This document shows, one piece after another, positions 1-49,715 of a stretch of 49,715 nt of DNA. Numbering within the stretch: the stretch's first letter is position 1; each line of letters opens with the position of its first letter. The translations under genes were made by a program, and so were the position numbers. Origin of the DNA: a virus. Lineage: Duplodnaviria > Heunggongvirae > Uroviricota > Caudoviricetes. The notes beneath the pieces are model-generated. The model worked only from the letters and a program-made list of their open reading frames with translations. It was not told the origin of the DNA and did no database searches. The DNA lies in the IMG/VR virus record IMGVR_UViG_2851949629_000006, positions 1 through 49,715 of that record; one strand, given 5' to 3'.

Positions 1-1257
1 GTGCTTACCGATACAAAATTAAAAAACCTCAAGCCGCAGGACAAACTGTACAAGGTCTCCGATCGTGACGGGCTGTATGTAGCTGTGCTTACGTCAGGCA
101 CGGTCTCGTTTCGCTATGACTACCGTATCAACGGTCGCCGCGAAACACTGGTAATCGGGCAGTATGGGCGTGACGGTATCAGCCTGGCAGAAGCGCGAGA
201 AGAACTGATTGCTGCAAAGAAGCTGCTTAAAGCAGGCCAGTCACCGGCTGCGGCTAAACGTGACGGTATCAAAAAGATTCGTGGTGCCGAGACGTTTGCG
301 GTACATACCGACAGTTATATGAAACACGTCATCCTGGCTGACAGTACCCGCGCAATGAAACAGGCGGTGATCGACCGTGACATACTTCCGGTTCTTGGCA
401 ATAAAATGATGGCTGAAATTACCACATCGATGGTTCGTGATTTGTGTGACCGGATTGTCGAACGCGGTGGCCGGGCAACAGCAGTGCAGGCCAGGGAGAT
501 CATCAGTAGCGTATACCGTCACGCCAATGACCGTGGTCATGGTTTGTTTAATCCTGCGGCTGACATTAAACCTTCGTCTATCGCCATATTTAAACCACGA
601 GAGCGAACACTGACACCAGAAGAAATTGGCCTGTTCTTCCGCACGCTGGATGCCATTGGTGCTATGGGCACTATGAAAATGGCTTTAAAACTGGTGCTTA
701 TCACTATGGTTCGTAAGGGCGAATTCACCAATGCAACGTGGGATGAAATAGATTTTAAAAAATGGACATGGACAATTCCTTCAGACCGCATGAAGGGAAG
801 CCGGGCGCACGTTATTTACCTGCCTAAACAGGCACAGGATATATTGGTTGGGTTGCAGATGTGCGCTGGTGGAAGTGAATATCTGGTTCCTGGTCGTTAC
901 AATTTCCGGAAGCCATTATCTAATGCCGCGCTGAACTCTCTGATCGACAGAACGGTGAAAATAATAAATGAAGATGGTGAGCATATTCAGGGCTTCACCG
1001 TACACGATATGCGCCGTACAGCCAGTACGTTGTTGCATGAGGCTGGTTATCCTTCAGACTGGATTGAAAAGGCTCTGGCACATGAGCAGAAAGGTGTGCG
1101 CGCCGTATATAACAAAGCGGAATACGCCAGACAGCGCGCCTACATGTTGCAGCAGTGGGCCGATATGATTGATTCCTGGATTAACGGGGAGCATACGGAT
1201 CTGATTCCGTTCTCCCCGTCGAAGTTTGAGAAGTGGATGGAAGACAGTAATAAATAA
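1..1257 (+). CDS. P4-type tyrosine integrase; 5' end probably cut by the window edge (ORF opens with GTG at position 1)
   Basis: N-terminal LTDTKLKNLKP...FRYDYR arm-binding-like region and C-terminal HDMRRTAST (H-x-x-R) plus downstream Tyr, as in P4-like integrases. Converges on the phosphatase remnant. Confidence 0.8.
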   Translation: MLTDTKLKNLKPQDKLYKVSDRDGLYVAVLTSGTVSFRYDYRINGRRETLVIGQYGRDGISLAEAREELIAAKKLLKAGQSPAAAKRDGIKKIRGAETFAVHTDSYMKHVILADSTRAMKQAVIDRDILPVLGNKMMAEITTSMVRDLCDRIVERGGRATAVQAREIISSVYRHANDRGHGLFNPAADIKPSSIAIFKPRERTLTPEEIGLFFRTLDAIGAMGTMKMALKLVLITMVRKGEFTNATWDEIDFKKWTWTIPSDRMKGSRAHVIYLPKQAQDILVGLQMCAGGSEYLVPGRYNFRKPLSNAALNSLIDRTVKIINEDGEHIQGFTVHDMRRTASTLLHEAGYPSDWIEKALAHEQKGVRAVYNKAEYARQRAYMLQQWADMIDSWINGEHTDLIPFSPSKFEKWMEDSNK

Positions 1258-1259
1258 TT

Positions 1260-1549
1260 CTATCCTTCCTGGACTTTGGTAAGCGTCAGATTTCCGCAGA
1301 ACACTGCGCCGGTGTCGATGTACATCTGGTTTGCATACACCAGTGGGTGATGTGCTGGCGTATGACCGAAGATGAACAAATCGGCACCGGTTATCTCCGA
1401 GACAATACCGTCCTGCGCGTCGCTAACCCGCTCACGATTCCATATCACCATTTCTTCTGGTACTGGCTTATCGAATGCGTATTCGTTGTGCGGGTAGTCT
1501 GCGTGACAGATGACGACCTTCTTATTGCCGGTAACCAGTTCGATAATCA
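1260..1549 (-). pseudogene. C-terminal fragment of a phage Ser/Thr protein phosphatase (lambda PPase-like), separated from its N-terminal part by the IS66 insertion
   Basis: Translation ...[32 protein letters not shown]...[17 protein letters not shown] matches my recollection of the lambda phosphatase C-terminus. Fragment ends exactly at the IS terminus at 1550. Confidence 0.7.
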
Positions 1550-1579
1550 GTAAGCGTCAACGGAGCACCGTATTGACGC

Positions 1580-2113
1580 TTATTTATTAGTGAGTACTAC
1601 GTTCCATGGCAGGAGTTCGTCAACTCGGTTGGAAGGCCATTCCGGCAGTACGCTCAGGATATGGCGCAGATACGCTTCCGGATCGATACCATTCAACCGG
1701 CAGGTGCCGATCAGCCCGTACAACAGTGCACCACGCTCGCCGCCGTGATCGCTACCGAAGAACACGTAATTTTTCTTTCCGAGACAGACTGCACGAAGCG
1801 CTCTTTCCGCTGTGTTATTGTCCGCCTCCGCCAGACCGTCATCACAGAAGTTGCACAACGCAACCCAGTGCTTCCTGATATACCGGAACGCATCTCTCAG
1901 ACGGCATTTTTTCGATAACGTGTGTTCTTTCTCCTGCATCAGCTTATACAGGGAAGTCAGTAGCGGTTTACTCTGCATTTGCCTGACCGCCAGGCGTTCA
2001 GACACCGGCAACCCGCGTATTTCGTGCTCAATGGCGTACAGTTCGCCGATTAGTTTCAGTGCTTCTTCCGCCGTCGCGCTTTTGGTACTGATATATACAT
2101 CGTGGATTTTGCG
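1580..2113 (-). pseudogene. tnpC: IS66 transposase TnpC, C-terminal fragment of copy 3 (cut by copy 2 insertion)
   Basis: ORF translation aligns with the C-terminal ~140 aa of the full 537-aa TnpC but with substitutions; reading frame runs up to the copy-2 terminus at 2114. Confidence 0.75.
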
Positions 2114-2143
2114 GTAAGCGTTAACGGAGTGCCGTATTGACGC

Positions 2144-3757
2144 TTATTTATTGGTGAGTACTACGTTCCATGGCAGGAGTTCGTCAACTCGGTTGGAAGG
2201 CCATTCCGGCAGTACGCTCAGGATATGGCGCAGATACGCTTCCGGATCGATACCGTTCAGTCGGCAGGTGCTGATCAGCCCGTACAACAGTGCTCCTCGC
2301 TCGCCGCCGTGATCGCTGCCGAAGAACATAAAGTTTTTCTTTCCGAGACAGACTGCACGAAGCGCTCTTTCCGCAGCATTATTATCCGCCTCCGCCAGAC
2401 CGTCATCACTGTAATAACAGAGGGCATCCCACTGATTCAGTACATAGCTGAACGCTTCGCCCAGTCTGGATTTTTTCGACAGCGTACCATTCTTCTCCAC
2501 CATCCATTCATGCAGCGACGTCAGTAACACTTTGCTTCGCTGCTGCCTGACGGCAAGACGCTCTGACTCCGGTAATCCCCGTATTTCATCCTCGATGGCG
2601 TACAGTTCACTGATTCGCTTCAGGGCTTCTTCTGCCGTCGCACTTTTGCTGCTGATGTATACATCGTGGATTTTTCGCCGGGCATGGGCCCAGCACGCAA
2701 CTTCTGTCAGTGCACCACCTTCACGTTCTGCACTGAACAACCTGTCGTAACCTGTGAACGCATCCGCCTGCAGGATACCCCGGAAGGGGCGGAGGTGTTG
2801 CTCCGGGTGTTTCCCCTGCCGGTTCGGCGAGTACGCGAACCAGACCGCTGGAGGAGATGACGAACCCACATTGCGATCATCCCGGACATACGTCCAGATA
2901 CGCCCTGTTTTCGCCTTTTTCTGACCCGGTGCCAGTACCTTTACCGGTGTGTCATCAGTGTGAACCTTGCGGGTGTTCATTACATAACGGTACAGGGCAT
3001 CATTCACCGGTGTCATTAACTGGCAGCACGCGTCAACCCAGTTGGAGAGTAAGGCCCGGCTCAGTTCGACACCCTGGCGGGCAAAGATTTCACTCTGACG
3101 ATACAGTGGCAGATGTTCGCAGTATTTTCCCGTTAACACGCGGGCAAGTAATCCGGGGCCCGCGATACCACGCTCTATCGGGCGGGACGGCGCCGGTGCT
3201 TCAACAATACAGTCACATTTTGTACAGGCTTTTTTTACCCGTTCTGTGCGGATCACTTTCAGGGCACTGCTCACCAGTTCCAGCTGTTCAGCGCTGACTT
3301 CCCCCAGATAATCCAGCTCACCGCCACACTCCGGGCAACAGCTTTCTTCTGGCTCCAGGCGGTGTATTTCACGGGGAAGGTGTGCCGGTAACGGACGACG
3401 ATGGCGCGACTGTCGCAACTGGCGGGGAACCTGAGGATCGTCTTCCCGCCCACTGTAACGATCGCTGTCCTGTTCACGTTGTTTCAGCAGAGCCTCAGCC
3501 AGTTCAACTTCACGACGCAGTTTTTCAGAACGGGTACCGAACAGCATCCGGCGCAGTTTTTCTATCTGAGCCCGCAGATGTTCTATTTCCCGTTCATCTT
3601 CTTCGATCTTTTCTTCGGCACGTGTCAGTGCAGAGCGCAGGAAGGCTTCCGTCTCTTCAACCAGACTCAGTTGCTGGTCTTTCTGACGGAGGGCTTCAGC
3701 CTGCTCAGAGAGCAACCTTTCCAGCTCTGCGATGCGAATGAGGTATTTCTGACTCAT
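2144..3757 (-). CDS. tnpC: IS66 transposase TnpC (copy 2), 537 aa
   Basis: Full-length ORF; translation identical to the copy-1 TnpC; coiled-coil N-terminus, CxxC zinc motif and DDE-type core typical of IS66 TnpC. Confidence 0.85.
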   Translation of the reverse strand: MSQKYLIRIAELERLLSEQAEALRQKDQQLSLVEETEAFLRSALTRAEEKIEEDEREIEHLRAQIEKLRRMLFGTRSEKLRREVELAEALLKQREQDSDRYSGREDDPQVPRQLRQSRHRRPLPAHLPREIHRLEPEESCCPECGGELDYLGEVSAEQLELVSSALKVIRTERVKKACTKCDCIVEAPAPSRPIERGIAGPGLLARVLTGKYCEHLPLYRQSEIFARQGVELSRALLSNWVDACCQLMTPVNDALYRYVMNTRKVHTDDTPVKVLAPGQKKAKTGRIWTYVRDDRNVGSSSPPAVWFAYSPNRQGKHPEQHLRPFRGILQADAFTGYDRLFSAEREGGALTEVACWAHARRKIHDVYISSKSATAEEALKRISELYAIEDEIRGLPESERLAVRQQRSKVLLTSLHEWMVEKNGTLSKKSRLGEAFSYVLNQWDALCYYSDDGLAEADNNAAERALRAVCLGKKNFMFFGSDHGGERGALLYGLISTCRLNGIDPEAYLRHILSVLPEWPSNRVDELLPWNVVLTNK

Positions 3758-3787
3758 GACCGTTTTTATAATGCGGTCAGGAGTTTT

Positions 3788-4070
3788 TTACAACATTGTC
3801 AGTGAGTTACGGCTGGATGTTTTTGGCTGACGCCAGTCCAGCTTATCGAGGAGCATTGCCAGTTGCGAGCGGGTAATGGATACCTTGCCGTCACGTACCG
3901 CAGGCCAGATAAACTGGCCTTCCTCCAGGCGTTTGGTGAACAGGCACAGACCATCAGCATCAGCCCAAAGAATTTTGACGGTGTCACCCCGTCGGCCACG
4001 GAAGATAAACAGGTGACCGGAGAAGGGATTATCATTCAGCACATGTTGTACCTGTTCTCCCAGTCCGTTG
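3788..4070 (-). pseudogene. tnpB: IS66 TnpB (orfB) of copy 2, C-terminal part, cut by copy 1
   Basis: Translation matches residues ~34-116 of intact TnpB (5745-6095); N-terminal remainder is at 6603-6678. Confidence 0.75.
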
Positions 4071-4100
4071 GTAAGCGTTAACGGAGTGCCGTATTGACGC

Positions 4101-5714
4101 TTATTTATTGGTGAGTACTACGTTCCATGGCAGGAGTTCGTCAACTCGGTTGGAAGGCCATTCCGGCAGTACGCTCAGGATATGGCGCAGATACGCTTCC
4201 GGATCGATACCGTTCAGTCGGCAGGTGCTGATCAGCCCGTACAACAGTGCTCCTCGCTCGCCGCCGTGATCGCTGCCGAAGAACATAAAGTTTTTCTTTC
4301 CGAGACAGACTGCACGAAGCGCTCTTTCCGCAGCATTATTATCCGCCTCCGCCAGACCGTCATCACTGTAATAACAGAGGGCATCCCACTGATTCAGTAC
4401 ATAGCTGAACGCTTCGCCCAGTCTGGATTTTTTCGACAGCGTACCATTCTTCTCCACCATCCATTCATGCAGCGACGTCAGTAACACTTTGCTTCGCTGC
4501 TGCCTGACGGCAAGACGCTCTGACTCCGGTAATCCCCGTATTTCATCCTCGATGGCGTACAGTTCACTGATTCGCTTCAGGGCTTCTTCTGCCGTCGCAC
4601 TTTTGCTGCTGATGTATACATCGTGGATTTTTCGCCGGGCATGGGCCCAGCACGCAACTTCTGTCAGTGCACCACCTTCACGTTCTGCACTGAACAACCT
4701 GTCGTAACCTGTGAACGCATCCGCCTGCAGGATACCCCGGAAGGGGCGGAGGTGTTGCTCCGGGTGTTTCCCCTGCCGGTTCGGCGAGTACGCGAACCAG
4801 ACCGCTGGAGGAGATGACGAACCCACATTGCGATCATCCCGGACATACGTCCAGATACGCCCTGTTTTCGCCTTTTTCTGACCCGGTGCCAGTACCTTTA
4901 CCGGTGTGTCATCAGTGTGAACCTTGCGGGTGTTCATTACATAACGGTACAGGGCATCATTCACCGGTGTCATTAACTGGCAGCACGCGTCAACCCAGTT
5001 GGAGAGTAAGGCCCGGCTCAGTTCGACACCCTGGCGGGCAAAGATTTCACTCTGACGATACAGTGGCAGATGTTCGCAGTATTTTCCCGTTAACACGCGG
5101 GCAAGTAATCCGGGGCCCGCGATACCACGCTCTATCGGGCGGGACGGCGCCGGTGCTTCAACAATACAGTCACATTTTGTACAGGCTTTTTTTACCCGTT
5201 CTGTGCGGATCACTTTCAGGGCACTGCTCACCAGTTCCAGCTGTTCAGCGCTGACTTCCCCCAGATAATCCAGCTCACCGCCACACTCCGGGCAACAGCT
5301 TTCTTCTGGCTCCAGGCGGTGTATTTCACGGGGAAGGTGTGCCGGTAACGGACGACGATGGCGCGACTGTCGCAACTGGCGGGGAACCTGAGGATCGTCT
5401 TCCCGCCCACTGTAACGATCGCTGTCCTGTTCACGTTGTTTCAGCAGAGCCTCAGCCAGTTCAACTTCACGACGCAGTTTTTCAGAACGGGTACCGAACA
5501 GCATCCGGCGCAGTTTTTCTATCTGAGCCCGCAGATGTTCTATTTCCCGTTCATCTTCTTCGATCTTTTCTTCGGCACGTGTCAGTGCAGAGCGCAGGAA
5601 GGCTTCCGTCTCTTCAACCAGACTCAGTTGCTGGTCTTTCTGACGGAGGGCTTCAGCCTGCTCAGAGAGCAACCTTTCCAGCTCTGCGATGCGAATGAGG
5701 TATTTCTGACTCAT
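4101..5714 (-). CDS. tnpC: IS66 transposase TnpC (copy 1), 537 aa
   Basis: Intact ORF, identical to 2144-3757. Confidence 0.85.
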   Translation of the reverse strand: MSQKYLIRIAELERLLSEQAEALRQKDQQLSLVEETEAFLRSALTRAEEKIEEDEREIEHLRAQIEKLRRMLFGTRSEKLRREVELAEALLKQREQDSDRYSGREDDPQVPRQLRQSRHRRPLPAHLPREIHRLEPEESCCPECGGELDYLGEVSAEQLELVSSALKVIRTERVKKACTKCDCIVEAPAPSRPIERGIAGPGLLARVLTGKYCEHLPLYRQSEIFARQGVELSRALLSNWVDACCQLMTPVNDALYRYVMNTRKVHTDDTPVKVLAPGQKKAKTGRIWTYVRDDRNVGSSSPPAVWFAYSPNRQGKHPEQHLRPFRGILQADAFTGYDRLFSAEREGGALTEVACWAHARRKIHDVYISSKSATAEEALKRISELYAIEDEIRGLPESERLAVRQQRSKVLLTSLHEWMVEKNGTLSKKSRLGEAFSYVLNQWDALCYYSDDGLAEADNNAAERALRAVCLGKKNFMFFGSDHGGERGALLYGLISTCRLNGIDPEAYLRHILSVLPEWPSNRVDELLPWNVVLTNK

Positions 5715-5744
5715 GACCGTTTTTATAATGCGGTCAGGAGTTTT

Positions 5745-6095
5745 TTACAACATTGTCAGTGAGTTACGGCGGGATGTTTTTGGCTGACGCCAGTCCAGTT
5801 TATCGAGGAGCATTGCCAGTTGCGAGCGGGTAATGGATACCTTGCCGTCACGTACCGCAGGCCAGATAAACTGGCCTTCCTCCAGGCGTTTGGTGAACAG
5901 GCACAGACCATCAGCATCAGCCCAAAGAATTTTGACGGTGTCACCCCGTCGGCCACGGAAGATAAACAGGTGACCGGAGAAGGGATTATCATTCAGCACA
6001 TGTTGTACCTGTTCTCCCAGTCCGTTGAAGGATTTACGCATATCGGTAACGCCGGCAACGAGCCAGATACGGGTACCTGATGGGAGTGAGATCAT
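5745..6095 (-). CDS. tnpB: IS66 accessory protein TnpB (orfB), copy 1
   Basis: 116-aa ORF between tnpA and tnpC, 4-bp overlap with tnpA; typical IS66 orfB size and position. Confidence 0.8.
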   Translation of the reverse strand: MISLPSGTRIWLVAGVTDMRKSFNGLGEQVQHVLNDNPFSGHLFIFRGRRGDTVKILWADADGLCLFTKRLEEGQFIWPAVRDGKVSITRSQLAMLLDKLDWRQPKTSRRNSLTML

Positions 6096-6517
6096 CTTCC
6101 CCTCCCGGTCAGTTCACGGATCAACACTGTGAGCAGCTCTGGCGATGGATTTTCCAGCGTCATGTTACCGTGACGGAATTCCACCTTGCAGGAACTGGCA
6201 CTGACTCTGGTCTGAGTGGAAGTGGATAAAGACGGCGCAATGGCCGCCACAGGTTCTTTCTGCTCATCCGGCGTTATTTCTACAGGTAATAATTCAACGC
6301 CAGTGTCAGAAGAGGTCGTTACCGGAAGACGCCGCGAAACACGCCCTTCGTTCTGCCAGAGCCTGAGCCATTTGAAAATAACATTATCATTGACGCCATT
6401 TTCACGTGCAATCTGTGCAACACAAGCTCCAGGTTGTGATGCCAGTTCCACCATACGAAGTTTGAATTCATTCGAATAGTTTTTACGAGGTTCTTTTCGC
6501 CAGTCCTGTAATTCCAT
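6092..6517 (-). CDS. tnpA: IS66 accessory protein TnpA (orfA), copy 1
   Basis: 141-aa ORF with a helix-turn-helix region (NEFKLRMVELASQPGACVAQIARENGV); first gene of the IS66 operon. Confidence 0.8.
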   Translation of the reverse strand: MELQDWRKEPRKNYSNEFKLRMVELASQPGACVAQIARENGVNDNVIFKWLRLWQNEGRVSRRLPVTTSSDTGVELLPVEITPDEQKEPVAAIAPSLSTSTQTRVSASSCKVEFRHGNMTLENPSPELLTVLIRELTGRGR

Positions 6518-6602
6518 ACTTAGATGTCCGTCTATATCAGATGGGCGTCTAAGTTACCAATTCTCGTCTGATGGCTACATACGGCGGTCAGTTTACGCTT
6601 AC

Positions 6603-6678
6603 GTCCGTTGAAGGATTTACGCATATCGGTAACGCCGGCAACGAGCCAGATACGGGTACCTGATGGGAGTGAGATCAT
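6603..6678 (-). pseudogene. tnpB: IS66 TnpB (orfB) of copy 2, N-terminal 25 codons, continues at 3788-4070
   Basis: Reverse complement encodes MISLPSGTRIWLVAGVTDMRKSFNG, identical to the TnpB N-terminus; interrupted at the GTCCGTTG duplication. Confidence 0.75.
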
Positions 6679-7100
6679 CTTCCCCTCCCGGTCAGTTCAC
6701 GGATCAACACTGTGAGCAGCTCTGGCGATGGATTTTCCAGCGTCATGTTACCGTGACGGAATTCCACCTTGCAGGAACTGGCACTGACTCTGGTCTGAGT
6801 GGAAGTGGATAAAGACGGCGCAATGGCCGCCACAGGTTCTTTCTGCTCATCCGGCGTTATTTCTACAGGTAATAATTCAACGCCAGTGTCAGAAGAGGTC
6901 GTTACCGGAAGACGCCGCGAAACACGCCCTTCGTTCTGCCAGAGCCTGAGCCATTTGAAAATAACATTATCATTGACGCCATTTTCACGTGCAATCTGTG
7001 CAACACAAGCTCCAGGTTGTGATGCCAGTTCCACCATACGAAGTTTGAATTCATTCGAATAGTTTTTACGAGGTTCTTTTCGCCAGTCCTGTAATTCCAT
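6675..7100 (-). CDS. tnpA: IS66 accessory protein TnpA (orfA), copy 2
   Basis: Identical translation to 6092-6517. Confidence 0.8.
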   Translation of the reverse strand: MELQDWRKEPRKNYSNEFKLRMVELASQPGACVAQIARENGVNDNVIFKWLRLWQNEGRVSRRLPVTTSSDTGVELLPVEITPDEQKEPVAAIAPSLSTSTQTRVSASSCKVEFRHGNMTLENPSPELLTVLIRELTGRGR

Positions 7101-7185
7101 ACTTAGATGTCCGTCTATATCAGATGGGCGTCTAAGTTACCAATTCTCGTCTGATGGCTACATACGGCGGTCAGTTTACGCTTAC

Positions 7186-8273
7186 ATTTTGCGCCGCGCA
7201 TGAGCCCAGCATCCTGCTTCCGTCAACGCGCCGCCTTCACGTTCGGCACTGAACAGCCGATCGTAACCTGCGAACGCATCTGCCTGCAGGATACCCCGGA
7301 AGGGACGAAGGTGTTGCTCCGGATGTTTACCCTGATGGTCCGGTGAGTAGGCGAACCAGACCGCCGGAGGTTCTGGCGAACCGGCATTTCGGTCATCCCG
7401 GACATACGTCCAGATATATCCTGTTTTCGCCTTCTTCCTGCCCGGTGCCAGTACTTTTACTGGTGTGTCATCAGTGTGAACCTTGCGGGTGTTCATCACA
7501 TAACTGTACAGGGCATCATTCAGCGGAGTCATTAACTGGCAGCACGCATCAACCCAGTTGGAGAGTAAGGCACGGCTCAGTTCGACACCCTGGCGGGCAA
7601 AGATTTCACTCTGACGATACAGTGGCAGGTGTTCGCAGTATTTTCCCGTTAACACGCGGGCAAGTAACCCCGGGCCCGCGATACCACGCTCTATCGGACG
7701 GGATGGTGCCGGTGCTTCAACGATGCAGTCACATTTTGTACAGGCTTTTTTTACCCGTTCTGTGCGGATCACTTTCAGGGCGCTGCTCACCAGCTCCAGT
7801 TGTTCTGCGCTGACTTCCCCCAGATAATCCAGCTCACCGCCACACTCCGGGCAACAGCTTTCTTCAGGCTCCAGGCGGTATATTTCACGGGGGAGATGTG
7901 CCGGTAACGGACGACGATGGCGCGACTGTCGCAACTGGCGGGGAACCAGCGGGTCATCCTCACGCCCACTGTAACGATCGCTTTCCTGCTCGCGTTGTTT
8001 CAGCAGGACTTCAGCCTGTTCAACCTCACTACGCAGTTTTTCAGAACGGGTTCCGAACAGCATCCGGCGCAGTTTTTCTATCTGAGCCCGCAGATGCTCT
8101 ATTTCTCGCTCATCTTCTTCGATCTTTTCTTCGGCACGTGCCAGTGCAGAGCGCAGGAAGGCCTCCGTCTCTTCAACCAGACTCAGTTGCTGGTCTTTCT
8201 GACGGAGGGCTTCAGCCTGCTCAGAGAGCAGCCTTTCCAGCTCAGCGATGCGAATGAGGTATTTCTGACCCAT
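7186..8273 (-). pseudogene. tnpC: IS66 transposase TnpC of copy 3, N-terminal ~360 codons (cut by copy 2)
   Basis: Translation MGQKYLIRIAELERLL... is a diverged homolog of copy 1/2 TnpC; ORF runs into the copy-2 terminus and stops 4 nt inside it. Confidence 0.75.
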
Positions 8274-8303
8274 GGCCGTTTTTATAATCCGGCCCGGCGT
8301 TTT

Positions 8304-8654
8304 TTACAACATTGTCAGTGCGTTAAGGCGGGATGTTTTTGGCTGACGCCAGTCCAGCTTATCGAGGAGCATTGCCAGTTGCGAGCGGGTAATGGATATC
8401 TTACCGTCATGCACCGCAGGCCAGATAAACTGACCTTCCTCAAGGCGTTTGGTGAACAGGCACAGACCATCAGCATCAGCCCACAGGATTTTAATCGTGT
8501 CTCCCCGTCGGCCACGGAAGATAAACAGGTGACCGGAGAAGGGGTTATCATCCAGCACATGCTGTATCTGCTCCCCCAGACCGTTGAAGGATTTACGCAT
8601 ATCAGTAACGCCGGCAACGAGCCAGATACGGGTACCTGATGGGAGTGAAATCAT
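8304..8654 (-). CDS. tnpB: IS66 accessory protein TnpB (orfB), copy 3
   Basis: 116-aa ORF, diverged homolog of copy-1 TnpB. Confidence 0.8.
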   Translation of the reverse strand: MISLPSGTRIWLVAGVTDMRKSFNGLGEQIQHVLDDNPFSGHLFIFRGRRGDTIKILWADADGLCLFTKRLEEGQFIWPAVHDGKISITRSQLAMLLDKLDWRQPKTSRLNALTML

Positions 8655-9088
8655 CGTCCCCTCCCGGTCAGCTCACGGATCAACACCGTGAGCAGCTCTG
8701 GTGAAGGATTTTCCAGCATCATTTTACCGTAATGGAATTCCACATGGCAGGAAGCTGCACAAGCAACTGATAATGCCTCCGGAGCAGGAGCATCTGTAGC
8801 ACAGCGCGGGGTGTCGATAAGTTCCACTGGAACCAGAGTCGGAGAGGCCGGAAAAGATTGTGATACTGTAGGGCCTACAATAGTTGGAGGCATTCTACGA
8901 GAAATACGTCCTTCTCTTTGCCAGAGGCGTAGCCATTTAAAAATCAGGTTGTTATCAACGCCATGTTCCCGGGCCAGTTGTGCAACATTGGCATTTGGTT
9001 TCGAAGCCAGTTCAACCATATGAAGTTTAAATTCATTAGAAAATATCCGGCGGGTTCCGGAGCGCCAGTCTGTAGGTTTATCCATCAA
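8651..9088 (-). CDS. tnpA: IS66 accessory protein TnpA (orfA), copy 3
   Basis: 145-aa ORF, diverged homolog of copy-1 TnpA (conserved NEFKL.MVELAS and FKWLRLWQ segments). Confidence 0.8.
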   Translation of the reverse strand: MMDKPTDWRSGTRRIFSNEFKLHMVELASKPNANVAQLAREHGVDNNLIFKWLRLWQREGRISRRMPPTIVGPTVSQSFPASPTLVPVELIDTPRCATDAPAPEALSVACAASCHVEFHYGKMMLENPSPELLTVLIRELTGRGR

Positions 9089-9170
9089 TAGAACTCCGTC
9101 TAATTTAGAAGGAGCTCTAATTTAGTCTGCAAGGAGCAGGTGTTACAGACGGCATTGGCTTTACGCTTAC

Positions 9171-9548
9171 GATAATCATCGGGAGGTTGGTAATCTTTGG
9201 CAGAAGGTATTTGAGTTGCACATCCTGCTCAGAATCAAGTTGGTGCCACCATCCACCGCCGTTTGACATCCAATGTCCGAAACTTCCGCCGTTGACCAGT
9301 GCATCCAGCATCATCTGCTCATGGTTGCCACGAACAGCTCGGAACCACGGCATAGTAATCAAATCCAGGCATTCGACGTTTTCAGCGCCGCGGTCAACAA
9401 GGTCACCAACGGAAATAAGTAAATCGCGCGCCGGGTCGAATGAAACTTTGTCGAGTTCGTTCATCAGCAGCGTGTAGCACCCATGCAGATCGCCGACGAC
9501 GAAGATATTGCACCAGTCAGCGCCATTGATGCGTTGATATAGGTTCAT
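9171..9548 (-). pseudogene. N-terminal fragment of phage Ser/Thr protein phosphatase, target of the IS66 insertion
   Basis: Canonical metallophosphoesterase motifs visible in the translation: [26 protein letters not shown] then runs into IS-derived codons before stopping. Confidence 0.75.
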
Positions 9549-10195
9549 GCTGCACGCTCCCGCCCCTGGTTGTCTATTGGTGACACCGGAGCATTGCTGA
9601 ATGCATTTGTTAATCCGCCAATATCCAACGCGTATCCGGGGTGTAGTTGCACTGCCGGGTCTTCACACTGATTACCCCAAACATCGAAGCCATGAGACGT
9701 CTGGCGGGCGAACAGTTCAATGCGAGAAACATCGCCTAACAATTGCACAAGTTTTTCACGAACGATATCTGGTTTTCTTGAGTGCTCAAGCCGCGGTGCG
9801 GTAAATGACTGAACGATCCCTGCATTAATGCGCGTAGGTAGTTTTCCCTTTACTGCAAACAGGCAATCTTCACTATTGGCGCGAGTCATGTGTCCCATAC
9901 CCATAACCAGTTTATCTGGTTGTCGACTACCACATTTTATCCACGTGAAGCCCTTCATGGTCATCAGACGGAATCCCCAGGCTTCAACAACTTTTAGTGC
10001 TTCGAGTGGTTGTGTTGGCACCCACCACATGGCCAACAGACAGTTTTCACCGGCCAAATCCCACACAGGAAGGCGGCAGATATCCAGCACACTCATAACC
10101 GGATATTTAAAACCGGCACCGCGATTACCATCTGTGGCTTTGTCCCGGTATGCCCAGGGTGGATCTGCATAGATTAGTGTGTATTTCTTAGTCAT
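9545..10195 (-). CDS. DNA methyltransferase, MT-A70/N6-adenine type
   Basis: N-terminal [10 protein letters not shown] (DPPW catalytic motif); start ATG at 10195 preceded by a GGTGG RBS; 4-bp overlap with the phosphatase start. Confidence 0.7.
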
Positions 10196-10487
10196 ATACC
10201 ACCCCACAACATCCTATGCCGCTATAGTCGCCACGGCGAAGGCCGTTACCTTTTGTGATACATTGGTCCCTGCGAACCGCGATCCTTGCACGTTCAACAT
10301 CACCAGAAGCAACATCCATACACTGAAGCCAAAGGTGGGCGGCAATGCGGAACTGCCCTTTTTTCTCTCTTTCAATCGCGCGTTTTTCGATCTCTATCGC
10401 CGCAGGAGTAACGGCAACAACCTTTGAAGGGCTGCGCATTGAAACCTTGTTCATGTGATATTTTTCAAGTCGGCTTAACTTTCTCAC
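10188..10487 (-). CDS. hypothetical early protein
   Basis: ORF in the leftward early operon; stop abuts the MTase start; start codon uncertain. Confidence 0.4.
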   Translation of the reverse strand: MRKLSRLEKYHMNKVSMRSPSKVVAVTPAAIEIEKRAIEREKKGQFRIAAHLWLQCMDVASGDVERARIAVRRDQCITKGNGLRRGDYSGIGCCGVVYD

Positions 10488-10596
10488 TTAATCCAACCCT
10501 CTCTGAAAATTAATGCCAGCAGATAAAGCCATGCTGAAACAGAGGCCAGGAATAAGTACCATCCTGACCATTTGATCCAGTGCCTTAGCAGCGCAC

Positions 10597-10845
10597 TCAT
10601 GCAGCGTTGCTCACGGGACGATATACACGTTGCTGAACAGGAGGTTTTTTACCCTGGAACTCTGCCGGGCTTGCTGCCTGACGTTCATCAAGCCAACGCT
10701 CAACTTCGTCACGGTTCCATGCGCAGCGTTTGTCAGTGATATACCAGCGTTTAGGAAATTCCCCTGCGCGCTCCATGCGGTCGATAGTGCTCCATGACAG
10801 TGGCACCACCGCCAGGAGTTCCTTCTTGCCTAATGCACCTTTCAT
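10597..10845 (-). CDS. AlpA-family phage transcriptional regulator / excisionase-like protein
   Basis: 82-aa protein with the AlpA-type motif KELLAVVPLSWSTIDRMERAGEFPK. Confidence 0.65.
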   Translation of the reverse strand: MKGALGKKELLAVVPLSWSTIDRMERAGEFPKRWYITDKRCAWNRDEVERWLDERQAASPAEFQGKKPPVQQRVYRPVSNAA

Positions 10846-10894
10846 AAATACCTCTCTTGGTTGCAGTGCGGCGCGCGTGGCGCCGCGGTGGTGG

Positions 10895-11836
10895 TTACAT
10901 AGATGTTTCGTTTAATTCTTCCCGACGAACGCTGTAAACGTCGGTGGCTTTTGCCAGCAGTTCGTCATCATCTGAAAGTTTTTGTGCAATGTATTTGTAA
11001 GCCTTATCCAGTTCGGAGACAGTGCTGTAATTCATCGCTGCGCTGGTAAAGGCCATCAGCATTTCTTCTGGATCACGGCTATCCGCTTTACGCGTTTGCT
11101 CATCAGGCTTTTTCACTGGTTTAGCGTTGATCAGACTGTTCATTCCCGCAGCAGTGGTCGTTTGCGGAGTAATGTCTCGCTCAACGCGCGGTGCCGTTTC
11201 CTGTAATTCGTCTGGTGTGTAGACGCCCATGATTACGTCAGGACAGTGCAAGCGAGACCAGCGTTTTGTCGCAAGGTATGCGAGTTGTTGTTTCGGATCA
11301 CTGGCCCAAAGTGTGGAGTTTCTTACCTGTGCTTGAGACAGCATTAACTCAAGCACTCGAGGTTGATCCTCGCCCTTCATGGTTGCCCATACGCGAACAC
11401 CGCAGCCTTCTTCGTCTTTTAGAGTCCAGCCTGGTGCGATATATGGATTGCCGTTTTTGGATGTTTTCTCAACAAACTTACCGATCACGCGTTCCCACGG
11501 CCCGAACCACTCGTAGTTGATGCGATCTTTTGTTGGCGACATCGTTGAGATAACTGCGTTTACTAATTGGGCTTCATAACCTAGCGTGCCGTTCACAACA
11601 TGGGTTTTCTGAGCCACGGCAAACGGGTTCATTCCCCACTGCGCAGCCTGCATTGCCACGGCCATGCAATCAGCTGGTTTCCCGGCGAGGTGCGCCGGTA
11701 CCGTTACGCGGCTTTGCGCCATTACCTCGGCGAATTTCATCAGTTGGTTCAAGCCGTCTGGGCTGAAAATAGTTGCAGCAGTTCCAGCGATTGCGGTGTC
11801 TACTGGTGCGTTGATGTTTGCGATGTCGTTGCTCAT
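10895..11836 (-). CDS. RecT-like single-strand annealing protein
   Basis: Size, position directly downstream of the exonuclease with an ATGA start/stop overlap, and loose similarity to RecT-family segments. ORF-track N-terminal extension rejected in favour of the ATG at 11836. Confidence 0.5.
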   Translation of the reverse strand: MSNDIANINAPVDTAIAGTAATIFSPDGLNQLMKFAEVMAQSRVTVPAHLAGKPADCMAVAMQAAQWGMNPFAVAQKTHVVNGTLGYEAQLVNAVISTMSPTKDRINYEWFGPWERVIGKFVEKTSKNGNPYIAPGWTLKDEEGCGVRVWATMKGEDQPRVLELMLSQAQVRNSTLWASDPKQQLAYLATKRWSRLHCPDVIMGVYTPDELQETAPRVERDITPQTTTAAGMNSLINAKPVKKPDEQTRKADSRDPEEMLMAFTSAAMNYSTVSELDKAYKYIAQKLSDDDELLAKATDVYSVRREELNETSM

Positions 11837-12654
11837 ATGTACATATCCTGTTTGCGTGCCCACTCAGGGCGTTTAATGATTTCCACACCGCCCCATTCAT
11901 CATTGATGCGGCATTCGTGATAGGTATTCAGATCCCGGCGGAACAGAGCGTGCCCAGCATCGACATCCTGCGCATCCAGCTCGAACACGCGTACCGGATA
12001 CCGACCACAATCAATGCTTTCGCTCACGGCAAGAAAGAAAAAACCATGCGGCTGACCAGTAACCCTCATTGCGCCTTCGCGGTACATTGCGTCCTGCACG
12101 TGGTAGCGGAATTCCTCGATGTGGCGTGCAAAACGGTCCATATCTGCAACCTTTTTCACGTCGACGATCACGTTGTGCTCGTTCAGCCATTTGTCTGGAC
12201 GAATTCGGCACAACTCACCCGTCTCTTCATCGTTCCAGTACATTGATGCTTCGCAGTAACCAGGTGCTTCCAACATCCAGCGTGCCGCCGGATGAGCCAT
12301 TGCGCTATCACGCATCAGCTCCAGTTTCCGCCACTGCTCGGCATCAAGTACCGCAATCCCCATATCCGCTACATCACGAAGAAATGCTTCTGCGTCAGCT
12401 TTACCTTGTTTCGTTCGACGATCGAACTTTGGTGAAACAATGAAGCGTTTGTCGAATTCTCCAGGTTCCAGAAGCAGACAGTGCAATGCAGTTCCCATAT
12501 CTAGTTCAGACTTTTTCTCTTCGTCTTCTGGTGCTGCCTGAACCCATTTAAGAAGCGCCGGATTCTTGGCAACCATGTCCAGTTGCGACTTACTCACGCC
12601 GTCACCGGCGTGGTAGTCTTCGTTGCTGATGTCGAAATAGATGCCAGTATTCAT
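11833..12654 (-). CDS. PD-(D/E)XK-family exonuclease (RecE/YqaJ-like recombination exonuclease)
   Basis: 273-aa ORF immediately upstream of the annealase gene; classic two-gene phage recombination module; family assignment by context and residue pattern, not a search. Confidence 0.5.
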   Translation of the reverse strand: MNTGIYFDISNEDYHAGDGVSKSQLDMVAKNPALLKWVQAAPEDEEKKSELDMGTALHCLLLEPGEFDKRFIVSPKFDRRTKQGKADAEAFLRDVADMGIAVLDAEQWRKLELMRDSAMAHPAARWMLEAPGYCEASMYWNDEETGELCRIRPDKWLNEHNVIVDVKKVADMDRFARHIEEFRYHVQDAMYREGAMRVTGQPHGFFFLAVSESIDCGRYPVRVFELDAQDVDAGHALFRRDLNTYHECRINDEWGGVEIIKRPEWARKQDMYI

Positions 12655-12857
12655 AACTTAACCTTGTATTCGTTCTGCTTGTTGGAACGGGGTCCATCGT
12701 GGAAATATATTGCGCTCCTGGTTACCTCTACCCATTTGCGACGTTCAAGCTCAGCGATGAACCAAGAAACCTTCGATCTTGAGATACCAAGAATCTTTGC
12801 CATATCTCGGATGCTGTGTTTTCCACCTCGCAGCAATGAGAGGAGTGTTGGTTTCAT
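12651..12857 (-). CDS. small helix-turn-helix DNA-binding protein
   Basis: 68 aa, HTH-like SIRDMAKILGISRSKVSWFIAEL. Confidence 0.5.
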   Translation of the reverse strand: MKPTLLSLLRGGKHSIRDMAKILGISRSKVSWFIAELERRKWVEVTRSAIYFHDGPRSNKQNEYKVKL

Positions 12858-13168
12858 GCCGCGTCCCTCTGTCCATCAAGCTGATCCGCCAGATCCCAGC
12901 GGGCGATAATTGCCATTGCCTCTCGCCGATAGGCATCCATCAGTTCTTCGAACTCAGGGCTGTCTTTAGCAGCCTCCAGTACTTCCTGGCGAACGCCTTT
13001 GCCTGTTACAACGTCGAAAGTTGAGGACAGTTGATGAAGTCGGATGCTCTCAATCAGTTCAACTTGTCGGTCATATAGCTGTTCTGACAGGCGGTAGTCC
13101 TTGTCGAATGCCAGCATGATTTTTTGAAGATTTTTCTGCTGATTAACGTTCATTATCAGCCCTCCCAT
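12854..13168 (-). CDS. hypothetical early protein
   Basis: 104-aa ORF, first gene of the leftward operon downstream of O_L. Confidence 0.4.
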   Translation of the reverse strand: MGGLIMNVNQQKNLQKIMLAFDKDYRLSEQLYDRQVELIESIRLHQLSSTFDVVTGKGVRQEVLEAAKDSPEFEELMDAYRREAMAIIARWDLADQLDGQRDAA

Positions 13169-13314
13169 ATCTCGTTATCGTTGGCCACATCGCGAGCTTC
13201 TTTGCTGACGAAAGCCCACTTAATGCCTTCCTGTAAGGTGCGGAACTTCCAGCTCATGAATCCGCATGCAGTAACGCAGTACCAACCGTTGATGATTTTC
13301 CACTACATAATTTG

Positions 13315-13404
13315 TTACCTCGGTCTGTTACCGTTGAGGTAATGATTATGCGTATCTGGTTTGATGTCAATAGATATGAGTTAAAAAAATTACCCGACAG
13401 GTAA
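13315..13404. promoter_or_regulatory. O_L-like operator cluster: palindromes TTACCGTTGAGGTAA (13328-13342) and TTACCCGACAGGTAA (13390-13404), plus half-site at 13315
   Basis: 15-bp TTACC-N5-GGTAA inverted repeats between the repressor gene 3' end and the leftward early operon. Confidence 0.6.
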
Positions 13405-13461
13405 TTGAGCAGGCAATAAAAAAGCCGCCAGAAGGCAGCTTACTTACTGAAAAATATGATT

Positions 13462-14046
13462 TTATTGTTTGTTTTTTTCGTTCTGGTTGATGACAAATTC
13501 AATGTAACTTTCGATCTTTGCCTTCTCTGTTTCAGGTAACAATGCGTAGCGCGAGCGGTCATAGTTGATAGTCGCGGGGTCGTGCGGGTGAATCAGTAAT
13601 TCATAGCCGTGACGCCCGAATGCGGATGCAACATTCTCCAGGGTGGAAATGGAAACGCTGACCTCATTGTTTAACAGGCGGCTGATTGTCACCTGGGCGA
13701 CGCCGGATGCGCGGTGAAGTTTTCCCTGAGTTGAAAGGTCGCGGCTTTCGCTCATCCAGCGTTCCAGGTTGTGAGCCGCCAGCTGACCAATGTCGCTTGG
13801 GCCGACAGGCTGAAAACCTTCCTGAGAAAGCGAGCGATCGATATCAAGCCAGTTACGGGGTTTATTGGCGGCAGCTTCAATTTTTCGCGCAACCTGGTCG
13901 CCGATAACCTTCTTGCCAAGAGCCCAGCGGTTTACCAGATTTGCCTGAGTTCCAAGTTTTTCTGCCATCCGCGTCTGAACACCATTGAATTCACGGTCGA
14001 TCAAGTCGTTGAGATTTTGCCTGCGGACGTCCTGGATACTTTTCAT
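13462..14046 (-). CDS. prophage repressor with two HTH domains and no S24 peptidase domain
   Basis: Sits between the O_L and O_R palindrome clusters, divergent from the cro-like gene. Two HTH-like segments (TRMAEKLGTQANLVNRW and GVAQVTISRLLNNE). No Ser-Lys autocleavage domain recognisable. Confidence 0.6.
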   Translation of the reverse strand: MKSIQDVRRQNLNDLIDREFNGVQTRMAEKLGTQANLVNRWALGKKVIGDQVARKIEAAANKPRNWLDIDRSLSQEGFQPVGPSDIGQLAAHNLERWMSESRDLSTQGKLHRASGVAQVTISRLLNNEVSVSISTLENVASAFGRHGYELLIHPHDPATINYDRSRYALLPETEKAKIESYIEFVINQNEKNKQ

Positions 14047-14101
14047 TTTCTGGAAAATCGCCTCATATATGAATCAGTAGATGATTCAATTTAAAGCAAT
14101 A

Positions 14102-14164
14102 TTACCCAACAGGTAAATGCACCCCATAGGTAACTATCCTTGATTTTTGTTACCTTATGGGTGA
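14102..14164. promoter_or_regulatory. O_R-like operator cluster: TTACCCAACAGGTAA (14102-14116), half-site CATAGGTAA, TTACCTTATGGGTGA (14150-14164)
   Basis: Palindromes in the 154-bp divergent region between repressor start (14046) and cro-like start (14201). Confidence 0.6.
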
Positions 14165-14200
14165 ATATTTATTATCTGAAATAAATATCAGGCAATAGCT

Positions 14201-14431
14201 ATGAGCGATAACGGACATTTCGATTTCAAAAAGCACTGGCTTGCACTTACTCCGGATGAGCGTGAAGCCTTCGCACAGGAAGCCGGAACGACGAGTCACT
14301 ATATCCAGACTCACTTAACAGGTAAGCGAAAAATGCCAGGTAAGGTATTGATGAATGGGCTTTTTAAAGCCTGTAAATCAAGACAATGGCTGCGCTCAAA
14401 AGCAGAACTGGCATACTTCTTCTACTCATGA
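14201..14431 (+). CDS. Cro-like small regulator
   Basis: 76-aa ORF divergent from the repressor, immediately right of O_R; functional assignment is by position. Confidence 0.5.
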   Translation: MSDNGHFDFKKHWLALTPDEREAFAQEAGTTSHYIQTHLTGKRKMPGKVLMNGLFKACKSRQWLRSKAELAYFFYS

Positions 14432-14581
14432 TATCCAGCCACAACCCTCTGTAGACCGCCATCCGGCGGTCTTTTCATATCTATTCGCACCTCAAAGGTA
14501 ATAAAAAACCAAATCTGGTTGATCTTTTTTTTGTGTCAGCACAAAATGACCGTAATCCCAATACTAATAACAGGGCTTACC

Positions 14582-14782
14582 ATGGAAATCATTACACGTA
14601 TTGATGCCGCAAAGCGCGGACTTAAACGCTATTACACCGGAAAACAATGTAAGCACGGACATGACAGTGAACGCTGGGTTTACAACGGACACTGTGTTGA
14701 GTGCACCATGGAATCAAACCGTCGCATCAGGGCAGAGATTAAGCAGATCATGATTAATTCCTCCCCACAACATTCAAGCTGA
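14582..14782 (+). CDS. small Cys/His-rich (zinc-ribbon-like) protein
   Basis: C-x2-H...C-x2-C pattern (CKHGHDSERWVYNGHCVEC); ATG at 14582 preferred over the longer ORF-track start at 14519. Confidence 0.4.
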   Translation: MEIITRIDAAKRGLKRYYTGKQCKHGHDSERWVYNGHCVECTMESNRRIRAEIKQIMINSSPQHSS

Positions 14783-14797
14783 TAGCGGAGATTAATC

Positions 14798-15607
14798 ATG
14801 AGCAGACATGCAACAGATTGGGCCTGGGAGACAGATCCAGGTAGCTCGTCATTAAAGCTCATACTGCTCTCGATGGCTGACAGAGCCGATGAATATAACC
14901 TCTGCTACCCCAGCATAGAACGCCTCGTTAAAGACACTTGCCTGAATAAAAAAACCGTGCAGGCCGGGCTTATATCGCTCATGAAAATGGGGCTTATTTC
15001 AGATACCGGAGAGAGAAAGGGAGCGACGAAAAGAGTGCGGGTTTTCTCTCTTAATATAACCAAAAACGGGAACATTAAAGGCAACCTAGAAGGGGGTAAT
15101 GACCCCGAAAACGGTAATGTTCCCGAAAACGGGAATATACCCAAAAACGGGATGTTGAATGATCCCAAAAACGGGATCCAGAACCAGTCATATAACCAGT
15201 CATTTAACCAAGAGAGGGAGAGCAGGACAAAAACCGGGGATTCTGTGCCTCATGACCCCGGCGCAAACAACGCCGTGATGAATAACTTTGTTCCTCCTGG
15301 TGGGCCAGGGCAATTAGGCAAATTTGTCATGCATGAACAATGGTAGCCATCAGATGACTTTCTTCGGAAAAGCTCATTGCAGGGAATCTACCTGGACAGT
15401 CTGCCAACGGCACAGGAACTTGCAGAGTTCAGAATTTACTGGATGGCTGAGGGGAAGGCATACCATCAGGCACAGTGGGAGCAGAAGCTGGCAAGGCGCA
15501 TCCAGTTCTGTAGACAGAAATCAGGTGAAGTCAGAAAGAGCCTTGACTGGCATAACACTGACTGGATAGATGAGGTGTGGGATGAAATCAACTCCAGAAC
15601 TTCTTAA
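14798..15607 (+). pseudogene. lambda O-like replication initiator, interrupted by an in-frame amber codon (TAG at 15344-15346); N-terminal part 14798-15346, C-terminal part continues in the same frame to 15607
   Basis: N-terminal HTH and a linker encoded by iterons, as in lambda O. Both halves are in the same reading frame, separated by a single TAG. Confidence 0.55.
15060..15176. repeat. origin-like iterons inside the O-like gene: five copies of CC(C/A)(A/G)AAAACGG(G/T)A
   Basis: Copies at 15060, 15104, 15122, 15140, 15164 (spacing 18/18/24 bp for the last four), followed by the direct repeat AACCAGTCAT x2 at 15182-15204. Confidence 0.65.
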
Positions 15608-16364
15608 TGAGTACGATCGCTTTCGTGGTGGGCATGACCACTCGACGGCGGTTGCTTCTGCTGACGATGAAAGGGCAAAGAAGGAGCAGGTTGCAAGAAT
15701 TTTCAACGAAATGTTTGTCCAGTTACAGGCTGCATTTCCAGGCAGCATCGCTGCTATCAGCGAGCAAGGAAAGCTAAACGAATTTCGAAAACAATGGATG
15801 CTTGCGTTTCTGGAGAATGGGATCACAACAATGGAACAGGTTAACGCTGGTATGCGCCACGCCCGCGCCAGTGAATCTCCGTTCTGGCCGTCGCCAGGGC
15901 AATTTATCAAGTGGTGTAAAGACAGCAAGATGGTTCTTGGCGTCACCATTGACGATGTGATGGCGGAGTTTCACCGGTACAGCAAGGAAAAAAGTTTATA
16001 TCCTGGTGGCCCCGAAAGATTCCCGTGGCGACATCCGGTTATGTACTGGGTCGTATGTGATACCCGCCGTGCAATGTATCAGCGCCAGCTTAGCGAGATT
16101 GAGGTTGAGAAACACGCACGCAGGCTGCTCGATGATTGGGCGAAAAAGGTGGCTTCCGGACAGCAGATACCCGATCCGGTGATCAGCATACAGGCAAAGC
16201 CAGAACCCATGAGTACGCCTCCGGACACAGGGAGAGACGTTTACCACCCGCCAGGGCGAAGTTTCGGGTGCATGCCTAACGCCGCCACCCTGGGGGGAAT
16301 AACACCGGCGCAGTGGCTGATGGAGGAATACAGGCGGGGAAAGGCGGCAGGATTTATCAAGTAA
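15582..16364 (+). CDS. lambda P-like replication protein (helicase loader)
   Basis: Contains ...ENGITTMEQVNAGMRHARASESPFWPSPGQFIKWCKD..., closely matching my recollection of the lambda P segment GITTMEQVNAGMR...PSPGQF. Start ATG at 15582 with RBS GAGGTG; overlaps the end of the O-like gene. Confidence 0.7.
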   Translation: MKSTPELLNEYDRFRGGHDHSTAVASADDERAKKEQVARIFNEMFVQLQAAFPGSIAAISEQGKLNEFRKQWMLAFLENGITTMEQVNAGMRHARASESPFWPSPGQFIKWCKDSKMVLGVTIDDVMAEFHRYSKEKSLYPGGPERFPWRHPVMYWVVCDTRRAMYQRQLSEIEVEKHARRLLDDWAKKVASGQQIPDPVISIQAKPEPMSTPPDTGRDVYHPPGRSFGCMPNAATLGGITPAQWLMEEYRRGKAAGFIK

Positions 16365-16401
16365 TACCAGCGCGATAGCGCATTTTTTTATGTCTCGATG
16401 A

Positions 16402-16478
16402 TTACCTTATGGGTAATAAAATATTCTAAAATCTATTGATTTCGTGTCTTATGTGGTTTTTAATTACCTTAGGGGTAA
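16402..16478. promoter_or_regulatory. promoter region with two operator palindromes (TTACCTTATGGGTAA 16402-16416; TTACCTTAGGGGTAA 16464-16478) and a -35/-10 candidate (TTGATT 16436-16441 / TTTAAT)
   Basis: Same TTACC-N5-GGTAA operator as O_L/O_R, immediately upstream of the ATG at 16482. Confidence 0.5.
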
Positions 16479-16481
16479 ATC

Positions 16482-16829
16482 ATGAGAAAACAGATACAGG
16501 CTCTTGGTCGACTCAAAACAGGCCAGATGAACAAAACAGAATCTGCGTATTGCCAGCACCTTGAGCAGCGTAAACGTGCAGGGGAAATCGCCTGGTATCG
16601 ATTCGAGGGTATCAAGCTGCGGTTAGCTGATAACACGTTTTATACGCCCGATTTCGCTGTGATGCTCGCCACCGGAGAGATGGAACTGCACGAAGTGAAA
16701 GGGGGATTCTGGACCGACGACGCCAGGGTGAAAACCAAAGTAGCCGCAGATCAGTATCCGTTCCGAATCATCGGGGTAACGGTTAAACCAAAGAAAGCTG
16801 GTGGCGGCTGGAACATCGAAGAGTTCTGA
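16482..16829 (+). CDS. hypothetical protein with PD-(D/E)XK-like motif (VRR-NUC-like nuclease candidate)
   Basis: Motif ...YTPDFAV...ELHEVKGG... (PD...E-x-K) in a 115-aa protein. Confidence 0.4.
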   Translation: MRKQIQALGRLKTGQMNKTESAYCQHLEQRKRAGEIAWYRFEGIKLRLADNTFYTPDFAVMLATGEMELHEVKGGFWTDDARVKTKVAADQYPFRIIGVTVKPKKAGGGWNIEEF

Positions 16830-16890
16830 ATCGACGATCTTTTTAGTTATCAATGTTATCAATAAGTTATGTGGATAAGCGAGGGTAAAG

Positions 16891-17403
16891 ATGGAAAGTA
16901 ATATCAAAGGGTTAGTTGCCGCCGGGCATGAGATGGCTTCGGAACTGAAAGCAGAATGTGGTGCTGTTGATATGCGTAGTGTGGCAAAGCTGCTCAGCGA
17001 TTTGGCAACGCAACTGGAAGTGCAACTGGTGCGTGCTAATGCGCTGGCCGAAGACCAGCAGAAAGCGATTGAGTCAATTAAGCAGGCTGATGCAGCTGTT
17101 AAGTTGGCACACGAGAAGTTTTCGGCGCTGGCGGCGGAGAATGCGCGGCTGAATAAATTTATCGTACAGAGTTGCTATGTGTTTAATGGCGAGCAGGATG
17201 AAATATCTGATGCGTATATCTGCGCAACAGACGGAGGTATGCCGCAAATTCCAGCCACCGATGCTTTTCTGGCTGAAGTACGAGCGCAGGGCGTGGAGAT
17301 GGCTATGGAGCATATGCAGTCGAGCGGTTCGTTAACATTTGGAGATTGCTACATATCACTTAACGAGTTCGCCGCCCAGCTTCGTAAAGGAGGCAACCAG
17401 TGA
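16891..17403 (+). CDS. hypothetical coiled-coil protein
   Basis: 170-aa ORF, RBS GAGGG 5 nt upstream of ATG. Confidence 0.45.
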   Translation: MESNIKGLVAAGHEMASELKAECGAVDMRSVAKLLSDLATQLEVQLVRANALAEDQQKAIESIKQADAAVKLAHEKFSALAAENARLNKFIVQSCYVFNGEQDEISDAYICATDGGMPQIPATDAFLAEVRAQGVEMAMEHMQSSGSLTFGDCYISLNEFAAQLRKGGNQ

Positions 17404-18098
17404 GCGAGATTGACTATCAGGTACTGCGTGAAAAGGCAGAAAAAGCAACGTGGGGAGACTGGGACTCATATAAACCACACCGTGGCGCACGTGGTTATGA
17501 GGTCCGACTAAGTAGTCAGGCCATTGCGCAACACGTTCTGAAAAACAACGCTGAATTTATTGCTGCCTTTAATCCAAAGGTTGCTTTGGCACTACTGGAT
17601 GAACGGGAAGCCAAAGACAAAGCATGGTCCGCACAGGACAACCATATCAACCAGCAGGCTGACCGAATTGAATCGCTGGAGAAGAAGAATGGCGAGCTGG
17701 GCAGAGCGCTGGAAGCCGCAGAGAAGCGCATTGCAGAACTGGAAAAAAGCGAAGAGCAACTCATTAATGAGCGTGACCATGCTGAGTCTGCTTTAGATGA
17801 TATGTACTTGGCAGCAACCGGTAACAGGCCGGAGTGGAGTAACTGGTTCGGCTTTTCAGATGCCGTCGATGCCGTGGTTGACAGAATTGCTGATTTAGAA
17901 GCTAAACAGCCATCGCCAGTAGTACTGGAAGGACTGGTTAAAGCAGTGCGCTTCTATGAACAGGTAAAGTGTGAGAATCCGCCAGCTGAAACCGGAGCAT
18001 GGAAGGACGCTGTTGACTGGGTGCTTAAAGAGGCTTGTCAGGCTGTAAATATTGGCACCAAAGGAGACGCAGGAGAGCAAAGCGATGAAAAACCGTAA
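17400..18098 (+). CDS. Ead/Ea22-like protein
   Basis: N-terminus MSEIDYQVLREKAEKATWGDW resembles the conserved start of Ead/Ea22-like proteins of lambdoid prophages. Confidence 0.55.
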   Translation: MSEIDYQVLREKAEKATWGDWDSYKPHRGARGYEVRLSSQAIAQHVLKNNAEFIAAFNPKVALALLDEREAKDKAWSAQDNHINQQADRIESLEKKNGELGRALEAAEKRIAELEKSEEQLINERDHAESALDDMYLAATGNRPEWSNWFGFSDAVDAVVDRIADLEAKQPSPVVLEGLVKAVRFYEQVKCENPPAETGAWKDAVDWVLKEACQAVNIGTKGDAGEQSDEKP

Positions 18099-18283
18099 GG
18101 CAAAGATGCTGATAGCAAAGCCCGGGCAGCGTATCCGTATCTCAAATCGGCTTGTTATTTACTATAGATATCTGGGTTTTAGGGGGTGTTCCTCTATTCG
18201 TTTTTACGGTGTCTGGCGGAGCAGAAGCGCGGCGCAAAACCGCTGGAAAAACCACAGTTATCTGCGCACTAAAGGAGAGTGAG

Positions 18284-18799
18284 ATGGCGTTAACACACCG
18301 CGAACTCTGTCAGATTGCGTACAAGTTCCTTAAGCGCAACGGGTTCAAGGTTTGCTTTCATGACCGCTTTATAGCTGTAACCAGTACCGGAGAACAGCCA
18401 GATGCTATGGGATTCAGAAATTCAGCATCATGCTTGATAGAGGCGAAGTGTTCTCGTGCTGACTTGTTGGCAGATAGAAAAAAGCGTTTCCGTAAAAATC
18501 CGTCTCTTGGAATGGGCGACTGGCGATTCTTTATTAGTGAGCCGGGAATTATTTCAGTTGAGGATTTACCGCCTGGCTGGGGATTGCTTCACGTTGTTAA
18601 CGGAAGAGTACGGAAAGTACATGGGTGGCCCAAGGGTAATTGCTGTTGGGGTAATCCTGACGATAAGCCATTTACTGGGAATAAGCAGGTTGAATGCGAT
18701 TACATGTTATCTGCATTAAGGCGCATGGAGTTGAGAGGGCACCTTAATGAAATATATGACGGCGTAATTGTTAATAAGAAAGAAGGAAACGCGGCATGA
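18284..18799 (+). CDS. hypothetical protein with PD-(D/E)XK-like motif
   Basis: ATG at 18284 with strong RBS AAAGGAGAG; motif GEQPDAMGF...CLIEAKC. ORF-track upstream extension from 18152 rejected. Confidence 0.45.
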   Translation: MALTHRELCQIAYKFLKRNGFKVCFHDRFIAVTSTGEQPDAMGFRNSASCLIEAKCSRADLLADRKKRFRKNPSLGMGDWRFFISEPGIISVEDLPPGWGLLHVVNGRVRKVHGWPKGNCCWGNPDDKPFTGNKQVECDYMLSALRRMELRGHLNEIYDGVIVNKKEGNAA

Positions 18800-28062: not shown

Positions 28063-28500
28063 ATGATCACCGACAAACTGTTGATGTTCTCCGAAGCTCA
28101 GGCGGTTACGAATACCGCGGCTTCTACTGACGTAATCGATCTCGGTCCAATTGACGGAAAACGTCGTGATATCGGCGTGGGTTACCCGCTTGAGTTTTGG
28201 GCGCTGGTTAACACAGCCGCCGCAGCAAGCGGTGATGCAACTGTAAACATCCAGTTGCAGACGAGTGAGAATAACACCTCATGGACCACTATTTATGATA
28301 GTGGCGCACTGGCAAAGACCATCCTGACAGCAGGTAAGCGAGTTGTTTCTGCAAAGGTGCCTGCCGGTGTTCAGCGATATCTGCGTGTTAACTACTCCGT
28401 CGCAACTGGCCCACTAACGGCTGGCGAATTCACTGCTGGTATCAGTCTTGATGTTGATGCCAATACGCCGTATCCGATCCGCTCAAAAGTAACTGGTTAA
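28063..28500 (+). CDS. hypothetical head protein (possible decoration protein)
   Basis: 145-aa ORF directly downstream of the capsid gene. Confidence 0.4.
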   Translation: MITDKLLMFSEAQAVTNTAASTDVIDLGPIDGKRRDIGVGYPLEFWALVNTAAAASGDATVNIQLQTSENNTSWTTIYDSGALAKTILTAGKRVVSAKVPAGVQRYLRVNYSVATGPLTAGEFTAGISLDVDANTPYPIRSKVTG

Positions 28501-28510
28501 GGTGATATCG

Positions 28511-28846
28511 ATGTCAGGTGAGAAACCAAGATACCGCGTTCTGCGCCTCTCTCATATCCATAACACTCTGTGGCCGGAGGGGGCAGAAATCGAATACGAA
28601 GGTGAGCCTGGTAGCGCACTGGAACCTGTTAACGATGCAGCCAGACAGGCAAAAGCAAAAGTTGCAGGAAAGGTGTCAATGGCAGCAATCAGCACCAAAA
28701 TCATCAACGATGTGTCAGATGATGGTGAACTGGATAAGCTCCGTGAAGAGTACAAATTGCTCTTTAACGAGAAGCCACACCATAACGCCAAAGCCGAAAC
28801 GCTCCGCGAGAAGATCGCAGATAAGCGTAAAGAACTGGGCGTGTAA
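28511..28846 (+). CDS. hypothetical protein
   Basis: ATG at 28511 with a GGTG RBS; 111 aa. Confidence 0.4.
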   Translation: MSGEKPRYRVLRLSHIHNTLWPEGAEIEYEGEPGSALEPVNDAARQAKAKVAGKVSMAAISTKIINDVSDDGELDKLREEYKLLFNEKPHHNAKAETLREKIADKRKELGV

Positions 28847-28862
28847 GCCTCGCGGATCAGAC

Positions 28863-28884
28863 AAGGGGCTTCGGCCCCTTTATT
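28863..28884 (+). terminator. candidate intrinsic terminator/attenuator inside the structural operon
   Basis: Stem AAGGGGC / GCCCCTT around a TTCG tetraloop, followed by TATT. Confidence 0.4.
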
Positions 28885-28896
28885 GCAGGAGTGTAT

Positions 28897-29220
28897 ATGG
28901 AACTCGTAAACCTCAAAACCGGCACTGACAGCTACCAGGATGAGAGCGGAGAAACCAGAACTCGCGATGAATACCCGTGGGGGCTGTGCATCACGCTGAA
29001 TAACGAGACATTGAATAAGCTGAAGGCGCAACCTAAGGGCGTCGGAACAGAAGTGATGATAACTGCAAAGGCTGTTATTCGAGGCCTGTCTGCCAGAGAA
29101 ACTGACGATGGTGTTAATCGCAGCGCCGATCTGCAGATCACTGATATGGCGATCGCTCCTGTTTCCGGGGATGTAGAAAAATCAGCGGCTGAAACTCTGT
29201 ACGGCAATGGGGGTGAGTAA
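28897..29220 (+). CDS. hypothetical protein
   Basis: ATG at 28897 with a CAGGAG RBS. Confidence 0.4.
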   Translation: MELVNLKTGTDSYQDESGETRTRDEYPWGLCITLNNETLNKLKAQPKGVGTEVMITAKAVIRGLSARETDDGVNRSADLQITDMAIAPVSGDVEKSAAETLYGNGGE

Positions 29221-29825
29221 TGGCCTCTGTAGTAGAGATCTGCAATCGTGCGCTGTCCAATATTGGCAATAGCCGCAGCATTAACAGCCTGACGGAAGCC
29301 AGCAAGGAAGCGGGGGAATGTTCGCTGCACTTTGAGGCCTGTCGTGATGCTGTGCTTTCTGATTTTGACTGGAACTTTGCTACCAAACGCGTGGCGCTTG
29401 CAGATACGAGCAATCCACCGCCTGACTGGGAATATGCGTACCAGTACCCGTCAGATTGTCTGCGCATTACTGAAATTATGCTTCCTGGTGTACGCAATCC
29501 AACAGCAGCAATGCGCGTTCAGTACGAAGTTGGTGCAGACACCAACGGAACAGGAAAGTTGATCTACACAGACCAGCCTCAGGCATGGCTCAAGTATGTC
29601 TCTCGCGTTTCAGATGTGAACATGTTTGATGCCATTTTTATGGAGGCGTTGGCCTGGCGTCTTGCGGCAGCTATTAACATGGCGCTGACTGGGAATGCAG
29701 ACCTCGGTACGTTTGCCCTCAATATGTACAATCGCGTGATTCTTAGTGCTGGCTCGCATAGCCAGAATGAATCACAGGAACCACAGCCACCGGTTGATGA
29801 GTTTACCATTGCGAGGTTGTCCTGA
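29220..29825 (+). CDS. tail tubular protein A-like (T7 gp11-like) candidate
   Basis: 201 aa; position immediately before an ~820-aa protein mirrors the T7 gp11/gp12 pair; N-terminal ICNRALSNIG loosely resembles the gp11 N-terminus. Confidence 0.4.
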   Translation: MASVVEICNRALSNIGNSRSINSLTEASKEAGECSLHFEACRDAVLSDFDWNFATKRVALADTSNPPPDWEYAYQYPSDCLRITEIMLPGVRNPTAAMRVQYEVGADTNGTGKLIYTDQPQAWLKYVSRVSDVNMFDAIFMEALAWRLAAAINMALTGNADLGTFALNMYNRVILSAGSHSQNESQEPQPPVDEFTIARLS

Positions 29826-32296
29826 TGGCTATCAGTTGGATCCAGCCCAGCTTTGCTGGTGGTGAGATTGGGCCGTCGTTGTACGGACGTATCGACATGG
29901 CGAAGTACCAGGTGGCATTGCGCAAGTGCGATAACTTTATCGTGCGGCAGTATGGCGGCGTTGAGAATCGACCTGGTACGCGTTTTGTCGGTGCCGCCAA
30001 ATACCCAAATCGGAAATGCCGCCTGATCCCGTTCCAGTTCTCGACGGTTCAGACCTATGCTCTGGAGTTCGGACACCAGTACATGCGCGTTATCAAAGAT
30101 GGTGCGTTGGTGCTGAACAGCAGCAATGTTATTTATGAAATTGCCACGCCATATACTGAAGCCGATCTGTTCCGAATTAAATTTACGCAAAGCGCCGATG
30201 TGCTTACGCTGGTTCACCCGGCATACCCGCCGAAAGAGTTGCGCCGCTATGCGCATGATAACTGGCAACTGGTTGATGTGGTAACGAAGAACGGGCCATT
30301 TGAAGATATCAATATTGACGAGTCAGTGACGGTTTATGCCAGCGCCAGCACCGGGACAATTACGTTAACGGCAAACGCCTCTATTTTTGGCGCGGAGCAG
30401 GTAGGCAAATTGTTCTATCTGGAACAGCCTGCAGTGGATTCAGTGCCGGTATGGGAAACCAGTAAGAGTACGTCGATTGGCGATATTCGCCGTGCAGACA
30501 GTAACTACTATCGCGCCGTTACAGCAGGCAAAACAGGCACTTTGCGCCCTTCGCATACAGAAGGCACATCATGGGATGGCTGGGGCGGATCCGGTGATGA
30601 TGATACTGGCATTGAGTGGGAATATCTGCACAGTGGTTTTGGCATTGCCCGTATCACTGCTGCAAATGGAACTACTGCAACTGCCGAGGTGATTTCCTAT
30701 ATCCCTTCGCAGGTCGTGGGCGAGGATAATGCCAGCTATAAATGGGCTAAATATGCCTGGAACAGTGTTAATGGTTATCCTGGCACTGTTGTTTATTATC
30801 AACAACGTCTTTACTTCGCCGCATCGACTGCGTTCCCTCAGACTATCTGGGCCAGCCGTACCGGGGATTATAAGGATTTTGGCAAAAGCAATCCTACGCA
30901 GGATGACGACAGAATTATCTACACCTATGCCGGGCGTCAGGTTAATGAGATCCGTCACCTGATTGATGTTGGTTCTCTGGTGGCGCTGACTTCCGGAGGT
31001 GAGTACGTCATCACCGGCGACCAGAACAAAGTGTTAACCCCATCATCATTTGCATTCAGCTCTCAGGGATCAAATGGCTCAAGCAACGTCCCACCAATTG
31101 CTGTGGCGAATATTGCTCTGTTCGTTCAGGAGAAAGGCAGCGTTGTCCGTGATCTGGCCTACTCATTCGATGTTGACGGCTATCAGGGGAACGACCTGAC
31201 CATCCTTGCCAATCATCTTTTTCAGAAGCACAGCATTGTTGACTGGTGCTTCTCTATTGTCCCTTACTCCAGCGCCTTCTGCATTCGTGATGACGGTAAA
31301 TTACTGGTGATGACCTATCTGCGTGATCAGCAGGTTTTTGCATGGGCACCACAATCCAGTACCGGAAAATATGAAAGCACATGCAGTATCAGCGAAGGCA
31401 ATGAAGATGCGGTGTATTTCGTCGTTAACCGAACCGTTAACGGGCAAACAGTGAGATACATCGAGAGGCTGTCCAGCCGTTTATTTACCAGCGATGAAGA
31501 TGCTTTCTTTGTTGATTCTGGCCTTAGCTATGATGGAAGAAATACGTCTGACAGAACGATGATCATCACTGGTGGTTCTGGCGAATGGGATTACCGCGCG
31601 GAATATACAATCAGTGTTTCTGGTGGTGCGTACTTCACCAGTAGTGATGTCGGTGCTCAACTACAGTTCCCTTATACCGGAACTGATCCTGATACTGGCG
31701 ATGAAGTGTCAAAAGAATTACGTTGCGACATCATTTCTGTAACCAGCAATACCGCTGTAGTGGTTCGTGCTAACAGGAACGTCCCGCCATCCCTCAGGAA
31801 TGTGGCTACCACGAACTGGCAGATGGCGCGCCGGACATTTGGCGGCCTGTCTCATCTTGAAGGCCAGACCGTAAACATTCTCTCTGATGCGAACGTGGAA
31901 CCACAGAAAGTGGTTTCCGGAGGTGCCGTCACGCTGGAATCACCTGGGGCTGTTGTGCACATCGGCCTGCCAATAACTGCTGAATTCGAAACACTGGATA
32001 TCAACATTAACGGACAGGAAACGCTGCTGGACAAAAAACAGGTGATCCCGTCCGTTACTCTGGTTGTGAATGCCAGTCGCGGCATCTGGGCGACTACGCC
32101 CGGCGGTAAATGGTACGAATATCCACAGCGTGAATTCGAGTTCTACGATGATCCTGTTGATGACGCTACCGGAAAAGTAGAAGTGAAACTGGACAGTAAC
32201 TGGGGCAAAAACGGACGTGTAAGAATCCGTCAGCTTGACCCGTTGCCGCTGTCTGTTCTTGCCGTTATTCCTCGTCTTACTGTTGGGGGATTCTGA
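29825..32296 (+). CDS. tail tubular protein B-like (T7 gp12-like) candidate
   Basis: 823 aa, Gly/Thr-rich beta-type composition; assignment by size and synteny only. Confidence 0.4.
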   Translation: MAISWIQPSFAGGEIGPSLYGRIDMAKYQVALRKCDNFIVRQYGGVENRPGTRFVGAAKYPNRKCRLIPFQFSTVQTYALEFGHQYMRVIKDGALVLNSSNVIYEIATPYTEADLFRIKFTQSADVLTLVHPAYPPKELRRYAHDNWQLVDVVTKNGPFEDINIDESVTVYASASTGTITLTANASIFGAEQVGKLFYLEQPAVDSVPVWETSKSTSIGDIRRADSNYYRAVTAGKTGTLRPSHTEGTSWDGWGGSGDDDTGIEWEYLHSGFGIARITAANGTTATAEVISYIPSQVVGEDNASYKWAKYAWNSVNGYPGTVVYYQQRLYFAASTAFPQTIWASRTGDYKDFGKSNPTQDDDRIIYTYAGRQVNEIRHLIDVGSLVALTSGGEYVITGDQNKVLTPSSFAFSSQGSNGSSNVPPIAVANIALFVQEKGSVVRDLAYSFDVDGYQGNDLTILANHLFQKHSIVDWCFSIVPYSSAFCIRDDGKLLVMTYLRDQQVFAWAPQSSTGKYESTCSISEGNEDAVYFVVNRTVNGQTVRYIERLSSRLFTSDEDAFFVDSGLSYDGRNTSDRTMIITGGSGEWDYRAEYTISVSGGAYFTSSDVGAQLQFPYTGTDPDTGDEVSKELRCDIISVTSNTAVVVRANRNVPPSLRNVATTNWQMARRTFGGLSHLEGQTVNILSDANVEPQKVVSGGAVTLESPGAVVHIGLPITAEFETLDININGQETLLDKKQVIPSVTLVVNASRGIWATTPGGKWYEYPQREFEFYDDPVDDATGKVEVKLDSNWGKNGRVRIRQLDPLPLSVLAVIPRLTVGGF

Positions 32297-32760
32297 TGAT
32301 CGATGTTCGAATTATTCCCGCCACCGAAGAGCATCTTCAGATGATTTTGCCGGATGTTCGTCAGGCTGATATTGACGAACTGTATGCGGTATCGCTGATG
32401 ACTACCGAAGATGCGCTGCGTGTTGGTCTTCGCACTGCGACTATGGCCTGGTCAGGGTTCGCGAACGGAGAACTGGTAACCATGTTTGGTGTATCTCCGG
32501 CGTCAATGATCGGTGGCAATGGTACACCCTGGCTGGTCGGAACCAGCCGTATTGAAAAATATCAGAAGACATTTCTTCGCCACTGCCGACCTGTATTGCA
32601 GCAGATGCTGGCAGTTTATCCGCGCCTGGAAAACTACGTCGACGAGCGAAACCATGTTGCCAAAGCATGGCTGCACTGGCTTGGATTCAGGCTTGAAGAA
32701 GCCGCGCCTTATGGTGCTCTTGGTCTTAATTTCCACAGATTTCACATGGAGAGAAAATAA
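32296..32760 (+). CDS. internal virion protein candidate (gp13-like by position)
   Basis: 154-aa ORF with ATGA overlap after the gp12-like gene. Confidence 0.35.
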   Translation: MIDVRIIPATEEHLQMILPDVRQADIDELYAVSLMTTEDALRVGLRTATMAWSGFANGELVTMFGVSPASMIGGNGTPWLVGTSRIEKYQKTFLRHCRPVLQQMLAVYPRLENYVDERNHVAKAWLHWLGFRLEEAAPYGALGLNFHRFHMERK

Positions 32761-33305
32761 TGTGCGATCCGGTTATTGCTGGTGGCGCAATGCTCGCCAT
32801 GAGTGGCATTCAGGCATACACCCAGTACCAACAGGGAAAGTATGCCTCGAAGGTTGCAGAAGCGAACGCAGATATAGCCACTGCTCAGGCAAATGATGCA
32901 ATAAACAGAGGTAACGCTGAAGCTGAGCAACGGCGCAGAGAGACCCGACAGCGGCTTGGTACACAGGCGGCGACAATGGGGGCTACCGGCACTGATTTAT
33001 CTACAGGTAACGCGCTGGATATATTTGGCGACACTGCCCAGTTTGGCGCTCTTGATTCGCTGACGACGGTGAATAACGCGCAACGCGAGGCTTACGGTTA
33101 TCAGGTTCAGGCTGCCAACTATAAAGCAGAAGCCAGTTCAGCCCGTAAACAGGGGAATGTGGGAGCAGCAACAACATTGCTCACTGCGCCTCTGAAGGCA
33201 TACGGTGCGTACCAGATGTTTGGTGGGACGTGGAGTCCGTTTACTCAAAGCACCCCTGCGCCAATCGGGGCAGCAGCAGGAACCAGATTACCCGGAGGAT
33301 TATAA
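32760..33305 (+). CDS. internal virion protein candidate (gp14-like by position)
   Basis: 181-aa Ala/Gly/Gln-rich protein. Confidence 0.35.
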   Translation: MCDPVIAGGAMLAMSGIQAYTQYQQGKYASKVAEANADIATAQANDAINRGNAEAEQRRRETRQRLGTQAATMGATGTDLSTGNALDIFGDTAQFGALDSLTTVNNAQREAYGYQVQAANYKAEASSARKQGNVGAATTLLTAPLKAYGAYQMFGGTWSPFTQSTPAPIGAAAGTRLPGGL

Positions 33306-35818
33306 TGCCAGTCGTACCAACAGTATCCGGACGTCAGGTTGAGAGCCGTGGAGTTCAGTCAGCAGGCTTGCAGACGTTTTCTCAGCCAGGTATTGGTGAT
33401 GCTTTTGTTCGGGCAGGGACAGAAGCAATTGATGTTTTTGGTCAGGCAAAACAGCGTGCCAATATCGCTCTGGCTCAGGAGGCATCTCTTAACCTCAGTC
33501 AGATAAGCAGCGATCTGCTGAATAACCCTGAAACAGGTTTGCTTAACCTGAAAGGGAAAAATGCTATTGGAAAAGGTCAGGAGTATACGCAGCAGTTTGA
33601 TACTCAGGTCGAACAACTGGCTATGTCGCTGCCGGATGAACAGGCTCGTAATGCTTTCATGCAGCAGGCGCAGCAGCAGCGCATTCAGTTCACTACGCAG
33701 GCAGGGCGGCACGAGATAGGGCAAATAAATGCCTACGAAGAAGGCCAGTTTCAGGCTACGCTGCTGAACAATGGTAAAAATGCCGCAGCATTGTATGGCG
33801 ACAACGCCGCATACGTATTGGCTAATAAGCAAACTTTCCAGCAAATTGAGGATTACGGCATTGCACATGGTTGGAGTGACGAGCAAATCCAGGCCAAGAA
33901 AATCGAGTTTAAAGAAGCAACAGCAAAAGCAACTGCTCAAAATGCTATTGGAGCAAACTATCTTCAGGTAAGACAGCAAAACGGCGAGTTAAGCGATACT
34001 GCTGCTGGATCTCGCCGTGCTGTAGCAGATAGTGGCTCTTCCGATCGTACCCGCGGTATACGCAACAATAACCCCGGCAATCTTGAATACAGCAAAACTA
34101 ATCCGTGGGTTGGGCAGACTGGTGATGATGGTCGCTTTGCTAAATTCGAAACACCTGAATACGGTATTCGTGCATTAGGGCGGAACCTGATGTCGTATCA
34201 GCGGCAGGGTATTGATACCGTCAGCGGGATAATTAATCGCTGGGCACCGCCCACTGATAAAAATGACACAATGTCGTATATCAAAGCAGTGTGCGAACAA
34301 CTTGGCGTTTCTGCTGATGAGCCTCTCGATGCATCTAATCCGGATACCCTGAAGGCGCTTTGTGCAGCCATTATCCATCATGAAAACGGTAGCCAGCCAT
34401 ACAGTGATCAGCAGTTAACTGATGGTGTTAGTGCTGCGCTGGGGCTTTCTCAGCTACCGACAAAAAATAAACGTTATACCGGTGTAGCCTGGTTCGATGC
34501 TTTAAGTGAATCAGATCAGGCCAGCGTGTTGCGACAGACTGATGCACTAGCCAGACAACAGCAGGCTGAATATAAAACGATGCTCGACAGCCGGGTTCGC
34601 GATGCGACGGCTGCGTATATGCGTGGCGTTGAATTTCCTAACCCACCTGGTGAGGATGATTTTATTGCAGTTTATGGAGTCAGAGAAGGAAACCTGCGAT
34701 ATACCGAGTTTAAGAATACGCAGATCGCCGGACAGTATATAGGCTCTTTCCGCAACATGCCGACAAGCAGCATTACAGCATATGTTGAGCAATTACGCCC
34801 GGATACTGGTGATACAGGGGAGGGGTATGCGGCACGCGCAGCTCTTTATGACAACGTTGTTTCGGCTGCAAATCAGGTGATAAAGCAGCGGCAGTCGGAT
34901 CCTGTTCAGTTCTCTCTTGCCTCCGGACAGGCAAAGCCTATCGACATGAGCAATAAGGATAACTTTGGACAGAGCGTTGCCTTGCGTGCCGCTCAGGTCA
35001 GTGACCTTGCTAAGTCATATGGCACTCCACTGACGTTCTTTTCCAAAGACGAGGCCAATCAGATCGGTGTTTTCTTTCGTGATGCTCCAGTTTCCCAACA
35101 GGCAGCATATCTCGATACCATCAGGCAGAGCACTGGTGGTGGGCAGGTGTATATGTCAGCACTACAGCAGATCAGTGCCAACGCTCCATCTGCTGCCGTT
35201 GCCGGGATACTGATGGATAAGCCTGGTGGTATTTTGGCAGAAAAAAACTGGTTTAATCCGGATGTTTCCGTGTCTCCTGAAACCGCTGCGCAGACAATTC
35301 TTGCTGGCGCGGCGGCTCGTAAAGGTACTGATGATGCGAAAGGTATTCCGATGCCTAAAGATGCTGATCTTCGCCTTGAGTTTTCTGACATGGTGAAGGA
35401 TGCATTTGCTGGTGATGCTCAGGGGGCATCAATGGCATACGAGATCGCAAAGGACTATTACGCTGGTGTGATGGCGAAAAAAGGCGTGGTTTCAGGCGAA
35501 ATTGACAATGATATCTGGAAACAGGCTGTTAACGTAGCTACAGGTGGCGTGCATGACTATAACGGAATGGGGAATGTTCTTTTGCCGTGGGGAATGTCTG
35601 CAGAGCAATTCGATAAGCAGGTTAATCAGGCTTGGAATGAACAAGTTGTTGGCACAGGGATAAAAACACCGCCTGGTCAGTATGGTTTGCAAAGTTACGG
35701 CGATAGTCAGTACCTGGTGAAACTTGGTACTGGTTATCTGCTAAAAGATGATGGTTCTCCCGTTGTTCTTGATCTGACACAGAAGCGTCAGAGATTCTCC
35801 GGAGATATTCCGCAATGA
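33305..35818 (+). CDS. internal virion/ejection protein (large)
   Basis: 838 aa from the ATG at 33305 (TAATG overlap); one of three consecutive large proteins between tail-tube and fibre genes, the usual position of ejectosome proteins. Confidence 0.45.
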   Translation: MPVVPTVSGRQVESRGVQSAGLQTFSQPGIGDAFVRAGTEAIDVFGQAKQRANIALAQEASLNLSQISSDLLNNPETGLLNLKGKNAIGKGQEYTQQFDTQVEQLAMSLPDEQARNAFMQQAQQQRIQFTTQAGRHEIGQINAYEEGQFQATLLNNGKNAAALYGDNAAYVLANKQTFQQIEDYGIAHGWSDEQIQAKKIEFKEATAKATAQNAIGANYLQVRQQNGELSDTAAGSRRAVADSGSSDRTRGIRNNNPGNLEYSKTNPWVGQTGDDGRFAKFETPEYGIRALGRNLMSYQRQGIDTVSGIINRWAPPTDKNDTMSYIKAVCEQLGVSADEPLDASNPDTLKALCAAIIHHENGSQPYSDQQLTDGVSAALGLSQLPTKNKRYTGVAWFDALSESDQASVLRQTDALARQQQAEYKTMLDSRVRDATAAYMRGVEFPNPPGEDDFIAVYGVREGNLRYTEFKNTQIAGQYIGSFRNMPTSSITAYVEQLRPDTGDTGEGYAARAALYDNVVSAANQVIKQRQSDPVQFSLASGQAKPIDMSNKDNFGQSVALRAAQVSDLAKSYGTPLTFFSKDEANQIGVFFRDAPVSQQAAYLDTIRQSTGGGQVYMSALQQISANAPSAAVAGILMDKPGGILAEKNWFNPDVSVSPETAAQTILAGAAARKGTDDAKGIPMPKDADLRLEFSDMVKDAFAGDAQGASMAYEIAKDYYAGVMAKKGVVSGEIDNDIWKQAVNVATGGVHDYNGMGNVLLPWGMSAEQFDKQVNQAWNEQVVGTGIKTPPGQYGLQSYGDSQYLVKLGTGYLLKDDGSPVVLDLTQKRQRFSGDIPQ

Positions 35819-37662
35819 GTTACTTTGGCCTTAATCCAGTAAACCAGAATCAGCAGCTTGACGAAGCAGCATCAAATCCAGCTGGCTTTAACAGCGATGT
35901 TGGTTTTTTCGACAATGCTGTAGGAGCGGCATTGTCTGGTTTGTACTCCGGGCTGGTGGCAAAGCCAGATCAGTTGCTCTGGGCAGGGATGGATAAAATC
36001 GTATCCCCGATTGCTCAGTTTGTTAACGAAAACACCTCGCTCAATGACACTTCAGTTTCATACATTGCCGAGCAGAGAAAACTAGCAGAGCAGCAGGTTA
36101 AGCGGCTGACGCCTGATGCCGCGACAACCGGAACCGCCGGGCAGGTTCTTTATGGGTTGTTCGATATGGGCGGGCAGGCTGTTATCGGTACAACGCTCGG
36201 TGGTCCGGTCGGAGGTGCTGCGGCGGTAACTTCGCTACAGGGTTTTTCTGAGTTTGAACGGCTGACAGCACAGGGTGTTGATTTCAGGACGGCGCAGGAA
36301 GCGGGATTAGTGCAGGGTATTACTGCTGGTGCCGGAACACTGATCCCTATGAGCCTCGGGTTACGTGCTGGTGGTGCGCTGGCGGAAGGTGTGGCGGCTC
36401 AGCTTGCGCGGACGGGTGAAAGTTCAGTGCGACGCGCCGCAGCAACAGCAGTACGTGCAACGCCAGATATTGCCTATGCCGCAGGTACAAATATTGCGTT
36501 CGGTATGGCACAGCGTGGGCTTACTGCAAAAACGCTTCGTGATGGTGGCTATAGCGAAATGGCTAACCAGTATGATGTGTTGGATCGACAGGCAATTGCT
36601 ATTGATGCTGTTCTTGGGGTGGCGTTTGGTGGTGTCGGCAGATTTATTAACTCTCACGGTGAGGCTACAAGCACCCCCAATTTTTCACCAGTTGATGTCG
36701 ATGCTGCACTGGCGGCGAATGCCGCTCATCATGCTGAAATTGATATTTCTCCCGGCGTGCCGATCAACGTGCTTTCGCGCAATTCTCACATTCAGGCTCT
36801 GCGAAAAGCTATGTCTGATGTTAGCCAGGGGAGACCTGTAGACGTTGCCAGCATTGTTGAGTCTGCATCTTTCAGTGAAATTCCTGGGCGCAAGAATCTG
36901 CTGTCTCAGGCAGTTAATGAGGCTCTGTCATCTGTAGATGATGGAGCAACAGCGCGCGCTATCGAAAATCGGTTGCTTGAAGAACGGGCTGCGCAGCTTT
37001 TGCCGCGAGGCGATAGACAGGTTTACCAGTCTGAAATCGCTAATAGCCAACGAATTATTGAAAATCTCACTGAACAGCGCGCACAAATTCTTGCAGAAGA
37101 GCCAACCGGTAGCGGTAAAGCTTTGTCTCGTGCTCGATCAGATAAACAGGCCAGACTTCGGGATATTGACCAACGAATCCGGCAGGCACAAGAACGCCTG
37201 GAATTTTCCCGTAACGCGTTGGCACCGCACGAGCCTGGAGGTCAGTTTTTTGAAGCTCGAGCAGAACTGGCACGGCGACAGCAGGCAGAAAGTGAACTTA
37301 ATGCTCAGGCTGTTTCATTCTATAAAACAGCAGAGGTCAGGACGCCAGACGAAGTAGCTCCTTTTGAGCCCGGTAAGATATTGCAACAGGCAGAACAAAA
37401 AATGATGGCAGATCCGGCAGGAGATATTGATCTGCGTATAGCTGAAGACTCGCTGCTTGAATCACCTGACATGATAATCACCGTGCTGGATGATGATGGT
37501 AATCCACAATCGCGCAGAGCGCGTGAAGTACTGGATGATGATGGTAATCCACAATCGCGCAGAGCGCGTGAAGTACTGGATGAAGCGAACAGGGAAAGTG
37601 AGCAGGCAATACAGGATTCCAGCCTGTTTGATGTCGCTGTGGCGTGTTTCTTGAGAGGTTAA
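35815..37662 (+). CDS. internal virion/ejection protein; contains a 45-bp in-frame tandem duplication near the C-terminus
   Basis: 615 aa; perfect tandem repeat at 37486-37530 and 37531-37575 encoding LDDDGNPQSRRAREV twice. Confidence 0.45.
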   Translation: MSYFGLNPVNQNQQLDEAASNPAGFNSDVGFFDNAVGAALSGLYSGLVAKPDQLLWAGMDKIVSPIAQFVNENTSLNDTSVSYIAEQRKLAEQQVKRLTPDAATTGTAGQVLYGLFDMGGQAVIGTTLGGPVGGAAAVTSLQGFSEFERLTAQGVDFRTAQEAGLVQGITAGAGTLIPMSLGLRAGGALAEGVAAQLARTGESSVRRAAATAVRATPDIAYAAGTNIAFGMAQRGLTAKTLRDGGYSEMANQYDVLDRQAIAIDAVLGVAFGGVGRFINSHGEATSTPNFSPVDVDAALAANAAHHAEIDISPGVPINVLSRNSHIQALRKAMSDVSQGRPVDVASIVESASFSEIPGRKNLLSQAVNEALSSVDDGATARAIENRLLEERAAQLLPRGDRQVYQSEIANSQRIIENLTEQRAQILAEEPTGSGKALSRARSDKQARLRDIDQRIRQAQERLEFSRNALAPHEPGGQFFEARAELARRQQAESELNAQAVSFYKTAEVRTPDEVAPFEPGKILQQAEQKMMADPAGDIDLRIAEDSLLESPDMIITVLDDDGNPQSRRAREVLDDDGNPQSRRAREVLDEANRESEQAIQDSSLFDVAVACFLRG

Positions 37663-37667
37663 ATTAA

Positions 37668-40142
37668 ATGAGACAGGAATGTATACAAGCGGTCCAGCAG
37701 GCGGCGCAGCGCACGTTAACGGCGCGAGAAATACAGAACATTGAAGACCGCGTTTATCGAAATATGCGCTCCATTGCTCGTGATGACCCGATGTCGTGGA
37801 GACAACTTTCCGAATCAGAGCGGCTATATCGAGCAGCACAATTGGCATCTGAAGAATTACAGCGAGAAGCGGCATTAAAGAAACGTCGTGTGGCTCTCAC
37901 TATAGCCGCGCGTCAGAGATTGGATAAATTTATCAATAGCTATCAAGGGGCTGATGGGAAACTTGGAGCTCTTAACCGTACTATAGCTTTTAATGCAGAC
38001 GGTAAATCTAATTTCCTCTCTGTTGAATCCAGAACAAAAGCCACCCGTGATTATGCATTGAGTCAATTGCAGGAGGCATTCGAAGCAGTTGATCCTCGCT
38101 TTTTTGGTCTGTTTGAAGATGAAGCGGGCGTACGTGACCTGGTATATGAAATGCGGGGGCAAAATACTGGCAATGCTAAAGCAAGAAAAGGTGCTAAGGC
38201 GTGGAGAGAAGTTACAGAGCTGCTGCGCCGCCGGTTTAATGATGCTGGTGGGGACATTGGCTATCTCGAAAACTGGGGGATCCCTCAACATCATTCTATG
38301 GAAAAGGTTGGGGCAGTATCAAAGGATAAGTGGGTTAGCGATGTTATAGGTAAGCTGGATCGCAAATATTATATCCGAGCTGATGGACAACTGATGAACG
38401 ATGCCGAGTTGTCTTCATTTCTTGGAGAGGCTTATAACACGATCGCTACTGGTGGGCTGAATAAGCTTACTGATACCGGAATGCGAATTTCCGGCGCACG
38501 TGCTAACCGTGGTAATGCATCACGACAGATACATTTCAAAGATGCAGATTCCTATCTGCAATATCAGCAACTTTATGGCGATCGCTCTCTATGGGAAATC
38601 ATGGTCGGTCACCTGGAAGGTATCAGTAAAGATATTGCACTGGTGGAAACATATGGCCCAAACCCCGATCATGTTTTCCGCTCTCTTCTTGATCAGGTGA
38701 AGGCAGAAACGGCAACAGCTAACCCGAGTAAAACCGGTAAAGTCGAGCGGCTGGCGAACAACACAGAGAATCTGTACAACTTTATTTCCGGAAAGACACA
38801 GCCTGTAGCGAATCCGCACATCGCGCGATGGTCTGACAATATCCGCAACTGGCTGGTTGCCAGCAGACTCGGATCCGCGTTGCTGTCATCGTTCTCTGAT
38901 CTTGGAACCATGTATCTGTCTGCGAAGGTTACCAACCTTCCAATGAGCCAGTTATTCCGTAACCAGCTTGAAGCTATGGACCCAACGAACCGCACTGAGC
39001 TTGCGCGGGCACGCCGCGCTGGTCTGGCGATGGAATCTCTACTTGGCAGCGTTAACCGCTGGGCGATGGATAATATGGGGCCGTCTGTGTCTCGTTGGGC
39101 GGCAACGGCGGTAATGCGTGCCAGTGGGCTTACAGCATGGTCAGATGCGCACAAGCGCGCCTATGGCGTAACCATGATGGGAAGCCTGGGAGAAGTAGTG
39201 TCACGGACACCAGACCTTCGTAGCCTTGATGACTCTGATTTTCGTATCCTGAAAAGCAAAGGGATTACTGACACAGACTGGAGCGTATGGAAGTTGGCGC
39301 AACAGGAGGACTGGGGGAACGGTAATAATACGATGCTGACGCCGGAAAGCATTATGCGTATCCCTGATTCAGCAGTTAAACATCTTGGTGAGCCTGAACG
39401 CGTGAAATTTGAGGCAATGCGTAAACTGCTCGGTGCCGTAACTGAAGAAGTTGATATGGCTGTTATTACACCGGGAGCACGTGAGCAACTGATAACCGGT
39501 TCTGGTATTCAGCGTGGAACATGGAAAGGTGAATTAACGAGAAGTGTTTTCCTGTTTAAATCGTTCCCTATCTCGGTTGTTATGCGTCACTGGTCACGCG
39601 CTATGGGTATGCCGTCTGCTGGTGGGCGTGCGGCATATATTGCGACGTTTATTGCCAGTACGACCATTCTTGGCGCTTTGTCGCAGCAACTTAACGACCT
39701 TGCGTCTGGTCGTAATCCTCGAGAGATGACAGGAGAAGATGCCGCAAAATTCTGGCTTGGTGCTCTACTGAAAGGTGGTGGTCTTGGCCTGTACGGTGAC
39801 TTTTTATTGTCAGATCACACTAGGTACGGAAGCGGCACGCTGGCGTCGATGCTTGGCCCGGTAGCTGGTCTGGTTGATGACGTAGTGAAGATTGCTCAGG
39901 GCATACCGTTAAATGCTGTGGAAGGGAAGAGTGAGCAGACTGGTGGTGATCTGGTGAAGCTGGGGAAAGGTTTGATGCCTGGTGCGAATCTCTGGTACTT
40001 GAAGGCGGCTCTCGATCACATGATCTTTAACCAAATGCAGGAGTATTTTTCACCAGGCTATTTGCGTAAAATGGAGCAACGTTCGAAGAAAGAGTTTAAC
40101 CAGACATACTGGTGGCGACCTCAGGATGTCACTCCGCAATAA
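37668..40142 (+). CDS. internal virion/ejection protein (large)
   Basis: 824-aa ORF, last gene of the structural block before the accessory island. Confidence 0.45.
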   Translation: MRQECIQAVQQAAQRTLTAREIQNIEDRVYRNMRSIARDDPMSWRQLSESERLYRAAQLASEELQREAALKKRRVALTIAARQRLDKFINSYQGADGKLGALNRTIAFNADGKSNFLSVESRTKATRDYALSQLQEAFEAVDPRFFGLFEDEAGVRDLVYEMRGQNTGNAKARKGAKAWREVTELLRRRFNDAGGDIGYLENWGIPQHHSMEKVGAVSKDKWVSDVIGKLDRKYYIRADGQLMNDAELSSFLGEAYNTIATGGLNKLTDTGMRISGARANRGNASRQIHFKDADSYLQYQQLYGDRSLWEIMVGHLEGISKDIALVETYGPNPDHVFRSLLDQVKAETATANPSKTGKVERLANNTENLYNFISGKTQPVANPHIARWSDNIRNWLVASRLGSALLSSFSDLGTMYLSAKVTNLPMSQLFRNQLEAMDPTNRTELARARRAGLAMESLLGSVNRWAMDNMGPSVSRWAATAVMRASGLTAWSDAHKRAYGVTMMGSLGEVVSRTPDLRSLDDSDFRILKSKGITDTDWSVWKLAQQEDWGNGNNTMLTPESIMRIPDSAVKHLGEPERVKFEAMRKLLGAVTEEVDMAVITPGAREQLITGSGIQRGTWKGELTRSVFLFKSFPISVVMRHWSRAMGMPSAGGRAAYIATFIASTTILGALSQQLNDLASGRNPREMTGEDAAKFWLGALLKGGGLGLYGDFLLSDHTRYGSGTLASMLGPVAGLVDDVVKIAQGIPLNAVEGKSEQTGGDLVKLGKGLMPGANLWYLKAALDHMIFNQMQEYFSPGYLRKMEQRSKKEFNQTYWWRPQDVTPQ

Positions 40143-40151
40143 GGAAGTGTT

Positions 40152-40325
40152 GTGTTTTTAATTATTTTGAGTGTGATAATTTCTGGTGGATTGTTATTTA
40201 TTGACCGCTACAAATATTTTCTTAACCCTCAGACTCAAGCTATTTGCTGGTTCATCTTTGTTGTGCAGGGAGTAGTTCTTGTTGCAAGCCTTATTGAGGG
40301 GAGGCCTCTTATTTTTACTGGGTAA
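40152..40325 (+). CDS. small membrane protein (57 aa)
   Basis: GTG start with AAGGAAG RBS 4 nt upstream; two hydrophobic segments; not in the ORF track (below its length cutoff); AT-rich. Confidence 0.4.
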   Translation: MFLIILSVIISGGLLFIDRYKYFLNPQTQAICWFIFVVQGVVLVASLIEGRPLIFTG

Positions 40326-40337
40326 ATAGGTGACTAC

Positions 40338-40634
40338 ATGCAAGCTATAGGATTCATTGTTTATATCGTCGTTGGTCTTTTTCAGTTGGCAGCAATTATG
40401 GCTGGGCTTGAATCATGGTGGGGATTGCACTGGATAATTGCAGCCCCCATTGCTTTCATCGTGAGCTATATTCCATTTGTTGGAGCGATTGTTGGTATGG
40501 TTGGCGCTGTGGATGTATGGCGGTGGGAGTGGTGGCAGGCTGGCCTTCTCTTCTTTGGTGGGATCATCTTTGCTATTGTCTGCGGTGGAATGTCATCATT
40601 TTTCGAACGGCTATCATTCAGAAAAGGAACGTGA
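40338..40634 (+). CDS. integral membrane protein (98 aa, about 3 TM segments)
   Basis: ATG with AGGTGA RBS; hydrophobic throughout; followed by an intrinsic terminator. Confidence 0.5.
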   Translation: MQAIGFIVYIVVGLFQLAAIMAGLESWWGLHWIIAAPIAFIVSYIPFVGAIVGMVGAVDVWRWEWWQAGLLFFGGIIFAIVCGGMSSFFERLSFRKGT

Positions 40635-40642
40635 CATGTCAC

Positions 40643-40667
40643 AGGCCGCTTTCGCGGCCTTGTTTTT
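40643..40667 (+). terminator. rho-independent terminator (AGGCCGCTTTCGCGGCCT + TGTTTTT)
   Basis: 7-bp GC stem, 4-nt loop and T-run; the 18-bp core GGCCGCTTTCGCGGCCTT recurs at 43564-43581. Confidence 0.65.
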
Positions 40668-40728
40668 AACGAATGCCACCGCCACCCGGGCGGGAATCCG
40701 CAGACACAAAAAAGCCCGCGTCGCGGGC

Positions 40729-41268
40729 TTACCAAAACTTGTACCACGGGGATTTATCCTTCAATGGACAATCCTTCCATCGTGTGGCCAACCATTCATA
40801 TTCTTTAAAATATGTGTTTATGTTTTCTTTTTCTCTAATAGCTTGTATAAGAGGTAGCGCAATCTGATAGTTATTTACAACGGAGCTGTAAAATACTTCC
40901 TTAATCATGGTCTCATCATAAGTTTTCCGCTTCACGCTCACAGCCATGCGTTCGTAGAAACCTAGACAGTAAATTATTTCTCTCTTCTCTATCTTTTCTT
41001 CATCCGTAAGATCAGCCTGCCCATTGCTTGGATACATATAAGAGCGGAATGATTTGTTCGATTCGTGAATGCGGCGCATAGTAGATAGGCCTTTCTTATA
41101 ATCTACATCAAACCTGCTTTCACCAAGGAATACTGAAGTGTGTACTTTTCTCGCTGTATTTACATTATAAATAATAGTAGCGATAGCTATGAACAAGCCA
41201 AGCGAAACCGCGACTGCACTTACGATTTGAGCCACAGCCATGGCAAATTGCATTTCTTCACTTAACAC
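40729..41268 (-). CDS. N-terminally membrane-anchored protein (179 aa), accessory gene
   Basis: GTG start with GGAGA RBS; one N-terminal TM helix (FAMAVAQIVSAVAVSLGLFIAIATIIY) then a soluble domain; AT-rich codon usage. Confidence 0.5.
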   Translation of the reverse strand: MLSEEMQFAMAVAQIVSAVAVSLGLFIAIATIIYNVNTARKVHTSVFLGESRFDVDYKKGLSTMRRIHESNKSFRSYMYPSNGQADLTDEEKIEKREIIYCLGFYERMAVSVKRKTYDETMIKEVFYSSVVNNYQIALPLIQAIREKENINTYFKEYEWLATRWKDCPLKDKSPWYKFW

Positions 41269-41289
41269 AAACTGTCTCCAGACATGAAA

Positions 41290-41309
41290 ACGGGGCCTAA
41301 TGGCCCCGT
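41290..41309 (-). terminator. intrinsic terminator downstream of the antirepressor gene
   Basis: Hairpin ACGGGGCC-TAAT-GGCCCCGT; on the minus strand it is followed by TTTTCAT. Confidence 0.5.
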
Positions 41310-41485
41310 CATAAAACTATCCGAATGTTAAACGCCTTCGTACTCGTCAAATTTTCTCATGTGGGCTCCTCCTGTATCGGTGCCTAATCGCTATGGATCA
41401 CCCGTAAGGTAATAGTACTCTATTCACCCCCGGTCTGCAATCTGTACAGAATTATTTAAAGGCACATCCCTGTGCCGCCGTTCTG

Positions 41486-42142
41486 TCAGAAGAACCCTGC
41501 CTTGTCGTTGATGTACTCCGCGTGAGTCTGGATATCACGCAGGCATTTGCTCACACCGACGATGTAGCAGAACATGGTGGTCAGCTCCGCCGCCGCGCCC
41601 GATACGTCGTGCCCGTCGTCCTGTAACTGGTTCAGCAGATTCATCAGCAGTGAGTTCTCCGTCAGGCCGAGAACACCAGACGGAGAATGAATCAGACTGC
41701 GGTAGCCAGGCTTCAGTGGGGCGCTGTATTCTTTTTTGTCTTCCAGCTTGATCGCCTCCATAATGGCGGGCATGAAGCCTGACAAGACCTTCTCCACTTT
41801 TGTTTCTTGTTGTCTTAAACGTTTCTCGCATTCAATGAAGTAGCGTCGCACCTGGCGACCTTTTTCGTTACGCTCGACCATTGCCAGCTCTTTGGCTGTA
41901 TCGAGGGTGAGGTGGTACTCTTTGCGGTTGTGGCCGCCTCTACCAGATGTTTGCTTTCCCAAATTGGAAAGCAAAATATAGTCTTGATTTTCAATGAATT
42001 CGTATTCTGAAATTCGATTTGTAATCCATGCTGCAAACACCTTTTTAACACCTAAAAAAGCGTGCAGATCGCGGGCATTACAAAGTAGGGCTGTTTCGTT
42101 AGATATAGTGCCGTTGAATACGGGGATGAGTTGAGCGTTCAT
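41486..42142 (-). CDS. antirepressor (AntA/Ant-like)
   Basis: 218 aa; N-terminal ...[22 protein letters not shown]... and ...[35 protein letters not shown]... resemble the AntA/AntB N-terminal domain. GGAG RBS. Confidence 0.6.
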
Positions 42143-42296
42143 GATGGTGTCTCCACTTAGCGAATTACATCACCACCGCAACGCCAATTACTGGTGGTGA
42201 ACTGAACAAGGTTGGCGTACCGGCCTAAGTGGTACCGGCGTCCTTTCGGACCCCTGCCCAGCCCACCATAATTCGGATATAGCTGTGCTTAACGCA

Positions 42297-42320
42297 TAAA
42301 AAAACCACGTCTGGCGTGGT
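42297..42320 (-). terminator. intrinsic terminator/attenuator within the ant leader (or 3' end of a small RNA)
   Basis: Minus strand reads ACCACG-CCAGA-CGTGGT followed by seven T (plus strand A-run 42298-42304); located about 110 nt downstream of the predicted ant promoter and about 150 nt upstream of the ant start codon. Confidence 0.5.
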
Positions 42321-42410
42321 ATGCGCCACTTAGTAACTCGGGACGCCAATCCCGGCACTGGATTTTGCCAGTGCCCGATTACTATGGCACAAGAGGAGTG
42401 CGATGTAAAT

Positions 42411-42533
42411 TTACCGTAAAGGTAATAATAAATGCATAACTCACGTTATTTCAACCCTATGTGGTTTGATTGATCCCATTTCAGAAAATACCTGCCTATT
42501 TTTTTGCCAGTATGCGTATACTTTCGATAGAAT
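42411..42533. promoter_or_regulatory. divergent promoter region: operator TTACCGTAAAGGTAA (42411-42425), motif TATGTGGTT (42458-42466), and a plus-strand sigma70-like promoter TTGCCA-17bp-TAGAAT (42505-42533)
   Basis: Operator identical in form to O_L/O_R; on the minus strand a TTGAAA -35 with the -10 overlapping the operator is positioned to drive the ant leader. Confidence 0.5.
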
Positions 42534-42562
42534 GTTAACCCTAGAGGTAGTTGGGGGTGCCC

Positions 42563-43066
42563 ATGAACACGAAGAGAGTTGCAGCGATGAGGCATAGACG
42601 CTTGACCTTGAAAAAGTCTGAAAAAGAAAAAGAGAAAAAGATGGTGATTGAAGCAGCCGCCATAGCAACTGCCAATGCCATCAGGATTCATGATGAAGAA
42701 GTTGAGCAAAAATACCCGGTTATGTTCATCACTGAATACGACCAGCATGAGGCATTGTTAAAAATCCGGGGCACATCTTTTGAAGGAATCTTGGCAGATA
42801 AGCTTCATCGTGCCTCATGTCAAACGAATATAATGCGACCTTACGAGTCAAGGCTAATCGAAACTGGACGCTCCAAGGATAAGCAGCAATTAGTTGAGAT
42901 GATAAAGCGGTATTATAAGTCATCTTTTAAGCCTACAGCGTCACATGAGGTTGTAATGCGAGAAGTACCAAAGATGTCTGTTGAAAAATCGCATGCAATC
43001 TCGCGCAGGATGTTTGCACGCACTGCTGAAGATATGGCTCAGGAGCTCTACGACGATGCCGAATAA
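42563..43066 (+). CDS. hypothetical protein, upstream partner of the YafO-like gene (candidate antitoxin/immunity)
   Basis: 167 aa from the ATG at 42563 (ORF track starts at TTG 42551); basic N-terminus; stop overlaps the downstream start (ATGCCGAATAA). Confidence 0.45.
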   Translation: MNTKRVAAMRHRRLTLKKSEKEKEKKMVIEAAAIATANAIRIHDEEVEQKYPVMFITEYDQHEALLKIRGTSFEGILADKLHRASCQTNIMRPYESRLIETGRSKDKQQLVEMIKRYYKSSFKPTASHEVVMREVPKMSVEKSHAISRRMFARTAEDMAQELYDDAE

Positions 43067-43562
43067 ATTCCAGGGGTTGGTTCACCCTGGAATTTTTGGG
43101 AAGGACCCTGAGCTAATACCTATCAAAAACGCGTTCATAGATCACTGGCGCTACGGTCATCATAAGGATTTCGGAAAGGACACTCTGTTTCGGGATCCAC
43201 CGAAAGAGATGCTGGAATATCACATACGCCACGTTCACGTAAACATCGGAAACTATACTGACAAGTTTGGTGAGAGCGGTACGGAACAATGCTGGAAAAA
43301 CTGGGCATCCGGGAAGAAAGACAAGACCACCAACAAGCATAAAAAAATACCAACCAGTGATGTATATGTGATTTATCTTGTAACGTCTGAGCGACATGCG
43401 TTTCTTCTGGATTACTGGGATGAGCCAGCACACAAAAAAGTAGAAATTGACGAACAGAAACAAAAACTTCTTGTCGAGTGTGACAGAATTTTGCGGCGGA
43501 AAAATTTAGAATCCATGCCGCGCGATGCAAGTTTGTGGGACCCGGAATTTTACGACTGTTAA
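43056..43562 (+). CDS. YafO-family toxin-like protein (candidate type II toxin)
   Basis: 168 aa; segments HHKDFGKDTLFRDP and YHIRHVHVNIGN resemble the YafO segments DTFGRDALYDD and ERVAHIHLANE as I recall them. Confidence 0.45.
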   Translation: MPNKFQGLVHPGIFGKDPELIPIKNAFIDHWRYGHHKDFGKDTLFRDPPKEMLEYHIRHVHVNIGNYTDKFGESGTEQCWKNWASGKKDKTTNKHKKIPTSDVYVIYLVTSERHAFLLDYWDEPAHKKVEIDEQKQKLLVECDRILRRKNLESMPRDASLWDPEFYDC

Positions 43563-43563
43563 T

Positions 43564-43581
43564 GGCCGCTTTCGCGGCCTT
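43564..43581. terminator. hairpin GGCCGCTTTCGCGGCCTT between convergent genes (second copy of the 40644 hairpin)
   Basis: Exact 18-bp repeat of 40644-40661; 6-bp GC stem with TTTC loop; T-rich flank. Confidence 0.5.
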
Positions 43582-43586
43582 TAAAT

Positions 43587-43862
43587 TTACCGGGTTTGTT
43601 TTCGTAATTGTTCGGCACAATAGTCGAGATGTGTTTGCAGATCCTGCATAGACATCTGTGAGCTGGTGACGTAGTTAATCAGTGCAGTCAGTTCGGCAAG
43701 TGGGCCATCGACATTAAATCCATCCTTATCGAGATCCCGGAGTAATTTCATCAAGTGCGATCCCTCCACCAGTGACCTGACGCCTCCCGGCGTGTGAATC
43801 CTTTCGGTAAATCCGTCTTCCAGTGGATAGTGATACCGCTGCATCTTATCTTCTCCATGCAA
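43587..43862 (-). CDS. small protein paralogous to the antirepressor C-terminal domain
   Basis: 91 aa; ...TPGGVRSLVEGSHLMKLLRDLDKDGFNVDGPLAELTALINYV...MQDLQTHLDY... parallels ...[42 protein letters not shown]...[10 protein letters not shown]... of the 41486-42142 product. Confidence 0.5.
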   Translation of the reverse strand: MHGEDKMQRYHYPLEDGFTERIHTPGGVRSLVEGSHLMKLLRDLDKDGFNVDGPLAELTALINYVTSSQMSMQDLQTHLDYCAEQLRKQTR

Positions 43863-43920
43863 TAACTGTATAAATATACAGTACCAAATAATTTATTGTC
43901 TATCCAGCACGTTTTGCAAA

Positions 43921-43975
43921 TCACCTGAAAGGTAATATCTGTTCGTATTCACAGTCTGTCTATCCATATGTGGTT
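43921..43975. promoter_or_regulatory. divergent promoter region with operator TCACCTGAAAGGTAA (43921-43935) and motif CCATATGTGGTT (43964-43975)
   Basis: Between the Ant-C-like gene (minus) and the tail fibre gene (plus). Confidence 0.5.
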
Positions 43976-44039
43976 TTTCAGGTAATAAAATAACCCAGCA
44001 TGCGGCGCAACGGGTGCTGCGACTATCTGGAGATTTAAA

Positions 44040-46061
44040 ATGACGGTCTCAACCGAAGTTGGCCACAACGAATACACTGGTAACGGCGTTACGACTACAT
44101 TCCCTTATACATTCAGGGTTTTCGATAAATCTGATCTGGTAGTGCAGATAGTTGACCTTGAAGAGAATATCACTGTCCTGGTTCTTGATACCGATTACTC
44201 AGTAACCGGGGTGGGGGGATACAATGGTGGCAATGTAATGCTGAGGACAGCGTTAACTTCTGGTTATCGTATTTTTGTATCGCGTGAGCTGCCTGTTACG
44301 CAGGAAACAGATCTGCGCAATCAGGGAAAGTTTCTGGCAGAGGTGCATGAGGATGCATTTGATAAGCTGACGATGCTTATTCAGCAAGTATTTTATAACC
44401 TGAGCAAGGTAATAAAAGTTCCTGAATCAGGGAACTGGTTGGTTCCAACAATTAGGTTAAGAAAGAATAAAATCTTTGCATGGGACGAAGAGGGAAATCC
44501 AATTGCTGTATCACCTGAATCAGGTAGTGCCTCTGATGTAATGATTGAGCTGGCAAAATCATCCGGGGCTGGGTTGATTGGCACAACGTCGGGGGGGACC
44601 GTTCAATCAGTACTGGATGAGTGTCATGCAAGGCTCATCACATGTGAGCGCAACAGCCGGGTGGAAAATTTTTACACGCTGGCGGAAACCTGCACAGCGG
44701 AGCTTTTATCGCTGAATGCCCCGGAGGCATATGACAAATCCATTACGCTGACGGTCAATGAGGAACTGACCACGGACTATACCGGTCCGGTCACAGGTCA
44801 TTGCAGCATCGGTAATCCGCATAACTACACCATTGCGATGTGTACGAGCACAACTCTGGAATATCAGGTTTCCTCGGTGGTACTGGAGAGTGACGGCACG
44901 TTCAGTTTCGCCAGAAGCTGGACTGGGGCTAAGTCTTTTAAACTGTATCGTACATCAAATAACGGTCTGGCAACCGTCTGGGAAGATCCGCTGTGTATCC
45001 GCTCTTACCGGATGCCATCGGATGCCGGGGATGAAACGGTAAGGGTGATGAAAGACCGTACATACACTTATGATCAGGCGGTGTCAGCTATTGCACTGAT
45101 GGCGCAGGGGAATAGTCAGGTGGAACAGTTTGTCCGTGGTTTGTGCGCGATTGTGGGTAGTGGTGGTAGCGAGGGGAGTGTGCCTTTTTTCGTGAACCGC
45201 ATGTCAGCGCAGACATCGTCACAGTATTACCGGACGGGAAACGCAGCGTGGGTGGCGTATGCGCTGGCGTATTATCTGCAGAAATATCCGGATGGTGAAA
45301 TGGCCGTTGTTGCCCGGGATAAACTAACGCAGTGCGCAGAGTGGATTGAAACGTTCAGAGTAGCAGACAGTGGTGATATTCGTTATGGGTTGTATACATC
45401 CGGTAGCGGACGGTATCTGGATGGCGTCTTTTACCCTGATTTTAAAGCAGACTGGTGCACATCGGAGCACCAGTTTGATTTGTGGTTTCTGTTTGACCTG
45501 ATGGGGCGGGTAGGCTTCACCGGCTACGCTGAAAAGGCGAAAGCCCTGGCGGATGCCATTATGGAAAAGCTGTGGGTGGAGGATGAAGGGCGATTTTATG
45601 CCGGGATGCGAACCACCGGGCCTGACAAGGCCTCACCACTGGACTGTGCAAGCTGGGGCGGGCTGTTTGTGTACAATATCGATATGGAAAAAGCCCGGCG
45701 GTGTTTTACTTACCTGGACAGATTCTGGTACGCCACGCACGATGCGACAGGGTACATGCCTTATCATCCGGAATATGGCTACCCGAATAAACAGCGGGGA
45801 GTCTGGGTGGAGGGCAGTGCAGGCGTGGCATTGCTGGCCCGTAGACTGGGAGATGATGCCACCGCGATGGATATTCTGGCGAGGCTGGCACCACTGCGCA
45901 CACGTTATGGTTACATTGATTCAAGCGATTATCCAGATAATGATGACATGCCGCCGTGGCCTTCTTCCTGCAACACGGCCTGGATGATACTGGCATGCGA
46001 TCCGCAGGGGTTCTGGAACGTTGGGGTAAGTAGTCTGTCTGGACGTTATTATAGGTATTGA
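44040..46061 (+). CDS. tail fibre/tailspike with T7 gp17-like N-terminal adaptor domain and a predicted enzymatic C-terminal domain
   Basis: N-terminal ...VTTTFPYTFRVFDKSDLVVQIVD...ITVLVLDTDYSVTG parallels the T7 gp17 N-terminus (...DFNIPFEYLARKFVVVTLIG...KVLTINTDYRF). C-terminal ~400 aa is helix-rich with Trp/Tyr/Asp/Glu-rich segments, suggesting an alpha/alpha-barrel glycosidase rather than a beta-helix. Confidence 0.55.
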   Translation: MTVSTEVGHNEYTGNGVTTTFPYTFRVFDKSDLVVQIVDLEENITVLVLDTDYSVTGVGGYNGGNVMLRTALTSGYRIFVSRELPVTQETDLRNQGKFLAEVHEDAFDKLTMLIQQVFYNLSKVIKVPESGNWLVPTIRLRKNKIFAWDEEGNPIAVSPESGSASDVMIELAKSSGAGLIGTTSGGTVQSVLDECHARLITCERNSRVENFYTLAETCTAELLSLNAPEAYDKSITLTVNEELTTDYTGPVTGHCSIGNPHNYTIAMCTSTTLEYQVSSVVLESDGTFSFARSWTGAKSFKLYRTSNNGLATVWEDPLCIRSYRMPSDAGDETVRVMKDRTYTYDQAVSAIALMAQGNSQVEQFVRGLCAIVGSGGSEGSVPFFVNRMSAQTSSQYYRTGNAAWVAYALAYYLQKYPDGEMAVVARDKLTQCAEWIETFRVADSGDIRYGLYTSGSGRYLDGVFYPDFKADWCTSEHQFDLWFLFDLMGRVGFTGYAEKAKALADAIMEKLWVEDEGRFYAGMRTTGPDKASPLDCASWGGLFVYNIDMEKARRCFTYLDRFWYATHDATGYMPYHPEYGYPNKQRGVWVEGSAGVALLARRLGDDATAMDILARLAPLRTRYGYIDSSDYPDNDDMPPWPSSCNTAWMILACDPQGFWNVGVSSLSGRYYRY

Positions 46062-46157
46062 TTTCTGATAAAGTAATAATTTAACCACATATGGTTTATT
46101 GTGTATGATGAACTCATCAATAAGTGGGTTCTTCATGCACATTAAACGGTGGTTTTT

Positions 46158-46562
46158 ATGTCAGTTCAGCTAACCAGTGAGTCTTTAAATCAGTGGCTTA
46201 GTGCGAGTTCTCTTGCTGCGGTGATAGCAGGGGTTCCTCCAGAGGTGGCTTTGGGAGCTTTGGCTGGGGCGGTAATTTTTGTTACCTCAGCCATCGAGTA
46301 TCCCATTCATCGCCGGGTTCTCCTGTCTATGCTCAGCTTCCTCTGCGGCCTTCTCTTTTACAAACCTACAGCATCCATCCTTATCGGTGTAGCCAGCCTG
46401 ATCCCTACCATCACGCATGACTCTTTCGAGAAAGGGATCGTCTTCTCTGCTGGCGCATTTGTGTCGTCAATTGTCGCCGTGCGAATTGGTATATGGCTTT
46501 ATCACCGTTCCGATAATCCACGAGAGTTAATTCCGGGGAGAAAAGACGATGGTAACGCATGA
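46158..46562 (+). CDS. holin (candidate)
   Basis: ATG at 46158 with GGTGG RBS; about 3 hydrophobic segments and a charged C-terminus; first gene of the lysis cassette. Confidence 0.55.
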   Translation: MSVQLTSESLNQWLSASSLAAVIAGVPPEVALGALAGAVIFVTSAIEYPIHRRVLLSMLSFLCGLLFYKPTASILIGVASLIPTITHDSFEKGIVFSAGAFVSSIVAVRIGIWLYHRSDNPRELIPGRKDDGNA

Positions 46563-46857
46563 CCTTTTTTTACTTATCACCAATGCAGTTATTTGTACTG
46601 GCATAGCAATTCGCGTTGTCACATTCCGGCGTAACGGCTCTCAACATCGAAGATGGGGAGGGTGGCTTGCTTATTTCCTTATTGTTGCTGCGGCCAGTAT
46701 TCCTGTTCGTGTCGTCTATGCAATCTGGTTACGCACGCCAATGGCTGTGGATTTATCTGAGGTCATTATCAACGCTGTCATGCTTGCTGCGGTTATTAAA
46801 ACGCGCGGTAACGTCGTTCAGATTTTCAAAATAACGAGGTCTAAACATGGAGATTAA
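46549..46857 (+). CDS. second holin-like/antiholin-like membrane protein
   Basis: 102 aa with 3 hydrophobic segments; overlaps holin and endolysin genes. Confidence 0.5.
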
Positions 46858-47476
46858 ACAATTCCAGCGAGCTGCTGGTATTAGCGAGGCGCTGGCCGCT
46901 CGCTGGTTCTCGCATATAACTTCTGCGATGAAAGAGTTTGGTATCAGCAAAGCAGAAGATCAGGCAATGTTTATTGCTCAAGTCGGGCATGAGTCTGGGG
47001 GCTTCACCCGGTTGCAGGAAAATTTCAACTACAGCGTCAGCGGACTGGCTAACTTCGTTCGGGCTGGGCGTCTCACTCAGGGACAGGCTAATGCACTTGG
47101 TCGCCGTGCTGGTGAACCACCATTGCCACTCGAGCGCCAGAGAGCGATCGCCAATCTGGTGTACAGCAAACGCATGGGGAACAATGCCTCTGGTGATGGC
47201 TGGAATTACCGTGGCCGCGGACTTATCCAGATTACCGGTTTGAATAACTATCGTGATTGCGGAAACGGCCTGAAAGTGGACCTGCTGGAGAATCCTGAAC
47301 TGTTGGCGCAGGACGAATACGCGGCTCGTAGCGCGGCGTGGTTCTTCTCCAGCAAAGGTTGCATGAAGTATACCGGCGATATTGCACGTGTAACTCTGAT
47401 TATCAATGGTGGCCGGAACGGCATCGACGACCGGCGCGCGCGATACATCAATGCCAGTAAGGTGCTGGCGGTATGA
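46847..47476 (+). CDS. endolysin, glycoside hydrolase family 19 (chitinase-like lysozyme)
   Basis: Motif [12 protein letters not shown] matches the GH19 catalytic signature (compare plant chitinase FLAQTSHETTGG); RBS GAGGT 6 nt upstream. Confidence 0.7.
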
Positions 47477-47955
47477 TCTGGGCATTCGTAAAAGCATACC
47501 GGAAACAGTTGATTATCATGGCGGTGCTTGCTGTTCTGGTCATATCAGGAGTTGTTGCCTGGAGTGTACACGGCAGTCGTCAGTACGACGCCGGGTATGC
47601 GCAGGCGAAAGAAGACCGCAAAACCGAAGATGAGAGAATTCGTCAGCACTACGAACAGGAGAAAGCGATCAATGAACGTGAAGCGCAGCAGAGGATCGAC
47701 CAGGCGCGCAATGATGCTCTTGATGCTGCCGCTCGCGCTGGCCGGTTGCAGCAACAGCTCGTTGCCATCCGTGAGCAGCTCAGGCAGTATAACGCCATTG
47801 TCGGCGCTGGGACGTCAGCCGCAGACACCGGAGTTTTGCTTGCCGACGTGCTCAGTAAATCTCTCGAGAGAAACAGACAACTGGCAGAGTATGCTGACCG
47901 GGCAGCCGAAGCCGGAAGAGTCTGTGAAAAACAGTACGACACCCTGACCAGATAG
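47473..47955 (+). CDS. Rz-like inner-membrane spanin (i-spanin)
   Basis: N-terminal TM helix ([18 protein letters not shown]) then a charged coiled-coil periplasmic domain; last gene of the lysis cassette. Confidence 0.65.
47672..47947 (+). CDS. Rz1-like outer-membrane lipoprotein spanin (o-spanin), embedded in the +1 frame of the i-spanin gene
   Basis: Signal peptide with lipobox [26 protein letters not shown], Pro/Ser-rich mature part; AGGAGA RBS 9 nt upstream of the ATG at 47672. Confidence 0.6.
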   Translation: MNVKRSRGSTRRAMMLLMLPLALAGCSNSSLPSVSSSGSITPLSALGRQPQTPEFCLPTCSVNLSRETDNWQSMLTGQPKPEESVKNSTTP

Positions 47956-48104
47956 CATGGCATTTTTCATGGTACTGATTTCCGGTGACGGTATATAAAA
48001 CGGTACGGGAAAAATTGAGATTTGGAAAAATGTTATCACTCAATTGGTTATGGTTATCGTAAATAATTGAGTGGGAATGCTTTGACCCTGCACTATGAAT
48101 GAAC

Positions 48105-48134
48105 AAAACCCTCTGTTACTACAGAGGGTTTTTT
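48105..48134. terminator. bidirectional rho-independent terminator
   Basis: AAAA-CCCTCTG-TTACTAC-CAGAGGG-TTTTTT between the lysis cassette (plus) and the convergent 48173 gene (minus). Confidence 0.7.
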
Positions 48135-48172
48135 ATCTTCAAGAATTATAGGATTGAAGTTACTAACATCGA

Positions 48173-48712
48173 TTAATTAAACCAGCTGTCCGATTTGTTC
48201 TCTTCTGCTTTGCCCACGCTTTTCATCAGATCGCGACCGCCTTCAGTCATATTTCTGTTGGCGTCAGCTTCAGATTGCACCACATCGGTTTGCGCAGCTT
48301 TGTGCTTCAGTTCCTGATCGATAAATTCGTTTTCTCGCTTAACGCGGGCTTCTTCTTTCGCCAGCGCCAGTTTTTGTTTCTGAATCTCTAAGCTGCGTAG
48401 CTCATCTTCATAACTTTGATCGCGTTTTTTGTCCGCAGAGGCTTCGGCGTCCAGTTTATCCTGACGAGCTTTCTTATTTGCCGCTGCCGTTGCCGCTCTT
48501 TTGTTAGCGGCGGCCTGGGCATTTGCGCGACGTTGCTTCTCTTGCTGGATTTCCCTGTTGCGCTCCGCGACCCATTCGTCATGCTGCCTTTGCTCTTCAT
48601 TTTTACCTTGCTGTTCCGCTTCTGCGACAGCAGAGAGTTGATCCTGCAATGATGAGGCGATAGCCGGATAGCTTAAGGAGGCTAAGATGGCGCAAAGAAA
48701 AACTTTCTTCAT
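48173..48712 (-). CDS. secreted coiled-coil protein (signal peptide; Lys/Glu/Ala/Gln-rich)
   Basis: N-terminal signal peptide MKKVFLCAILASLSYPAIAS; remainder highly charged and helical. Confidence 0.5.
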   Translation of the reverse strand: MKKVFLCAILASLSYPAIASSLQDQLSAVAEAEQQGKNEEQRQHDEWVAERNREIQQEKQRRANAQAAANKRAATAAANKKARQDKLDAEASADKKRDQSYEDELRSLEIQKQKLALAKEEARVKRENEFIDQELKHKAAQTDVVQSEADANRNMTEGGRDLMKSVGKAEENKSDSWFN

Positions 48713-48727
48713 GACTCCTCCTGATTA

Positions 48728-49231
48728 TTAGCTCTTTTCAGGACATTTGGTATTTGGCTGAATACGCGTTTCGTTATACGTCGTGGTAATAACAACGGCT
48801 AAACCTGTCGTAAACTGGCACTCTTTACCCATCTGGGTAGAGGTATACACTTTGGTGCCTTCCTTATAGGTTAAAGAAACACCTTCCACTAAGGTTTTAT
48901 CATTCACCATAGAACCCGCTGCCGCGCCTACAGCTCCTGCCGTCGTTCCGGAATTGCTGCCAGACCCGACGTTGTGGCCGATAACACCGCCAGCGACTGC
49001 GCCAATAAGCGCGCCGAAGGCTTGTGCGTTCCGTTTATTTTGGGAGTTGTCTACGGCAACTTTTGCGGGAAGAATGGAAATAATATTAACGGTTTTAGTT
49101 TCTTGTTTGGTATTCAGTTGATCGGTTTGATAAACATCGGCAGCATGATCGTCAGCATTTGACTGGCATCCTGCCAGAGTGAATGACGCTAACATTGCCA
49201 CAGGCAGAAGACATTTTTTAAATTTCATCAC
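48728..49231 (-). CDS. glycine-zipper outer-membrane lipoprotein (YcfJ/SlyB-like)
   Basis: Lipobox LAGC after a signal peptide; glycine-zipper segment GALIGAVAGGVIGHNVGSGSNSGTTAGAVGAAAG resembles the YcfJ segment as recalled. Confidence 0.55.
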   Translation of the reverse strand: MMKFKKCLLPVAMLASFTLAGCQSNADDHAADVYQTDQLNTKQETKTVNIISILPAKVAVDNSQNKRNAQAFGALIGAVAGGVIGHNVGSGSNSGTTAGAVGAAAGSMVNDKTLVEGVSLTYKEGTKVYTSTQMGKECQFTTGLAVVITTTYNETRIQPNTKCPEKS

Positions 49232-49538
49232 TATTCCTTGTTATACACATTACGAAAAATAAGACATTTAAGATCATCAAAAGAGGAAAGTAAATGTATT
49301 GCGTATAAAGGGATAGATTAAATTTATTAAAATTCACGCAGGGAATAATTTATAAAAATATATCATTACAACATATATATTAATTTTATATTTATTTCGC
49401 AGCCAAACAGGATAAACATCAGTCAGGATAAAGACGTAAAATTTAAGATGAAAGAATATCTGCCGCTTTGATAATCCCAAACAGCAAAAGCATCCGACAG
49501 CGAAGTGCCGTTATGTTCTGTGAAAGTGGAGAAGGTAA

Positions 49539-49715
49539 CCGCTAACGTTGTACCGGTGATTCGACGGAGAGTGTGGATTGCTGAGCTTCTTTTTTGCTCT
49601 GATGGTGCTGCCAGGCACCGACGGACGAGTAGATAAAACAGCCAAAGAAGAAGATAAAGCTGATGAGCAGTACGATACGGGTCATGCGACTGTTAAATCG
49701 GTGTCGTTTTCGCAT
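49539..49715 (-). CDS. small membrane protein (58 aa)
   Basis: Reverse complement of the window end encodes MRKRHRFNSRMTRIVLLISFIFFFGCFIYSS...; start codon is the last three bases of the window. Confidence 0.4.

Follow-up and report, generated by a model that had tools for sequence, protein, structure and literature searches.

Three IS66-family elements inserted one within another in the phosphatase gene of a phiV10-like Escherichia coli prophage

Related elements and prophages

IS66-family elements are bounded by imperfect terminal inverted repeats starting 5'-GTAAGCG and are ~2.4-2.7 kb in length; under the ISfinder naming convention, elements sharing >~95% nucleotide identity are regarded as the same named element. 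Transposition of IS679, an element studied by Han et al. in 2001, reportedly needs all three ORFs. Two elements, ISEc43 and ISEc23, were found at the locus analyzed here: (i) ISEc43 was flanked by an 8-bp direct repeat in SGI1-B-Ec1 (PMC6531882), and (ii) ISEc23 matched >2,000 records at at least 99%, its interruption by IS1, IS2, IS3-family elements, and ISEc52 being common among the top ISEc23 matches listed. Intact reference copies of ISEc43 and ISEc23 (L005 and L006) were also flanked by 8-bp duplications.

The window, namely the whole 49,715-nucleotide stretch of DNA that was analyzed, contained a phiV10/TL-2011b-like (Uetakevirus) prophage adjoining guaA in E. coli. This prophage and its relatives phiV10, TL-2011b, and vB_EcoP_PAS61 shared the gene order int–phosphatase–methyltransferase, the relatives were integrated beside guaA, and the remaining window had 96-98% identity to Uetakevirus phages over ~80% of 24 kb. 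The prophage was ~48 kb in length compared to 39-45 kb in its Uetakevirus relatives, and its phosphatase gene was split. The elements at the split were known ones and nested transposition is a known phenomenon, no new element or mechanism being involved; a triple nest is unusual. Compared to nested IS-in-IS structures of enterobacterial chromosomes and plasmids, the locus likewise had younger elements inside older ones, each with its own target duplication, and likewise kept the inner element intact and the outer ones inactivated, but it differed from routine nests in displaying three levels from one family in the same orientation with none decayed. The literature on nested IS66, ISEc23, and ISEc43 gave routine mentions only.

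Structure of the nest

Stepwise removal together with family profile matches bore out the first-pass annotation in its reading of three IS66-family elements lying one within another, and all the boundaries it had given for copy 1 (innermost), copy 2 (middle), and copy 3 (outermost) proved exact, as did the three 8-bp target duplications, all intact. It had also correctly placed copy 3 in a phage Ser/Thr phosphatase gene (codons 124-126 of 219), copy 2 in tnpC of copy 3 (codons 361-363 of 537), and copy 1 in tnpB of copy 2 (codons 23-26 of 116). The three elements shared one orientation (minus strand, as did every feature given below). Rebuilding, by excision of every inner element along with one of the two copies of its 8-bp duplication, yielded tnpA, tnpB, and tnpC whole in all three copies plus a 219-aa phosphatase ORF.

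Copy 3 (1550-9170; 7621 bp as found, 2541 bp when rebuilt from 1550-2113 plus 7194-9170) was flanked by TSD3 GATAATCA at 1542-1549 and 9171-9178. Its 564-bp left part (1550-2113) had the terminal inverted repeat on the tnpC side, from 1550, followed by the 3' portion of tnpC (1580-2113), with the left TSD2 copy at 2106-2113, while its right part (7186-9170) contained the right TSD2 copy (7186-7193), the 5' 1080 nt of tnpC (7194-8273; now a truncated 363-aa ORF at 7182-8273), intact tnpB (8304-8654), and tnpA (8651-9085), with a terminal repeat that ends at 9170. The rebuilt sequence was 2541/2541 identical to intact ISEc43 of E. coli MB06101, and 7194-9170 was 100% identical to annotated ISEc43 copies of several E. 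coli strains; copy 3 was assigned to ISEc43 through the PGAP label of the MB06101 element ('IS66-like element ISEc43 family transposase'). Compared to ISEc43, rebuilt copy 3 likewise made an 8-bp duplication, but its tnpC was interrupted here by ISEc23.

Copy 2 (2114-7185; 5072 bp as found) was flanked by TSD2 ATTTTGCG at 2106-2113 and 7186-7193. The 1957-bp left part (2114-4070) had a terminal repeat, which was followed by a complete tnpC (2144-3757; 537 aa) and by the 3' portion of tnpB (3788-4070), with the left TSD1 copy at 4063-4070; the 583-bp right part (6603-7185) contained the right TSD1 copy (6603-6610), a 5' fragment of tnpB (6603-6678; ~25 codons), and an intact tnpA (6675-7100), with a terminal repeat that closes the element at 7185. 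Interruption of tnpB resulted in a truncated TnpB product. Removal of copy 1 plus one duplication (leaving 2114-4070 plus 6611-7185) gave a 2532-bp element that was 2532/2532 identical to intact ISEc23 of ETEC (E. coli) TW10690.

Copy 1 (4071-6602; 2532 bp), flanked by TSD1 GTCCGTTG at 4063-4070 and 6603-6610, was the only copy with tnpC (4101-5714), tnpB (5745-6095), and tnpA (6092-6517) all intact, tnpA and tnpB overlapping by ATGA at 6092-6095. It displayed 99.92% identity over 2532 bp to ISEc23 of TW10690, and copies 1 and 2 were both assigned to ISEc23 through the PGAP label of TW10690 ('IS66-like element ISEc23 family transposase'). Copies 1 and 2 had the same 2532 bp and the same tnpA–tnpB–tnpC layout as ISEc23, the element itself showing no differences; relative to the TW10690 copy, copy 1 had two private substitutions, while copy 2 was interrupted in tnpB. 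The right part of copy 2 (6603-7185) had 100% identity to positions 1950-2532 of copy 1, but the two copies, previously described as apparently identical, differed in alignment at 2/2532 positions (IS positions 1701 and 1729), and one of these differences altered TnpB residue 109 (S109R in copy 1). Copy 3 had 84% overall identity to copies 1 and 2 in a mosaic pattern, and protein identities between ISEc23 and ISEc43 were 91% for TnpC, 94% for TnpB, and only 57% for TnpA.

The phosphatase gene was the final gene of the leftward early operon, convergent to int, and was split in the middle of the catalytic domain by 7,629 bp of IS DNA into (i) a 5' part (9171-9548; codons 1-126, with the right TSD3 copy at 9171-9178), now a 143-aa ORF (9117-9548) running into the IS end, and (ii) a 3' part (1262-1549; codons ~124-219 plus stop, with the left TSD3 copy at 1542-1549). 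Joining 1262-1549 to 9179-9548 gave a 219-aa Metallophos ORF (58.7 bits against Pfam Metallophos, cut-off 21.5), and the joined sequence was 658/658 identical to a phage PAS61 gene annotated as serine/threonine protein phosphatase NinI, in which GATAATCA was present once at the insertion point. In the translation, GDLHG, GDLVDRG, and GNHE (RGNHE) motifs were read, as would be expected of a NinI/PP-lambda-like phosphatase; all three were retained by the 5' fragment, which was severed from the C-terminal His motifs. The phosphatase is a non-essential accessory gene of the prophage and is probably inactive here.

All three elements began with GTAAGCGT and finished with ACGCTTAC, and all six element ends were intact; within the window these terminal 8-mers were found at the six element ends, with a single further GTAAGCGT at 1279. 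A repeat search of the window independently recovered three-copy families. When segments of the same lengths were placed at random, an exact 8-bp flank match was obtained in 13/200,000 placements, and three exact duplications out of three were therefore far beyond chance. The target sequences of the three insertions had no common motif. Homologous recombination was rejected as the origin of the structure, since neither matched 8-bp duplications at all three insertions nor exact rebuilt sequences would result from it.

Membership of the IS66 family was supported by profile matches of all three proteins: TnpC scored 452.7 bits against NCBIfam transpos_IS66 (cut-off 180) and exceeded the gathering scores of Pfam DDE_Tnp_IS66, DDE_Tnp_IS66_C, zf-IS66, and LZ_Tnp_IS66; TnpB scored 120.9 bits against NCBIfam IS66_TnpB (cut-off 50) and also matched Pfam TnpB_IS66; and TnpA scored 83 bits (ISEc23) and 68 bits (ISEc43, slightly under) against IS66_ISRel24_TnpA (cut-off 74), Pfam HTH_Tnp_1 also being matched among the IS66 accessory proteins. 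In addition, tnpA and tnpB lay upstream of tnpC in the classical three-ORF IS66 arrangement, all three elements made the 8-bp target-site duplication of the family, the two ends of ISEc23 agreed at 8/8 positions and, over the first 25, at ~19, and the lengths of 2532, 2532, and 2541 bp and the ends fitted the description of the family given above. All three copies were near-identical to the elements labeled ISEc23 or ISEc43 by PGAP.

Occurrence of the site and its junctions elsewhere

The insertion site was empty in 144/5,426 complete E. coli genomes. One prophage with an empty site (L003) was 99.93% identical to the prophage studied over ~7.5 kb on each side of the site, and the site was also empty in another (L004). 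The phosphatase::ISEc43 junction was found in 0/5,426 of these genomes, and the inner junctions had no true single-piece match in the same set. Matches listed as 100% covered for the inner junctions were dismissed as artefacts, the halves of the query having matched 560-860 bp apart within one ordinary IS and been joined. Exact strings of the junctions (40-44 nt for the internal ones) were likewise not found for any of the three junctions in IMG/VR, for J1 (phosphatase::ISEc43) and internal J3 in GTDB representative genomes, or for both internal junctions (J2 and J3) in JGI metagenomes, and exact look-up of the two junction-spanning ORF products returned nothing on record. The three unique junctions, absent from the 5,426 complete E. 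coli genomes, are lineage-specific markers.

An 8.3-kb query with the whole nest was uninformative on nesting, its matches in genomes having collapsed onto single ISEc23 copies; one match, in strain ABW_A19 (L002), consisted of two IS66-family elements in a disordered side-by-side arrangement and was no clean nest. Among 51 IS66-bearing IMG/VR loci fetched via TnpC, no IS66-in-IS66 nest was found. A few of these loci had deletions or were interrupted by non-IS66-like sequence. Across the 5,426 genomes covered for the nest junctions and the 51 IMG/VR loci, IS66 within IS66 was not encountered a second time.

Order, age, and origin of the insertions

The divergence of copy 3 had been taken in the first-pass annotation to give the order of insertion, but this inference was false: copy 3 was another IS, ISEc43, and its divergence from the inner copies was ruled out as dating evidence by its identity to ISEc43 elsewhere, the full 2541/2541 match to an intact copy of another strain meaning that it had no sign of decay. 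The order of insertion followed from the nesting topology and not from divergence, and strictly a composite assembled beforehand would fit the topology as well. The recent age proposed for the inner two copies stood, whereas the older age proposed for the outer copy on the ground of its divergence did not, and all three looked recent. As judged from the empty site in L003 and in the 144 genomes and from the absence of the junctions from the collections scanned, the insertions appear to be recent and private to the lineage; ISEc23 and ISEc43 would both have been recently active in the source strain.

The structure is very probably the product of three ordinary IS66-family transpositions occurring successively at one spot in the prophage. 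ISEc43 would have entered the phosphatase gene, duplicating GATAATCA; ISEc23 would then have entered tnpC of ISEc43, duplicating ATTTTGCG; and a second ISEc23 would have entered the tnpB gene of the earlier ISEc23, with duplication of GTCCGTTG. The DDE transposase TnpC, helped by accessory TnpA and TnpB, would have carried out each insertion, cleaving the target with an 8-bp stagger whose repair would give the 8-bp duplication, and the insertions would have been tolerated because each fell in dispensable DNA. At present, ISEc43 has no intact tnpC and the middle ISEc23 no intact tnpB; the innermost ISEc23 alone is complete and is likely to be the sole autonomous element, and mobilization of the 5.1-kb and 7.6-kb composites might still occur given transposase from another copy. 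Several points weigh against stepwise insertion: topology and duplications are common to three in-place steps and to a composite assembled elsewhere; the two substitutions between copies 1 and 2 are clustered and leave the donor of copy 1 unfixed; and two nested insertions into ~2.5-kb targets are improbable if random in a 5-Mb genome. Some insertion bias may have operated, for example local hopping or self-integration, or IS DNA may simply have been a neutral target.

Non-random self-targeting, that is, local hopping or self-integration of a copied-out ISEc23 into its donor or a neighboring IS66 element, would account for this improbability and for the near-identity of copies 1 and 2; it would refine stepwise insertion and not exclude it. 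It is nevertheless unlikely, being a post hoc argument from a single locus: 0/51 IS66-bearing IMG/VR loci had an IS66-in-IS66 nest, the nest junctions were in none of the 5,426 complete E. coli genomes, the two differences between copies 1 and 2 do not establish copy 2 as the donor, and the common interruption of ISEc23 by unrelated IS elements fits IS DNA as a neutral landing site. In a variant of self-targeting, IS66 transpososomes would favor positions in IS66 DNA a fixed distance away from an end; the two inner insertions lay at similar distances (564 bp from the ISEc43 left end and 583 bp from the ISEc23 right end), but the three target sequences shared no motif. That the nest is the footprint of such a target bias, with re-integration ~0.57 kb from an element end, is very doubtful; if true, it would be self-targeting or local hopping of a kind not described for the poorly characterized IS66 family. 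New insight into IS66 target choice would come only if IS66-in-IS66 nests were over-represented genome-wide.

A composite, either the 5,072-bp ISEc23-in-ISEc23 or the whole 7,621-bp nest, might alternatively have been assembled elsewhere in the genome and transposed as a unit via its intact outer ends, with transposase from the intact inner copy or another copy. All six terminal repeats were intact, the innermost copy encoded full TnpA, TnpB, and TnpC, the TnpC and TnpB proteins of ISEc23 and ISEc43 were close to each other (see above), and the duplications alone do not set the order of events. Such a transfer is quite improbable: the internal junctions occurred in no other context among the 5,426 complete E. 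coli genomes and were absent from the three further collections as detailed above, an element two- to three-fold oversized would have to move, a scenario with no gain in parsimony over stepwise insertion, and transfer of the whole nest would require recognition of ISEc43 ends despite the low TnpA identity.

The physical linkage of the six junctions at one locus rests on the assembly, and the earlier caveat of an assembly artefact, with fewer IS copies at the true locus and repeats misplaced or duplicated, was reasonable (repeats 84-99.9% identical over 2.5 kb are hard for assemblers, and the junctions were confirmed by no second genome) but is unlikely to apply, and the artefact itself is highly improbable, since the assembler would need to have invented six unique junctions, along with three perfect 8-bp duplications of different sequence, that rebuild base-for-base into a known phosphatase gene, ISEc43, and ISEc23, repeat collapse or expansion gives tandem or missing copies and not a nest pattern, the window contained no N, and the two positions at which copies 1 and 2 differ were kept distinct in the assembly.

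The relevance of the locus lies chiefly in annotation and epidemiology: it should be annotated as one intact ISEc23, one ISEc23 broken in tnpB, one ISEc43 broken in tnpC, and a phosphatase pseudogene in two parts, whereas without the nest reading the same stretch resembles seven unrelated transposase fragments. With the nest, the prophage grew from ~40.5 kb to ~48 kb (~19%), an enlargement that may block its packaging and suggests an oversized, possibly immobilized prophage.

Structure and identity of the nested elements

Three IS66-family copies were nested in the window: copy 3 (1550–9170), flanked by GATAATCA, was inserted in a phage phosphatase gene; copy 2 (2114–7185), flanked by ATTTTGCG, lay within copy 3; and copy 1 (4071–6602, 2532 bp), with GTCCGTTG on either flank, lay within copy 2. 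The left-hand strings of the two internal junctions were CCCAGTCCGTTGGTAAGCGTTAACGG and TGGATTTTGCGGTAAGCGTTAACGG. Extraction of all boundaries from the sequence agreed to the base with those of the first-pass annotation, and its claim of three intact target duplications also held, each flanking its own element on both sides. All three copies started with GTAAGCGT and ended with ACGCTTAC, and in the 49.7-kb window these 8-mers were found at the six element ends and as one extra GTAAGCGT at 1279, and nowhere else. Random placement of segments of these sizes gave an exact 8-bp flank match in 13 of 200,000 cases, and thus such matches at all three elements were not due to chance; a repeat search of the window independently recovered the three-copy repeat families.

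The elements and the gene could be rebuilt stepwise: removal of copy 1 plus one GTCCGTTG yielded copy 2 (2532 bp), removal of copy 2 plus one ATTTTGCG yielded copy 3 (2541 bp), and both rebuilt elements had uninterrupted minus-strand tnpA (141 or 144 aa), tnpB (116 aa), and tnpC (537 aa). Removal of copy 3 plus one GATAATCA yielded a 219-aa ORF encoding a calcineurin-like metallophosphoesterase (Pfam Metallophos). The rebuilt phosphatase DNA was identical (658/658) to its counterpart in Escherichia phage vB_EcoP_PAS61, annotated as serine/threonine protein phosphatase, NinI, and matched two Logan contigs with related prophages, L003 and L004, at 657/658 positions each; PAS61, L003, and L004 all had a single GATAATCA at the insertion site. 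The initial reading of three nested IS66-family copies disrupting a phage phosphatase was correct in substance.

TnpC matched transpos_IS66 (452.7 bits; cut-off 180), TnpB matched IS66_TnpB (120.9 bits; cut-off 50), and ISEc23 TnpA matched IS66_ISRel24_TnpA (83 bits; cut-off 74), while the Pfam matches comprised DDE_Tnp_IS66, DDE_Tnp_IS66_C, zf-IS66, LZ_Tnp_IS66, TnpB_IS66, and HTH_Tnp_1. The protein models, the ATGA overlap of tnpA and tnpB, the 8-bp duplications, and the GTAAGCG ends together gave the elements every sequence-level hallmark of the IS66 family. Copy 1 showed 99.6–99.9% identity to elements labeled 'ISEc23 family' by PGAP, rebuilt copy 2 matched ISEc23 of enterotoxigenic E. coli (ETEC) strain TW10690 at 2532/2532 positions, and rebuilt copy 3 matched an intact ISEc43 in E. 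coli MB06101 at 2541/2541 positions; the best IS matches were in ETEC strains. The MB06101 ISEc43 had its own 8-bp duplication TCGCATTG, and ISEc43 with an 8-bp direct repeat was reported earlier (PMC6531882). Judged by sequence, the elements are already known (ISEc23 twice and ISEc43 once), and nested insertion with target duplications is a known phenomenon. The nest is ordinary in kind but an unusually clean three-level example in a prophage accessory gene, and it is of value for correct annotation, as a source of lineage markers, and as evidence for recent IS66-family activity.

Copy 3 interrupted codons 124–126 of 219 of the phosphatase gene, so that the motifs GDLHG, GDLVDRG, and GNHE on the N-terminal side were cut off from the histidine motifs on the C-terminal side, and phosphatase activity is predicted to be lost. 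The gene was the last of the leftward early operon, convergent to int, and therefore polarity on the remaining phage genes would not be expected. Copy 2 interrupted ISEc43 tnpC at codons 361–363 of 537, within the DDE domain (residues 196–486, a span taken from the homologous ISEc23 protein), and copy 1 interrupted copy 2 tnpB at codons 23–26 of 116, leaving the full tnpA/tnpB/tnpC set in copy 1 only. Since all six element ends were intact, the larger composites would in principle be mobilisable by transposase from another copy. The phosphatase gene also contained, in its 3′ end (1279–1288), a 10-nt match (GTAAGCGTCA) to the ISEc43 left terminal repeat, 271 bp away from where ISEc43 had inserted and probably due to chance.

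Order and age of the insertions

Copies 1 and 2, initially taken as identical, differed at IS positions 1701 (window 5771 versus 3814) and 1729 (5799 versus 3842); the reference alleles were those of copy 2, copy 1 carried G1701 and T1729, and one difference altered TnpB residue 109. The two differences lay 28 nt apart at the tnpB 3′ end, and at position 1701 copy 1 had the base of ISEc43; they look like one small patch rather than independent mutations, possibly arising by gene conversion. Copy 3 was a mosaic with 84% identity to copies 1 and 2 (protein identity: TnpC 91%, TnpB 94%, and TnpA 57%), because it was a different IS and not because of age; being base-perfect against ISEc43 elsewhere, it was uninformative through its divergence on order or age. 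The order outer, middle, inner, first argued from this divergence, thus stood by nesting alone: ISEc43 would have entered the phosphatase gene first, followed by ISEc23 into ISEc43 and then by a second ISEc23 innermost. The inner two insertions had been singled out as recent, and this was upheld for them but not as a distinction from copy 3: none of the three copies showed decay, and the prophage in L003 (Logan ERR119381 contig 158) was 99.93% identical over ~7.5 kb around the site (window 1–1549 plus 9170–15152) with the site empty. All three insertions look recent.

Occurrence elsewhere and alternative readings

The empty site was present in 144 of the 5,426 complete E. coli genomes searched, in many of them at 100% identity, while the phosphatase::ISEc43 junction (J1) was found in none of the 5,426, and neither inner junction (J2 or J3) had a true single-piece match among complete E. 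coli genomes; rows with '100% coverage' for the inner junctions were rejected as two joined pieces of one IS. The exact junction strings were absent from IMG/VR (all three), from GTDB representative genomes (J1 and J3), and from JGI metagenomes (J2 and J3), and look-up of the junction-spanning ORF products found no record. In E. coli ABW_A19 (NZ_CP067307.1; positions 1711–5030 of the extracted locus), an ISEc23-like element occupied the tnpC place of another IS66-family element, which was in the opposite orientation and had tnpA and tnpB, with more IS66 fragments 2 kb off; this untidy IS66-next-to-IS66 arrangement was rejected as a clean nest.

Three successive insertions would be compatible with a targeting bias, be it local hopping or self-integration. 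There was a hint of such a bias: two hits on 2.5-kb targets were improbable under random insertion, and the inner insertions lay 564 bp from the ISEc43 left end (window 1550–2113) and 583 bp from the ISEc23 right end (6603–7185), an agreement expected in ~3% of cases for two random positions but noted post hoc. Against such a bias, this was a single locus examined post hoc, IS66-in-IS66 nests were present in 0 of 51 IS66-bearing IMG/VR loci, and ISEc23 copies broken by unrelated IS were common, which fitted IS DNA as a harmless landing place. Movement of a pre-assembled composite as one unit, although compatible with the sequence taken alone, is improbable and was without support, because the internal junctions were found in no other context in the genomes and databases searched. 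An assembly artefact is very improbable, as it would have to invent three unique junction pairs, each with a perfect 8-bp duplication, from which three known sequences could be rebuilt exactly.

Host prophage

The window represented a phiV10/TL-2011b/PAS61-like (Uetakevirus) prophage, with 96–98% identity to those phages over ~80% of 24 kb; int adjoined guaA in close relatives. L003 and L004 (the latter being Logan ERR862921 contig 94, with an identical methyltransferase protein and matching gene order) both had an uninterrupted phosphatase gene, with int next to guaA, serving as natural empty-site comparators, and their strains are possible relatives of the window's strain. The window right end contained what we take, from E. 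coli K-12 gene order, to be yfgI- and yfgH-like ORFs, and an att-like hairpin was located near 48.1 kb; this right-end context indicated a prophage of ~48 kb with the nest (~40.5 kb without it; relatives, 39–45 kb), and the 19% excess length may block packaging.

A DnaT-like primosomal/replication gene (ORF 14798–15346) had an in-frame TAG at 15344–15346, where PAS61 had CAG (Gln), and its product was 182 aa long rather than 271 aa, with the homologous frame continuing past the stop; the TAG may represent a nonsense mutation and a second sign of prophage decay. At 37486–37583, within ORF 35815–37662 for a large virion or injection protein, a 45-nt stretch was perfectly duplicated in tandem (2.2 copies, 100% match), which repeats the 15 residues LDDDGNPQSRRAREV in the protein. 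The stretch 42190–42374 (minus strand) matched two Rfam families, C4 antisense RNA (64.7 bits) and isrK (67.2 bits), and lay directly upstream of a putative antirepressor-like ORF (41486–42142, minus strand); as read from the translation, the arrangement would resemble a P1/P7-type c4–icd–ant immunity module. A phage-borne tRNA-Arg(TCT) was identified by ARAGORN and Rfam at 23624–23700 (minus strand), with the terminase region on one side and the head genes on the other.

What the first reader, a model, noticed from the sequence alone, without database searches (positions are those of the whole stretch)
13462..14046. Repressor lacks an autocleavage domain while the phage encodes an antirepressor
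The repressor has two HTH-like segments and no recognisable S24 peptidase region, and an AntA-type antirepressor sits behind a repressor-operator-controlled promoter. This suggests induction by antirepression rather than RecA-mediated cleavage, with the ant leader terminator adding a further control layer.
Basis: inference. Interest (0 to 1): 0.45.

Follow-up and report, generated by a model that had tools for sequence, protein, structure and literature searches.

The report
Known non-cleavable repressor, two antirepressors

Summary
ORF 13462-14046(-) is a 194-aa repressor with two HTH-like segments and no S24 peptidase. It matches the solved Salmonella phage SPC32H repressor (PDB 5D50_A) over its full length (E 4e-42).

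The interpretation, induction by antirepression, is right in kind. It is already established for this phage family (Uetakevirus: epsilon15, phiV10, SPC32H).

An 85-aa ORF at 43587-43844(-) is 88% identical to SPC32H Ant (5D50_E). It sits behind the only strong LexA box in the window (43864-43883, 18/20 to consensus). That box aligns with the one whose C-to-A change separates SPC32N from SPC32H.

The AntA-type gene (41486-42142, -) has no LexA box. Its last ~80 residues are a paralogue of the small Ant (44% identity; E 8e-14 to 5D50_E).

The "leader terminator" is the terminator of an isrK sRNA (Rfam 67 bits). A C4 antisense RNA (65 bits) follows it. The C4 loop and linker pair with the ant ribosome-binding region and with isrK, and three-way covariation across nine phages supports this. 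This resembles P1 immI and the Gifsy-1 isrK locus.

A TTACC-N5-GGTAA site overlaps the promoter; that Rep binds it is inferred.

Verdict: a new member of a known kind, of modest interest.

The parts
13462..14046 (-). rep: 194-aa SPC32H-type repressor (DNA-binding domain, HTH_3-like dimerisation domain, C-terminal tetramerisation/Ant-binding domain); no S24 peptidase
   Evidence: ORF. Pfam HTH_3 at 104-147, weak HTH at 20-61, no S24. PDB 5D50_A E 4e-42 over residues 1-190. 42% identical to SPC32H Rep. Domain names from PMC9986798.
14102..14164 (.). OR-like cluster of three TTACC-N5-GGTAA sites (14102-14116, 14119-14133, 14150-14164) between rep and the cro-like gene; the third lies in the spacer of the PR-like promoter TTGTTA-17-TATTAT (14147-14175, +)
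   Evidence: SPC32H has three sites in the same position. Rep binding is inferred, not shown.
14201..14431 (+). cro-like gene, 76 aa, divergent from rep
   Evidence: ORF; phrog_35 transcriptional repressor, E 8.7e-13.
13328..13441 (-). rep terminator (13422-13441), then two OL-like sites (13390-13404, 13328-13342; 62 bp apart) and the PL-like promoter TTGACA-17-AATCAT (13370..13342), whose -10 abuts the site
43587..43844 (-). small ant: 85-aa orthologue of SPC32H Ant, the SOS-controlled antirepressor
   Evidence: PDB 5D50_E E 1.4e-46. 88% identical to the annotated SPC32H ant product. The start is the ATG at 43844, the seventh codon of the listed ORF 43587-43862.
43864..43883 (.). LexA box AACTGTATAAATATACAGTA overlapping the -10 of the small-ant promoter (TAGACA-18-TATATT, 43902..43873, -)
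   Evidence: It is the only site in the window with 8/8 core and 18/20 total matches to the SOS-box consensus. Promoter scan. It is conserved in SPC32H and phiV10. In the fetched 7.2-kb ant-region loci, SPC32N differs from SPC32H by a C-to-A change in the homologous box.
43921..43935 (.). operator-like site TCACCTGAAAGGTAA between small ant and the tailspike gene
   Evidence: It is conserved in SPC32H (TTACCTGTAAGGTAA at 20013-20027) and phiV10.
42381..42454 (-). promoter region of the isrK-C4-ant unit: upstream promoter TTGAAA-18-TATTAT (42454..42425), whose -10 abuts operator-like TTACCTTTACGGTAA (42411-42425); second promoter TTTACA-17-(TG)CATAGT (42409..42381), placed 7 nt before the isrK 5' end
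   Evidence: In all nine phages compared the half-sites are fixed while the 5-nt spacer varies.
   Evidence: Rfam RF01394, 67.2 bits against a gathering score of 50. Terminator scan. a1/b1 complementarity to C4.
42190..42273 (-). C4 antisense RNA; loop b' CCACUUAG (42225-42232) and linker a' ACGCCAA (42212-42218)
   Evidence: Rfam RF01695, 64.7 bits against a gathering score of 45. Complementarity and covariation.
42153..42187 (-). C4 target sites in the ant leader: a2 UUGGCGU (42181-42187) and b2 CUAAGUGG (42153-42160). b2 overlaps the GGAG Shine-Dalgarno sequence (42151-42154); the start codon begins at 42142.
   Evidence: Perfect 7- and 8-nt complementarity to C4. The same arrangement occurs in 8 relatives, with three a-variants and three b-variants that change together at all three places.
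41486..42142 (-). large antirepressor, 218 aa: AntA N-terminal domain (22-92) fused to a C-terminal paralogue (about 134-213) of the small Ant
   Evidence: Pfam AntA E 4e-26. C-terminus versus small Ant: 44% identity, E 5e-16. C-terminus versus 5D50_E: E 8e-14. The C-terminus is ~94% identical to that of ZX5 ORF4. The first 107 codons are ~91% nt identical to ant genes of Stx phages.

Best explanation
The window is an E. coli prophage of the phiV10/epsilon15 group (Uetakevirus) carrying the SPC32H-type Rep/Ant lysis-lysogeny switch.

1. Repression. The 194-aa Rep has no protease domain. By homology it acts as a tetramer on palindromic operators. I infer these to be the TTACC-N5-GGTAA sites that overlap the PR-like and PL-like promoters and most other transcription units.

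2. SOS induction. DNA damage does not cleave Rep. LexA leaves the SOS box that overlaps the promoter of an 85-aa ant gene at 43587-43844. Ant then binds the C-terminal domain of Rep and takes the tetramer apart, releasing the operators. This is shown for SPC32H and inferred here.

3. The second antirepressor. It is not LexA-controlled. Its transcription starts in a promoter region overlapped by a Rep-type operator.

4. The RNA gate. Translation of the large ant is gated as in P1 immI. A C4 antisense RNA made from the same leader pairs with two sites (a2, b2), and b2 covers the ribosome-binding site. The isrK sRNA upstream ends at the 'leader terminator' and carries decoy copies (a1, b1) of those sites. 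By analogy with Gifsy-1 IsrK, it would relieve the block when abundant.

5. Likely role. The large antirepressor most plausibly acts after Rep has begun to fail, or on superinfection. It would reinforce derepression rather than sense the SOS signal.
For: Family: the rep region is 96-98% nt identical to phages BP9, PAS61 and phiV10.

Rep: full-length match to 5D50_A, and no S24.

Small Ant: 5D50_E at E 1.4e-46, 88% identical to the gene annotated ant in SPC32H.

LexA box: 18/20 to consensus and unique in the window. It overlaps the predicted -10 and is conserved in SPC32H and phiV10. In the fetched ant-region loci, SPC32N differs from SPC32H by one base in this box.

Literature:
- Ant is made after LexA cleavage and inhibits the repressor (PMC7380047).
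- Rep binds palindromic sites as a tetramer, and the Ant tetramer breaks it (PMC9638917).
- The C-terminal domain binds Ant (PMC9986798).

Large Ant: its C-domain is homologous to Ant. This domain occurs only in phage records that also hold the small Ant. Overexpressing ZX5 ORF4, which has a ~94% identical C-domain, lowered prophage titre about 1000-fold (PMC9782041).

RNA gate: Rfam finds isrK and C4 above gathering score. The same pair lies upstream of the large ant in 8 relatives and is absent from SPC32H. Pairing is perfect for a'/a2, b'/b2 and a'/a1; b'/b1 is perfect in seven of the nine phages and keeps pairing through one G-U in the other two. The 3 x 3 specificity variants covary at all three places.

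Precedents: P1 c4-icd-ant, repressed by C1 and by C4 RNA (PMC8198154; PMC7313666). Gifsy-1 isrK-orf45-anrP, where terminator read-through gives an inactive mRNA and short IsrK activates it in trans (PMC4825925).

Operator motif: strongly enriched in the window and in SPC32H at homologous places. It overlaps core promoter elements.
Against: - Nothing has been tested on this phage.
- Rep is only 42% identical to SPC32H Rep, so Ant binding is inferred from homology.
- I could not read the two primary SPC32H papers. The identity of TTACC-N5-GGTAA as the Rep operator is therefore my inference from position and enrichment, not a cited result.
- The motif also precedes late operons, so another regulator (Cro-like or a late factor) could share or own it.
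- The operator at the isrK promoter is centred near -44 of the downstream promoter. That position is compatible with activation as well as repression.
- The ZX5 experiment was overexpression of a GST fusion. It did not test binding to Rep.
- The feedback role of the large antirepressor is speculation.
- IS66-type insertions in the left arm mean the prophage may not be inducible at all.
Confidence: 0.8

Rival explanations
1. One reading: the AntA-type protein is the inducer. It is released when its operator-controlled promoter opens, so induction bypasses the SOS/RecA pathway altogether.
For: The AntA-type gene carries an Ant-like C-domain. An operator-like site overlaps its promoter. It has no LexA box. 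A relative's large antirepressor reduces lysogeny when overexpressed.
Against: - A promoter shut by Rep cannot by itself start the inactivation of Rep.
- The window holds an intact orthologue of the LexA-controlled SPC32H ant with a near-consensus SOS box.
- SPC32H is SOS-inducible and has no large antirepressor and no isrK/C4.
- phiV10, an isolated phage, has a large antirepressor truncated within its C-domain.
Confidence: 0.1
2. The large AntA-type protein is not aimed at the phage's own repressor during induction. It is an anti-immunity or cross-talk factor, like P1 or P22 Ant. It would be expressed from an incoming genome to overcome a resident homoimmune prophage. Alternatively, it would act through its exchangeable N-terminal domain on other prophages or on host targets.
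For: - The control region is P1 immI-like, and P1 Ant is described as a secondary antirepressor under the same double control.
- phiV10 annotators called the homologue an anti-immunity protein.
- The N-terminal domain is swapped among AntA, BRO-N and ORF6N in close relatives.
- Here that domain is ~91% nt identical to the ant genes of Stx phages.
- Antirepressor cross-talk between prophages is documented in Salmonella.
- The a/b specificity variants of C4 would let co-resident relatives gate their ant genes independently.
Against: The C-domain, the only part homologous to a protein with a known target, points to the phage's own Rep family. No function is known for the N-terminal domains. This reading also does not exclude a role in the phage's own induction.
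Confidence: 0.3
3. Rep is inactivated by RecA-stimulated self-cleavage after all, through a cryptic or non-canonical protease site.
For: None found. Only the general precedent of lambda, P22 and 434 repressors.
Against: No S24 match even at E<=1. The whole 194 aa aligns to a solved protein made of helical DNA-binding and dimerisation domains plus a small tetramerisation domain. The literature states that the homologue is inactivated by Ant, not by cleavage.
Confidence: 0.02

Closest known systems
Rep/Ant switch of Salmonella phage SPC32H (Kim & Ryu 2013, J Virol; Kim et al. 2016, PNAS; PDB 5D4Z, 5D50)
   Same: - Same genus.
- Full-length homologous Rep without a protease domain.
- Orthologous small Ant, 88% identical, in the same place between the tail genes and the tailspike gene.
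- Homologous LexA box overlapping the ant promoter.
- The same TTACC-N5-GGTAA sites at homologous positions.
   Different: - Rep is only 42% identical.
- The window has a second, larger antirepressor with an isrK/C4 RNA gate, plus a toxin-antitoxin-like pair inserted next to ant. SPC32H has neither.
immI region of phages P1/P7 (c4 antisense RNA - icd - ant1/2)
   Same: - An antirepressor gene is transcribed from a promoter controlled by the main repressor. It is also blocked by a C4 antisense RNA encoded in its own leader.
- Two short pairing sites (a, b) are present both upstream and downstream of C4.
- Specificity is set by those short sequences.
   Different: - There is no icd-like ORF between C4 and ant. 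Here b2 overlaps the Shine-Dalgarno sequence of ant itself.
- The a1/b1 copy lies in a separately terminated isrK sRNA.
- The antirepressor protein and the repressor are unrelated to P1 Ant and C1.
- This phage also has a separate LexA-controlled antirepressor.
Gifsy-1 isrK locus of Salmonella (isrK - orf45/STnc1160 - anrP - isrJ; PMC4825925)
   Same: The layout is the same: promoter, IsrK sRNA with a leaky intrinsic terminator, a structured RNA, then an antirepressor-like gene. In Gifsy-1, short IsrK activates translation of the read-through transcript in trans, and AnrP induces the prophage.
   Different: - The orf45-like reading frame over C4 is closed by a stop codon in the window (sequence), so translational coupling through it cannot apply.
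- The downstream output here is Rep inactivation rather than AntQ expression.
- No isrJ was detected.
LexA-controlled antirepressors of coliphage 186 (Tum) and the Gifsy/Fels-2 prophages
   Same: The logic is the same: a non-cleavable repressor, and a small antirepressor repressed by LexA.
   Different: No Tum-family or Gifsy-type antirepressor match turned up for the small Ant: it has no NCBIfam hit, and its only PDB and phage-collection matches are SPC32H-type Ant. It was not scanned against Pfam. Different repressor family.
Phage vB_EcoP_ZX5 ORF4/ORF21 (PMC9782041)
   Same: The rep region is ~98% nt identical. ORF4 has a C-terminal domain ~94% identical to that of the window's AntA-type protein and the same isrK/C4 leader. 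Overexpression data support repressor and antirepressor roles.
   Different: ORF4 has a BRO-N instead of an AntA N-terminal domain, and a different b specificity (AAAAGG versus AAGTGG). The ZX5 record annotates the small Ant only as a hypothetical protein.

Membership tests
SPC32H-type Rep/Ant antirepression switch | Repressor homologous over its full length to SPC32H Rep (DBD + dimerisation domain + C-terminal Ant-binding tetramerisation domain), without an S24 peptidase | tested here: met
   5D50_A E 4e-42 over residues 1-190; BLASTP 42% identity, E 2e-53; no S24 in Pfam at E<=1.
SPC32H-type Rep/Ant antirepression switch | Small (~86 aa) Ant protein homologous to SPC32H Ant | tested here: met
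   43587-43844(-): 5D50_E E 1.4e-46; 88% identical to the SPC32H ant product; same genomic position.
SPC32H-type Rep/Ant antirepression switch | LexA box overlapping the ant promoter | tested here: met
   43864-43883, 18/20 to consensus. It overlaps the predicted -10. It aligns with the SPC32H box that carries the SPC32N point mutation.
SPC32H-type Rep/Ant antirepression switch | Rep is not cleaved on SOS induction; Ant binds Rep and releases it from the operator | not testable with these tools
   Needs a western blot, pull-down and EMSA. Known only for SPC32H, through secondary sources.
P1 immI-type C4 antisense control of an antirepressor | C4 RNA with the family's structure | tested here: met
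   RF01695, 64.7 bits against a gathering score of 45, full-length model match.
P1 immI-type C4 antisense control of an antirepressor | a'/b' of C4 complementary to a2/b2 at the ribosome-binding site of the controlled reading frame, and to a1/b1 upstream | tested here: met
   In the window, 7- and 8-nt perfect complements at both places. The three sets covary across nine phages (three a-variants, three b-variants); two phages keep the b1 pairing through one G-U.
P1 immI-type C4 antisense control of an antirepressor | Intervening icd-like ORF to which ant is translationally coupled | tested here: not met
   C4 ends 47 nt before the ant start codon, and b2 overlaps ant's own Shine-Dalgarno sequence. 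The short frame that runs over C4 in ZX5 is closed by a stop in the window. The module works like immI but is not the same operon architecture.
P1 immI-type C4 antisense control of an antirepressor | Operon promoter controlled by the phage's main repressor | tested here: inconclusive
   An operator-like palindrome is conserved at the promoter in nine phages. Rep binding to it has not been shown.
isrK sRNA (Rfam RF01394) | Covariance-model match above gathering score, with its own intrinsic terminator, located upstream of an antirepressor-like gene | tested here: met
   67.2 bits against a gathering score of 50; terminator; same arrangement as Gifsy-1.
Lambda-type autocleavable CI/LexA repressors (S24) | C-terminal S24 peptidase domain with a Ser/Lys dyad and a cleavable linker | tested here: not met
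   No S24 match. The C-terminal half aligns to the solved 5D4Z dimerisation/tetramerisation fragment.
AntA/AntB antirepressor domain proteins (PF08346) | AntA domain above Pfam's gathering score | tested here: met
   91.8 bits against a cut-off of 27, residues 22-92. The domain's biochemical role is unknown, and close relatives carry BRO-N or ORF6N in its place.

The most novel reading that the evidence does not exclude
E. coli, Enterobacter and Klebsiella Uetakeviruses run a two-stage antirepressor circuit built from one Rep-binding domain used twice.

- Trigger: a LexA-gated 85-aa Ant.
- Second stage: a Rep-repressed, C4/isrK-gated fusion protein that is made only once Rep starts to fail. 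It would lock in the lytic decision, or serve as anti-immunity on superinfection.

Its N-terminal domain (AntA, BRO-N or ORF6N) is exchangeable and is shared with lambdoid Stx phages. It might add a second target and so couple induction of unrelated co-resident prophages. The 3 x 3 a/b specificity variants of C4 would act as private immunity codes among otherwise homoimmune relatives.
Probability: 0.3. Interest if true: 0.5.

Novelty: new member of a known kind. Interest (0 to 1): 0.3.

Why it matters
The main point is one of annotation and interpretation.

In phiV10-like E. coli prophages, some in O157 and other pathogenic strains, the gene that links DNA damage to induction is a small ORF. 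It is usually labelled 'hypothetical protein', including in phiV10 and ZX5. It is not the conspicuous 'antirepressor' gene. Anyone predicting inducibility, or engineering these phages, should look at the 85-aa ant gene and its LexA box. phiV10 is cited in phage-engineering and pathogen-detection literature.

The secondary point is that one Rep-binding domain appears under two different control logics in one genome. One copy is LexA-controlled. The other is under a repressor operator plus a C4/isrK RNA gate. The covariation at the RNA pairing sites is very clean. This gives a compact natural system for testing how antisense gates and antirepressors shape the commitment to lysis.

Tried and rejected
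- **Cryptic S24 domain.** Pfam at E<=1 finds none. NCBIfam gives only sub-threshold HTH-type matches.
- **LexA box at the AntA promoter.** None. The best candidate in 42100-42600 has 5/8 core matches.
- **Second CTGT-N8-ACAG at 43939-43954.** Only 12/20 to consensus and not conserved in SPC32H or phiV10. Treated as chance or weak.
- **Leader terminator as a plain attenuator.** Rejected in favour of the isrK terminator.
- **Small 'ash family' ORF annotated over C4 in ZX5 as a coupling ORF.** In the window it is closed by a stop created by the b' variant, so the region is RNA, not protein.
- **Primary SPC32H papers and the epsilon15 genome paper** (PMC3807360, PMC4983836, PMC2698709). Not held. 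My recollection of their content is used only where secondary sources or sequence comparison back it.
- **Toxin-antitoxin and defence calls** for 42563-43562 and the DUF4760 gene. No Pfam, NCBIfam or PADLOC support beyond DUF4760 itself. The 'YafO family toxin' label comes only from RefSeq annotation of relatives.
- **MAFFT alignment of the leaders (A4).** It put some a/b sites out of register, so I counted complementarity directly by script instead.
- **One script call returned nothing** and was repeated.
- **Not used:** the large protein-database searches and structure prediction. The PDB sequence matches were already decisive.
Full report
**What the window is.** The region around the finding is 96-98% identical at the nucleotide level to Escherichia phages BP9, PAS61, phiV10 and phiv142-3, among others. 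These belong to the genus Uetakevirus, the epsilon15/phiV10/SPC32H group. The window runs from an integrase gene (1-1257) through early, structural and lysis genes. It is a whole prophage of that type.

**Checking the observation.** The coordinates 13462-14046 are exactly a minus-strand ORF of 194 aa.
- Pfam finds HTH_3 at residues 104-147 and a weaker HTH-type match at 20-61. It finds no Peptidase_S24 even at E<=1.
- The protein aligns over residues 1-190 with the crystallised repressor of Salmonella phage SPC32H (5D50_A, E 4e-42). Its C-terminal half aligns with the 5D4Z fragment. Identity to SPC32H Rep is 42%.
- That protein is described as an N-terminal DNA-binding domain, a middle dimerisation domain and a small C-terminal domain that tetramerises and binds the antirepressor (PMC9986798).

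So the two HTH-like segments are real, but the second is a dimerisation module. There is no space for a cryptic protease.

**The missed gene.** Between the tail genes and the tailspike gene lies an 85-aa ORF at 43587-43844(-). The listed ORF starts six codons earlier.
- It matches SPC32H Ant (5D50_E) at E 1.4e-46 and is 88% identical to the gene annotated ant in SPC32H.
- Twenty nucleotides upstream of its start codon is AACTGTATAAATATACAGTA (43864-43883). This is the only site in the 49.7-kb window with 8/8 core and 18/20 overall matches to the SOS-box consensus.
- The box overlaps the predicted -10 of the ant promoter. It is conserved in SPC32H and phiV10.
- Comparing the fetched 7.2-kb ant-region loci of SPC32H and SPC32N shows only two differences. 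One is a C-to-A change in the CAG of this very box.

That fits my recollection of Kim & Ryu 2013 that a LexA-box mutation makes SPC32N constitutively lytic. I could not open the paper. Secondary sources state that Ant is made after LexA self-cleavage and inactivates the repressor by protein-protein contact (PMC7380047). They also state that Rep binds palindromic sites as a tetramer, which an Ant tetramer breaks into dimers (PMC9638917).

**The AntA-type gene.** ORF 41486-42142(-), 218 aa, has a Pfam AntA domain at 22-92.
- Residues ~134-213 are 44% identical to the small Ant (E 5e-16) and hit 5D50_E directly (E 8e-14).
- In the phage collection this C-domain occurs only in records that also carry the small Ant.
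- In close relatives the N-terminal domain is replaced by BRO-N (ZX5, phiV10, TL-2011b) or ORF6N, while the C-domain stays.
- The first 107 codons here are ~91% nt identical to ant genes of Stx phages, so the gene is a chimera.
- ZX5 ORF4 has a C-domain ~94% identical to the window's. When overexpressed, it lowered prophage titre about 1000-fold, while the ZX5 repressor abolished free phage (PMC9782041).

The large protein is therefore plausibly a second antirepressor for the same Rep. SPC32H has no such gene. In phiV10 it is truncated within the C-domain. It is thus accessory rather than the core trigger.

**The leader.** Rfam shows what it belongs to.
- Positions 42298-42374(-) are an isrK sRNA (67.2 bits, gathering score 50).
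- Positions 42190-42273(-) are a C4 antisense RNA (64.7 bits, gathering score 45).
- The same pair precedes the large antirepressor gene in all eight relatives examined. It is absent from the whole SPC32H genome.

The C4 hairpin loop (b', CCACUUAG) and the adjacent linker (a', ACGCCAA) are perfectly complementary to two leader sites. These are a2 (42181-42187) and b2 (42153-42160). Site b2 overlaps the GGAG Shine-Dalgarno sequence of the ant gene. The same two C4 elements are also complementary to two sites inside isrK, a1 and b1.

Across nine phages there are three a-variants (GGCGT, GGTCT, GAGAC) and three b-variants (AAGTGG, AAAAGG, ACAAAGG). They occur in different combinations, and each changes in step at all three places. 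Two phages keep the b1 pairing through one G-U. This covariation is strong evidence that the pairings are functional.

The arrangement matches two known systems.
- In P1/P7 immI, ant is repressed transcriptionally by C1 and post-transcriptionally by C4 RNA (PMC8198154; PMC7313666).
- In the Gifsy-1 isrK locus, read-through of the IsrK terminator gives a translationally silent isrK-orf45-anrP mRNA. Short IsrK activates that mRNA in trans (PMC4825925).

One feature differs from both. No coupling ORF lies between C4 and ant, and the short frame annotated over C4 in ZX5 is closed by a stop in the window.

**Is the promoter repressor-controlled?** The palindrome TTACC-N5-GGTAA occurs 13 times at <=1 mismatch against 0.75 expected.
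- Three sites lie between rep and the cro-like gene. One sits in the spacer of the PR-like promoter.
- Two sites, 62 bp apart, lie after the rep terminator. The -10 of a TTGACA-17-AATCAT promoter abuts one of them.
- Other sites lie before most other transcription units.
- SPC32H has 18 sites at homologous places, against 0.48 expected.

At the isrK-C4-ant unit the site (42411-42425) abuts the -10 of an upstream promoter (TTGAAA-18-TATTAT). It lies just 5' of the -35 of a second promoter (TTTACA-17-TG-CATAGT), which is positioned for the isrK 5' end. In all nine phages the half-sites are fixed while the spacer varies. This is the signature of a protein-binding site.

That Rep is the binding protein is inferred. 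It rests on the sites' position at the immunity region and on the statement that Rep binds palindromic sites. I could not confirm the published operator sequence. For the downstream promoter the site is centred near -44, which could mean activation rather than repression.

**Most likely mechanism.**
- Shown by homology to solved and tested proteins: a non-cleavable Rep, and a LexA-gated small Ant that dismantles it.
- Supported by covariation: the C4 antisense gate on the large ant, with isrK carrying decoy sites.
- Inferred: the Rep operators. Also inferred is the timing, with the large antirepressor made only after Rep begins to fail or on superinfection, so that it reinforces the switch or provides anti-immunity.

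**Rivals.**
It is unlikely, because a Rep-repressed gene cannot start Rep inactivation and the core family switch works without that gene.
- A pure anti-immunity or cross-talk role for the large protein remains open.
- Autocleavage is effectively excluded.

**Novelty.** The switch is already known for the family. The isrK/C4/antirepressor cassette is also known in P1, Gifsy-1 and APSE phages. What I have not seen described is the explicit link between the two. The large 'antirepressors' of E. coli Uetakeviruses carry a paralogue of the SPC32H Ant domain, so one genome holds two differently wired copies. I searched only the held library. This makes the finding a new member of a known kind, with a modestly interesting circuit variant.

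**Caveats.** No experiment exists for this phage. Rep is divergent from the solved protein. The left arm carries IS66-type repeats, so the prophage may be defective.

Noticed in passing
window 1549-9088: IS66-family transposase genes (tnpA/B/C-sized ORFs) occur in two to three tandem or nested copies, including a 100% identical repeat with 1957-bp spacing. They lie between the integrase gene and the MT-A70 methylase gene. Either the prophage left arm is disrupted by repeated IS insertion or this is an assembly artefact.
   Followed up: partly
window 13328, 13390, 14102, 14119, 14150, 16402, 16464, 20795, 20813, 24023, 41398, 42411, 43921; L004 (SPC32H) 18 sites: The TTACC-N5-GGTAA palindrome precedes nearly every transcription unit, late ones included, in both this prophage and SPC32H. 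It often occurs as pairs exactly 62 bp apart. This suggests one tetrameric repressor silences the whole genome through scattered operators, as P1 C1 does, possibly with looping.
   Followed up: partly
window 13462-14046 vs 43587-43844: Rep is only 42% identical to SPC32H Rep, while the small Ant is 88% identical. The antirepressor is far more conserved than its presumed target. I have no explanation for this.
   Followed up: no
window 42563-43066 and 43056-43562 (+): Two overlapping genes are inserted between the two antirepressor genes, transcribed divergently from the isrK promoter region. RefSeq relatives label the second a 'YafO family toxin'. It has no Pfam, NCBIfam or PADLOC hit here. 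phiV10, ZX5 and phiv142-3 lack the insertion.
   Followed up: partly
window 41269-41485 and 40729-41268 (-): Downstream of the large ant gene lie, in order: an operator-like site (41398-41412) with an abutting -10 (TACTAT); a 10-codon mini-ORF (MRKFDEYEGV) with a strong Shine-Dalgarno sequence; a GC-rich hairpin terminator (about 41287-41310); and a DUF4760 membrane protein gene. This may be a small regulatory RNA or leader, comparable in position to isrJ of Gifsy-1. No Rfam hit.
   Followed up: no
L003 (ZX5) 2958-3071; window 42190-42273: The 'ash family protein' CDS annotated in ZX5 lies on top of the C4 RNA. In the window the same frame is closed by the TAG inside the b' loop variant. The CDS is probably an annotation artefact.
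   Followed up: yes
L002 (phiV10) 3755-4658: The phiV10 large antirepressor is truncated by a frame change within the Ant-like C-domain. The -35 of its isrK promoter carries a 3-bp deletion. The second antirepressor module looks decayed in this well-studied phage.
   Followed up: partly
window 41822-42146: The first 107 codons of the AntA-type gene are ~91% nt identical to ant genes of Stx1/Stx2-converting lambdoid phages. This indicates recent domain exchange between unrelated temperate phages of E. coli.
   Followed up: partly
window 23624-23700 (-): tRNA-Arg(TCT) gene within the prophage, also present in SPC32H.
   Followed up: no
L007 (TL-2011b) 4883-4950: A sar RNA (the P22 ant antisense RNA family, RF00262) hit just above gathering score in a relative, near the tail genes.
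   Followed up: no
window 14453-14501: An intrinsic terminator lies directly after the cro-like gene. It is followed by an operator-like site, GCACCTCAAAGGTAA, before the next early genes. This may be a control point for rightward early transcription.
   Followed up: no

What the first reader, a model, noticed from the sequence alone, without database searches (positions are those of the whole stretch)
14798..15607. O-like replication initiator interrupted by a single in-frame amber codon
The N-terminal HTH/iteron-linker part (to 15343) and the C-terminal part (15347-15607) are in the same reading frame, separated only by TAG at 15344-15346. Either the prophage is replication-defective (consistent with the IS66 damage elsewhere), the gene relies on amber suppression, or the two halves work as separate polypeptides.
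Basis: seen in the sequence. Interest (0 to 1): 0.55.

Follow-up and report, generated by a model that had tools for sequence, protein, structure and literature searches.

The report
Amber-truncated prophage replication initiator gene
The replication-initiator gene of a phiV10-like E. coli prophage carries a recent single-base change (CAG to TAG) that cuts the protein off before its DNA-strand-binding end. This is an ordinary loss-of-function mutation in a decaying prophage, not a new mechanism.

Summary
An ORF starts at 14798, hits TAG at 15344-15346 and continues in frame for 86 more codons to TAA at 15605-15607.

The gene is the origin-binding initiator of a phiV10/epsilon15-type (Uetakevirus) prophage. 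It has an N-terminal HTH_36 domain, five internal iterons (15052-15177) and a C-terminal DnaT-like ssDNA-binding domain. The lambda-P-type helicase-loader gene follows it.

The TAG replaces CAG (Gln183). That Gln lies in a W-Q-P motif shared with E. coli DnaT, inside the DnaT domain. All 108 IMG/VR relatives and nine E. coli relatives carry CAG, and none of 424 complete-genome records has the TAG 61-mer. A database protein identical except for Gln183 exists. The TAG is therefore a very recent, lineage-restricted C-to-T transition. A separate short-read assembly shows it too, so a sequencing error is unlikely.

Best reading: a nonsense pseudogene that leaves the prophage unable to replicate. 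The prophage also carries a 7.6-kb IS66 array and a second private CAG-to-TAG mutation in a conserved small early gene (13303-13305).

Host amber suppression could not be tested and seems unlikely. A natural gene boundary and programmed readthrough are refuted. Interest is low.

The parts
14798..15346 (+). Truncated ORF: 182 codons plus the amber stop. It encodes the wHTH (HTH_36) origin-binding domain and the iteron-encoded linker.
   Evidence: Pfam HTH_36 matches residues 18-67, E=1.4e-10. The exact 182-aa product is on record on 3 contigs.
15344..15346 (+). Premature amber codon TAG, derived from CAG (Gln183) by a C-to-T change at 15344.
   Evidence: Alignment with four relatives. 108/108 IMG/VR loci have C. 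The pile-up gives C in 115/115. No exact 61-mer match in 424 E. coli complete-genome records.
15347..15607 (+). Now-untranslated remainder of the gene: 86 codons plus TAA, encoding nearly all of the DnaT-like C-terminal ssDNA-binding domain.
   Evidence: Pfam DnaT E=1.5e-10. Residues 172-247 of the intact protein align to the DnaT C-terminal domain in PDB 4ou6/6aep/9zbt at E about 1e-19. The only private change here is synonymous (15454).
15323..15523 (+). Span of the DnaT DNA-binding domain (residues 176-242 of the intact protein). The TAG lies 7 codons into it.
   Evidence: Pfam match on the intact N39 homolog, E=1e-14.
15052..15177 (+). Origin iterons inside the initiator gene: five direct repeats spaced 18-24 nt, except for a wider first gap.
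   Evidence: the repeat finder families D1-D5.
15582..16364 (+). Lambda-P-type helicase-loader gene. It overlaps the 3' end of the initiator gene by 26 nt.
   Evidence: Pfam Phage_lambda_P E=4e-53. The start is placed by homology to RefSeq annotations.
13156..13308 (-). Homolog of phiV10 p39 (phrog_898, 50 aa), with a second private CAG-to-TAG change at codon 2 (13303-13305). It is the first ORF downstream of a PL-like promoter (13370-13342).
   Evidence: The 50-aa ORF is intact in the relatives that cover it; it is M* only in the window, L005 and L121.
1550..9170 (.). 7.6-kb array of IS66-family (ISEc23-like) copies inserted in the prophage Ser/Thr-phosphatase accessory gene. It is flanked by the 8-bp duplication GATAATCA (1542-1549 and 9171-9178).
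   Evidence: Pfam IS66 domains. Self-comparison and junction mapping against L009. Junction sequences.
48066..48082 (+). attR core of the prophage (ATTGAGTGGGAATGcTT), followed by the host gene yfgI.
   Evidence: Pattern search, one mismatch to the published att core (PMC9782041). yfgI/DUF5384 identified.
23624..23700 (-). The only tRNA gene in the window, tRNA-Arg(TCT). It is not a suppressor.
   Evidence: ARAGORN and Rfam.

Best explanation
The gene is the origin-binding replication initiator of a phiV10/epsilon15-type prophage integrated at guaA. In intact relatives it is one 256-295 aa protein. An N-terminal winged-HTH binds the iterons inside its own coding sequence. A repeat-encoded linker follows. 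A C-terminal domain homologous to the ssDNA-binding, filament-forming C-terminal domain of host DnaT comes last, and the lambda-P-type helicase-loader gene lies immediately downstream.

In this lineage one C-to-T transition turned Gln183 (CAG) into amber. Translation now ends 7 residues into the DnaT-like domain. The 182-aa product can probably still bind the origin (inferred). It lacks the module that would engage melted origin DNA and hand it to the P-DnaB complex (inferred from DnaT and lambda O biology). The premature stop lies 236 nt upstream of the overlapping P start, so it probably also lowers P expression through loss of translational coupling and Rho polarity (inferred).

The result is a prophage that cannot replicate after induction. 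It is also 7.6 kb oversized because of an IS66 array, and it carries a second knockout in a conserved early gene. Together these describe a prophage on its way to being cryptic. The derived, recent, lineage-restricted nature of the TAG and its position inside the domain are shown. The loss of function and the polarity are inferred.
For: 1. TAG replaces CAG. All four aligned relatives have CAG. So do 108/108 IMG/VR loci and 115/115 sequences in the pile-up. None of 424 E. coli complete-genome records matches the TAG 61-mer exactly. The TAG 27-mer is absent from 241 million metagenome records.

2. The change is recent and single-step. The exact protein with Gln restored, including the lineage-specific E102D, exists in the database (P0029, HAX2424649.1/HCX7790455.1). 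Only one further private change, a synonymous one, lies downstream of the stop.

3. The stop is inside a domain. Pfam DnaT covers residues 176-242 of the intact protein. Residues 172-247 align to E. coli DnaT 85-160 at E about 1e-19, and Gln183 falls in the shared W-Q-P motif. [quoted passage not shown]

4. It is one gene in relatives. About 105 of 107 are continuous ORFs, and phrog_1032 'replication initiation protein' spans residues 1-258.

5. It is not a read error. The same TAG is in the Logan assembly of ERR1937317.

6. There is other lineage-specific damage: the IS66 array and the p39 Q2 amber.

7. Every other phiV10 homolog found in the window is free of internal stops, and all structural genes align full-length apart from the divergent tail fibre. 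This fits early-stage decay.
Against: No experiment shows that the truncated protein is inactive or that the prophage fails to replicate. The host genome could not be inspected for an amber suppressor. Both private nonsense mutations are CAG-to-TAG, which a Gln-inserting suppressor, or basal tRNA-Gln misreading of UAG (PMC5289835), would restore to the exact wild-type protein. The post-stop region shows no decay, which fits recency but would also fit continued use. The role proposed for the DnaT-like domain in a phage initiator is an inference from host DnaT and lambda O, not a tested property.
Confidence: 0.86

Rival explanations
1. The inactivation is not neutral decay. It was selected in the host: knocking out the initiator, together with the first leftward early gene p39, disarms a prophage that induces spontaneously at high rates, so derepression is no longer lethal. 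This is a variant on the cause, not on the nature of the lesion.
For: There are two private nonsense mutations, in the first gene of the PL-side operon and in the PR-side initiator. Against that background, 10 of the 14 other private coding changes are synonymous, so purifying selection acted until recently. Neutral expectation is 3.6% nonsense per substitution. Related Uetakevirus lysogens release about 1e7 PFU/mL spontaneously (PMC9782041).
Against: With 16 private coding substitutions, two or more nonsense changes still arise by chance with a probability of about 0.11 (derived). The function of p39 is unknown (phrog_898). The lysis genes and the antirepressor are intact. No fitness data exist.
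Confidence: 0.25
2. The host carries an amber suppressor, for example a supE-type tRNA-Gln(CUA), so the gene is expressed full-length and the prophage is conditionally functional.
For: Both private stop codons are CAG-to-TAG, so a Gln-inserting suppressor would restore the exact wild-type sequence. From this prophage's own codon content, the chance that both nonsense hits take this path is about 0.05. The region after the stop is undamaged.
Against: CAG-to-TAG is in any case the single commonest nonsense path (23%). There is no suppressor tRNA in the window. Amber suppressors in wild isolates are uncommon (general knowledge). The TAG allele is confined to 3 contigs. The prophage shows independent damage from IS66.
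Confidence: 0.05
3. The TAG is a sequencing or assembly error and the gene is really intact.
For: It is a single-base difference from all relatives.
Against: The identical TAG appears in a separately assembled public run (Logan ERR1937317, L005), which differs from the window at one other base, 12692. The 182-aa product is recorded on 3 contigs. The site is neither a homopolymer nor a CCWGG or GATC methylation motif (read directly from the sequence).
Confidence: 0.02
4. The two halves are naturally separate genes or work as separate polypeptides, or the stop is a programmed readthrough or recoding site.
For: The halves coincide roughly with two Pfam domains.
Against: No relative has a boundary or a stop here. 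The stop lies inside the DnaT domain, not between domains. The first downstream in-frame start is TTG at 15377. It has no clear Shine-Dalgarno sequence and would remove about 20 N-terminal residues of the domain. A programmed stop would be conserved, and this one is private. There is no phage suppressor tRNA.
Confidence: 0.01

Closest known systems
Replication initiator of Escherichia phage phiV10 (PhiV10p43, 'putative primosomal protein') and RefSeq 'DnaT-like ssDNA-binding domain-containing protein' of E. coli Uetakevirus prophages (e.g. WP_213840689.1)
   Same: 93-99% nucleotide identity. Same neighbours: repressor, two small ORFs, initiator, P, DUF1064. Same domains and iterons.
   Different: Those genes are uninterrupted (269-275 aa). 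Here codon 183 is TAG instead of CAG.
Bacteriophage lambda O protein / ori-lambda, and classical lambda O amber mutants
   Same: An origin-binding initiator with iterons inside its own gene, followed by a P-type helicase-loader gene. PHROGs give remote N-terminal similarity to 'replication initiation O-like' families (phrog_391, E=6e-18). An amber mutation in O is the textbook way to make a lambdoid phage conditionally replication-defective (general knowledge).
   Different: No lambda O family was among the Pfam hits at E<=0.01. The C-terminal domain is DnaT-like rather than the lambda O C-terminal P-binding domain. The mutation here is natural and private, not laboratory-made.
E. coli primosomal / replication-restart protein DnaT, C-terminal domain (PDB 4OU6, 4OU7, 6AEP, 9ZBT)
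   Same: Residues 172-247 align to DnaT 85-160 at E about 1e-19, including the W-Q-P motif that holds the mutated Gln. That domain binds and filaments on ssDNA (PMC4132743; PMC13377028).
   Different: The DnaT N-terminal domain and acidic PriB-binding linker are replaced by a wHTH and an iteron-encoded linker. Localisation is therefore by sequence-specific origin binding, not through PriA/PriB.
Defective or cryptic prophages produced by point mutation and IS insertion (prophage decay and domestication)
   Same: A near-complete prophage with a few lineage-specific inactivating lesions: two nonsense codons and an IS array.
   Different: Nothing distinctive. The only mild oddity is that both nonsense changes are CAG-to-TAG.

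Membership tests
DnaT-like / HTH_36 phage replication initiators (phrog_1032; PGAP 'DnaT-like ssDNA-binding domain-containing protein') | N-terminal HTH_36 winged-helix domain | tested here: met
   PF13730 E=1.4e-10 on residues 18-67 of the truncated ORF.
DnaT-like / HTH_36 phage replication initiators (phrog_1032; PGAP 'DnaT-like ssDNA-binding domain-containing protein') | C-terminal DnaT DNA-binding domain within the same polypeptide | tested here: not met
   The domain is encoded (PF17948 E=1.5e-10 on 15347-15604), but the TAG at codon 183 separates it from the N-terminal part. The locus is therefore a disrupted member, a pseudogene, of the family.
DnaT-like / HTH_36 phage replication initiators (phrog_1032; PGAP 'DnaT-like ssDNA-binding domain-containing protein') | Full-length match to the family profile | tested here: met
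   The intact N39 homolog (99.1% identical DNA) matches phrog_1032 over residues 1-258 at E=2.8e-98.
Lambda O-type initiator/origin module (functional class) | Iterons located inside the initiator's own coding sequence | tested here: met
   Five repeats at 15052-15177.
Lambda O-type initiator/origin module (functional class) | Immediately downstream P-type helicase-loader gene | tested here: met
   PF06992 E=4.2e-53 for 15570/15582-16364.
Lambda O-type initiator/origin module (functional class) | Sequence membership in the lambda O protein family | tested here: not met
   Only HTH_36 and DnaT were hit in Pfam at E<=0.01. PHROG 'O-like' hits are remote and limited to the N-terminal part.
Nonsense pseudogene | The stop replaces a sense codon that is conserved in orthologs | tested here: met
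   CAG in all relatives examined.
Nonsense pseudogene | The truncation removes a conserved functional domain | tested here: met
   The stop lies at profile position ~8 of 69 of PF17948 and at the position aligned to DnaT residue 96.
Nonsense pseudogene | No suppression: the product is really truncated in vivo | not testable with these tools
Only the window could be scanned, and it holds tRNA-Arg only.
Programmed stop-codon readthrough / TAG recoding in phages | The in-frame stop is conserved among homologs | tested here: not met
   TAG is private to this lineage.
Programmed stop-codon readthrough / TAG recoding in phages | Phage-encoded suppressor tRNA, or many in-frame TAGs in phage genes | tested here: not met
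   There is one tRNA, Arg-TCT. Only two genes with in-frame TAG were found among the phiV10 homologs.

The most novel reading that the evidence does not exclude
The host lineage is a natural amber suppressor, or tolerates enough tRNA-Gln misreading of UAG-C. Under this reading both private Gln-to-amber changes, in the initiator and in p39, are phenotypically silent or act as a throttle. The prophage would remain conditionally replication-competent, with early-gene output set by suppression efficiency.
Probability: 0.04. Interest if true: 0.5.

Novelty: already known. Interest (0 to 1): 0.13.

Why it matters
Its main value is for annotation. The locus should be labelled as a disrupted (pseudogene) DnaT-like replication initiator, and the prophage as probably defective. 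It should not be annotated as two genes.

It is also a clean natural example of early prophage decay. The sister allele (CAG) differs by a single base and still exists in public data. A matched pair of isolates could therefore be used to measure what loss of the initiator's DnaT-like domain does to induction, host killing and phage yield in Uetakevirus prophages, whose replication module has not been studied experimentally.

The two CAG-to-TAG hits are a small curiosity. They would matter only if the host proved to be a suppressor strain.

Tried and rejected
1. Searching for the source or other carriers. The allele-neutral 35-mer found nothing in the species-representative genomes. The TAG 27-mer found nothing in metagenome contigs. 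The source strain stayed unidentified beyond 'an NCBI contig of 5,138,709 bp'.

The tailspike protein is not on record. The p55 variant turned out not to be lineage-specific. I therefore could not see whether the CAG-allele sisters already carry the p39 amber or the IS66 array.

3. A nine-relative panel was too thin to define private substitutions (210 'private' sites). I replaced it with a panel of about 115 loci.

4. A mechanical scan for other in-frame stop-interrupted ORFs was dominated by non-coding-frame noise. The comparison with phiV10 proteins was the useful test.

5. A Dcm deamination hotspot was rejected. The ancestral contexts inferred from the relatives (GGCAGCC and TGCAGTG) are not CCWGG.

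6. TAG-to-Gln code reassignment, as in some gut phages, was rejected. There is no suppressor tRNA, only two TAGs, and both are private.

7. Laboratory origin (engineered or selected amber mutants, or base editing) was considered. Nothing supports it: the prophage sits in a 5.1-Mb wild-type-sized chromosome with a natural IS array, and the alleles occur in several public assemblies.

Full report
**Observation**

The window sequence, the ORF list and the translation confirm the finding exactly. The ORF starts at ATG 14798, has 182 sense codons, reaches TAG at 15344-15346, continues for 86 more sense codons in the same frame, and ends at TAA 15605-15607.

This is not a chance juxtaposition. An 86-codon stop-free run has a probability of about 0.016. 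The two parts also match two different Pfam domains on their own: HTH_36 for the first part (E=1.4e-10) and the DnaT DNA-binding domain for the second (E=1.5e-10). Five iterons with core CCC(G/A)AAAACGG lie at 15052-15177, inside the first part.

**Context**

The window is a prophage of the phiV10/epsilon15 type (genus Uetakevirus).
- The integrase gene begins at base 1.
- The order of genes is colinear with phiV10 (DQ126339) at 88-99% identity over the homologous regions.
- An att core with one mismatch lies at 48066-48082 (att sequence from PMC9782041). The host gene yfgI follows it.

The replication module reads: repressor (13462-14046, minus strand), two small ORFs, the initiator, an overlapping lambda-P-type helicase-loader gene (15582-16364; Pfam Phage_lambda_P, E=4e-53), and a DUF1064 gene. 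RefSeq and phage records annotate the ortholog as one CDS, named 'DnaT-like ssDNA-binding domain-containing protein', 'putative primosomal protein' or 'replication initiation protein'.

**What the TAG is**

- In an alignment with four relatives the only difference at that codon is C versus T. They have CAG (Gln) and the window has TAG.
- A 61-nt query centred on the codon matches 424 complete-genome E. coli records, none at 100%.
- All 108 IMG/VR contigs retrieved with an allele-neutral pattern have C.
- A pile-up of about 115 relatives gives C in 115/115.
- The TAG 27-mer is absent from the metagenome collection.
- In about 105 of 107 relatives the gene is one continuous ORF of 256-295 aa. 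The length variation comes from the repeat/iteron region.

The stop lies inside a domain, not between domains. Pfam DnaT covers residues 176-242 of the intact protein. Residues 172-247 align to the C-terminal domain of E. coli DnaT in solved structures (4OU6, 6AEP, 9ZBT) at E about 1e-19. Gln183 falls in a W-Q-P motif shared by phage and host proteins.

**Is it real, and how old is it?**

The exact 182-aa product is on record on three contigs. One is a Logan assembly of run ERR1937317 (L005). It is identical to the window over 7,946 nt apart from one base at 12692, and it carries the TAG. A sequencing error is therefore unlikely.

The exact protein with Gln restored still carries the lineage-specific E102D change, and it is in the protein collection on two other E. 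coli contigs (P0029; HAX2424649.1, HCX7790455.1). The ancestor allele therefore still circulates, and the amber is a single, very recent step. Consistent with this, only one further private substitution lies after the stop, and it is synonymous.

**Mechanism (shown and inferred)**

Shown:
- The domain architecture.
- The iterons inside the gene.
- The P gene overlapping the initiator's 3' end by 26 nt.
- Truncation 7 residues into the DnaT-like domain.

Inferred:
- By analogy with lambda O/ori-lambda, the wHTH binds the iterons.
- The DnaT C-terminal domain filaments on ssDNA and marks the helicase-loading site (PMC13377028; PMC4132743). The equivalent domain here probably engages the melted origin and helps deliver P-DnaB.
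- Without it the 182-aa fragment may still occupy the origin, but it cannot initiate replication.
- The stop lies 236 nt upstream of the P start, so it probably also lowers P expression through loss of coupling and Rho polarity.

Basal misreading of UAG by tRNA-Gln occurs in E. coli (PMC5289835) and would regenerate the wild-type protein. It would do so only at low levels, which I regard as unlikely to sustain initiation.

**Other damage in the same prophage**

1. *IS66 array.* A 7.6-kb array of IS66-family copies (1550-9170) is flanked by an 8-bp duplication, GATAATCA. It sits in the accessory Ser/Thr-phosphatase gene next to int. It brings the prophage to about 48 kb, against 39.1 kb for phiV10. 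That would exceed capsid capacity if packaging is headful (inference).

2. *Second amber.* A second private CAG-to-TAG change lies at codon 2 of the homolog of phiV10 p39 (13303-13305, minus strand).
   - The 50-aa protein (phrog_898) has an intact, highly conserved ORF in every relative that covers it.
   - It is the first ORF downstream of a PL-like promoter.
   - None of 550 E. coli records has the TAG 61-mer.
   - The allele is shared by the window, L005 and a third assembly (GCA_017761925.1, L121).

Every other phiV10 homolog found in the window is free of internal stops, and all structural genes align full-length apart from the divergent tail fibre. The tail, lysis and toxin-antitoxin genes match intact annotated relatives.

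**Do two ambers mean suppression?**

Among 17 private substitutions in 9143-20600:
- 10 are synonymous.
- 4 are missense.
- 2 are nonsense.
- 1 is intergenic, a G-C to G-U change in the terminator stem after the repressor gene.

From the prophage's own codon content and a 4:1 transition bias:
- 3.6% of random substitutions are nonsense.
- CAG-to-TAG is the commonest nonsense path, at 23%.
- The chance that both nonsense hits take that path is about 0.05.
- The chance that both are amber is about 0.25.

This is mildly odd but not compelling. I give suppression about 5%. A more plausible refinement, at about 25%, is that the two early-gene knockouts were favoured because they disarm a prophage type that induces spontaneously at high titre (PMC9782041).

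**Comparison with known systems**

By architecture and position the gene works like lambda O, but no lambda O family was among its Pfam hits. It belongs to the HTH_36 + DnaT-like initiators (phrog_1032; PGAP name above), as a disrupted member. Nonsense-inactivated genes in decaying prophages are commonplace, so nothing here is new in kind.

**Verdict**

- The split-gene interpretation is refuted.
- The suppression interpretation is unlikely but untested.
- Interest is low (about 0.13).

Noticed in passing
window 13303-13305 (minus strand), gene 13156-13308: A second private CAG-to-TAG amber lies at codon 2 of the conserved 50-aa early gene (phiV10 p39 homolog, phrog_898). The gene is intact in the relatives that cover it. 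The amber allele is shared with L005 and L121 (GCA_017761925.1).
   Followed up: yes
window 1550-9170: A 7.6-kb array of IS66-family (ISEc23-like) elements has internal tandem duplications: 2113-4070 / 4070-6027 at 99.9% and 6020-6602 / 6603-7185 at 100%. It is inserted in the prophage Ser/Thr-phosphatase gene and flanked by the 8-bp duplication GATAATCA. The tandem copies could be real or an assembly artefact.
   Followed up: partly
window 13437 (terminator 13441-13422, minus strand): A private G-to-A substitution turns a G-C pair into G-U in the stem of the terminator just downstream of the repressor gene and upstream of the PL-like promoter (13370-13342).
   Followed up: partly
window 42190-42374 (minus strand), next to 41486-42142: Rfam finds a C4 antisense RNA (RF01695) and isrK (RF01394) immediately upstream of an AntA/AntB antirepressor gene. 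This is a P1-immI-like antisense control module in a Uetakevirus-type prophage.
   Followed up: no
window 42551-43562: A two-gene module matches an annotated 'hypothetical protein + YafO-family toxin' pair in strain E275a. It is a probable toxin-antitoxin cargo between the antirepressor and the tailspike.
   Followed up: no
window 15052-15177 and relatives L013-L120: The initiator length varies from 256 to 295 aa among relatives, apparently through gain and loss of the 18-nt iteron/6-aa repeat units. The lineage-specific E102D change (15103) lies inside the second iteron.
   Followed up: partly
window 10895-12654 vs L006 29722-31482: phiV10 is annotated with a fused RecE-RecT protein (586 aa). 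Here, and in the E. coli prophages with this module type (e.g. L008-L012), the nuclease (DUF3799) and RecT are separate overlapping genes. The phiV10 fusion may therefore be a frameshift or a sequencing artefact in that record.
   Followed up: no
L121 (GCA_017761925.1 contig DADSRC010000012.1), record position 1, approximately window 14794: In this sister assembly the 102-kb contig ends 4 nt before the initiator's start codon, so its initiator allele could not be seen. The break suggests a repeat or a second related replication module in that genome.
   Followed up: no

What the first reader, a model, noticed from the sequence alone, without database searches (positions are those of the whole stretch)
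15060..15204. Iteron-type origin embedded in the initiator gene
Five copies of CC(C/A)(A/G)AAAACGG(G/T)A, four of them spaced at 18/18/24 bp, followed by the tandem AACCAGTCAT x2. They encode the repetitive NGN...ENGN...KNG linker of the O-like protein, reproducing the lambda ori-in-O arrangement.
Basis: partly seen in the sequence, partly recalled or inferred. Interest (0 to 1): 0.45.

Follow-up and report, generated by a model that had tools for sequence, protein, structure and literature searches.

The report
Prophage replication origin inside initiator gene
The repeats are very probably the replication origin of an epsilon15/phiV10-type prophage, written into the flexible middle of the gene for the protein that binds it, as in phage lambda; it is an ordinary kind of origin, but its layout is conserved in a large, little-studied family of phage initiators.

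Summary
Window 15059-15176 holds five 13-bp repeats: four exact matches where shuffles give none, and one with a single mismatch. Spacing is 45/18/18/24 bp. The tandem AACCAGTCAT follows.

They lie in the linker of the replication initiator of a Uetakevirus (phiV10-like) prophage. A lambda-P-type helicase loader gene follows directly.

The initiator is not a lambda O family member by Pfam. It has an HTH_36 winged helix and a DnaT-like C-terminal domain, as in the published DopC/DopE pair.

In 61 of 64 diverse homologous loci a repeat array sits at this position. Spacing falls into two modes, 17-18 and 22-24 bp. The repeat sequence tracks the DNA-binding domain, and the dyad arms change together. 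In 48 of 62 loci the same DNA motif is read in two or three frames, so selection acts on the DNA.

I also found a second conserved element after the last repeat: three 12/13-mers carrying GAAYC, present in 52 of 63 loci.

In this window the initiator carries a nonsense mutation (CAG to TAG, 15344-15346).

The best reading is a lambda-style origin: a new member of a known kind, supported by comparison only.

The parts
14798..15607 (+). Replication initiator gene. It has three parts: a winged-helix HTH_36 domain, a linker that carries the origin, and a DnaT-like domain. An in-frame TAG interrupts it here.
   Evidence: Pfam HTH_36 at aa 18-67 (E 1.4e-10) and DnaT on the part after the stop (E 1.5e-10). 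PHROG 1032 'replication initiation protein' on both parts. Intact 263-311 aa homologues exist.
14798..15058 (+). Coding region of the N-terminal winged-helix DNA-binding domain (aa 1-87), the presumed iteron reader.
   Evidence: The domain is 99-100% conserved in 80 IMG/VR relatives. Homologues at 28-87% identity are found across phages and bacterial genomes.
15059..15071 (+). Iteron 1 (ACCAAAAACGGGA), 45 bp upstream of the next copy.
   Evidence: A first copy 45-46 bp ahead of the cluster recurs in relatives.
15104..15116 (+). Iteron 2 (CCCGAAAACGGTA).
15122..15134 (+). Iteron 3 (CCCGAAAACGGGA). With its flanks it reads TTCCCGAAAACGGGAA, a near-perfect dyad.
   Evidence: 14 of 20 positions match its own reverse complement.
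15140..15152 (+). Iteron 4 (CCCAAAAACGGGA).
15164..15176 (+). Iteron 5 (CCCAAAAACGGGA). With its flanks it reads GATCCCAAAAACGGGATC, with 6-bp inverted arms. This is the 24-bp unit that expands in relatives.
15179..15214 (+). Second conserved origin element: CAGAACC followed by three 12-mers (AACCAGTCATAT, AACCAGTCATTT, AACCAAGAG). [GT]AACC falls at 15181, 15193 and 15205. It is the candidate unwinding or single-strand binding element.
   Evidence: Homologous triplets with GAAYC at offsets 2, 14/15 and 27 occur in 52 of 63 loci, against 0.04 expected. The motif is read in different frames. The 30-mers starting at 15180 and 15190 are among the 5% least stable in the window.
15206..15234 (+). 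Purine-rich tract (AACCAAGAGAGGGAGAGCAGGACAAAAAC) that closes the strand-asymmetric origin region.
   Evidence: Region 15059-15240 is 41% A, 13% T and 66% purine, in the top 0.07% of windows of that length.
15344..15346 (+). Nonsense codon TAG in place of CAG (Gln183). It removes the DnaT-like domain and the C-terminal tail.
   Evidence: It is unique among 91 relatives. The same 182-aa product is encoded on contigs from two samples of public sequencing runs.
15347..15604 (+). Coding region for the DnaT-like ssDNA-binding domain and the C-terminal tail (LDWHNTDWIDEVW...). It is in frame but lies downstream of the stop.
   Evidence: Pfam DnaT. PDB DnaT C-terminal domain entries 6aep and 4ou6, E about 1e-19.
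15582..16364 (+). Lambda-P-type helicase loader gene, overlapping the end of the initiator gene.
   Evidence: Pfam Phage_lambda_P, E 4.2e-53, and PHROG 109. The start is placed by homology with the RefSeq annotation of L007.

Best explanation
Window 15059-15234 is the vegetative (theta-type) replication origin of a phiV10/epsilon15-like (Uetakevirus) prophage. It is embedded in the linker-coding part of the phage's own initiator gene.

What the sequence and the comparisons show:
- There are five 13-bp repeats with internal dyad symmetry, (A/T/C)CC(A/G)AAAACGG(G/T)A. They begin directly after the N-terminal winged-helix domain.
- They are followed by three 12-mers carrying (G/T)AACC and then a purine-rich tract.
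- This two-part layout is conserved at the DNA level across a large family of HTH_36 initiators.

Inferred mechanism, by analogy with ori-lambda and iteron plasmids:
1. Transcription from the early rightward operon produces the initiator.
2. Dimers of its winged-helix domain bind the dyad iterons and wrap or bend the A-tract-rich DNA into an O-some-like complex.
3. The stress melts the adjacent 12-mer and purine-rich region.
4. The C-terminal part of the initiator (the DnaT-like ssDNA-binding domain plus the NTDWI tail) recruits the P-like loader bound to host DnaB onto the opened DNA.

The linker tolerates this double duty because it is a low-complexity spacer. Iteron number can therefore drift: 3 to 11 copies are seen in natural alleles.

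In this window the origin DNA is intact, but the initiator is truncated at codon 183. Without a Gln-inserting amber suppressor or a helper phage, this prophage probably cannot fire its own origin.
For: Real, non-random repeats: 4 exact copies against 0 expected, plus 1 near copy.

Gene identity and partner: an HTH_36 domain plus a DnaT domain, PHROG 'replication initiation protein', and a lambda-P loader immediately downstream. The locus lies in the early right operon of a prophage about 97% identical to Uetakevirus PAS61.

Population: 91 close relatives keep the same order and spacing (45/18/18/24/24...) while copy number varies from 4 to 9. Protein alleles imply 3 to 11 copies. Lambda against Stx phages shows the same behaviour, 4 against 6 iterons (PMC7466680).

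Deep conservation: in 61 of 64 loci with 36-87% identical winged-helix domains, the 330 bp after the domain holds more repeats than any control segment of the same locus. The median is 5 copies, against a control maximum of 2. Spacing is bimodal at 17-18 and 22-24 bp, with an outlying first copy at 45-46 bp.

DNA-level selection: copies occupy 2 or 3 reading frames in 48 of 62 loci. For example, TCCCAAAAACGG is read as SPKNG, IPKTE and PSQKR within one Vibrio gene. In the window the repeats use the rarest Pro codon, CCC (9% usage), in 4 of 4 cases and GGG in 4 of 5.

Specificity tracks the reader domain: iteron consensus similarity correlates with winged-helix identity (Mantel rho 0.59; 0 of 999 permutations reach it). 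Homologues at about 30% identity have unrelated repeats. The two arms of the dyad change together: CCC/GGG, GTACC/GGTAC, CCCCC/GGGGG, CGGA/TCCG.

Second element: CAGAAYC plus three 12/13-mers follow the last iteron in 52 of 63 loci, against 0.04 expected. It is also present where the iterons are unrelated, and it is read in different frames.

Positional parallel with annotated origins: in lambda and P22 the iterons also start right after the DNA-binding domain.
Against: - There is no experimental evidence for this phage group. I found no paper in the searchable library that describes its origin.
- The flanking AT-rich element is weak: 63% AT, in the top 5% of least stable 30-mers but far from the window's extremes.
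- Within the window all five copies are in one frame. The window alone therefore cannot separate DNA-level from peptide-level selection; that argument rests on relatives.
- Repeat identity within one gene partly reflects recent duplication rather than constraint.
- The structure model was too poor (pLDDT 38) to confirm the fold or the disorder of the linker.
- A related Uetakevirus (ZX5) has a different N-terminal domain and no detectable repeats, so the arrangement is not universal in the genus.
- The initiator is truncated here, so function in this particular copy is doubtful.
Confidence: 0.8

Rival explanations
1. The repeats are only a slippage-prone, low-complexity peptide linker (Asn/Gly-rich). 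It is selected, if at all, for length and flexibility of the protein, and the real origin lies elsewhere.
For: All five copies in the window are in frame and encode (P/T)(K/E)NG. Copy number varies freely among near-identical phages, as expected for a tolerant linker. The adjacent AT-rich tract is weak.
Against: The same DNA motif is kept in two or three reading frames in 48 of 62 homologous loci, giving different peptides. The dyad arms change together, and the motif tracks the DNA-binding domain. Spacing classes are conserved across genera. Rare codons are used uniformly. None of this is expected for a peptide-only constraint.
Confidence: 0.07
2. The repeats are initiator-binding sites used mainly for control rather than as the site of initiation. 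Candidate roles are autoregulation, a transcriptional roadblock, handcuffing or incompatibility. In this prophage the amber-truncated N-terminal fragment would occupy them, and those of incoming relatives, as a dominant-negative exclusion factor.
For: The comparative evidence shows binding-site behaviour, not initiation itself. The truncated product keeps the whole DNA-binding domain and linker, and the allele recurs in independent read sets. A replication-inhibition phenotype linked to the lambda ori/O region has been published (PMC3349717, seen; abstract only read).
Against: The conserved 12/13-mer triplet and the strand-asymmetric tract next to the iterons are what an unwinding site looks like. 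The immediate P-type loader gene points the same way. In lambda the same sites serve initiation (PMC7466680). The nonsense allele is rare, found only in the window itself among the 91 sequences compared, which fits decay rather than a selected function.
Confidence: 0.1
3. The repeats are binding sites for a different protein, such as the prophage repressor, a Cro-like protein, host DnaA or the terminase.
For: Nothing specific. The repeats are dyad-symmetric, like many operators.
Against: The immunity region has its own over-represented palindrome, TTACCnnnnnGGTAA (13 sites against 0.75 expected). It flanks the repressor and cro-like genes and is unrelated to the iterons. The iterons occur nowhere else in the window. 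Across the family they co-vary with the initiator domain encoded immediately upstream. They do not resemble the DnaA box TTATCCACA (established knowledge).
Confidence: 0.03

Closest known systems
Ori-lambda inside gene O, and its relatives in P22 gene 18 and Stx phages 933W and P27
   Same: - Four or more dyad-symmetric direct repeats lie inside the initiator gene and start right after the N-terminal DNA-binding domain.
- The repeats are read in varying frames and vary in copy number between relatives.
- A strand-asymmetric, easily melted region with short 11-13-bp repeats follows them.
- A P-type loader gene comes next (P22 has a DnaB-type helicase gene instead).
- The motifs even resemble each other: lambda ATCCCTCAAAACGAGGGA against ATCCCAAAAACGGGAT here.
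(PMC7466680.)
   Different: - The initiator does not match Pfam Phage_rep_O. BLASTP is not significant and hhalign gives only 38% probability.
- The C-terminal domain is DnaT-like, not the lambda O C-terminal domain.
- The iteron core is 13-14 bp rather than 18-19 bp.
- The flanking element is three GAAYC 12/13-mers at 63% AT, not the lambda A-rich tract.
- The host phage is an epsilon15-like podovirus.
DopC/DopE, the domesticated O/P-like pair of Cellvibrionales and Oceanospirillales (Brezellec et al. 2017, PMC5509034)
   Same: The two-gene domain architecture is identical: HTH_36 plus a DnaT C-terminal domain, followed by a Phage_lambda_P protein.
   Different: The authors report no iteron-like sequences in dopC and conclude that it no longer marks an origin. 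The window is the mobile, phage-borne form that keeps the iterons.
Iteron plasmid origins (RK2 TrfA, F RepE, R6K pi) and oriC
   Same: Both have arrays of initiator sites beside a DNA unwinding element made of repeated 13-mers. In those plasmids winged-helix Rep proteins also bind one strand of the unwinding element (PMC4081077 and PMC10602881; abstracts seen).
   Different: In those plasmids the origin is intergenic, not inside the rep gene. There was no Pfam hit to plasmid Rep families for the window protein. Helicase loading here would go through a lambda-P-type loader.

Membership tests
Lambdoid ori-in-initiator origin (ori-lambda type) | An array of at least four direct repeats with internal dyad symmetry, located inside the initiator gene between its N- and C-terminal domains. 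| tested here: met
   Five copies at codons 88-127, between HTH_36 (aa 18-67) and the DnaT-like domain.
Lambdoid ori-in-initiator origin (ori-lambda type) | The repeats are constrained as DNA rather than as peptide, and their specificity is tied to the N-terminal domain. | tested here: met
   Met in homologues: two or three frames are used in 48 of 62 loci, the Mantel rho is 0.59, and the dyad arms co-vary. It cannot be separated within the window itself.
Lambdoid ori-in-initiator origin (ori-lambda type) | An adjacent AT-rich region that serves as the unwinding site. | tested here: inconclusive
   15180-15209 is 63% AT and in the top 5% of least stable 30-mers. A/T skew is strong (A 41%, T 13%). 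A conserved 12/13-mer triplet is present. The region is much less AT-rich than nearby intergenic regions.
Lambdoid ori-in-initiator origin (ori-lambda type) | A helicase-loader gene of the lambda P family immediately downstream. | tested here: met
   PF06992, E 4.2e-53; the gene overlaps the end of the initiator gene.
Lambdoid ori-in-initiator origin (ori-lambda type) | The fragment supports initiator- and loader-dependent replication, and the initiator footprints on the repeats. | not testable with these tools
   This needs plasmid replication assays and EMSA or footprinting.
Lambda O protein family (Pfam PF04492 Phage_rep_O) | A significant match of the N-terminal domain to Phage_rep_O. | tested here: not met
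   No hit even at E up to 10, whereas lambda O and P22 gp18 score E 6e-36 and 7e-38. BLASTP is not significant. hhalign gives 38% probability, E 3e-4, over the helix-turn-helix and wing.
Lambda O protein family (Pfam PF04492 Phage_rep_O) | A lambda-O-type C-terminal (P-binding) domain. | tested here: not met
   The C-terminal domain is DnaT-like. Only the extreme tail motif NTDWI resembles the lambda O end (read directly from the sequences). The homologue in Edwardsiella phage GF-2 combines the same N-terminal type and iterons with a lambda-O-like C-terminal half.
HTH_36 plus DnaT_C initiator with a P-type loader (DopC/DopE-like architecture) | An N-terminal PF13730 domain, a C-terminal DnaT DNA-binding domain, and a neighbouring PF06992 gene. 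| tested here: met
   The architecture is described in PMC5509034.
Iteron-plasmid Rep family (Rep_3 / RepE / pi / TrfA) | Sequence membership in a plasmid Rep family, with an intergenic origin. | tested here: not met
   The window protein has no plasmid Rep family among its Pfam hits; there are only weak DnaD_N and other winged-helix hits. The origin is intragenic.

The most novel reading that the evidence does not exclude
HTH_36-type phage initiators across Gamma-, Alpha- and Deltaproteobacteria may share one undescribed two-part origin design written into their own linker.

The first part is a specificity module: variable dyad iterons in a fixed 45 / 17-18 / 22-24 bp layout. The second is a nearly invariant module of three GAAYC 12/13-mers. 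It is independent of iteron type and of the C-terminal domain. It would be the universal melting or single-strand binding site, bound by the conserved winged helix in a loop-back manner or by a host factor.

In this prophage the natural amber fragment (DNA-binding domain plus linker only) might in addition act as an origin-blocking exclusion factor.
Probability: 0.3. Interest if true: 0.55.

Novelty: new member of a known kind. Interest (0 to 1): 0.35.

Why it matters
It places the replication origin of the phiV10/epsilon15 group, which includes O157 typing and serotype-converting phages and is common as E. coli prophages: 535 of 5,426 complete genomes carry this initiator gene.

It also gives a simple rule for a large, poorly annotated class of 'helix-turn-helix' or 'primosomal' phage genes. 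The origin can be read directly from the DNA just after the winged-helix domain.

The conserved GAAYC 12/13-mer triplet is a concrete, testable candidate for the unwinding or loading site.

The phage form with iterons complements the published domesticated DopC/DopE pair, which lost them.

In practice, iteron copy number is a hypervariable marker within otherwise near-identical prophages. The nonsense allele marks this prophage as probably replication-defective.

Tried and rejected
1. The full-length protein search returned only near-identical E. coli proteins in its top 120 and gave no distant homologues. I replaced it with a tblastn of the N-terminal domain against phage records and pattern scans of genome and viral collections.

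2. AlphaFold2 on a shallow alignment gave mean pLDDT 38. The secondary structure of residues 14-85 (three helices and two strands) fits a winged helix. The model is too poor for a fold search, so none was run.

3. The AT-rich or duplex-stability profile is only modest next to the iterons. The least stable sites in the area are intergenic. I therefore do not claim a lambda-like AT-rich tract.

4. The promoter and terminator scan showed no enrichment. The one 'terminator' inside the array, on the minus strand at 15167-15148, is a by-product of iteron dyads next to A runs.

5. Rfam found nothing in the region.

6. The initiator tail allele and the P N-terminus allele are perfectly associated, 53 against 16. 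The two segments are adjacent and overlapping, so this says nothing about interaction.

7. GATC sites sit inside the 24-bp units. They are present in some enterobacterial relatives but not in Vibrio or Acinetobacter ones, so they are not a family feature.

8. Literature searches found no description of this origin. The original epsilon15 and phiV10 genome papers are not in the searchable library, so prior mention there cannot be excluded.

Full report
**1. The observation**

CCMRAAAACGGKA matches exactly at 15104, 15122, 15140 and 15164, where 100 shuffles gave no match. A fifth copy with one mismatch (ACCAAAAACGGGA) lies at 15059. Spacing is 45/18/18/24 bp.

AACCAGTCAT(A/T)T is tandem at 15182-15205. 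Neither motif recurs elsewhere in the 49.7-kb window above background.

Each repeat has internal dyad symmetry once its flanks are included. Examples are TTCCCGAAAACGGGAA and GATCCCAAAAACGGGATC.

**2. The gene and its setting**

The repeats lie in ORF 14798-15346. Its first 87 residues carry a Pfam HTH_36 winged-helix domain. The in-frame continuation after the stop carries a DnaT DNA-binding domain. That domain matches solved E. coli DnaT C-terminal domains at E about 1e-19. Both parts match PHROG 1032, 'replication initiation protein'.

The next gene, 15582-16364, is a lambda-P-family helicase loader (E 4e-53). Upstream lie a two-HTH repressor gene on the minus strand, a cro-like gene and a small conserved ORF.

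The whole block is the early region of a Uetakevirus (phiV10/epsilon15-like) prophage, about 97% identical to phage PAS61 over the matched parts. This initiator gene is found in 535 of 5,426 complete E. coli genomes.

**3. A nonsense mutation in the window**

All homologues have CAG (Gln) where the window has TAG (15344-15346), and they continue for 86 more codons. Of 91 sequences compared (the window and 90 relatives), only the window stops there. The same 182-aa product is encoded on contigs assembled from public read sets (two samples), so it is unlikely to be an assembly error.

The origin DNA is intact. The initiator, however, lacks its DnaT-like domain and its C-terminal tail.

**4. Close relatives**

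Order and spacing of the repeats are fixed (45/18/18/24/24...) while copy number varies from 4 to 9, with a mode of 6. The window's 5-copy form is a minority. Protein alleles imply 3 to 11 copies. The 24-bp unit (MLNDPKNG) and the 18-bp unit expand and contract. The 12-bp unit occurs one to three times.

Lambda and Stx phages show the same behaviour, with 4 against 6 iterons adding 13 residues to O (PMC7466680).

**5. Distant relatives: the decisive evidence**

I collected loci whose winged-helix domain is 28-87% identical to the window's. Sources were a tblastn against phage records and a scan of one genome per species. The loci come from Edwardsiella, Vibrio, Acinetobacter, Pseudoalteromonas, Marinomonas, Proteus, Providencia, Burkholderia, Pseudomonas, Desulfovibrionaceae, Sphingomonadales and others.

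- **Arrays are present.** In 61 of 64 loci the 330 bp after the domain holds more copies of a 12-mer (up to 2 mismatches) than any control segment of the same locus. The median is 5, against a median control maximum of 2.
- **Spacing is conserved.** It is bimodal at 17-18 bp (77 intervals) and 22-24 bp (106 intervals). An outlying first copy sits 45-46 bp ahead (16 intervals). The window's 45/18/18/24 is the in-frame version of the 46/17/17/22/22 seen in Acinetobacter.
- **The DNA is what is conserved.** Because 17 and 22 are not multiples of three, the same DNA motif is read in two or three frames in 48 of 62 loci. In Vibrio salinus, TCCCAAAAACGG encodes SPKNG, IPKTE and PSQKR in a single gene.
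- **Specificity follows the reader domain.** Iteron consensus similarity correlates with winged-helix identity (Mantel rho 0.59; 0 of 999 permutations). Homologues at about 30% identity have unrelated repeats: Min27 GGGGCAGGAGCTGCCC and Pseudomonas phi2 CACCCCCGCAGGAAATG.
- **The dyad arms change together.** Pairs seen are CCC/GGG, GTACC/GGTAC, CCCCC/GGGGG and CGGA/TCCG. This is the signature of a site read by a dimer.

In the window itself, all four Pro codons in the repeats are CCC, the rarest Pro codon locally (9%). Four of five Gly codons are GGG (19%).

**6. A second conserved element**

Directly after the last iteron, 52 of 63 loci have CAGAAY or CGGAAY and then three 12/13-mers, with (G/T)AAYC at offsets 2, 14/15 and 27. 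The expected rate is 0.04 per 40 nt.

The element is present whatever the iteron sequence, including Min27 and phi2. It is also present whatever the C-terminal domain. It is read as QNQ, as EP or as RT depending on frame, so it too is DNA-level.

A purine-rich tract follows. Region 15059-15240 is 41% A and 13% T, with purine content in the top 0.07% of windows of that length.

The 30-mers starting at 15180 and 15190 are in the top 5% of least stable 30-mers, at 63% AT. That is far from extreme.

**7. Mechanism**

What is shown is a binding-site-like array tied to the adjacent DNA-binding domain, plus a conserved repeat triplet, inside an initiator gene and next to a P-type loader gene.

What is inferred, by analogy with ori-lambda and iteron plasmids, is this sequence:
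1. Winged-helix dimers load on the iterons and deform the A-tract-rich DNA.
2. The 12-mer and purine-rich region melts.
3. The C-terminal half recruits P-loader-bound DnaB.

The tail LDWHNTDWIDEVW resembles the lambda O end LDLTNTDWIYGVDL. The Edwardsiella GF-2 homologue joins the same N-terminal type and iterons to a lambda-O-like C-terminal half. This indicates modular exchange at the linker.

**8. Comparison with known systems**

The layout matches ori-lambda and the P22 gene 18 origin, both annotated in the records. The motif is also similar: lambda ATCCCTCAAAACGAGGGA.

Membership in the lambda O protein family fails. There is no Phage_rep_O hit and BLASTP is not significant. hhalign gives 38% probability over the helix-turn-helix and wing, aligning window residues 39-84 with O residues 71-116. 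P22 gp18 has a marginal HTH_36 hit, E 0.2.

The two-gene architecture is identical to the published domesticated DopC/DopE pair. The authors derived that pair from lambdoid O/P genes and found no iterons in it (PMC5509034).

I found no paper describing the origin of phiV10-type phages, or iterons in HTH_36 initiators. The original epsilon15 and phiV10 genome papers are not in the searchable library.

**9. Verdict**

The feature is a new member of a known kind of origin.

The family-wide two-part design and the nonsense allele are the parts worth following up. All functional claims remain comparative inference until the cloned fragment is tested.

Noticed in passing
window 15344-15346: An in-frame TAG replaces CAG (Gln183) in the initiator gene. 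It is unique among 91 relatives and recurs in public read-set assemblies (ERR052908). A supE-type suppressor would restore the wild-type residue. The prophage is probably replication-defective.
   Followed up: partly
window 13328, 13390, 14102, 14150, 16402, 16464, 20795, 20813, 24023, 41398, 42411, 43921, 45227: The palindrome TTACCnnnnnGGTAA occurs 13 times (up to 1 mismatch) against 0.75 expected. Copies often come in pairs that flank the repressor and cro-like genes and the end of the replication operon. It looks like the operator set of the prophage's own regulator.
   Followed up: no
window 42190-42374 (-): Rfam matches to C4 antisense RNA (42190-42273) and isrK (42298-42374), side by side. 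This is the kind of pair known from P1/P7-type antirepressor immunity regions.
   Followed up: no
window 23624-23700 (-): A tRNA-Arg (anticodon TCT) lies inside the prophage, between the early and late regions.
   Followed up: no
L002 (PP488543.1, 131937-138295): The 138-kb record of 'Vequintavirus' phage BP9 ends with a complete Uetakevirus early region (recombination genes, repressor, initiator, P). It is 98% identical to the window and is probably a chimeric assembly or prophage contamination. PH444 (PP350014.1, 115 kb) is similar.
   Followed up: no
L006 (phage ZX5, MW722083.1) 1242-2072: A Uetakevirus whose initiator keeps the DnaT-like C-terminal domain, the tail and the P gene. Its N-terminal half is unrelated and no repeat array is detectable. 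Its origin must be built differently or lie elsewhere.
   Followed up: partly
window 15161-15164 and 15175-15178; the 24-bp units in relatives: Each 24-bp iteron unit (GAATGATCCCAAAAACGGGATGTT) carries a GATC. Arrays therefore place Dam sites every 24 bp and could be a SeqA target. The feature is absent from the Vibrio and Acinetobacter homologues.
   Followed up: partly
L005 (CP025713.1) 1698-1940 (-), and window ORFs 14905-15168 (-) and 15075-15203 (-): The mirror-strand ORFs across the iteron array are by-products of the repeats. One is annotated as a 'putative membrane protein' in the YDC107_2 record, where the initiator gene itself is split.
   Followed up: no

Follow-up and report, generated by a model that had tools for sequence, protein, structure and literature searches.

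A conserved 14-base palindrome, phased with Rep operators at most lytic-cycle promoters of an epsilon15-like prophage, as a candidate second operator class

Genes, operators and a repeated dyad in the prophage

The stretch of DNA analysed here (the window; 49,715 nucleotides) is a Uetakevirus (epsilon15/phiV10-like) prophage, an epsilon15-like prophage of E. coli. Its repressor gene, rep (13462–14046, minus strand), encodes a homologue of SPC32H Rep (PDB 5D50; E = 4e-42) with an N-terminal HTH (residues 1–72), a middle HTH_3 domain (residues ~85–152, nucleotides 13591–13794) whose recognition helix reads Q118-V-T-I-S-R123, and a C-terminal tetramerisation domain. The plus strand encodes a Cro-like HTH protein of 76 residues (14201–14431) and a 113-residue phrog_536 'transcriptional regulator' (20181–20522), which is ribbon-helix-helix-like with a Cys-rich tail. 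The epsilon15 GenBank record annotates TTACC-N5-GGTAA palindromes as 'repressor' binding sites, and the window contains 13 matches to this pattern at one mismatch or fewer, against 0.75 expected. One occupies 13328–13342, and further operators start at 13390, 14102, 14150, 16402, 16464, 20795, 20813 (a hybrid), 24023, 41398, 42411 and 43921. The operator palindrome that the original prediction placed near a second promoter-associated motif is therefore real.

Enrichment, proposed as a check on that second motif, was also borne out. The core TATGTGGTT occurs five times exactly in the window (starts 16450, 24081, 42458 and 43967 on the plus strand, 46083 on the minus strand) against 0.43 expected, and none of 100 dinucleotide-preserving shuffles reached five copies. 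The predicted coordinates were right to within a few bases and all five listed sites stand, but two more had been missed (14507–14520 and a weak copy at 13348–13361). The motif does lie downstream of the operator, although the gap from operator end to core measures about 28–41 nt and not 33–45 bp. The near-palindromic character of the core likewise holds, with the unit corrected to a 14-bp dyad, AACCA-N4-TGGTT (equivalently A-W-C-C-N6-G-G-T-T), of which TATGTGGTT is the right part. The halves are unequal, the right TGGTT being nearly invariant and the left half weaker. Seven intergenic copies lie in the window. A stricter dyad pattern gave seven matches, of which five are motif sites and two (9761 and 32478) are intragenic; shuffles gave 0.57. 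Forty distinct instances fit A-W-Y-C-N6-G-G-T-T. We conclude that CCATATGTGGTT is a genuine repeat, a 14-base palindrome that is conserved, predicted to be of protein-binding type, and present at most lytic-cycle promoters. It is not a canonical Rep operator: it spans 14 bp and has T, not A, after GGT, and the operator pattern at up to one mismatch does not recover the motif sites.

Among the early promoters, the weak copy ATGCGTATCTGGTT (13348–13361; ATCCATATATGGTT in the Tyrion orthologue) begins 5 nt after the operator at 13328–13342 and fills the 17-nt spacer of the leftward promoter PL (−35 TTGACA, complement of 13365–13370; −10 AATCAT, complement of 13342–13347). The PR promoter lacks the motif. 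Beyond the cro terminator (14453–14472), AACCAAATCTGGTT (14507–14520) lies 5 nt past a weak operator, GCACCTCAAAGGTAA (14487–14501), and overlaps the putative −35 of a promoter predicted from sequence (TTGATC, 14519–14524; −10 CAAAAT, 14542–14547) upstream of a 66-residue ORF at 14582. The post-replication, nin-like operon has a promoter (TTGATT at 16436–16441, 18 nt, TTAATT at 16460–16465) whose spacer contains the copy TGTCTTATGTGGTT (16445–16458), with operators on both sides (16402–16416 and 16464–16478).

Upstream of the gp3/portal gene, AATCATATGTGGTT (24076–24089) is followed after five nucleotides by GGTAATAAT; the promoter has a putative −10 (AATAAT, 24098–24103) and no −35, and its operator (24023–24037) lies upstream, 52.5 bp from the motif centre to centre. 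The copy AACCCTATGTGGTT (42453–42466), 41.5 bp from the operator at 42411–42425, occupies the divergent region between the isrK–C4–antA operon on the minus strand and a moron on the plus strand. Upstream of the tailspike gene, ATCCATATGTGGTT (43962–43975) is followed by N5 and GGTAA, with a putative −10 (TAAAAT, 43986–43991) and an operator 40.5 bp upstream (43921–43935). The last copy, AACCACATATGGTT in plus-strand reading (46083–46096), precedes the lysis cassette, where the promoter TTAACC-17-TATGAT (46081–46109) places it at about −33 to −20; no canonical operator was found near this promoter at one mismatch or fewer. This copy had been described as inverted, but it is simply a palindrome, and in phiV10 and Tyrion the orthologous copy, at an unchanged register to the −10, is perfectly palindromic (AACCATATATGGTT), so that orientation of the motif carries no meaning.

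Conservation and helical phasing of the motif

Conservation in related phages had been proposed as a check, and the dyad is indeed kept. It is present at orthologous promoters in at least ten enterobacterial genera, with diverged flanking spacers. The phages are epsilon15, SPN9TCW, Tyrion, BUCT711, phiV10 and TL-2011b, and the prophages are from Erwinia, Scandinavium, Klebsiella, Pseudocitrobacter, Buttiauxella, Rahnella, Citrobacter, Superficieibacter, Pantoea and Pseudescherichia. The epsilon15 record has no annotation for the 14-bp dyad, nor was the dyad found in the accessible literature.

The motif and the 15-bp operator lie on the same helical face, about two, four or five turns apart. 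Their centre-to-centre distances cluster at 19.5–21.5, 40.5–43.5 and 52.5 bp, and a Rayleigh test on the nine distinct distances at a period of 10.5 gave R = 0.77 (p = 0.002; phase −0.5 bp). At the Rahnella portal promoter 11 bp have been lost between operator and motif with the phase preserved. PL and the nin-like promoter mirror each other: the motif has one operator at 19.5 bp and another, on its other side, at 42.5 bp. Dyad quality seems to compensate for operator support: these two, in which the motif lies between two strong flanking operators, have the worst left halves, and the lysis and post-cro copies, with a weak operator or none, are the best palindromes.

By contrast, phasing with the −10 is less well conserved than phasing with the Rep operator. 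The distance from TGGTT to the predicted −10 is 1 nt at the nin-like promoter, 7 at lysis, 7–10 among portal orthologues and 10 at the tailspike gene, and the distance from the motif to GGTAAT is 4, 5 or 7 nt among portal orthologues; the motif thus keeps neither a fixed distance nor a fixed face relative to the −10. At PL and nin it occupies the spacer, at the portal, tailspike and lysis promoters the region from about −36 to −20, and at the post-cro promoter it overlaps the −35. This variation relative to the −10 and −35 is operator-like and would be unusual for activator sites.

We considered whether the motif could act without a dedicated protein, as an intrinsic promoter or DNA-structure element such as an unusual −35 or spacer signal, a flexible CATATG kink that aids looping, or an alternative-sigma site. 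The motif is always in or beside a core promoter, and its centre is a run of pyrimidine–purine steps. However, its register to the −10 and −35 is not fixed, it is a dyad that works either way round (epsilon15 and SPN9TCW have the post-cro copy flipped), PR does without it, and an unrelated phage with a matching HTH has the same site family in its operator regions. Nor does it behave as a sigma-70 −35 or extended −10, since none of the copies except that at lysis coincides with a −35, and that −35 is weak (TTAACC). We regard this explanation as quite improbable. It is highly improbable that the motif acts in 5′ leader RNA, such as in a signal for RNase III or for antitermination. Such a role would fit the RNase III site annotated in epsilon15 (feature 24755–24817), which begins inside the lysis copy, but the best −10 candidates are downstream of most copies, which would then not be transcribed, orientation is not conserved, and a search of the window with Rfam covariance models matched only isrK, C4 and a tRNA, none of them at the motif.

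Candidate proteins that could read the motif

The suggestion of a second DNA-binding factor fared unevenly: there is a distinct second dyad at Rep-controlled promoters, but of the three readers suggested (cro-like, late activator, host factor) the first two candidates are disfavoured by comparison with other phages. The only homologue of the Cro-like protein outside the genus is in Psychrobacter phage pOW20-A, where it accompanies 15-bp TACC-N5-GGTA operators in a genome that has no AWCC-N6-GGTT sites. The phrog_536 protein, the late-activator candidate, has close homologues in Chlobot, a lambda-like phage (88% identity), and in ZF40 (66%); both phages lack the motif, and both use Q-type antiterminators.

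Activator-dependent late promoters that lack a −35 are well known, as with P2 Ogr, Mu C, P1 Lpa (dyad near −22) and the T4 MotA box (−30). The portal, tailspike and lysis promoters resemble them: each shows only a −10-like hexamer, with no recognisable −35, and the −35/spacer region (about −36 to −20) contains a conserved element. A separate trans-acting factor, from phage or host, might therefore replace the −35 and activate these three promoters, and dampen PL and the nin-like promoter through the spacer site. Consistent with such a factor, the lysis promoter carries the motif without a nearby operator both in the window and in TL-2011b, and a terminator directly follows cro, so that the downstream operons need their own initiation. 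However, the motif is neither restricted to late operons nor accompanied by a dedicated co-occurring activator gene: it is also found at PL, post-cro and the nin-like promoter, including within early-promoter spacers, and no co-varying activator gene was found. In addition, the spacing to the −10 (7, 8 or 10 nt) varies even among portal orthologues, unlike that of the known systems, and phasing is better kept to the Rep operator. In phiV10 and Tyrion one copy adjoins the 3′ end of a small minus-strand gene upstream of the tailspike gene (its counterpart in the window is the ant gene), with no plus-strand gene downstream. Both candidate proteins fail the comparative test, and apart from the Rep middle domain nothing in the window has the HTH type that goes with these sites. 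We consider a separate activator unlikely, though it is the chief rival to the reading favoured below.

The one sequence in the window that resembles the HTH associated with such sites elsewhere is the Rep middle domain, and this HTH is that of the Pseudomonas phage PAJU2 cI. The two share 40% identity (E = 7e-10), have recognition helices SGVAQsTISR (PAJU2) and SGVAQvTISR (Rep), and, in the phage database, each has the other as its closest match beyond its own group. An HTH of the PAJU2-cI-like subfamily is thus encoded by the same element as the motif. Within this helix (helix 3), all 19 distinct aligned Rep orthologue sequences, down to about 41% identity, keep T and R, and all except the epsilon15 group keep Q; in that group P replaces it at the first position and the same motif is present.

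Domains and sites also co-occur across phages. Uetakeviruses, whose Rep has both the N-terminal and the middle domain, have both site classes. The pOW20-A CI, which combines a Rep-type N-terminal domain with an S24 peptidase and lacks the middle-domain type, is accompanied by five TACC-N5-GGTA sites at PL/PR, and the 14-bp motif is absent. Conversely, the PAJU2 cI has the middle-domain-type HTH with S24 and no homologue of the N-terminal domain; its OL/OR regions, with operators predicted from sequence, contain six ATCC-N6-GGAT/GGTT sites and none of the 15-bp class. ZF40 and Chlobot have neither Rep domain and neither site class. A PWM built from Uetakevirus sites only ranked ATTCATATACGGTT, inside the 80-bp cI–cro gap, first in the 46.9-kb PAJU2 genome (18.3; next 12.6). 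On a metagenome contig that encodes a homologous cI-like HTH, the same PWM ranked TTGCATATGTGGTT first (17.7, a score reached in 7 of 2,000 shuffles), within the called ORF of that protein, about 50–60 nt upstream of its more likely start codon. The other two phage relatives of the HTH, in Dina and Bcep176, are not accompanied by clear AWCC sites.

This comparison also bears on whether the motif might be a low-affinity variant site for the pair of Rep N-terminal HTHs, with one extra central base pair, serving as a second anchor for the tetramer. The motif and TTACC-N5-GGTAA have an ACC...GGT core in common, canonical operators tolerate change at the differing position (TCACC, GGTGA), and a Rep tetramer binds DNA with two DNA-binding units. 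Nevertheless, pOW20-A has the same N-terminal domain type in its CI and no such sites, the motif has a nearly invariant TGGTT, with T on either side of GG, and is never GGTAA, and its site family matches the operators of PAJU2, a phage without that domain. This reading is improbable.

A proposed composite operator for a possible two-headed repressor

In the reading we favour instead, the motif makes up a second operator class, read by the Rep middle HTH_3 domain and giving composite, phased operators; on present evidence we see the chances as evenly balanced. What is observed directly is the motif and its dyad form, how it is conserved, how it is phased with the operator, and which domain goes with which site type across phages; from this we infer that the middle domain binds the motif and represses through it. 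The N-terminal HTH would read the 15-bp TTACC-N5-GGTAA, and a dimer of the middle, Xre-type domain the 14-bp AWCC-N6-GGTT. Both site types are on one face of the DNA, about two, four or five turns apart, so a single Rep tetramer could hold both: anchored on the strong 15-bp operator, it would use the 14-bp site to clamp the promoter core as well, keeping the promoter shut in the lysogen until an antirepressor frees all promoters together. That Rep is 'two-headed' in this way, with two unrelated HTH domains and one tetramer clamping each promoter, we put at slightly short of even.

Several observations count against the Rep reading. Contacts over 41–52 bp would require DNA bending, the P-for-Q change in the epsilon15 group leaves the motif unchanged, the operator-less lysis promoters keep the motif, and the −35-less portal, tailspike and lysis promoters resemble activator-dependent ones; the AWCC sites that are not clear in Dina and Bcep176, and the published role of the domain in dimerization, point the same way.

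Operators of Xre repressors of the phage 434/P22 type are 14-bp dyads of 4+6+4 architecture. The motif has the same form, with outer 4-bp AWCC-type half-sites and a 6-bp centre, and it overlaps in consensus with the sites predicted for PAJU2 cI; outside the genus, no HTH in the phage database is closer to the Rep middle domain than that of this cI. In those phages, however, the sites are found only at OL/OR and are read by the repressor's sole HTH, whereas here they are spread over about seven promoters and paired with a second operator class. Phage P1 C1 is one repressor with many dispersed operators, and 186 CI and lambda CI loop between distant sites. Rep would likewise control scattered promoters, with cooperative or looped binding linking phased sites. 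Each of those repressors reads a single family of sites through a single DNA-binding domain; in this prophage one polypeptide has two HTH domains, with which two families of sites correlate.

The SPC32H Rep–Ant switch (PDB 5D50/5D4Z) is among the closest known systems, with a repressor of the same family (E = 4e-42) and, as in epsilon15, the same 15-bp palindromic operators dispersed over early and late operons. Like the window, it has antirepressor genes, and the accessible literature describes a tetrameric Rep and links one of its domains to DNA looping. That literature assigns DNA binding to the N-terminal domain and calls the middle one a 'middle dimerization domain', not a reader of DNA. 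If the two-headed reading is true, this published dimerisation domain would also be a DNA-reading head, and a single antirepressor would free the whole phage genome at once.

A conserved 14-bp dyad in an epsilon15-like prophage

Positions ~9.5-48 kb of the window are an epsilon15-like prophage of the genus Uetakevirus that shares ~96% identity with the Escherichia phages TL-2011b and phiV10. Its gene order runs from the integrase (1-1257) through an IS66 cluster and a leftward early operon to rep, which encodes the prophage repressor (13462-14046, - strand), then a cro-like gene with a terminator after it (14201-14431), the replication genes, a nin-like operon, the terminase, portal and structural genes and, last, the antirepressor genes, the tailspike and the lysis cassette. 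The final gene of the nin-like operon encodes a 113-aa phrog_536 'regulator' (20181-20522), the classical position of a late regulator. The terminase and portal genes are separated by a - strand gene for tRNA-Arg(TCT) (23624-23700). The IS66-family cluster (1549-9088) separates the integrase from the early-left phage genes. It includes two transposase ORFs of 537 aa each (2144-3757 and 4101-5714), carried on 100% identical repeats 1957 bp apart. A third, diverged copy is found at 7182-8273, and TnpB_IS66 and HTH_Tnp_1 ORFs are also repeated; the cluster may have arisen by nested or tandem insertion, or else be an assembly artefact.

The 15-bp Rep operator palindrome named in the original prediction, TTACC-N5-GGTAA, is real: it has 13 matches in the window versus 0.75 expected, and the epsilon15 GenBank record marks its counterparts as 'repressor' binding sites. 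A second motif had been placed downstream of the operator at four promoters and, inverted, upstream of the holin gene. We found TATGTGGTT at all five positions, that is, at the nin-like promoter (16450), the portal promoter (24081), the antA/moron region (42458), the tailspike promoter (43967) and, on the - strand, the lysis cassette (46083). In the enrichment analysis that the prediction had proposed, these exactly five occurrences in the window compared with 0.43 expected, a count that none of 100 shuffles reached.

Alignment of the sites in the window with those of TL-2011b, epsilon15, Tyrion, phiV10, BUCT711 and SPN9TCW revealed a 14-bp dyad, AACCA-N4-TGGTT (equivalently AWCC-N6-GGTT), as the unit, with a nearly constant right half, TGGTT, and a weaker left one. 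The core of 8-12 bp given in the prediction, described there as a near-palindrome, is extended accordingly to 14 bp. The lysis copy reads AACCACATATGGTT on the + strand; because phiV10 and Tyrion have the perfect palindrome AACCATATATGGTT there, with its register unchanged, the inverted orientation ascribed to it is an artefact of one base. We also observed an extra copy, AACCAAATCTGGTT (14507-14520), directly after the cro terminator and a weak one in the PL spacer (13348-13361). A stricter dyad pattern had seven matches in the window versus 0.57 expected, five of them motif sites and two inside genes; the same pattern gave 2-6 matches in each other Uetakevirus scanned and 0-1 in control phages.

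A scan with the large terminase, using one genome per species, recovered prophages of Erwinia, Scandinavium, Klebsiella, Pseudocitrobacter, Buttiauxella, Rahnella, Citrobacter, Superficieibacter, Pantoea, Pseudescherichia and others. These prophages keep the operator, the dyad and a GGTAAT(A/T)AT block ahead of the portal operon, and the intervening sequence has diverged. The motif is thus conserved in homologous phages across many genera, contrary to the lack of conservation that the original prediction had named among its refuting outcomes. The dyad has no feature in the epsilon15, phiV10 or Tyrion records, save an 'RNaseIII' feature of epsilon15 that starts within the lysis copy. In the accessible literature, which does not extend to the primary SPC32H and epsilon15 papers, we found no mention of the motif, and its strings matched only unrelated primers.

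The dyad is phased with the Rep operator

The centre-to-centre distances between operator and dyad fall into three groups, 19.5-21.5, 40.5-43.5 and 52.5 bp, which correspond to ~2, 4 and 5 helical turns. A Rayleigh test of the nine distinct distances with a period of 10.5 gave R = 0.77 (p = 0.002) and a mean phase of -0.5 bp. At the Rahnella portal promoter, 11 bp are deleted between operator and dyad (start-to-TGGTT distance 51 versus 62 nt), so the helical phase is kept. PL and the nin-like promoter mirror each other, with an operator, 19.5 bp, the dyad, 42.5 bp and a second operator, the two operators being 62 bp apart. A dyad half often lies exactly 5 nt from a Rep half-site, as GGTAA-N5-AACCA at PL, at the post-cro copy and at the phiV10 and Tyrion counterparts of the antA/moron-region site, as TGGTT-N5-TTACC at the nin-like promoter, and as TGGTT-N5-GGTAA at the portal and tailspike promoters. 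Dyad symmetry is highest where operator support is weak or absent (lysis and post-cro copies) and lowest between two operators (PL and nin-like promoter).

We then placed the dyad relative to putative promoter hexamers, all of them read from sequence. The predicted PL hexamers (TTGACA-17-AATCAT, - strand) enclose a spacer filled by the dyad, and those of the nin-like promoter (TTGATT-18-TTAATT) likewise have the dyad within the spacer. At the candidate post-cro promoter the last two dyad bases begin the -35, TTGATC. PR lacks the dyad and carries three operators. The portal, tailspike and lysis promoters have -10-like elements (AATAAT, TAAAAT/TAGAAT and TATGAT/TATAAT, respectively) with the dyad at about -36 to -20, and comparison of orthologues revealed no conserved -35 at these three. 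Leftward sigma-70 promoters abutting the motif at the nin-like, antA/moron-region and tailspike sites were rejected, as orthologues do not keep them.

The missing -35 is the appearance expected of activator-dependent promoters, and the lysis promoter in the window has no nearby operator yet must stay silent in the lysogen. One possible explanation is that an activator binds the dyad at late promoters. This main rival to the operator reading proposed below is the less likely of the two, since the register of the dyad to the -10 is variable: TGGTT lies 1, 7, 8 or 10 nt from the putative -10 depending on the promoter, the gap between TGGTT and GGTAAT is 4, 5 or 7 nt among portal orthologues, and phasing with the operator is better conserved than phasing with the -10. 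Dyad copies also occupy early-promoter spacers, and in phiV10 and Tyrion the antA/moron-region copy adjoins the 3' end of a small - strand gene upstream of the tailspike (ant in the window), with no + strand gene after it. The obvious activator candidates also failed, as set out below.

Several further features were found around these sites. TGTCAA at 24054-24059 (TTGACA on the - strand) is kept in all genera examined, and a 17-nt spacer would place its -10, TACCTT, within the Rep operator; this combination suggests a candidate leftward, Rep-controlled promoter at 24031-24059 that would diverge from the one for portal. On the - strand, isrK (42298-42374) and a C4 antisense RNA (42190-42273), both matched by Rfam, lie directly 5' of an AntA/AntB-type antirepressor gene (41486-42142), an arrangement that resembles the P1/P7 immI module. 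A promoter-like TTTACA-17-CATAGT (42409..42381) has its predicted start at the isrK 5' end, and a Rep operator (42411-42425) adjoins its -35. Between the antA/moron-region dyad and the small antirepressor gene are two + strand ORFs without assigned function (phrog_9503 and phrog_1651, 42551-43562), with their own promoter-like TTGCCA-18-TAGAAT (42504-42533) and a terminator (43564-43579). Both ORFs are missing from phiV10 and Tyrion and so probably represent an inserted moron.

A terminator and then an operator precede each rightward operon (14431-14520, 16370-16480 and 20756-20830). The cro gene is directly followed by a terminator (14453-14472). Ahead of the terminase small-subunit ATG (20828) is a pair of adjoining operators, of which the one nearer the ATG (20813-20827) is a hybrid, TTACC-N5-GGTTA; the interval from the terminator (20758-20775) to this start codon contains no obvious promoter. 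The small regulatory ORFs scanned in the window included no antiterminator of the N or Q type. Together with the terminator and operator at each rightward operon, this points to a flat, repressor-centred control scheme.

Candidate binders and the middle domain of Rep

The original prediction had suggested a Cro-like protein, a late activator or a host factor as the binder. As a late activator, phrog_536 was rejected: its homologues in Pectobacterium phage ZF40 (66% identity) and the lambda-like phage Chlobot (88%) come with Q-type antiterminators, and neither genome contains the dyad or the operator. A set of 80 IMG/VR loci with phrog_536 was too alike to increase diversity. The Cro-like protein is disfavoured as well. 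It is genus-restricted apart from a homologue in Psychrobacter phage pOW20-A (49% identity over the HTH, recognition helix xxYIxTHL in both), which adjoins 15-bp-type operators, ATACC-N5-GGTAT, at PL and PR; the regulatory DNA of pOW20-A has zero AWCC-N6-GGTT sites. A gene in the early-left operon (12651-12857, - strand) encodes a 68-aa MarR/HTH_24-like winged-helix protein and has no equivalent at that position in TL-2011b, phiV10 or epsilon15; not being universal in the genus, it was rejected as the binder. Among host factors and alternative sigma factors, none of IHF, CRP, LexA, DnaA, FadR/PdhR-type regulators, MqsA, sigma-32 and sigma-54 is known to fit the dyad.

Rep itself is homologous to SPC32H Rep (PDB 5D50; E = 4e-42) and comprises a Pfam YdaS-like HTH (aa 21-61), an HTH_3 domain (aa 106-147) and a tetramerisation domain. 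In the accessible literature, Rep binds palindromic sites as a tetramer, its tetramerisation domain is described as of the DNA-looping type, and the middle region is named the dimerisation domain. In the pOW20-A CI protein, an HTH of the Rep N-terminal type (38% identity) is joined to an S24 peptidase and the middle domain is missing. Outside the genus, tblastn with the middle and C-terminal part of Rep found the cI of Pseudomonas phage PAJU2. The N-terminal HTH of this cI shares 40% identity with the middle domain of Rep (SGVAQSTISR in cI versus SGVAQVTISR in Rep). A reverse search from this HTH returned Uetakevirus Reps as the best non-self matches, and no sequence in the window other than the Rep middle domain resembles it. 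Word-index protein searches mostly matched Rep fragments, and a related-locus search with the Rep N-terminal domain recovered near-identical E. coli prophages only.

The 15-bp operator was not found in PAJU2. Its OL and OR regions contain six 14-bp sites, putative operators judged by sequence: ATCCATCCGTGGAT (38592), ATGCGCATGCGGAT (38614), ATCCGCCTGCGGTT (38667), ATCCGTATGCGGCT (39446), ATTCATATACGGTT (39470) and ATCCATGAATAGAT (39488). Five sites with at most one mismatch fall in ~190 bp of OL/OR, versus a genome background of ~0.4 per kb. A weight matrix built from 40 Uetakevirus instances only ranked the 39470 site, within the 80-bp cI-cro gap, first genome-wide (18.3 versus 12.6 for the next); location left aside, 20 of 500 shuffles gave a maximum that high or higher. 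A metagenomic contig, L125, encodes a cI-like protein with the same HTH type (SGVAQSTIGR) followed by an S24 domain, and its top matrix site, TTGCATATGTGGTT, scored 17.7 versus 8.9 for the next, a score reached in 7 of 2000 shuffles. This site is inside the ORF called for this protein, ~50-60 nt 5' of the likelier start codon. The HTH and S24 parts (411-1148) share one frame split by a single in-frame TAG, which could reflect a pseudogene, a sequencing error or read-through.

Across these phages the correlation of domain with site is clean. Uetakeviruses have both HTH types of Rep and both the 15-bp operator and the 14-bp dyad; pOW20-A has the N-terminal type and the operator, with neither the middle type nor the dyad; PAJU2 has the middle type and the dyad, with neither the N-terminal type nor the operator; and ZF40 and Chlobot have none of the four. 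Within the Rep middle domain, the T and R of helix 3 are kept in 19 of 19 distinct orthologue sequences aligned, to ~41% identity. The helix-3 Q is likewise kept except in the epsilon15 group, where P replaces it and the motif is nonetheless unchanged. Ralstonia phage Dina and Burkholderia phage Bcep176 have no clear AWCC sites. In these two phages and in contig L126, distant relatives of the middle HTH adjoin 14-bp AGCA-N6-TGCT dyads, with two copies 23 bp apart directly upstream of the HTH gene in L126 (943-979). These dyads have the 4+6+4 form of the motif with another half-site, and the recognition helices differ too (QTTISK, QPTISR and QTSISN).

A possible second operator class

We give an even chance to the reading that the dyad forms a second class of operator, recognised by a dimer of the Rep middle domain. 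The strong 15-bp operator would anchor the Rep tetramer through its N-terminal heads, and the phased 14-bp site, overlapping the promoter core, would supply the contact that occludes RNA polymerase, with repression as the outcome. Repressor operators and cooperative phased sites are familiar in kind; the unusual variation would be a single repressor that recognises two classes of operator, each through a different HTH domain.

Epsilon15-like phages such as phiV10, SPC32H and TL-2011b commonly occur as prophages in E. coli O157 and Salmonella and serve as reporter and typing phages, and their Rep-Ant switch is a structural model of non-canonical repression. Annotation of these genomes would gain at least seven regulatory sites each, at present unannotated. 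If true, a second operator class would explain, through the composite contact of operator and dyad, how operators 60-80 bp upstream of late promoters could matter for silencing and why both elements occur at every transcription unit, so that each operon has its own control module, a compact design of cooperative multi-site repression.

What the first reader, a model, noticed from the sequence alone, without database searches (positions are those of the whole stretch)
37486..37575. Perfect 45-bp in-frame tandem duplication in an ejection-protein gene
CTGGATGATGATGGTAATCCACAATCGCGCAGAGCGCGTGAAGTA occurs twice in tandem, with a partial third start. It duplicates the peptide LDDDGNPQSRRAREV near the C-terminus of the 615-aa internal protein. 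An exact tandem copy implies a recent slippage or recombination event and possible length polymorphism among related prophages.
Basis: seen in the sequence. Interest (0 to 1): 0.45.

Follow-up and report, generated by a model that had tools for sequence, protein, structure and literature searches.

The report
Private 45-bp duplication in prophage gene
One E. coli prophage carries a fresh, exact 45-base in-frame tandem duplication in a virion-protein gene, made by copying slippage between two 8-base repeats; it occurs in no other known relative and is an ordinary kind of mutation.

Summary
CTGGATGATGATGGTAATCCACAATCGCGCAGAGCGCGTGAAGTA occurs at 37486-37530 and again at 37531-37575, followed by its first 8 bases. 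It lies in frame in the 615-aa ORF 35815-37662, the homologue of phiV10 p19 / epsilon15 gp16.

The duplication is a private, very recent event.
- All relatives carry one copy: 17 phage records, about 312 complete E. coli genomes, and 119 of the 120 best protein matches (600 aa, on about 2,400 contigs).
- The junction 32-mer is absent from three large contig collections.
- Four contigs carry a gene identical at all 1,803 bases apart from the 45-bp gap. One contig matches the window over 20 kb except for 2 SNPs and a 12-bp indel.

The single-copy allele already has CTGGATGA at both ends of the 45-bp unit. This is the signature of a microhomology-mediated tandem duplication, a common class; roughly 13,000 variable tandem-duplication loci are reported in E. 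coli.

The insert sits in the family's most conserved C-terminal module and stretches a spacing that is normally 40-47 residues to 60. Its effect is unknown. It is probably neutral in the lysogen and possibly harmful to the phage.

The "ejection protein" label rests on gene order and literature only. An assembly artefact cannot be excluded without reads. Interest is low.

The parts
35815..37662 (+). Gene for the 615-aa homologue of phiV10 p19 / epsilon15 gp16 (PHROG 1145). All relatives are 600 aa.
   Evidence: ORF list and translation. phrog_1145 match with E=0, 1073 bits. 97.4-97.7% DNA identity to phiV10-like phages, whose gene is 1803 nt. phiV10 annotation 'similar to epsilon15p16'.
37486..37530 (+). 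Copy 1 of the 45-bp unit (codons 558-572, LDDDGNPQSRRAREV).
   Evidence: Alignments place the 45-bp gap of every single-copy relative here; its placement within the repeat is arbitrary.
37531..37575 (+). Copy 2 of the 45-bp unit (codons 573-587), identical to copy 1.
   Evidence: In the AlphaFold model this copy takes the native position leading into the C-terminal helix.
37486..37493 (+). Microhomology arm CTGGATGA, first occurrence (ancestral left arm).
   Evidence: phiV10 reads ACCGTG-CTGGATGA-37 bp-CTGGATGA-AGCGAAC.
37531..37538 (+). Microhomology arm CTGGATGA at the duplication junction.
37576..37583 (+). Microhomology arm CTGGATGA, third occurrence. This is the 'partial third start' and the ancestral right arm (LDE).
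37511..37523 (+). GC-rich palindrome CGCGC-AGA-GCGCG inside copy 1, repeated at 37556-37568 in copy 2. It could form a 5-bp hairpin in single-stranded DNA. Any role in slippage is speculative.
   Evidence: DNA fold of 37486-37583: both hairpins appear in the MFE and centroid structures, z = -2.64.
32760..33305 (+). Upstream neighbour: T7 gp14-family internal virion protein (epsilon15 gp14 homologue).
   Evidence: Pfam PF24072, E = 3.2e-8, above the curated cutoff. PHROG 418 'internal virion protein'.
33305..35818 (+). Upstream neighbour: epsilon15 gp15 homologue. It is 837 aa from the ATG at 33305; the mechanical ORF begins at the GTG at 33230.
   Evidence: PHROG 992 match begins at residue 26 of the ORF. 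The gene is called as 837 aa in L002-L005.
37668..40142 (+). Downstream neighbour: epsilon15 gp17 homologue, which Hardies et al. assign to the T7 gp16 (IVP-D) family.
   Evidence: PHROG 684 'virion structural protein'. PMC4819975 Table 2.

Best explanation
**What it is.** This is a real, very recent, strain-private microhomology-mediated tandem duplication (MTD). It lies in the gp16-like virion-protein gene of a phiV10-like (Uetakevirus) prophage of E. coli.

**How it formed (inferred).** The ancestral single-copy gene already contained the 8-base direct repeat CTGGATGA twice, 45 bases apart. The two arms encode L-D-D and L-D-E. During replication of the lysogen or of the phage, a nascent strand that had just copied the second arm came off the template. 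It re-paired with the first arm and copied the intervening 45 bases again. The product is arm-37 bp-arm-37 bp-arm.

**Why it is in frame.** The arm spacing is 45 bases, a multiple of three, so the insertion is automatically in frame. It adds 15 residues, a second LDDDGNPQSRRAREV.

**Where it sits in the protein.** The insertion lies inside the conserved C-terminal module of the protein. That module reads PDxxI - turn - short strand - long helix ending in CFLRG.

**Likely consequence (inferred).** The change has no known function. In the lysogen it is not exposed to selection. For the phage it is most likely neutral to mildly damaging.

**Shown:**
- the exact duplication;
- its absence from all relatives;
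- identity of the rest of the gene to a single-copy allele;
- the pre-existing 8-bp arms.

**Inferred:**
- replication slippage as the molecular route;
- the phenotypic consequence;
- the virion or ejection role of the protein.
For: **The duplication is exact**
- Period 45, 2.2 copies, 100% identity.

**Microhomology arms pre-exist in the single-copy allele**
- The phiV10 allele has CTGGATGA at both ends of the 45-bp unit.
- The duplication boundaries coincide with these arms.

**The event is recent**
- The genes in L002-L005 show 0 substitutions over 1,803 nt and differ only by the 45-bp gap.
- L003 is 100% identical over 11,029 nt upstream. Over about 20.3 kb it differs from the window by only 2 SNPs and one 12-bp indel.
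- Both copies carry the minority 'R' allele (QSRRAREV). This allele also exists in single copy in 24 of 119 relatives.

**The allele is private**
- 17 of 17 phage records have the 1,803-nt form or lack the site.
- About 312 complete E. coli genomes match with 416 nt instead of 461 nt. None spans the junction in one piece.
- The junction 32-mer gives 0 hits in genome contigs, viral contigs and metagenome contigs.
- Only one 615-aa sequence (WP_129547267.1, one contig) stands against 119 distinct 600-aa sequences on about 2,400 contigs. The contig total is my sum of the column.
- More distant relatives (Tyrion, SPN1S, BUCT711) also have one copy.

**The class is known**
- MTDs are described in PMC8639346.
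- They are reported to dominate tandem duplications in bacteria, with about 13,000 variable tandem-duplication loci in E. coli and about half with arms longer than 3 bp (bioRxiv 10.64898/2026.02.28.708716).

**The substrate is ordinary**
- This arm pair is one of 9 pairs of at least 8 bp within 150 bp in the gene, and one of 137 in the prophage.

**Structural context**
- The C-terminal module is conserved as far as epsilon15 gp16 and in representatives of less than 35% identity.
- The Pro551-to-Cys611 spacing is 40-47 aa in 81 of 88 representatives. It is 60 aa here, the longest observed.
- In the AlphaFold model (mean pLDDT 77), copy 2 occupies the native strand-plus-helix position. Copy 1 forms a lower-confidence extension.
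Against: - The allele rests on a single assembly, and no reads were available, so a sequencing or assembly artefact cannot be excluded.
- Replication slippage cannot be told apart from other short-homology routes (sister-strand template switching, or annealing promoted by the prophage's RecET-like protein) on sequence alone.
- Nothing tested here shows whether the 615-aa protein works.
- The model of the duplicated segment has only moderate confidence (block 561-570, pLDDT about 70).
Confidence: 0.82

Rival explanations
1. The duplication is a sequencing or assembly artefact. The true genome would have the usual single copy, and the extra 45 bases would have been introduced during assembly or polishing.
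For: - The two-copy form exists in exactly one record on one contig, among about 2,400 contigs that carry the gene.
- The junction is absent from every other collection searched.
- The look-up of encoding contigs has no independent assembly with this product.
Against: - A perfect 45-bp head-to-tail copy bounded exactly by pre-existing 8-bp arms is the expected product of a biological slippage event. It is not a typical assembler error.
- The unit is shorter than any modern read and lies in unique sequence.
- The other apparent 'tandem duplications' in the window (1,958 bp and 583 bp) turned out to be genuine nested IS66 insertions with 8-bp target-site duplications, not misassemblies.
Confidence: 0.08
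2. The duplication is real but formed by recombination rather than replication slippage. Possible routes are unequal exchange between sister chromosomes or between concatemeric phage genomes, perhaps promoted by the prophage's own RecE/RecT-like recombinase.
For: - The prophage encodes the phiV10 p37-like RecET fusion region (window about 10.9-12.7 kb matches phiV10 29,722-31,482).
- The product of unequal exchange at the 8-bp arms would be identical to what is seen.
Against: - Eight bases is far below the homology usually needed for RecA- or RecT-type pairing. This rests on general knowledge and was not tested here.
- The literature on such events favours replication-linked mechanisms.
Confidence: 0.07
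3. The 15-residue insertion is a selected, functional variant. For example, it could alter the C-terminal module of an injected protein to evade a host defence or change an interaction. Alternatively, the site could be a recurrent hotspot of length variation.
For: - The insertion is in frame.
- It lies in the most conserved part of the protein.
- Another genome has a deletion with one endpoint inside the same 45-bp unit (P0257).
Against: - The allele is a singleton with zero accompanying substitutions.
- No second lineage has it, and no three-copy form exists.
- Being in frame follows automatically from the 45-bp arm spacing.
- The Pro-to-Cys spacing of the module is tightly kept at 40-47 residues across 81 of 88 distant relatives. 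This argues that lengthening is not favoured.
Confidence: 0.03

Closest known systems
Microhomology-mediated tandem duplication (MTD), also called slipped-misalignment duplication between short direct repeats (PMC8639346; bioRxiv 10.64898/2026.02.28.708716)
   Same: - It is a 1x-to-2x head-to-tail duplication of a short unit (45 bp).
- Perfect microhomology arms (8 bp) are already present in the single-copy allele.
- The junction is clean and the insertion preserves the reading frame.
- It is found in one assembly of the species only, which matches a 'variable TD locus'.
   Different: Nothing differs in kind. Formation and reversion rates were not measured. It lies in a prophage structural gene that is silent in the lysogen.
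Epsilon15 gp16 / phiV10 p19 family (PHROG 1145): virion-associated protein of Uetakevirus podophages, encoded between the gp15 and gp17 genes
   Same: - It is full-length homologous: 97% to phiV10-type proteins, 74-82% to Tyrion, SPN1S and BUCT711, and 38% to epsilon15 gp16.
- The gene order is the same.
- It has the same C-terminal ...F.VA.ACFLRG motif.
   Different: It is 15 residues longer than every other phiV10-type member, because of the duplicated LDDDGNPQSRRAREV.
T7-type internal virion (ejection) proteins gp14/gp15/gp16 (IVP-B/C/D)
   Same: - The position in the operon matches. The gene lies after a T7 gp14-family gene and the gp15 homologue, and before the gp17 homologue that Hardies et al. 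place in the T7 gp16 family.
- The predicted structure is almost entirely helical.
- BFVD fold hits include 'putative internal virion protein' and 'large polyvalent protein associated' domains.
   Different: - There is no detectable sequence similarity to T7 gp15 (no Pfam hit) or to any PDB chain.
Contingency loci / VNTRs in phage and bacterial surface-protein genes
   Same: It is a tandem repeat inside a coding region of a virion protein.
   Different: - There are only two copies.
- The unit length is a multiple of three, so no frame switching is possible.
- There is no copy-number variation among hundreds of relatives.

Membership tests
Microhomology-mediated tandem duplication (MTD) | Two head-to-tail copies where close relatives have one copy | tested here: met
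   TRF reports 2.2 copies at 100%. Relatives lack exactly 45 bp.
Microhomology-mediated tandem duplication (MTD) | Identical short sequence (microhomology arm) at both ends of the unit in the single-copy allele, coinciding with the breakpoints | tested here: met
   CTGGATGA (8 bp) flanks the unit in phiV10 and in L002-L005. The window reads arm-37-arm-37-arm.
Microhomology-mediated tandem duplication (MTD) | Clean junction with no foreign bases, and recent origin (copies identical) | tested here: met
   The copies are identical. The rest of the gene has 0 substitutions against the single-copy allele.
Microhomology-mediated tandem duplication (MTD) | Present in the DNA of the organism and not an assembly product | not testable with these tools
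   No reads are available. The allele is known from one contig only.
Epsilon15 gp16 / phiV10 p19 family (PHROG 1145) | Significant full-length sequence similarity | tested here: met
   phrog_1145 match with E=0, 1073.6 bits, residues 1-575 plus a second stretch. Alignment A1.
Epsilon15 gp16 / phiV10 p19 family (PHROG 1145) | Conserved gene order gp12-gp13-gp14-gp15-gp16-gp17 | tested here: met
T7-type internal virion / ejection proteins (IVP-C position) | Encoded between the IVP-B (T7 gp14 family) and IVP-D (T7 gp16 family) genes | tested here: met
   PF24072 hit on 32760-33305. The gp17 homologue lies downstream. Assignment from PMC4819975.
T7-type internal virion / ejection proteins (IVP-C position) | Sequence or fold similarity to a characterised ejection protein (T7 gp15, P22 gp20 and others) | tested here: not met
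T7-type internal virion / ejection proteins (IVP-C position) | Physically present in the virion and ejected into the host before the DNA | not testable with these tools
   This needs virion proteomics or cryo-ET. The primary epsilon15 papers were not held in the library.
Variable-number tandem repeat / contingency locus | Copy number varies among related strains | tested here: not met
   The copy number is one in all relatives examined and two only in this window.

The most novel reading that the evidence does not exclude
The conserved C-terminal module of the gp16-like protein (PDxxI...G...CFLRG) might be a length-sensitive functional element of the podophage DNA-delivery machinery. This natural 15-residue insertion would then be a rare, tolerated or even selected variant that changes how the protein behaves during ejection, or lets it escape a host defence. 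In that case the 45-bp unit would be a rearrangement-prone spot; the P0257 deletion endpoint also falls within it.
Probability: 0.03. Interest if true: 0.4.

Novelty: new member of a known kind. Interest (0 to 1): 0.1.

Why it matters
It matters little. The finding is a clean textbook example of a microhomology-mediated tandem duplication caught before any further mutation, in a prophage whose near-identical single-copy relatives are on record.

It has three practical uses:
- a strain- or lineage-specific PCR marker;
- a natural insertion mutant for anyone studying the uncharacterised but widely conserved C-terminal module of the epsilon15 gp16 family;
- a reminder that the 'ejection protein' label for this gene still lacks direct evidence.

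Tried and rejected
1. **Short C-terminal protein query.** I searched the 5.8-billion protein set with a 90-aa C-terminal query to pull out any other two-copy proteins. The candidate step returned only 21 short fragments, so it did not test full-length proteins. None of the fragments had two copies.
2. **First structure prediction.** It used a shallow alignment of two subfamilies and was too poor to use (mean pLDDT 44). It was replaced by a model from 94 diverse sequences.
4. **Possible misassembly.** The 1,958-bp and 583-bp 'tandem' repeats at 2.1-7.2 kb raised a suspicion of an assembly prone to false duplications. This was rejected: they are nested IS66-family insertions with 8-bp target-site duplications.
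5. **RNA or regulatory reading of the repeat.** There is no Rfam match and no terminator. One weak promoter-like site is within chance expectation. The 137-aa minus-strand ORF 37462-37875 overlaps the repeat and was not pursued. Nothing supports it, and the plus-strand gene is conserved.
6. **Special hotspot.** This was rejected: the 8-bp arm pair is one of 137 comparable pairs in the prophage.
7. **Primary epsilon15 papers.** Jiang 2006, Chang 2010 and Guichard 2013 could not be read.
8. **Review table not used.** Table 1 of PMC8954989 lists epsilon15 ejection proteins with sizes that do not fit the epsilon15 record.

Full report
**1. The observation**

The sequence at 37486-37575 is two exact, adjacent copies of CTGGATGATGATGGTAATCCACAATCGCGCAGAGCGCGTGAAGTA.
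- The next eight bases (37576-37583) repeat the first eight bases of the unit.
- Tandem Repeats Finder reports period 45, 2.2 copies, 100% matches and score 196. This is the strongest array in the window by a wide margin.
- The unit begins at codon 558 of the ORF 35815-37662 (615 aa). It duplicates LDDDGNPQSRRAREV (residues 558-572 and 573-587), followed by LDE.

**2. The gene and its setting**

The window is almost entirely a phiV10-like (Uetakevirus) prophage.
- It starts inside the integrase gene (1-1240 matches phiV10 26,927-28,166).
- It runs through the early genes, terminase and the structural genes to the lysis cassette at about 48.1 kb.

The ORF is the homologue of phiV10 p19, which is annotated as similar to epsilon15 gp16.
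- It hits PHROG 1145, of unknown function, with E = 0.
- It has no Pfam family and no sequence relative in the PDB.
- Its neighbours are the homologues of epsilon15 gp12 (tail nozzle), gp13, gp14 (Pfam T7_gp14 family), gp15 and gp17.

Hardies et al. 2016 (PMC4819975) give this reading of the epsilon15 genes:
- gp13 and gp14 are standard internal virion proteins A and B.
- gp17 is a member of the T7 gp16 (IVP-D) family.
- gp15 and gp16 are candidates for the T7 gp15 (IVP-C) position. This rests on size and synteny only, because no sequence similarity could be shown.

My own tests agree with that limit.
- In the viral structure library it matches uncharacterised phage proteins. Some of these are labelled 'large polyvalent protein associated domain' or 'putative internal virion protein'.

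The 'ejection/internal protein' label is therefore plausible but inferred.

**3. How widespread is the duplication?**

It is not widespread.
- Every phiV10-type phage record has an 1,803-nt gene.
- All of the about 312 complete E. coli genomes with the locus match a 461-nt probe over 416 nt.
- None of those genomes spans the duplication junction in a single piece. The three '100% covered' rows are two overlapping pieces within 53-56 nt.
- The 32-base junction sequence has no exact match in one-genome-per-species contigs, IMG/VR viral contigs or JGI metagenome contigs.
- Among the 120 best protein matches in 5.8 billion sequences, 119 are 600 aa, on about 2,400 contigs by my sum of the column. 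One is 615 aa. That one is the window's own protein, WP_129547267.1, seen on a single 5.14-Mb contig.
- More distant members have one copy each: Enterobacter phage Tyrion, Salmonella SPN1S and Klebsiella BUCT711.
- No three-copy form was seen in any of the 257 proteins checked at that point.

**4. How old is it?**

It is essentially new.
- Four contigs from other samples (L002-L005) carry a gene with zero substitutions over all 1,803 shared bases. The 45-bp gap is the only difference.
- L003 is 100% identical to the window over the 11 kb upstream. Over 20.3 kb in all it differs by two SNPs, one 12-bp indel and this duplication.
- Both copies carry the minority allele QSRRAREV. This allele occurs in single copy in 24 of 119 relatives; the rest have QSRSAREV. 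The duplication therefore arose on that allelic background.

**5. Mechanism**

In the single-copy allele the unit is already bracketed by the 8-base direct repeat CTGGATGA. The sequence reads ...ACCGTG CTGGATGA-37 bp-CTGGATGA AGCGAAC....
- The window reads arm-37-arm-37-arm. This is exactly the product expected if a nascent strand ending in the second arm re-pairs with the first arm and copies the interval again.
- This is the defining signature of a microhomology-mediated tandem duplication (PMC8639346).
- A recent preprint reports that such events dominate tandem duplications in bacteria. It counts about 13,000 strain-variable tandem-duplication loci in E. coli, about half with arms longer than 3 bp (10.64898/2026.02.28.708716).
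- The in-frame outcome follows from the 45-bp arm spacing and is not evidence of selection.
- The arm pair is unremarkable. It is one of 9 pairs of at least 8 bp within 150 bp in this gene, and one of 137 in the prophage.
- Each unit contains a small GC-rich palindrome (CGCGC-AGA-GCGCG) that folds as a hairpin in single-stranded DNA. It might favour polymerase pausing, but that is speculation.

**6. Likely consequence**

The C-terminal 50-60 residues are the most widely conserved part of the protein after the N-terminal domain.
- The motif PDxxI...G...A..L..AD..I..A..D...F.AAV.CFLR(G), with an invariant cysteine, recurs in family representatives of only 25-35% identity.
- The family has 1,277 clusters at 50% identity.
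- The spacing from the conserved proline to the cysteine is 40-47 residues in 81 of 88 representatives. The window's 60 is the longest seen.
- In the model, the second copy takes the native place: a short strand leading into helix 584-614 (pLDDT 86-92).
- The first copy forms an extra, less confident extension (pLDDT about 70).
- Both native junctions are kept, so the protein may still fold. However, the insertion lengthens an element whose length is normally constrained.
- In a lysogen the gene is silent, so a neutral or mildly harmful change can persist.

**7. Rivals**

- **Assembly artefact.** It cannot be excluded without reads, because the allele is a singleton. But the structure is what biology predicts, and it lies in unique sequence shorter than a read. 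The window's other apparent tandem repeats proved to be real nested IS insertions with target-site duplications.
- **Recombination instead of slippage.** It would give the same product but is disfavoured by the 8-bp arm length. This rests on general knowledge.
- **Selected or recurrent variant.** It is contradicted by the singleton distribution and by the family's tight length constraint.
- **RNA or regulatory reading.** It has no support.

**8. Verdict**

It is an ordinary, private, very recent microhomology-mediated tandem duplication in a prophage structural gene. It is a new instance of a well-known kind of mutation and of low general interest.

Noticed in passing
window 1550-8753: Three IS66-family elements are nested inside one another, between the prophage integrase gene and the MT-A70 methylase gene.
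- A complete 2.53-kb copy (4071-6602) is flanked by the 8-bp target-site duplication GTCCGTTG.
- It sits inside an identical copy (2114-4070 plus 6603-7185), which is flanked by ATTTTGCG.
- That copy sits inside a diverged, truncated third copy (1550-2113 plus 7186-8753; 84-92% identity).
- At first sight these look like 1,958-bp and 583-bp tandem duplications.
   Followed up: partly
P0257 (70-aa ORF on a 66-kb Logan/ENA contig); corresponds to window about 28,155 joined to about 37,500: In another genome a deletion of about 9.4 kb fuses the N-terminus of the Bbp16-like head protein (MITDKLL...DLGPIDG) to the C-terminus of the gp16-like protein (NPQSRRAREVLDEAN...CFLRG). The junction falls at a shared Asp-Gly inside the same 45-bp unit. 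This is probably coincidence.
   Followed up: partly
window 42659 (in ORF 42551-43066): A 12-bp in-frame indel polymorphism is present among near-identical prophages. L002 and L003 have an extra GCTTATGCTGCT, while the window, L004 and L005 lack it.
   Followed up: partly
L002:1-204 (GCA_017761925.1 contig) against window 26510: In a sister prophage, an IS66-family end identical to the window's IS copies abuts the position equivalent to window 26510, in the protease/scaffold region. The same IS is therefore active in this prophage lineage.
   Followed up: no
window 23624-23700 (- strand): A tRNA-Arg (anticodon TCT) gene lies inside the prophage, between the terminase and portal gene regions. 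That segment (22952-23437) has no counterpart in phiV10.
   Followed up: no
window 35815-37662 and homologues (alignment A3): The gp16-like family (1,277 clusters at 50% identity) shares an undescribed C-terminal motif: PDxxI...G...A..L..AD..I..A..D...F.AAV.CFLR. The motif has an invariant cysteine and a tightly kept length. The conserved N-terminal domain of about 380 aa also occurs at the start of much longer proteins, up to 2,125 aa.
   Followed up: partly
literature: PMC8954989 Table 1 against L009 (NC_004775.2): The review lists the epsilon15 ejection proteins as gp11 (229 aa), gp12 (499 aa) and gp13 (708 aa). These sizes do not fit the epsilon15 record, where gp13 is 154 aa, gp14 is 180 aa and gp12 is over 800 aa. 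They look like values from a P22-like phage.
   Followed up: no
window 40145-48082: The region after the gp17 homologue differs from phiV10.
- It has a DUF4760 gene (40729-41268), an AntA-type antirepressor (41486-42142) and a different 673-aa tailspike (44040-46061). The tailspike matches phiV10 only at its N-terminus.
- It has no O-acetyltransferase gene.
   Followed up: no
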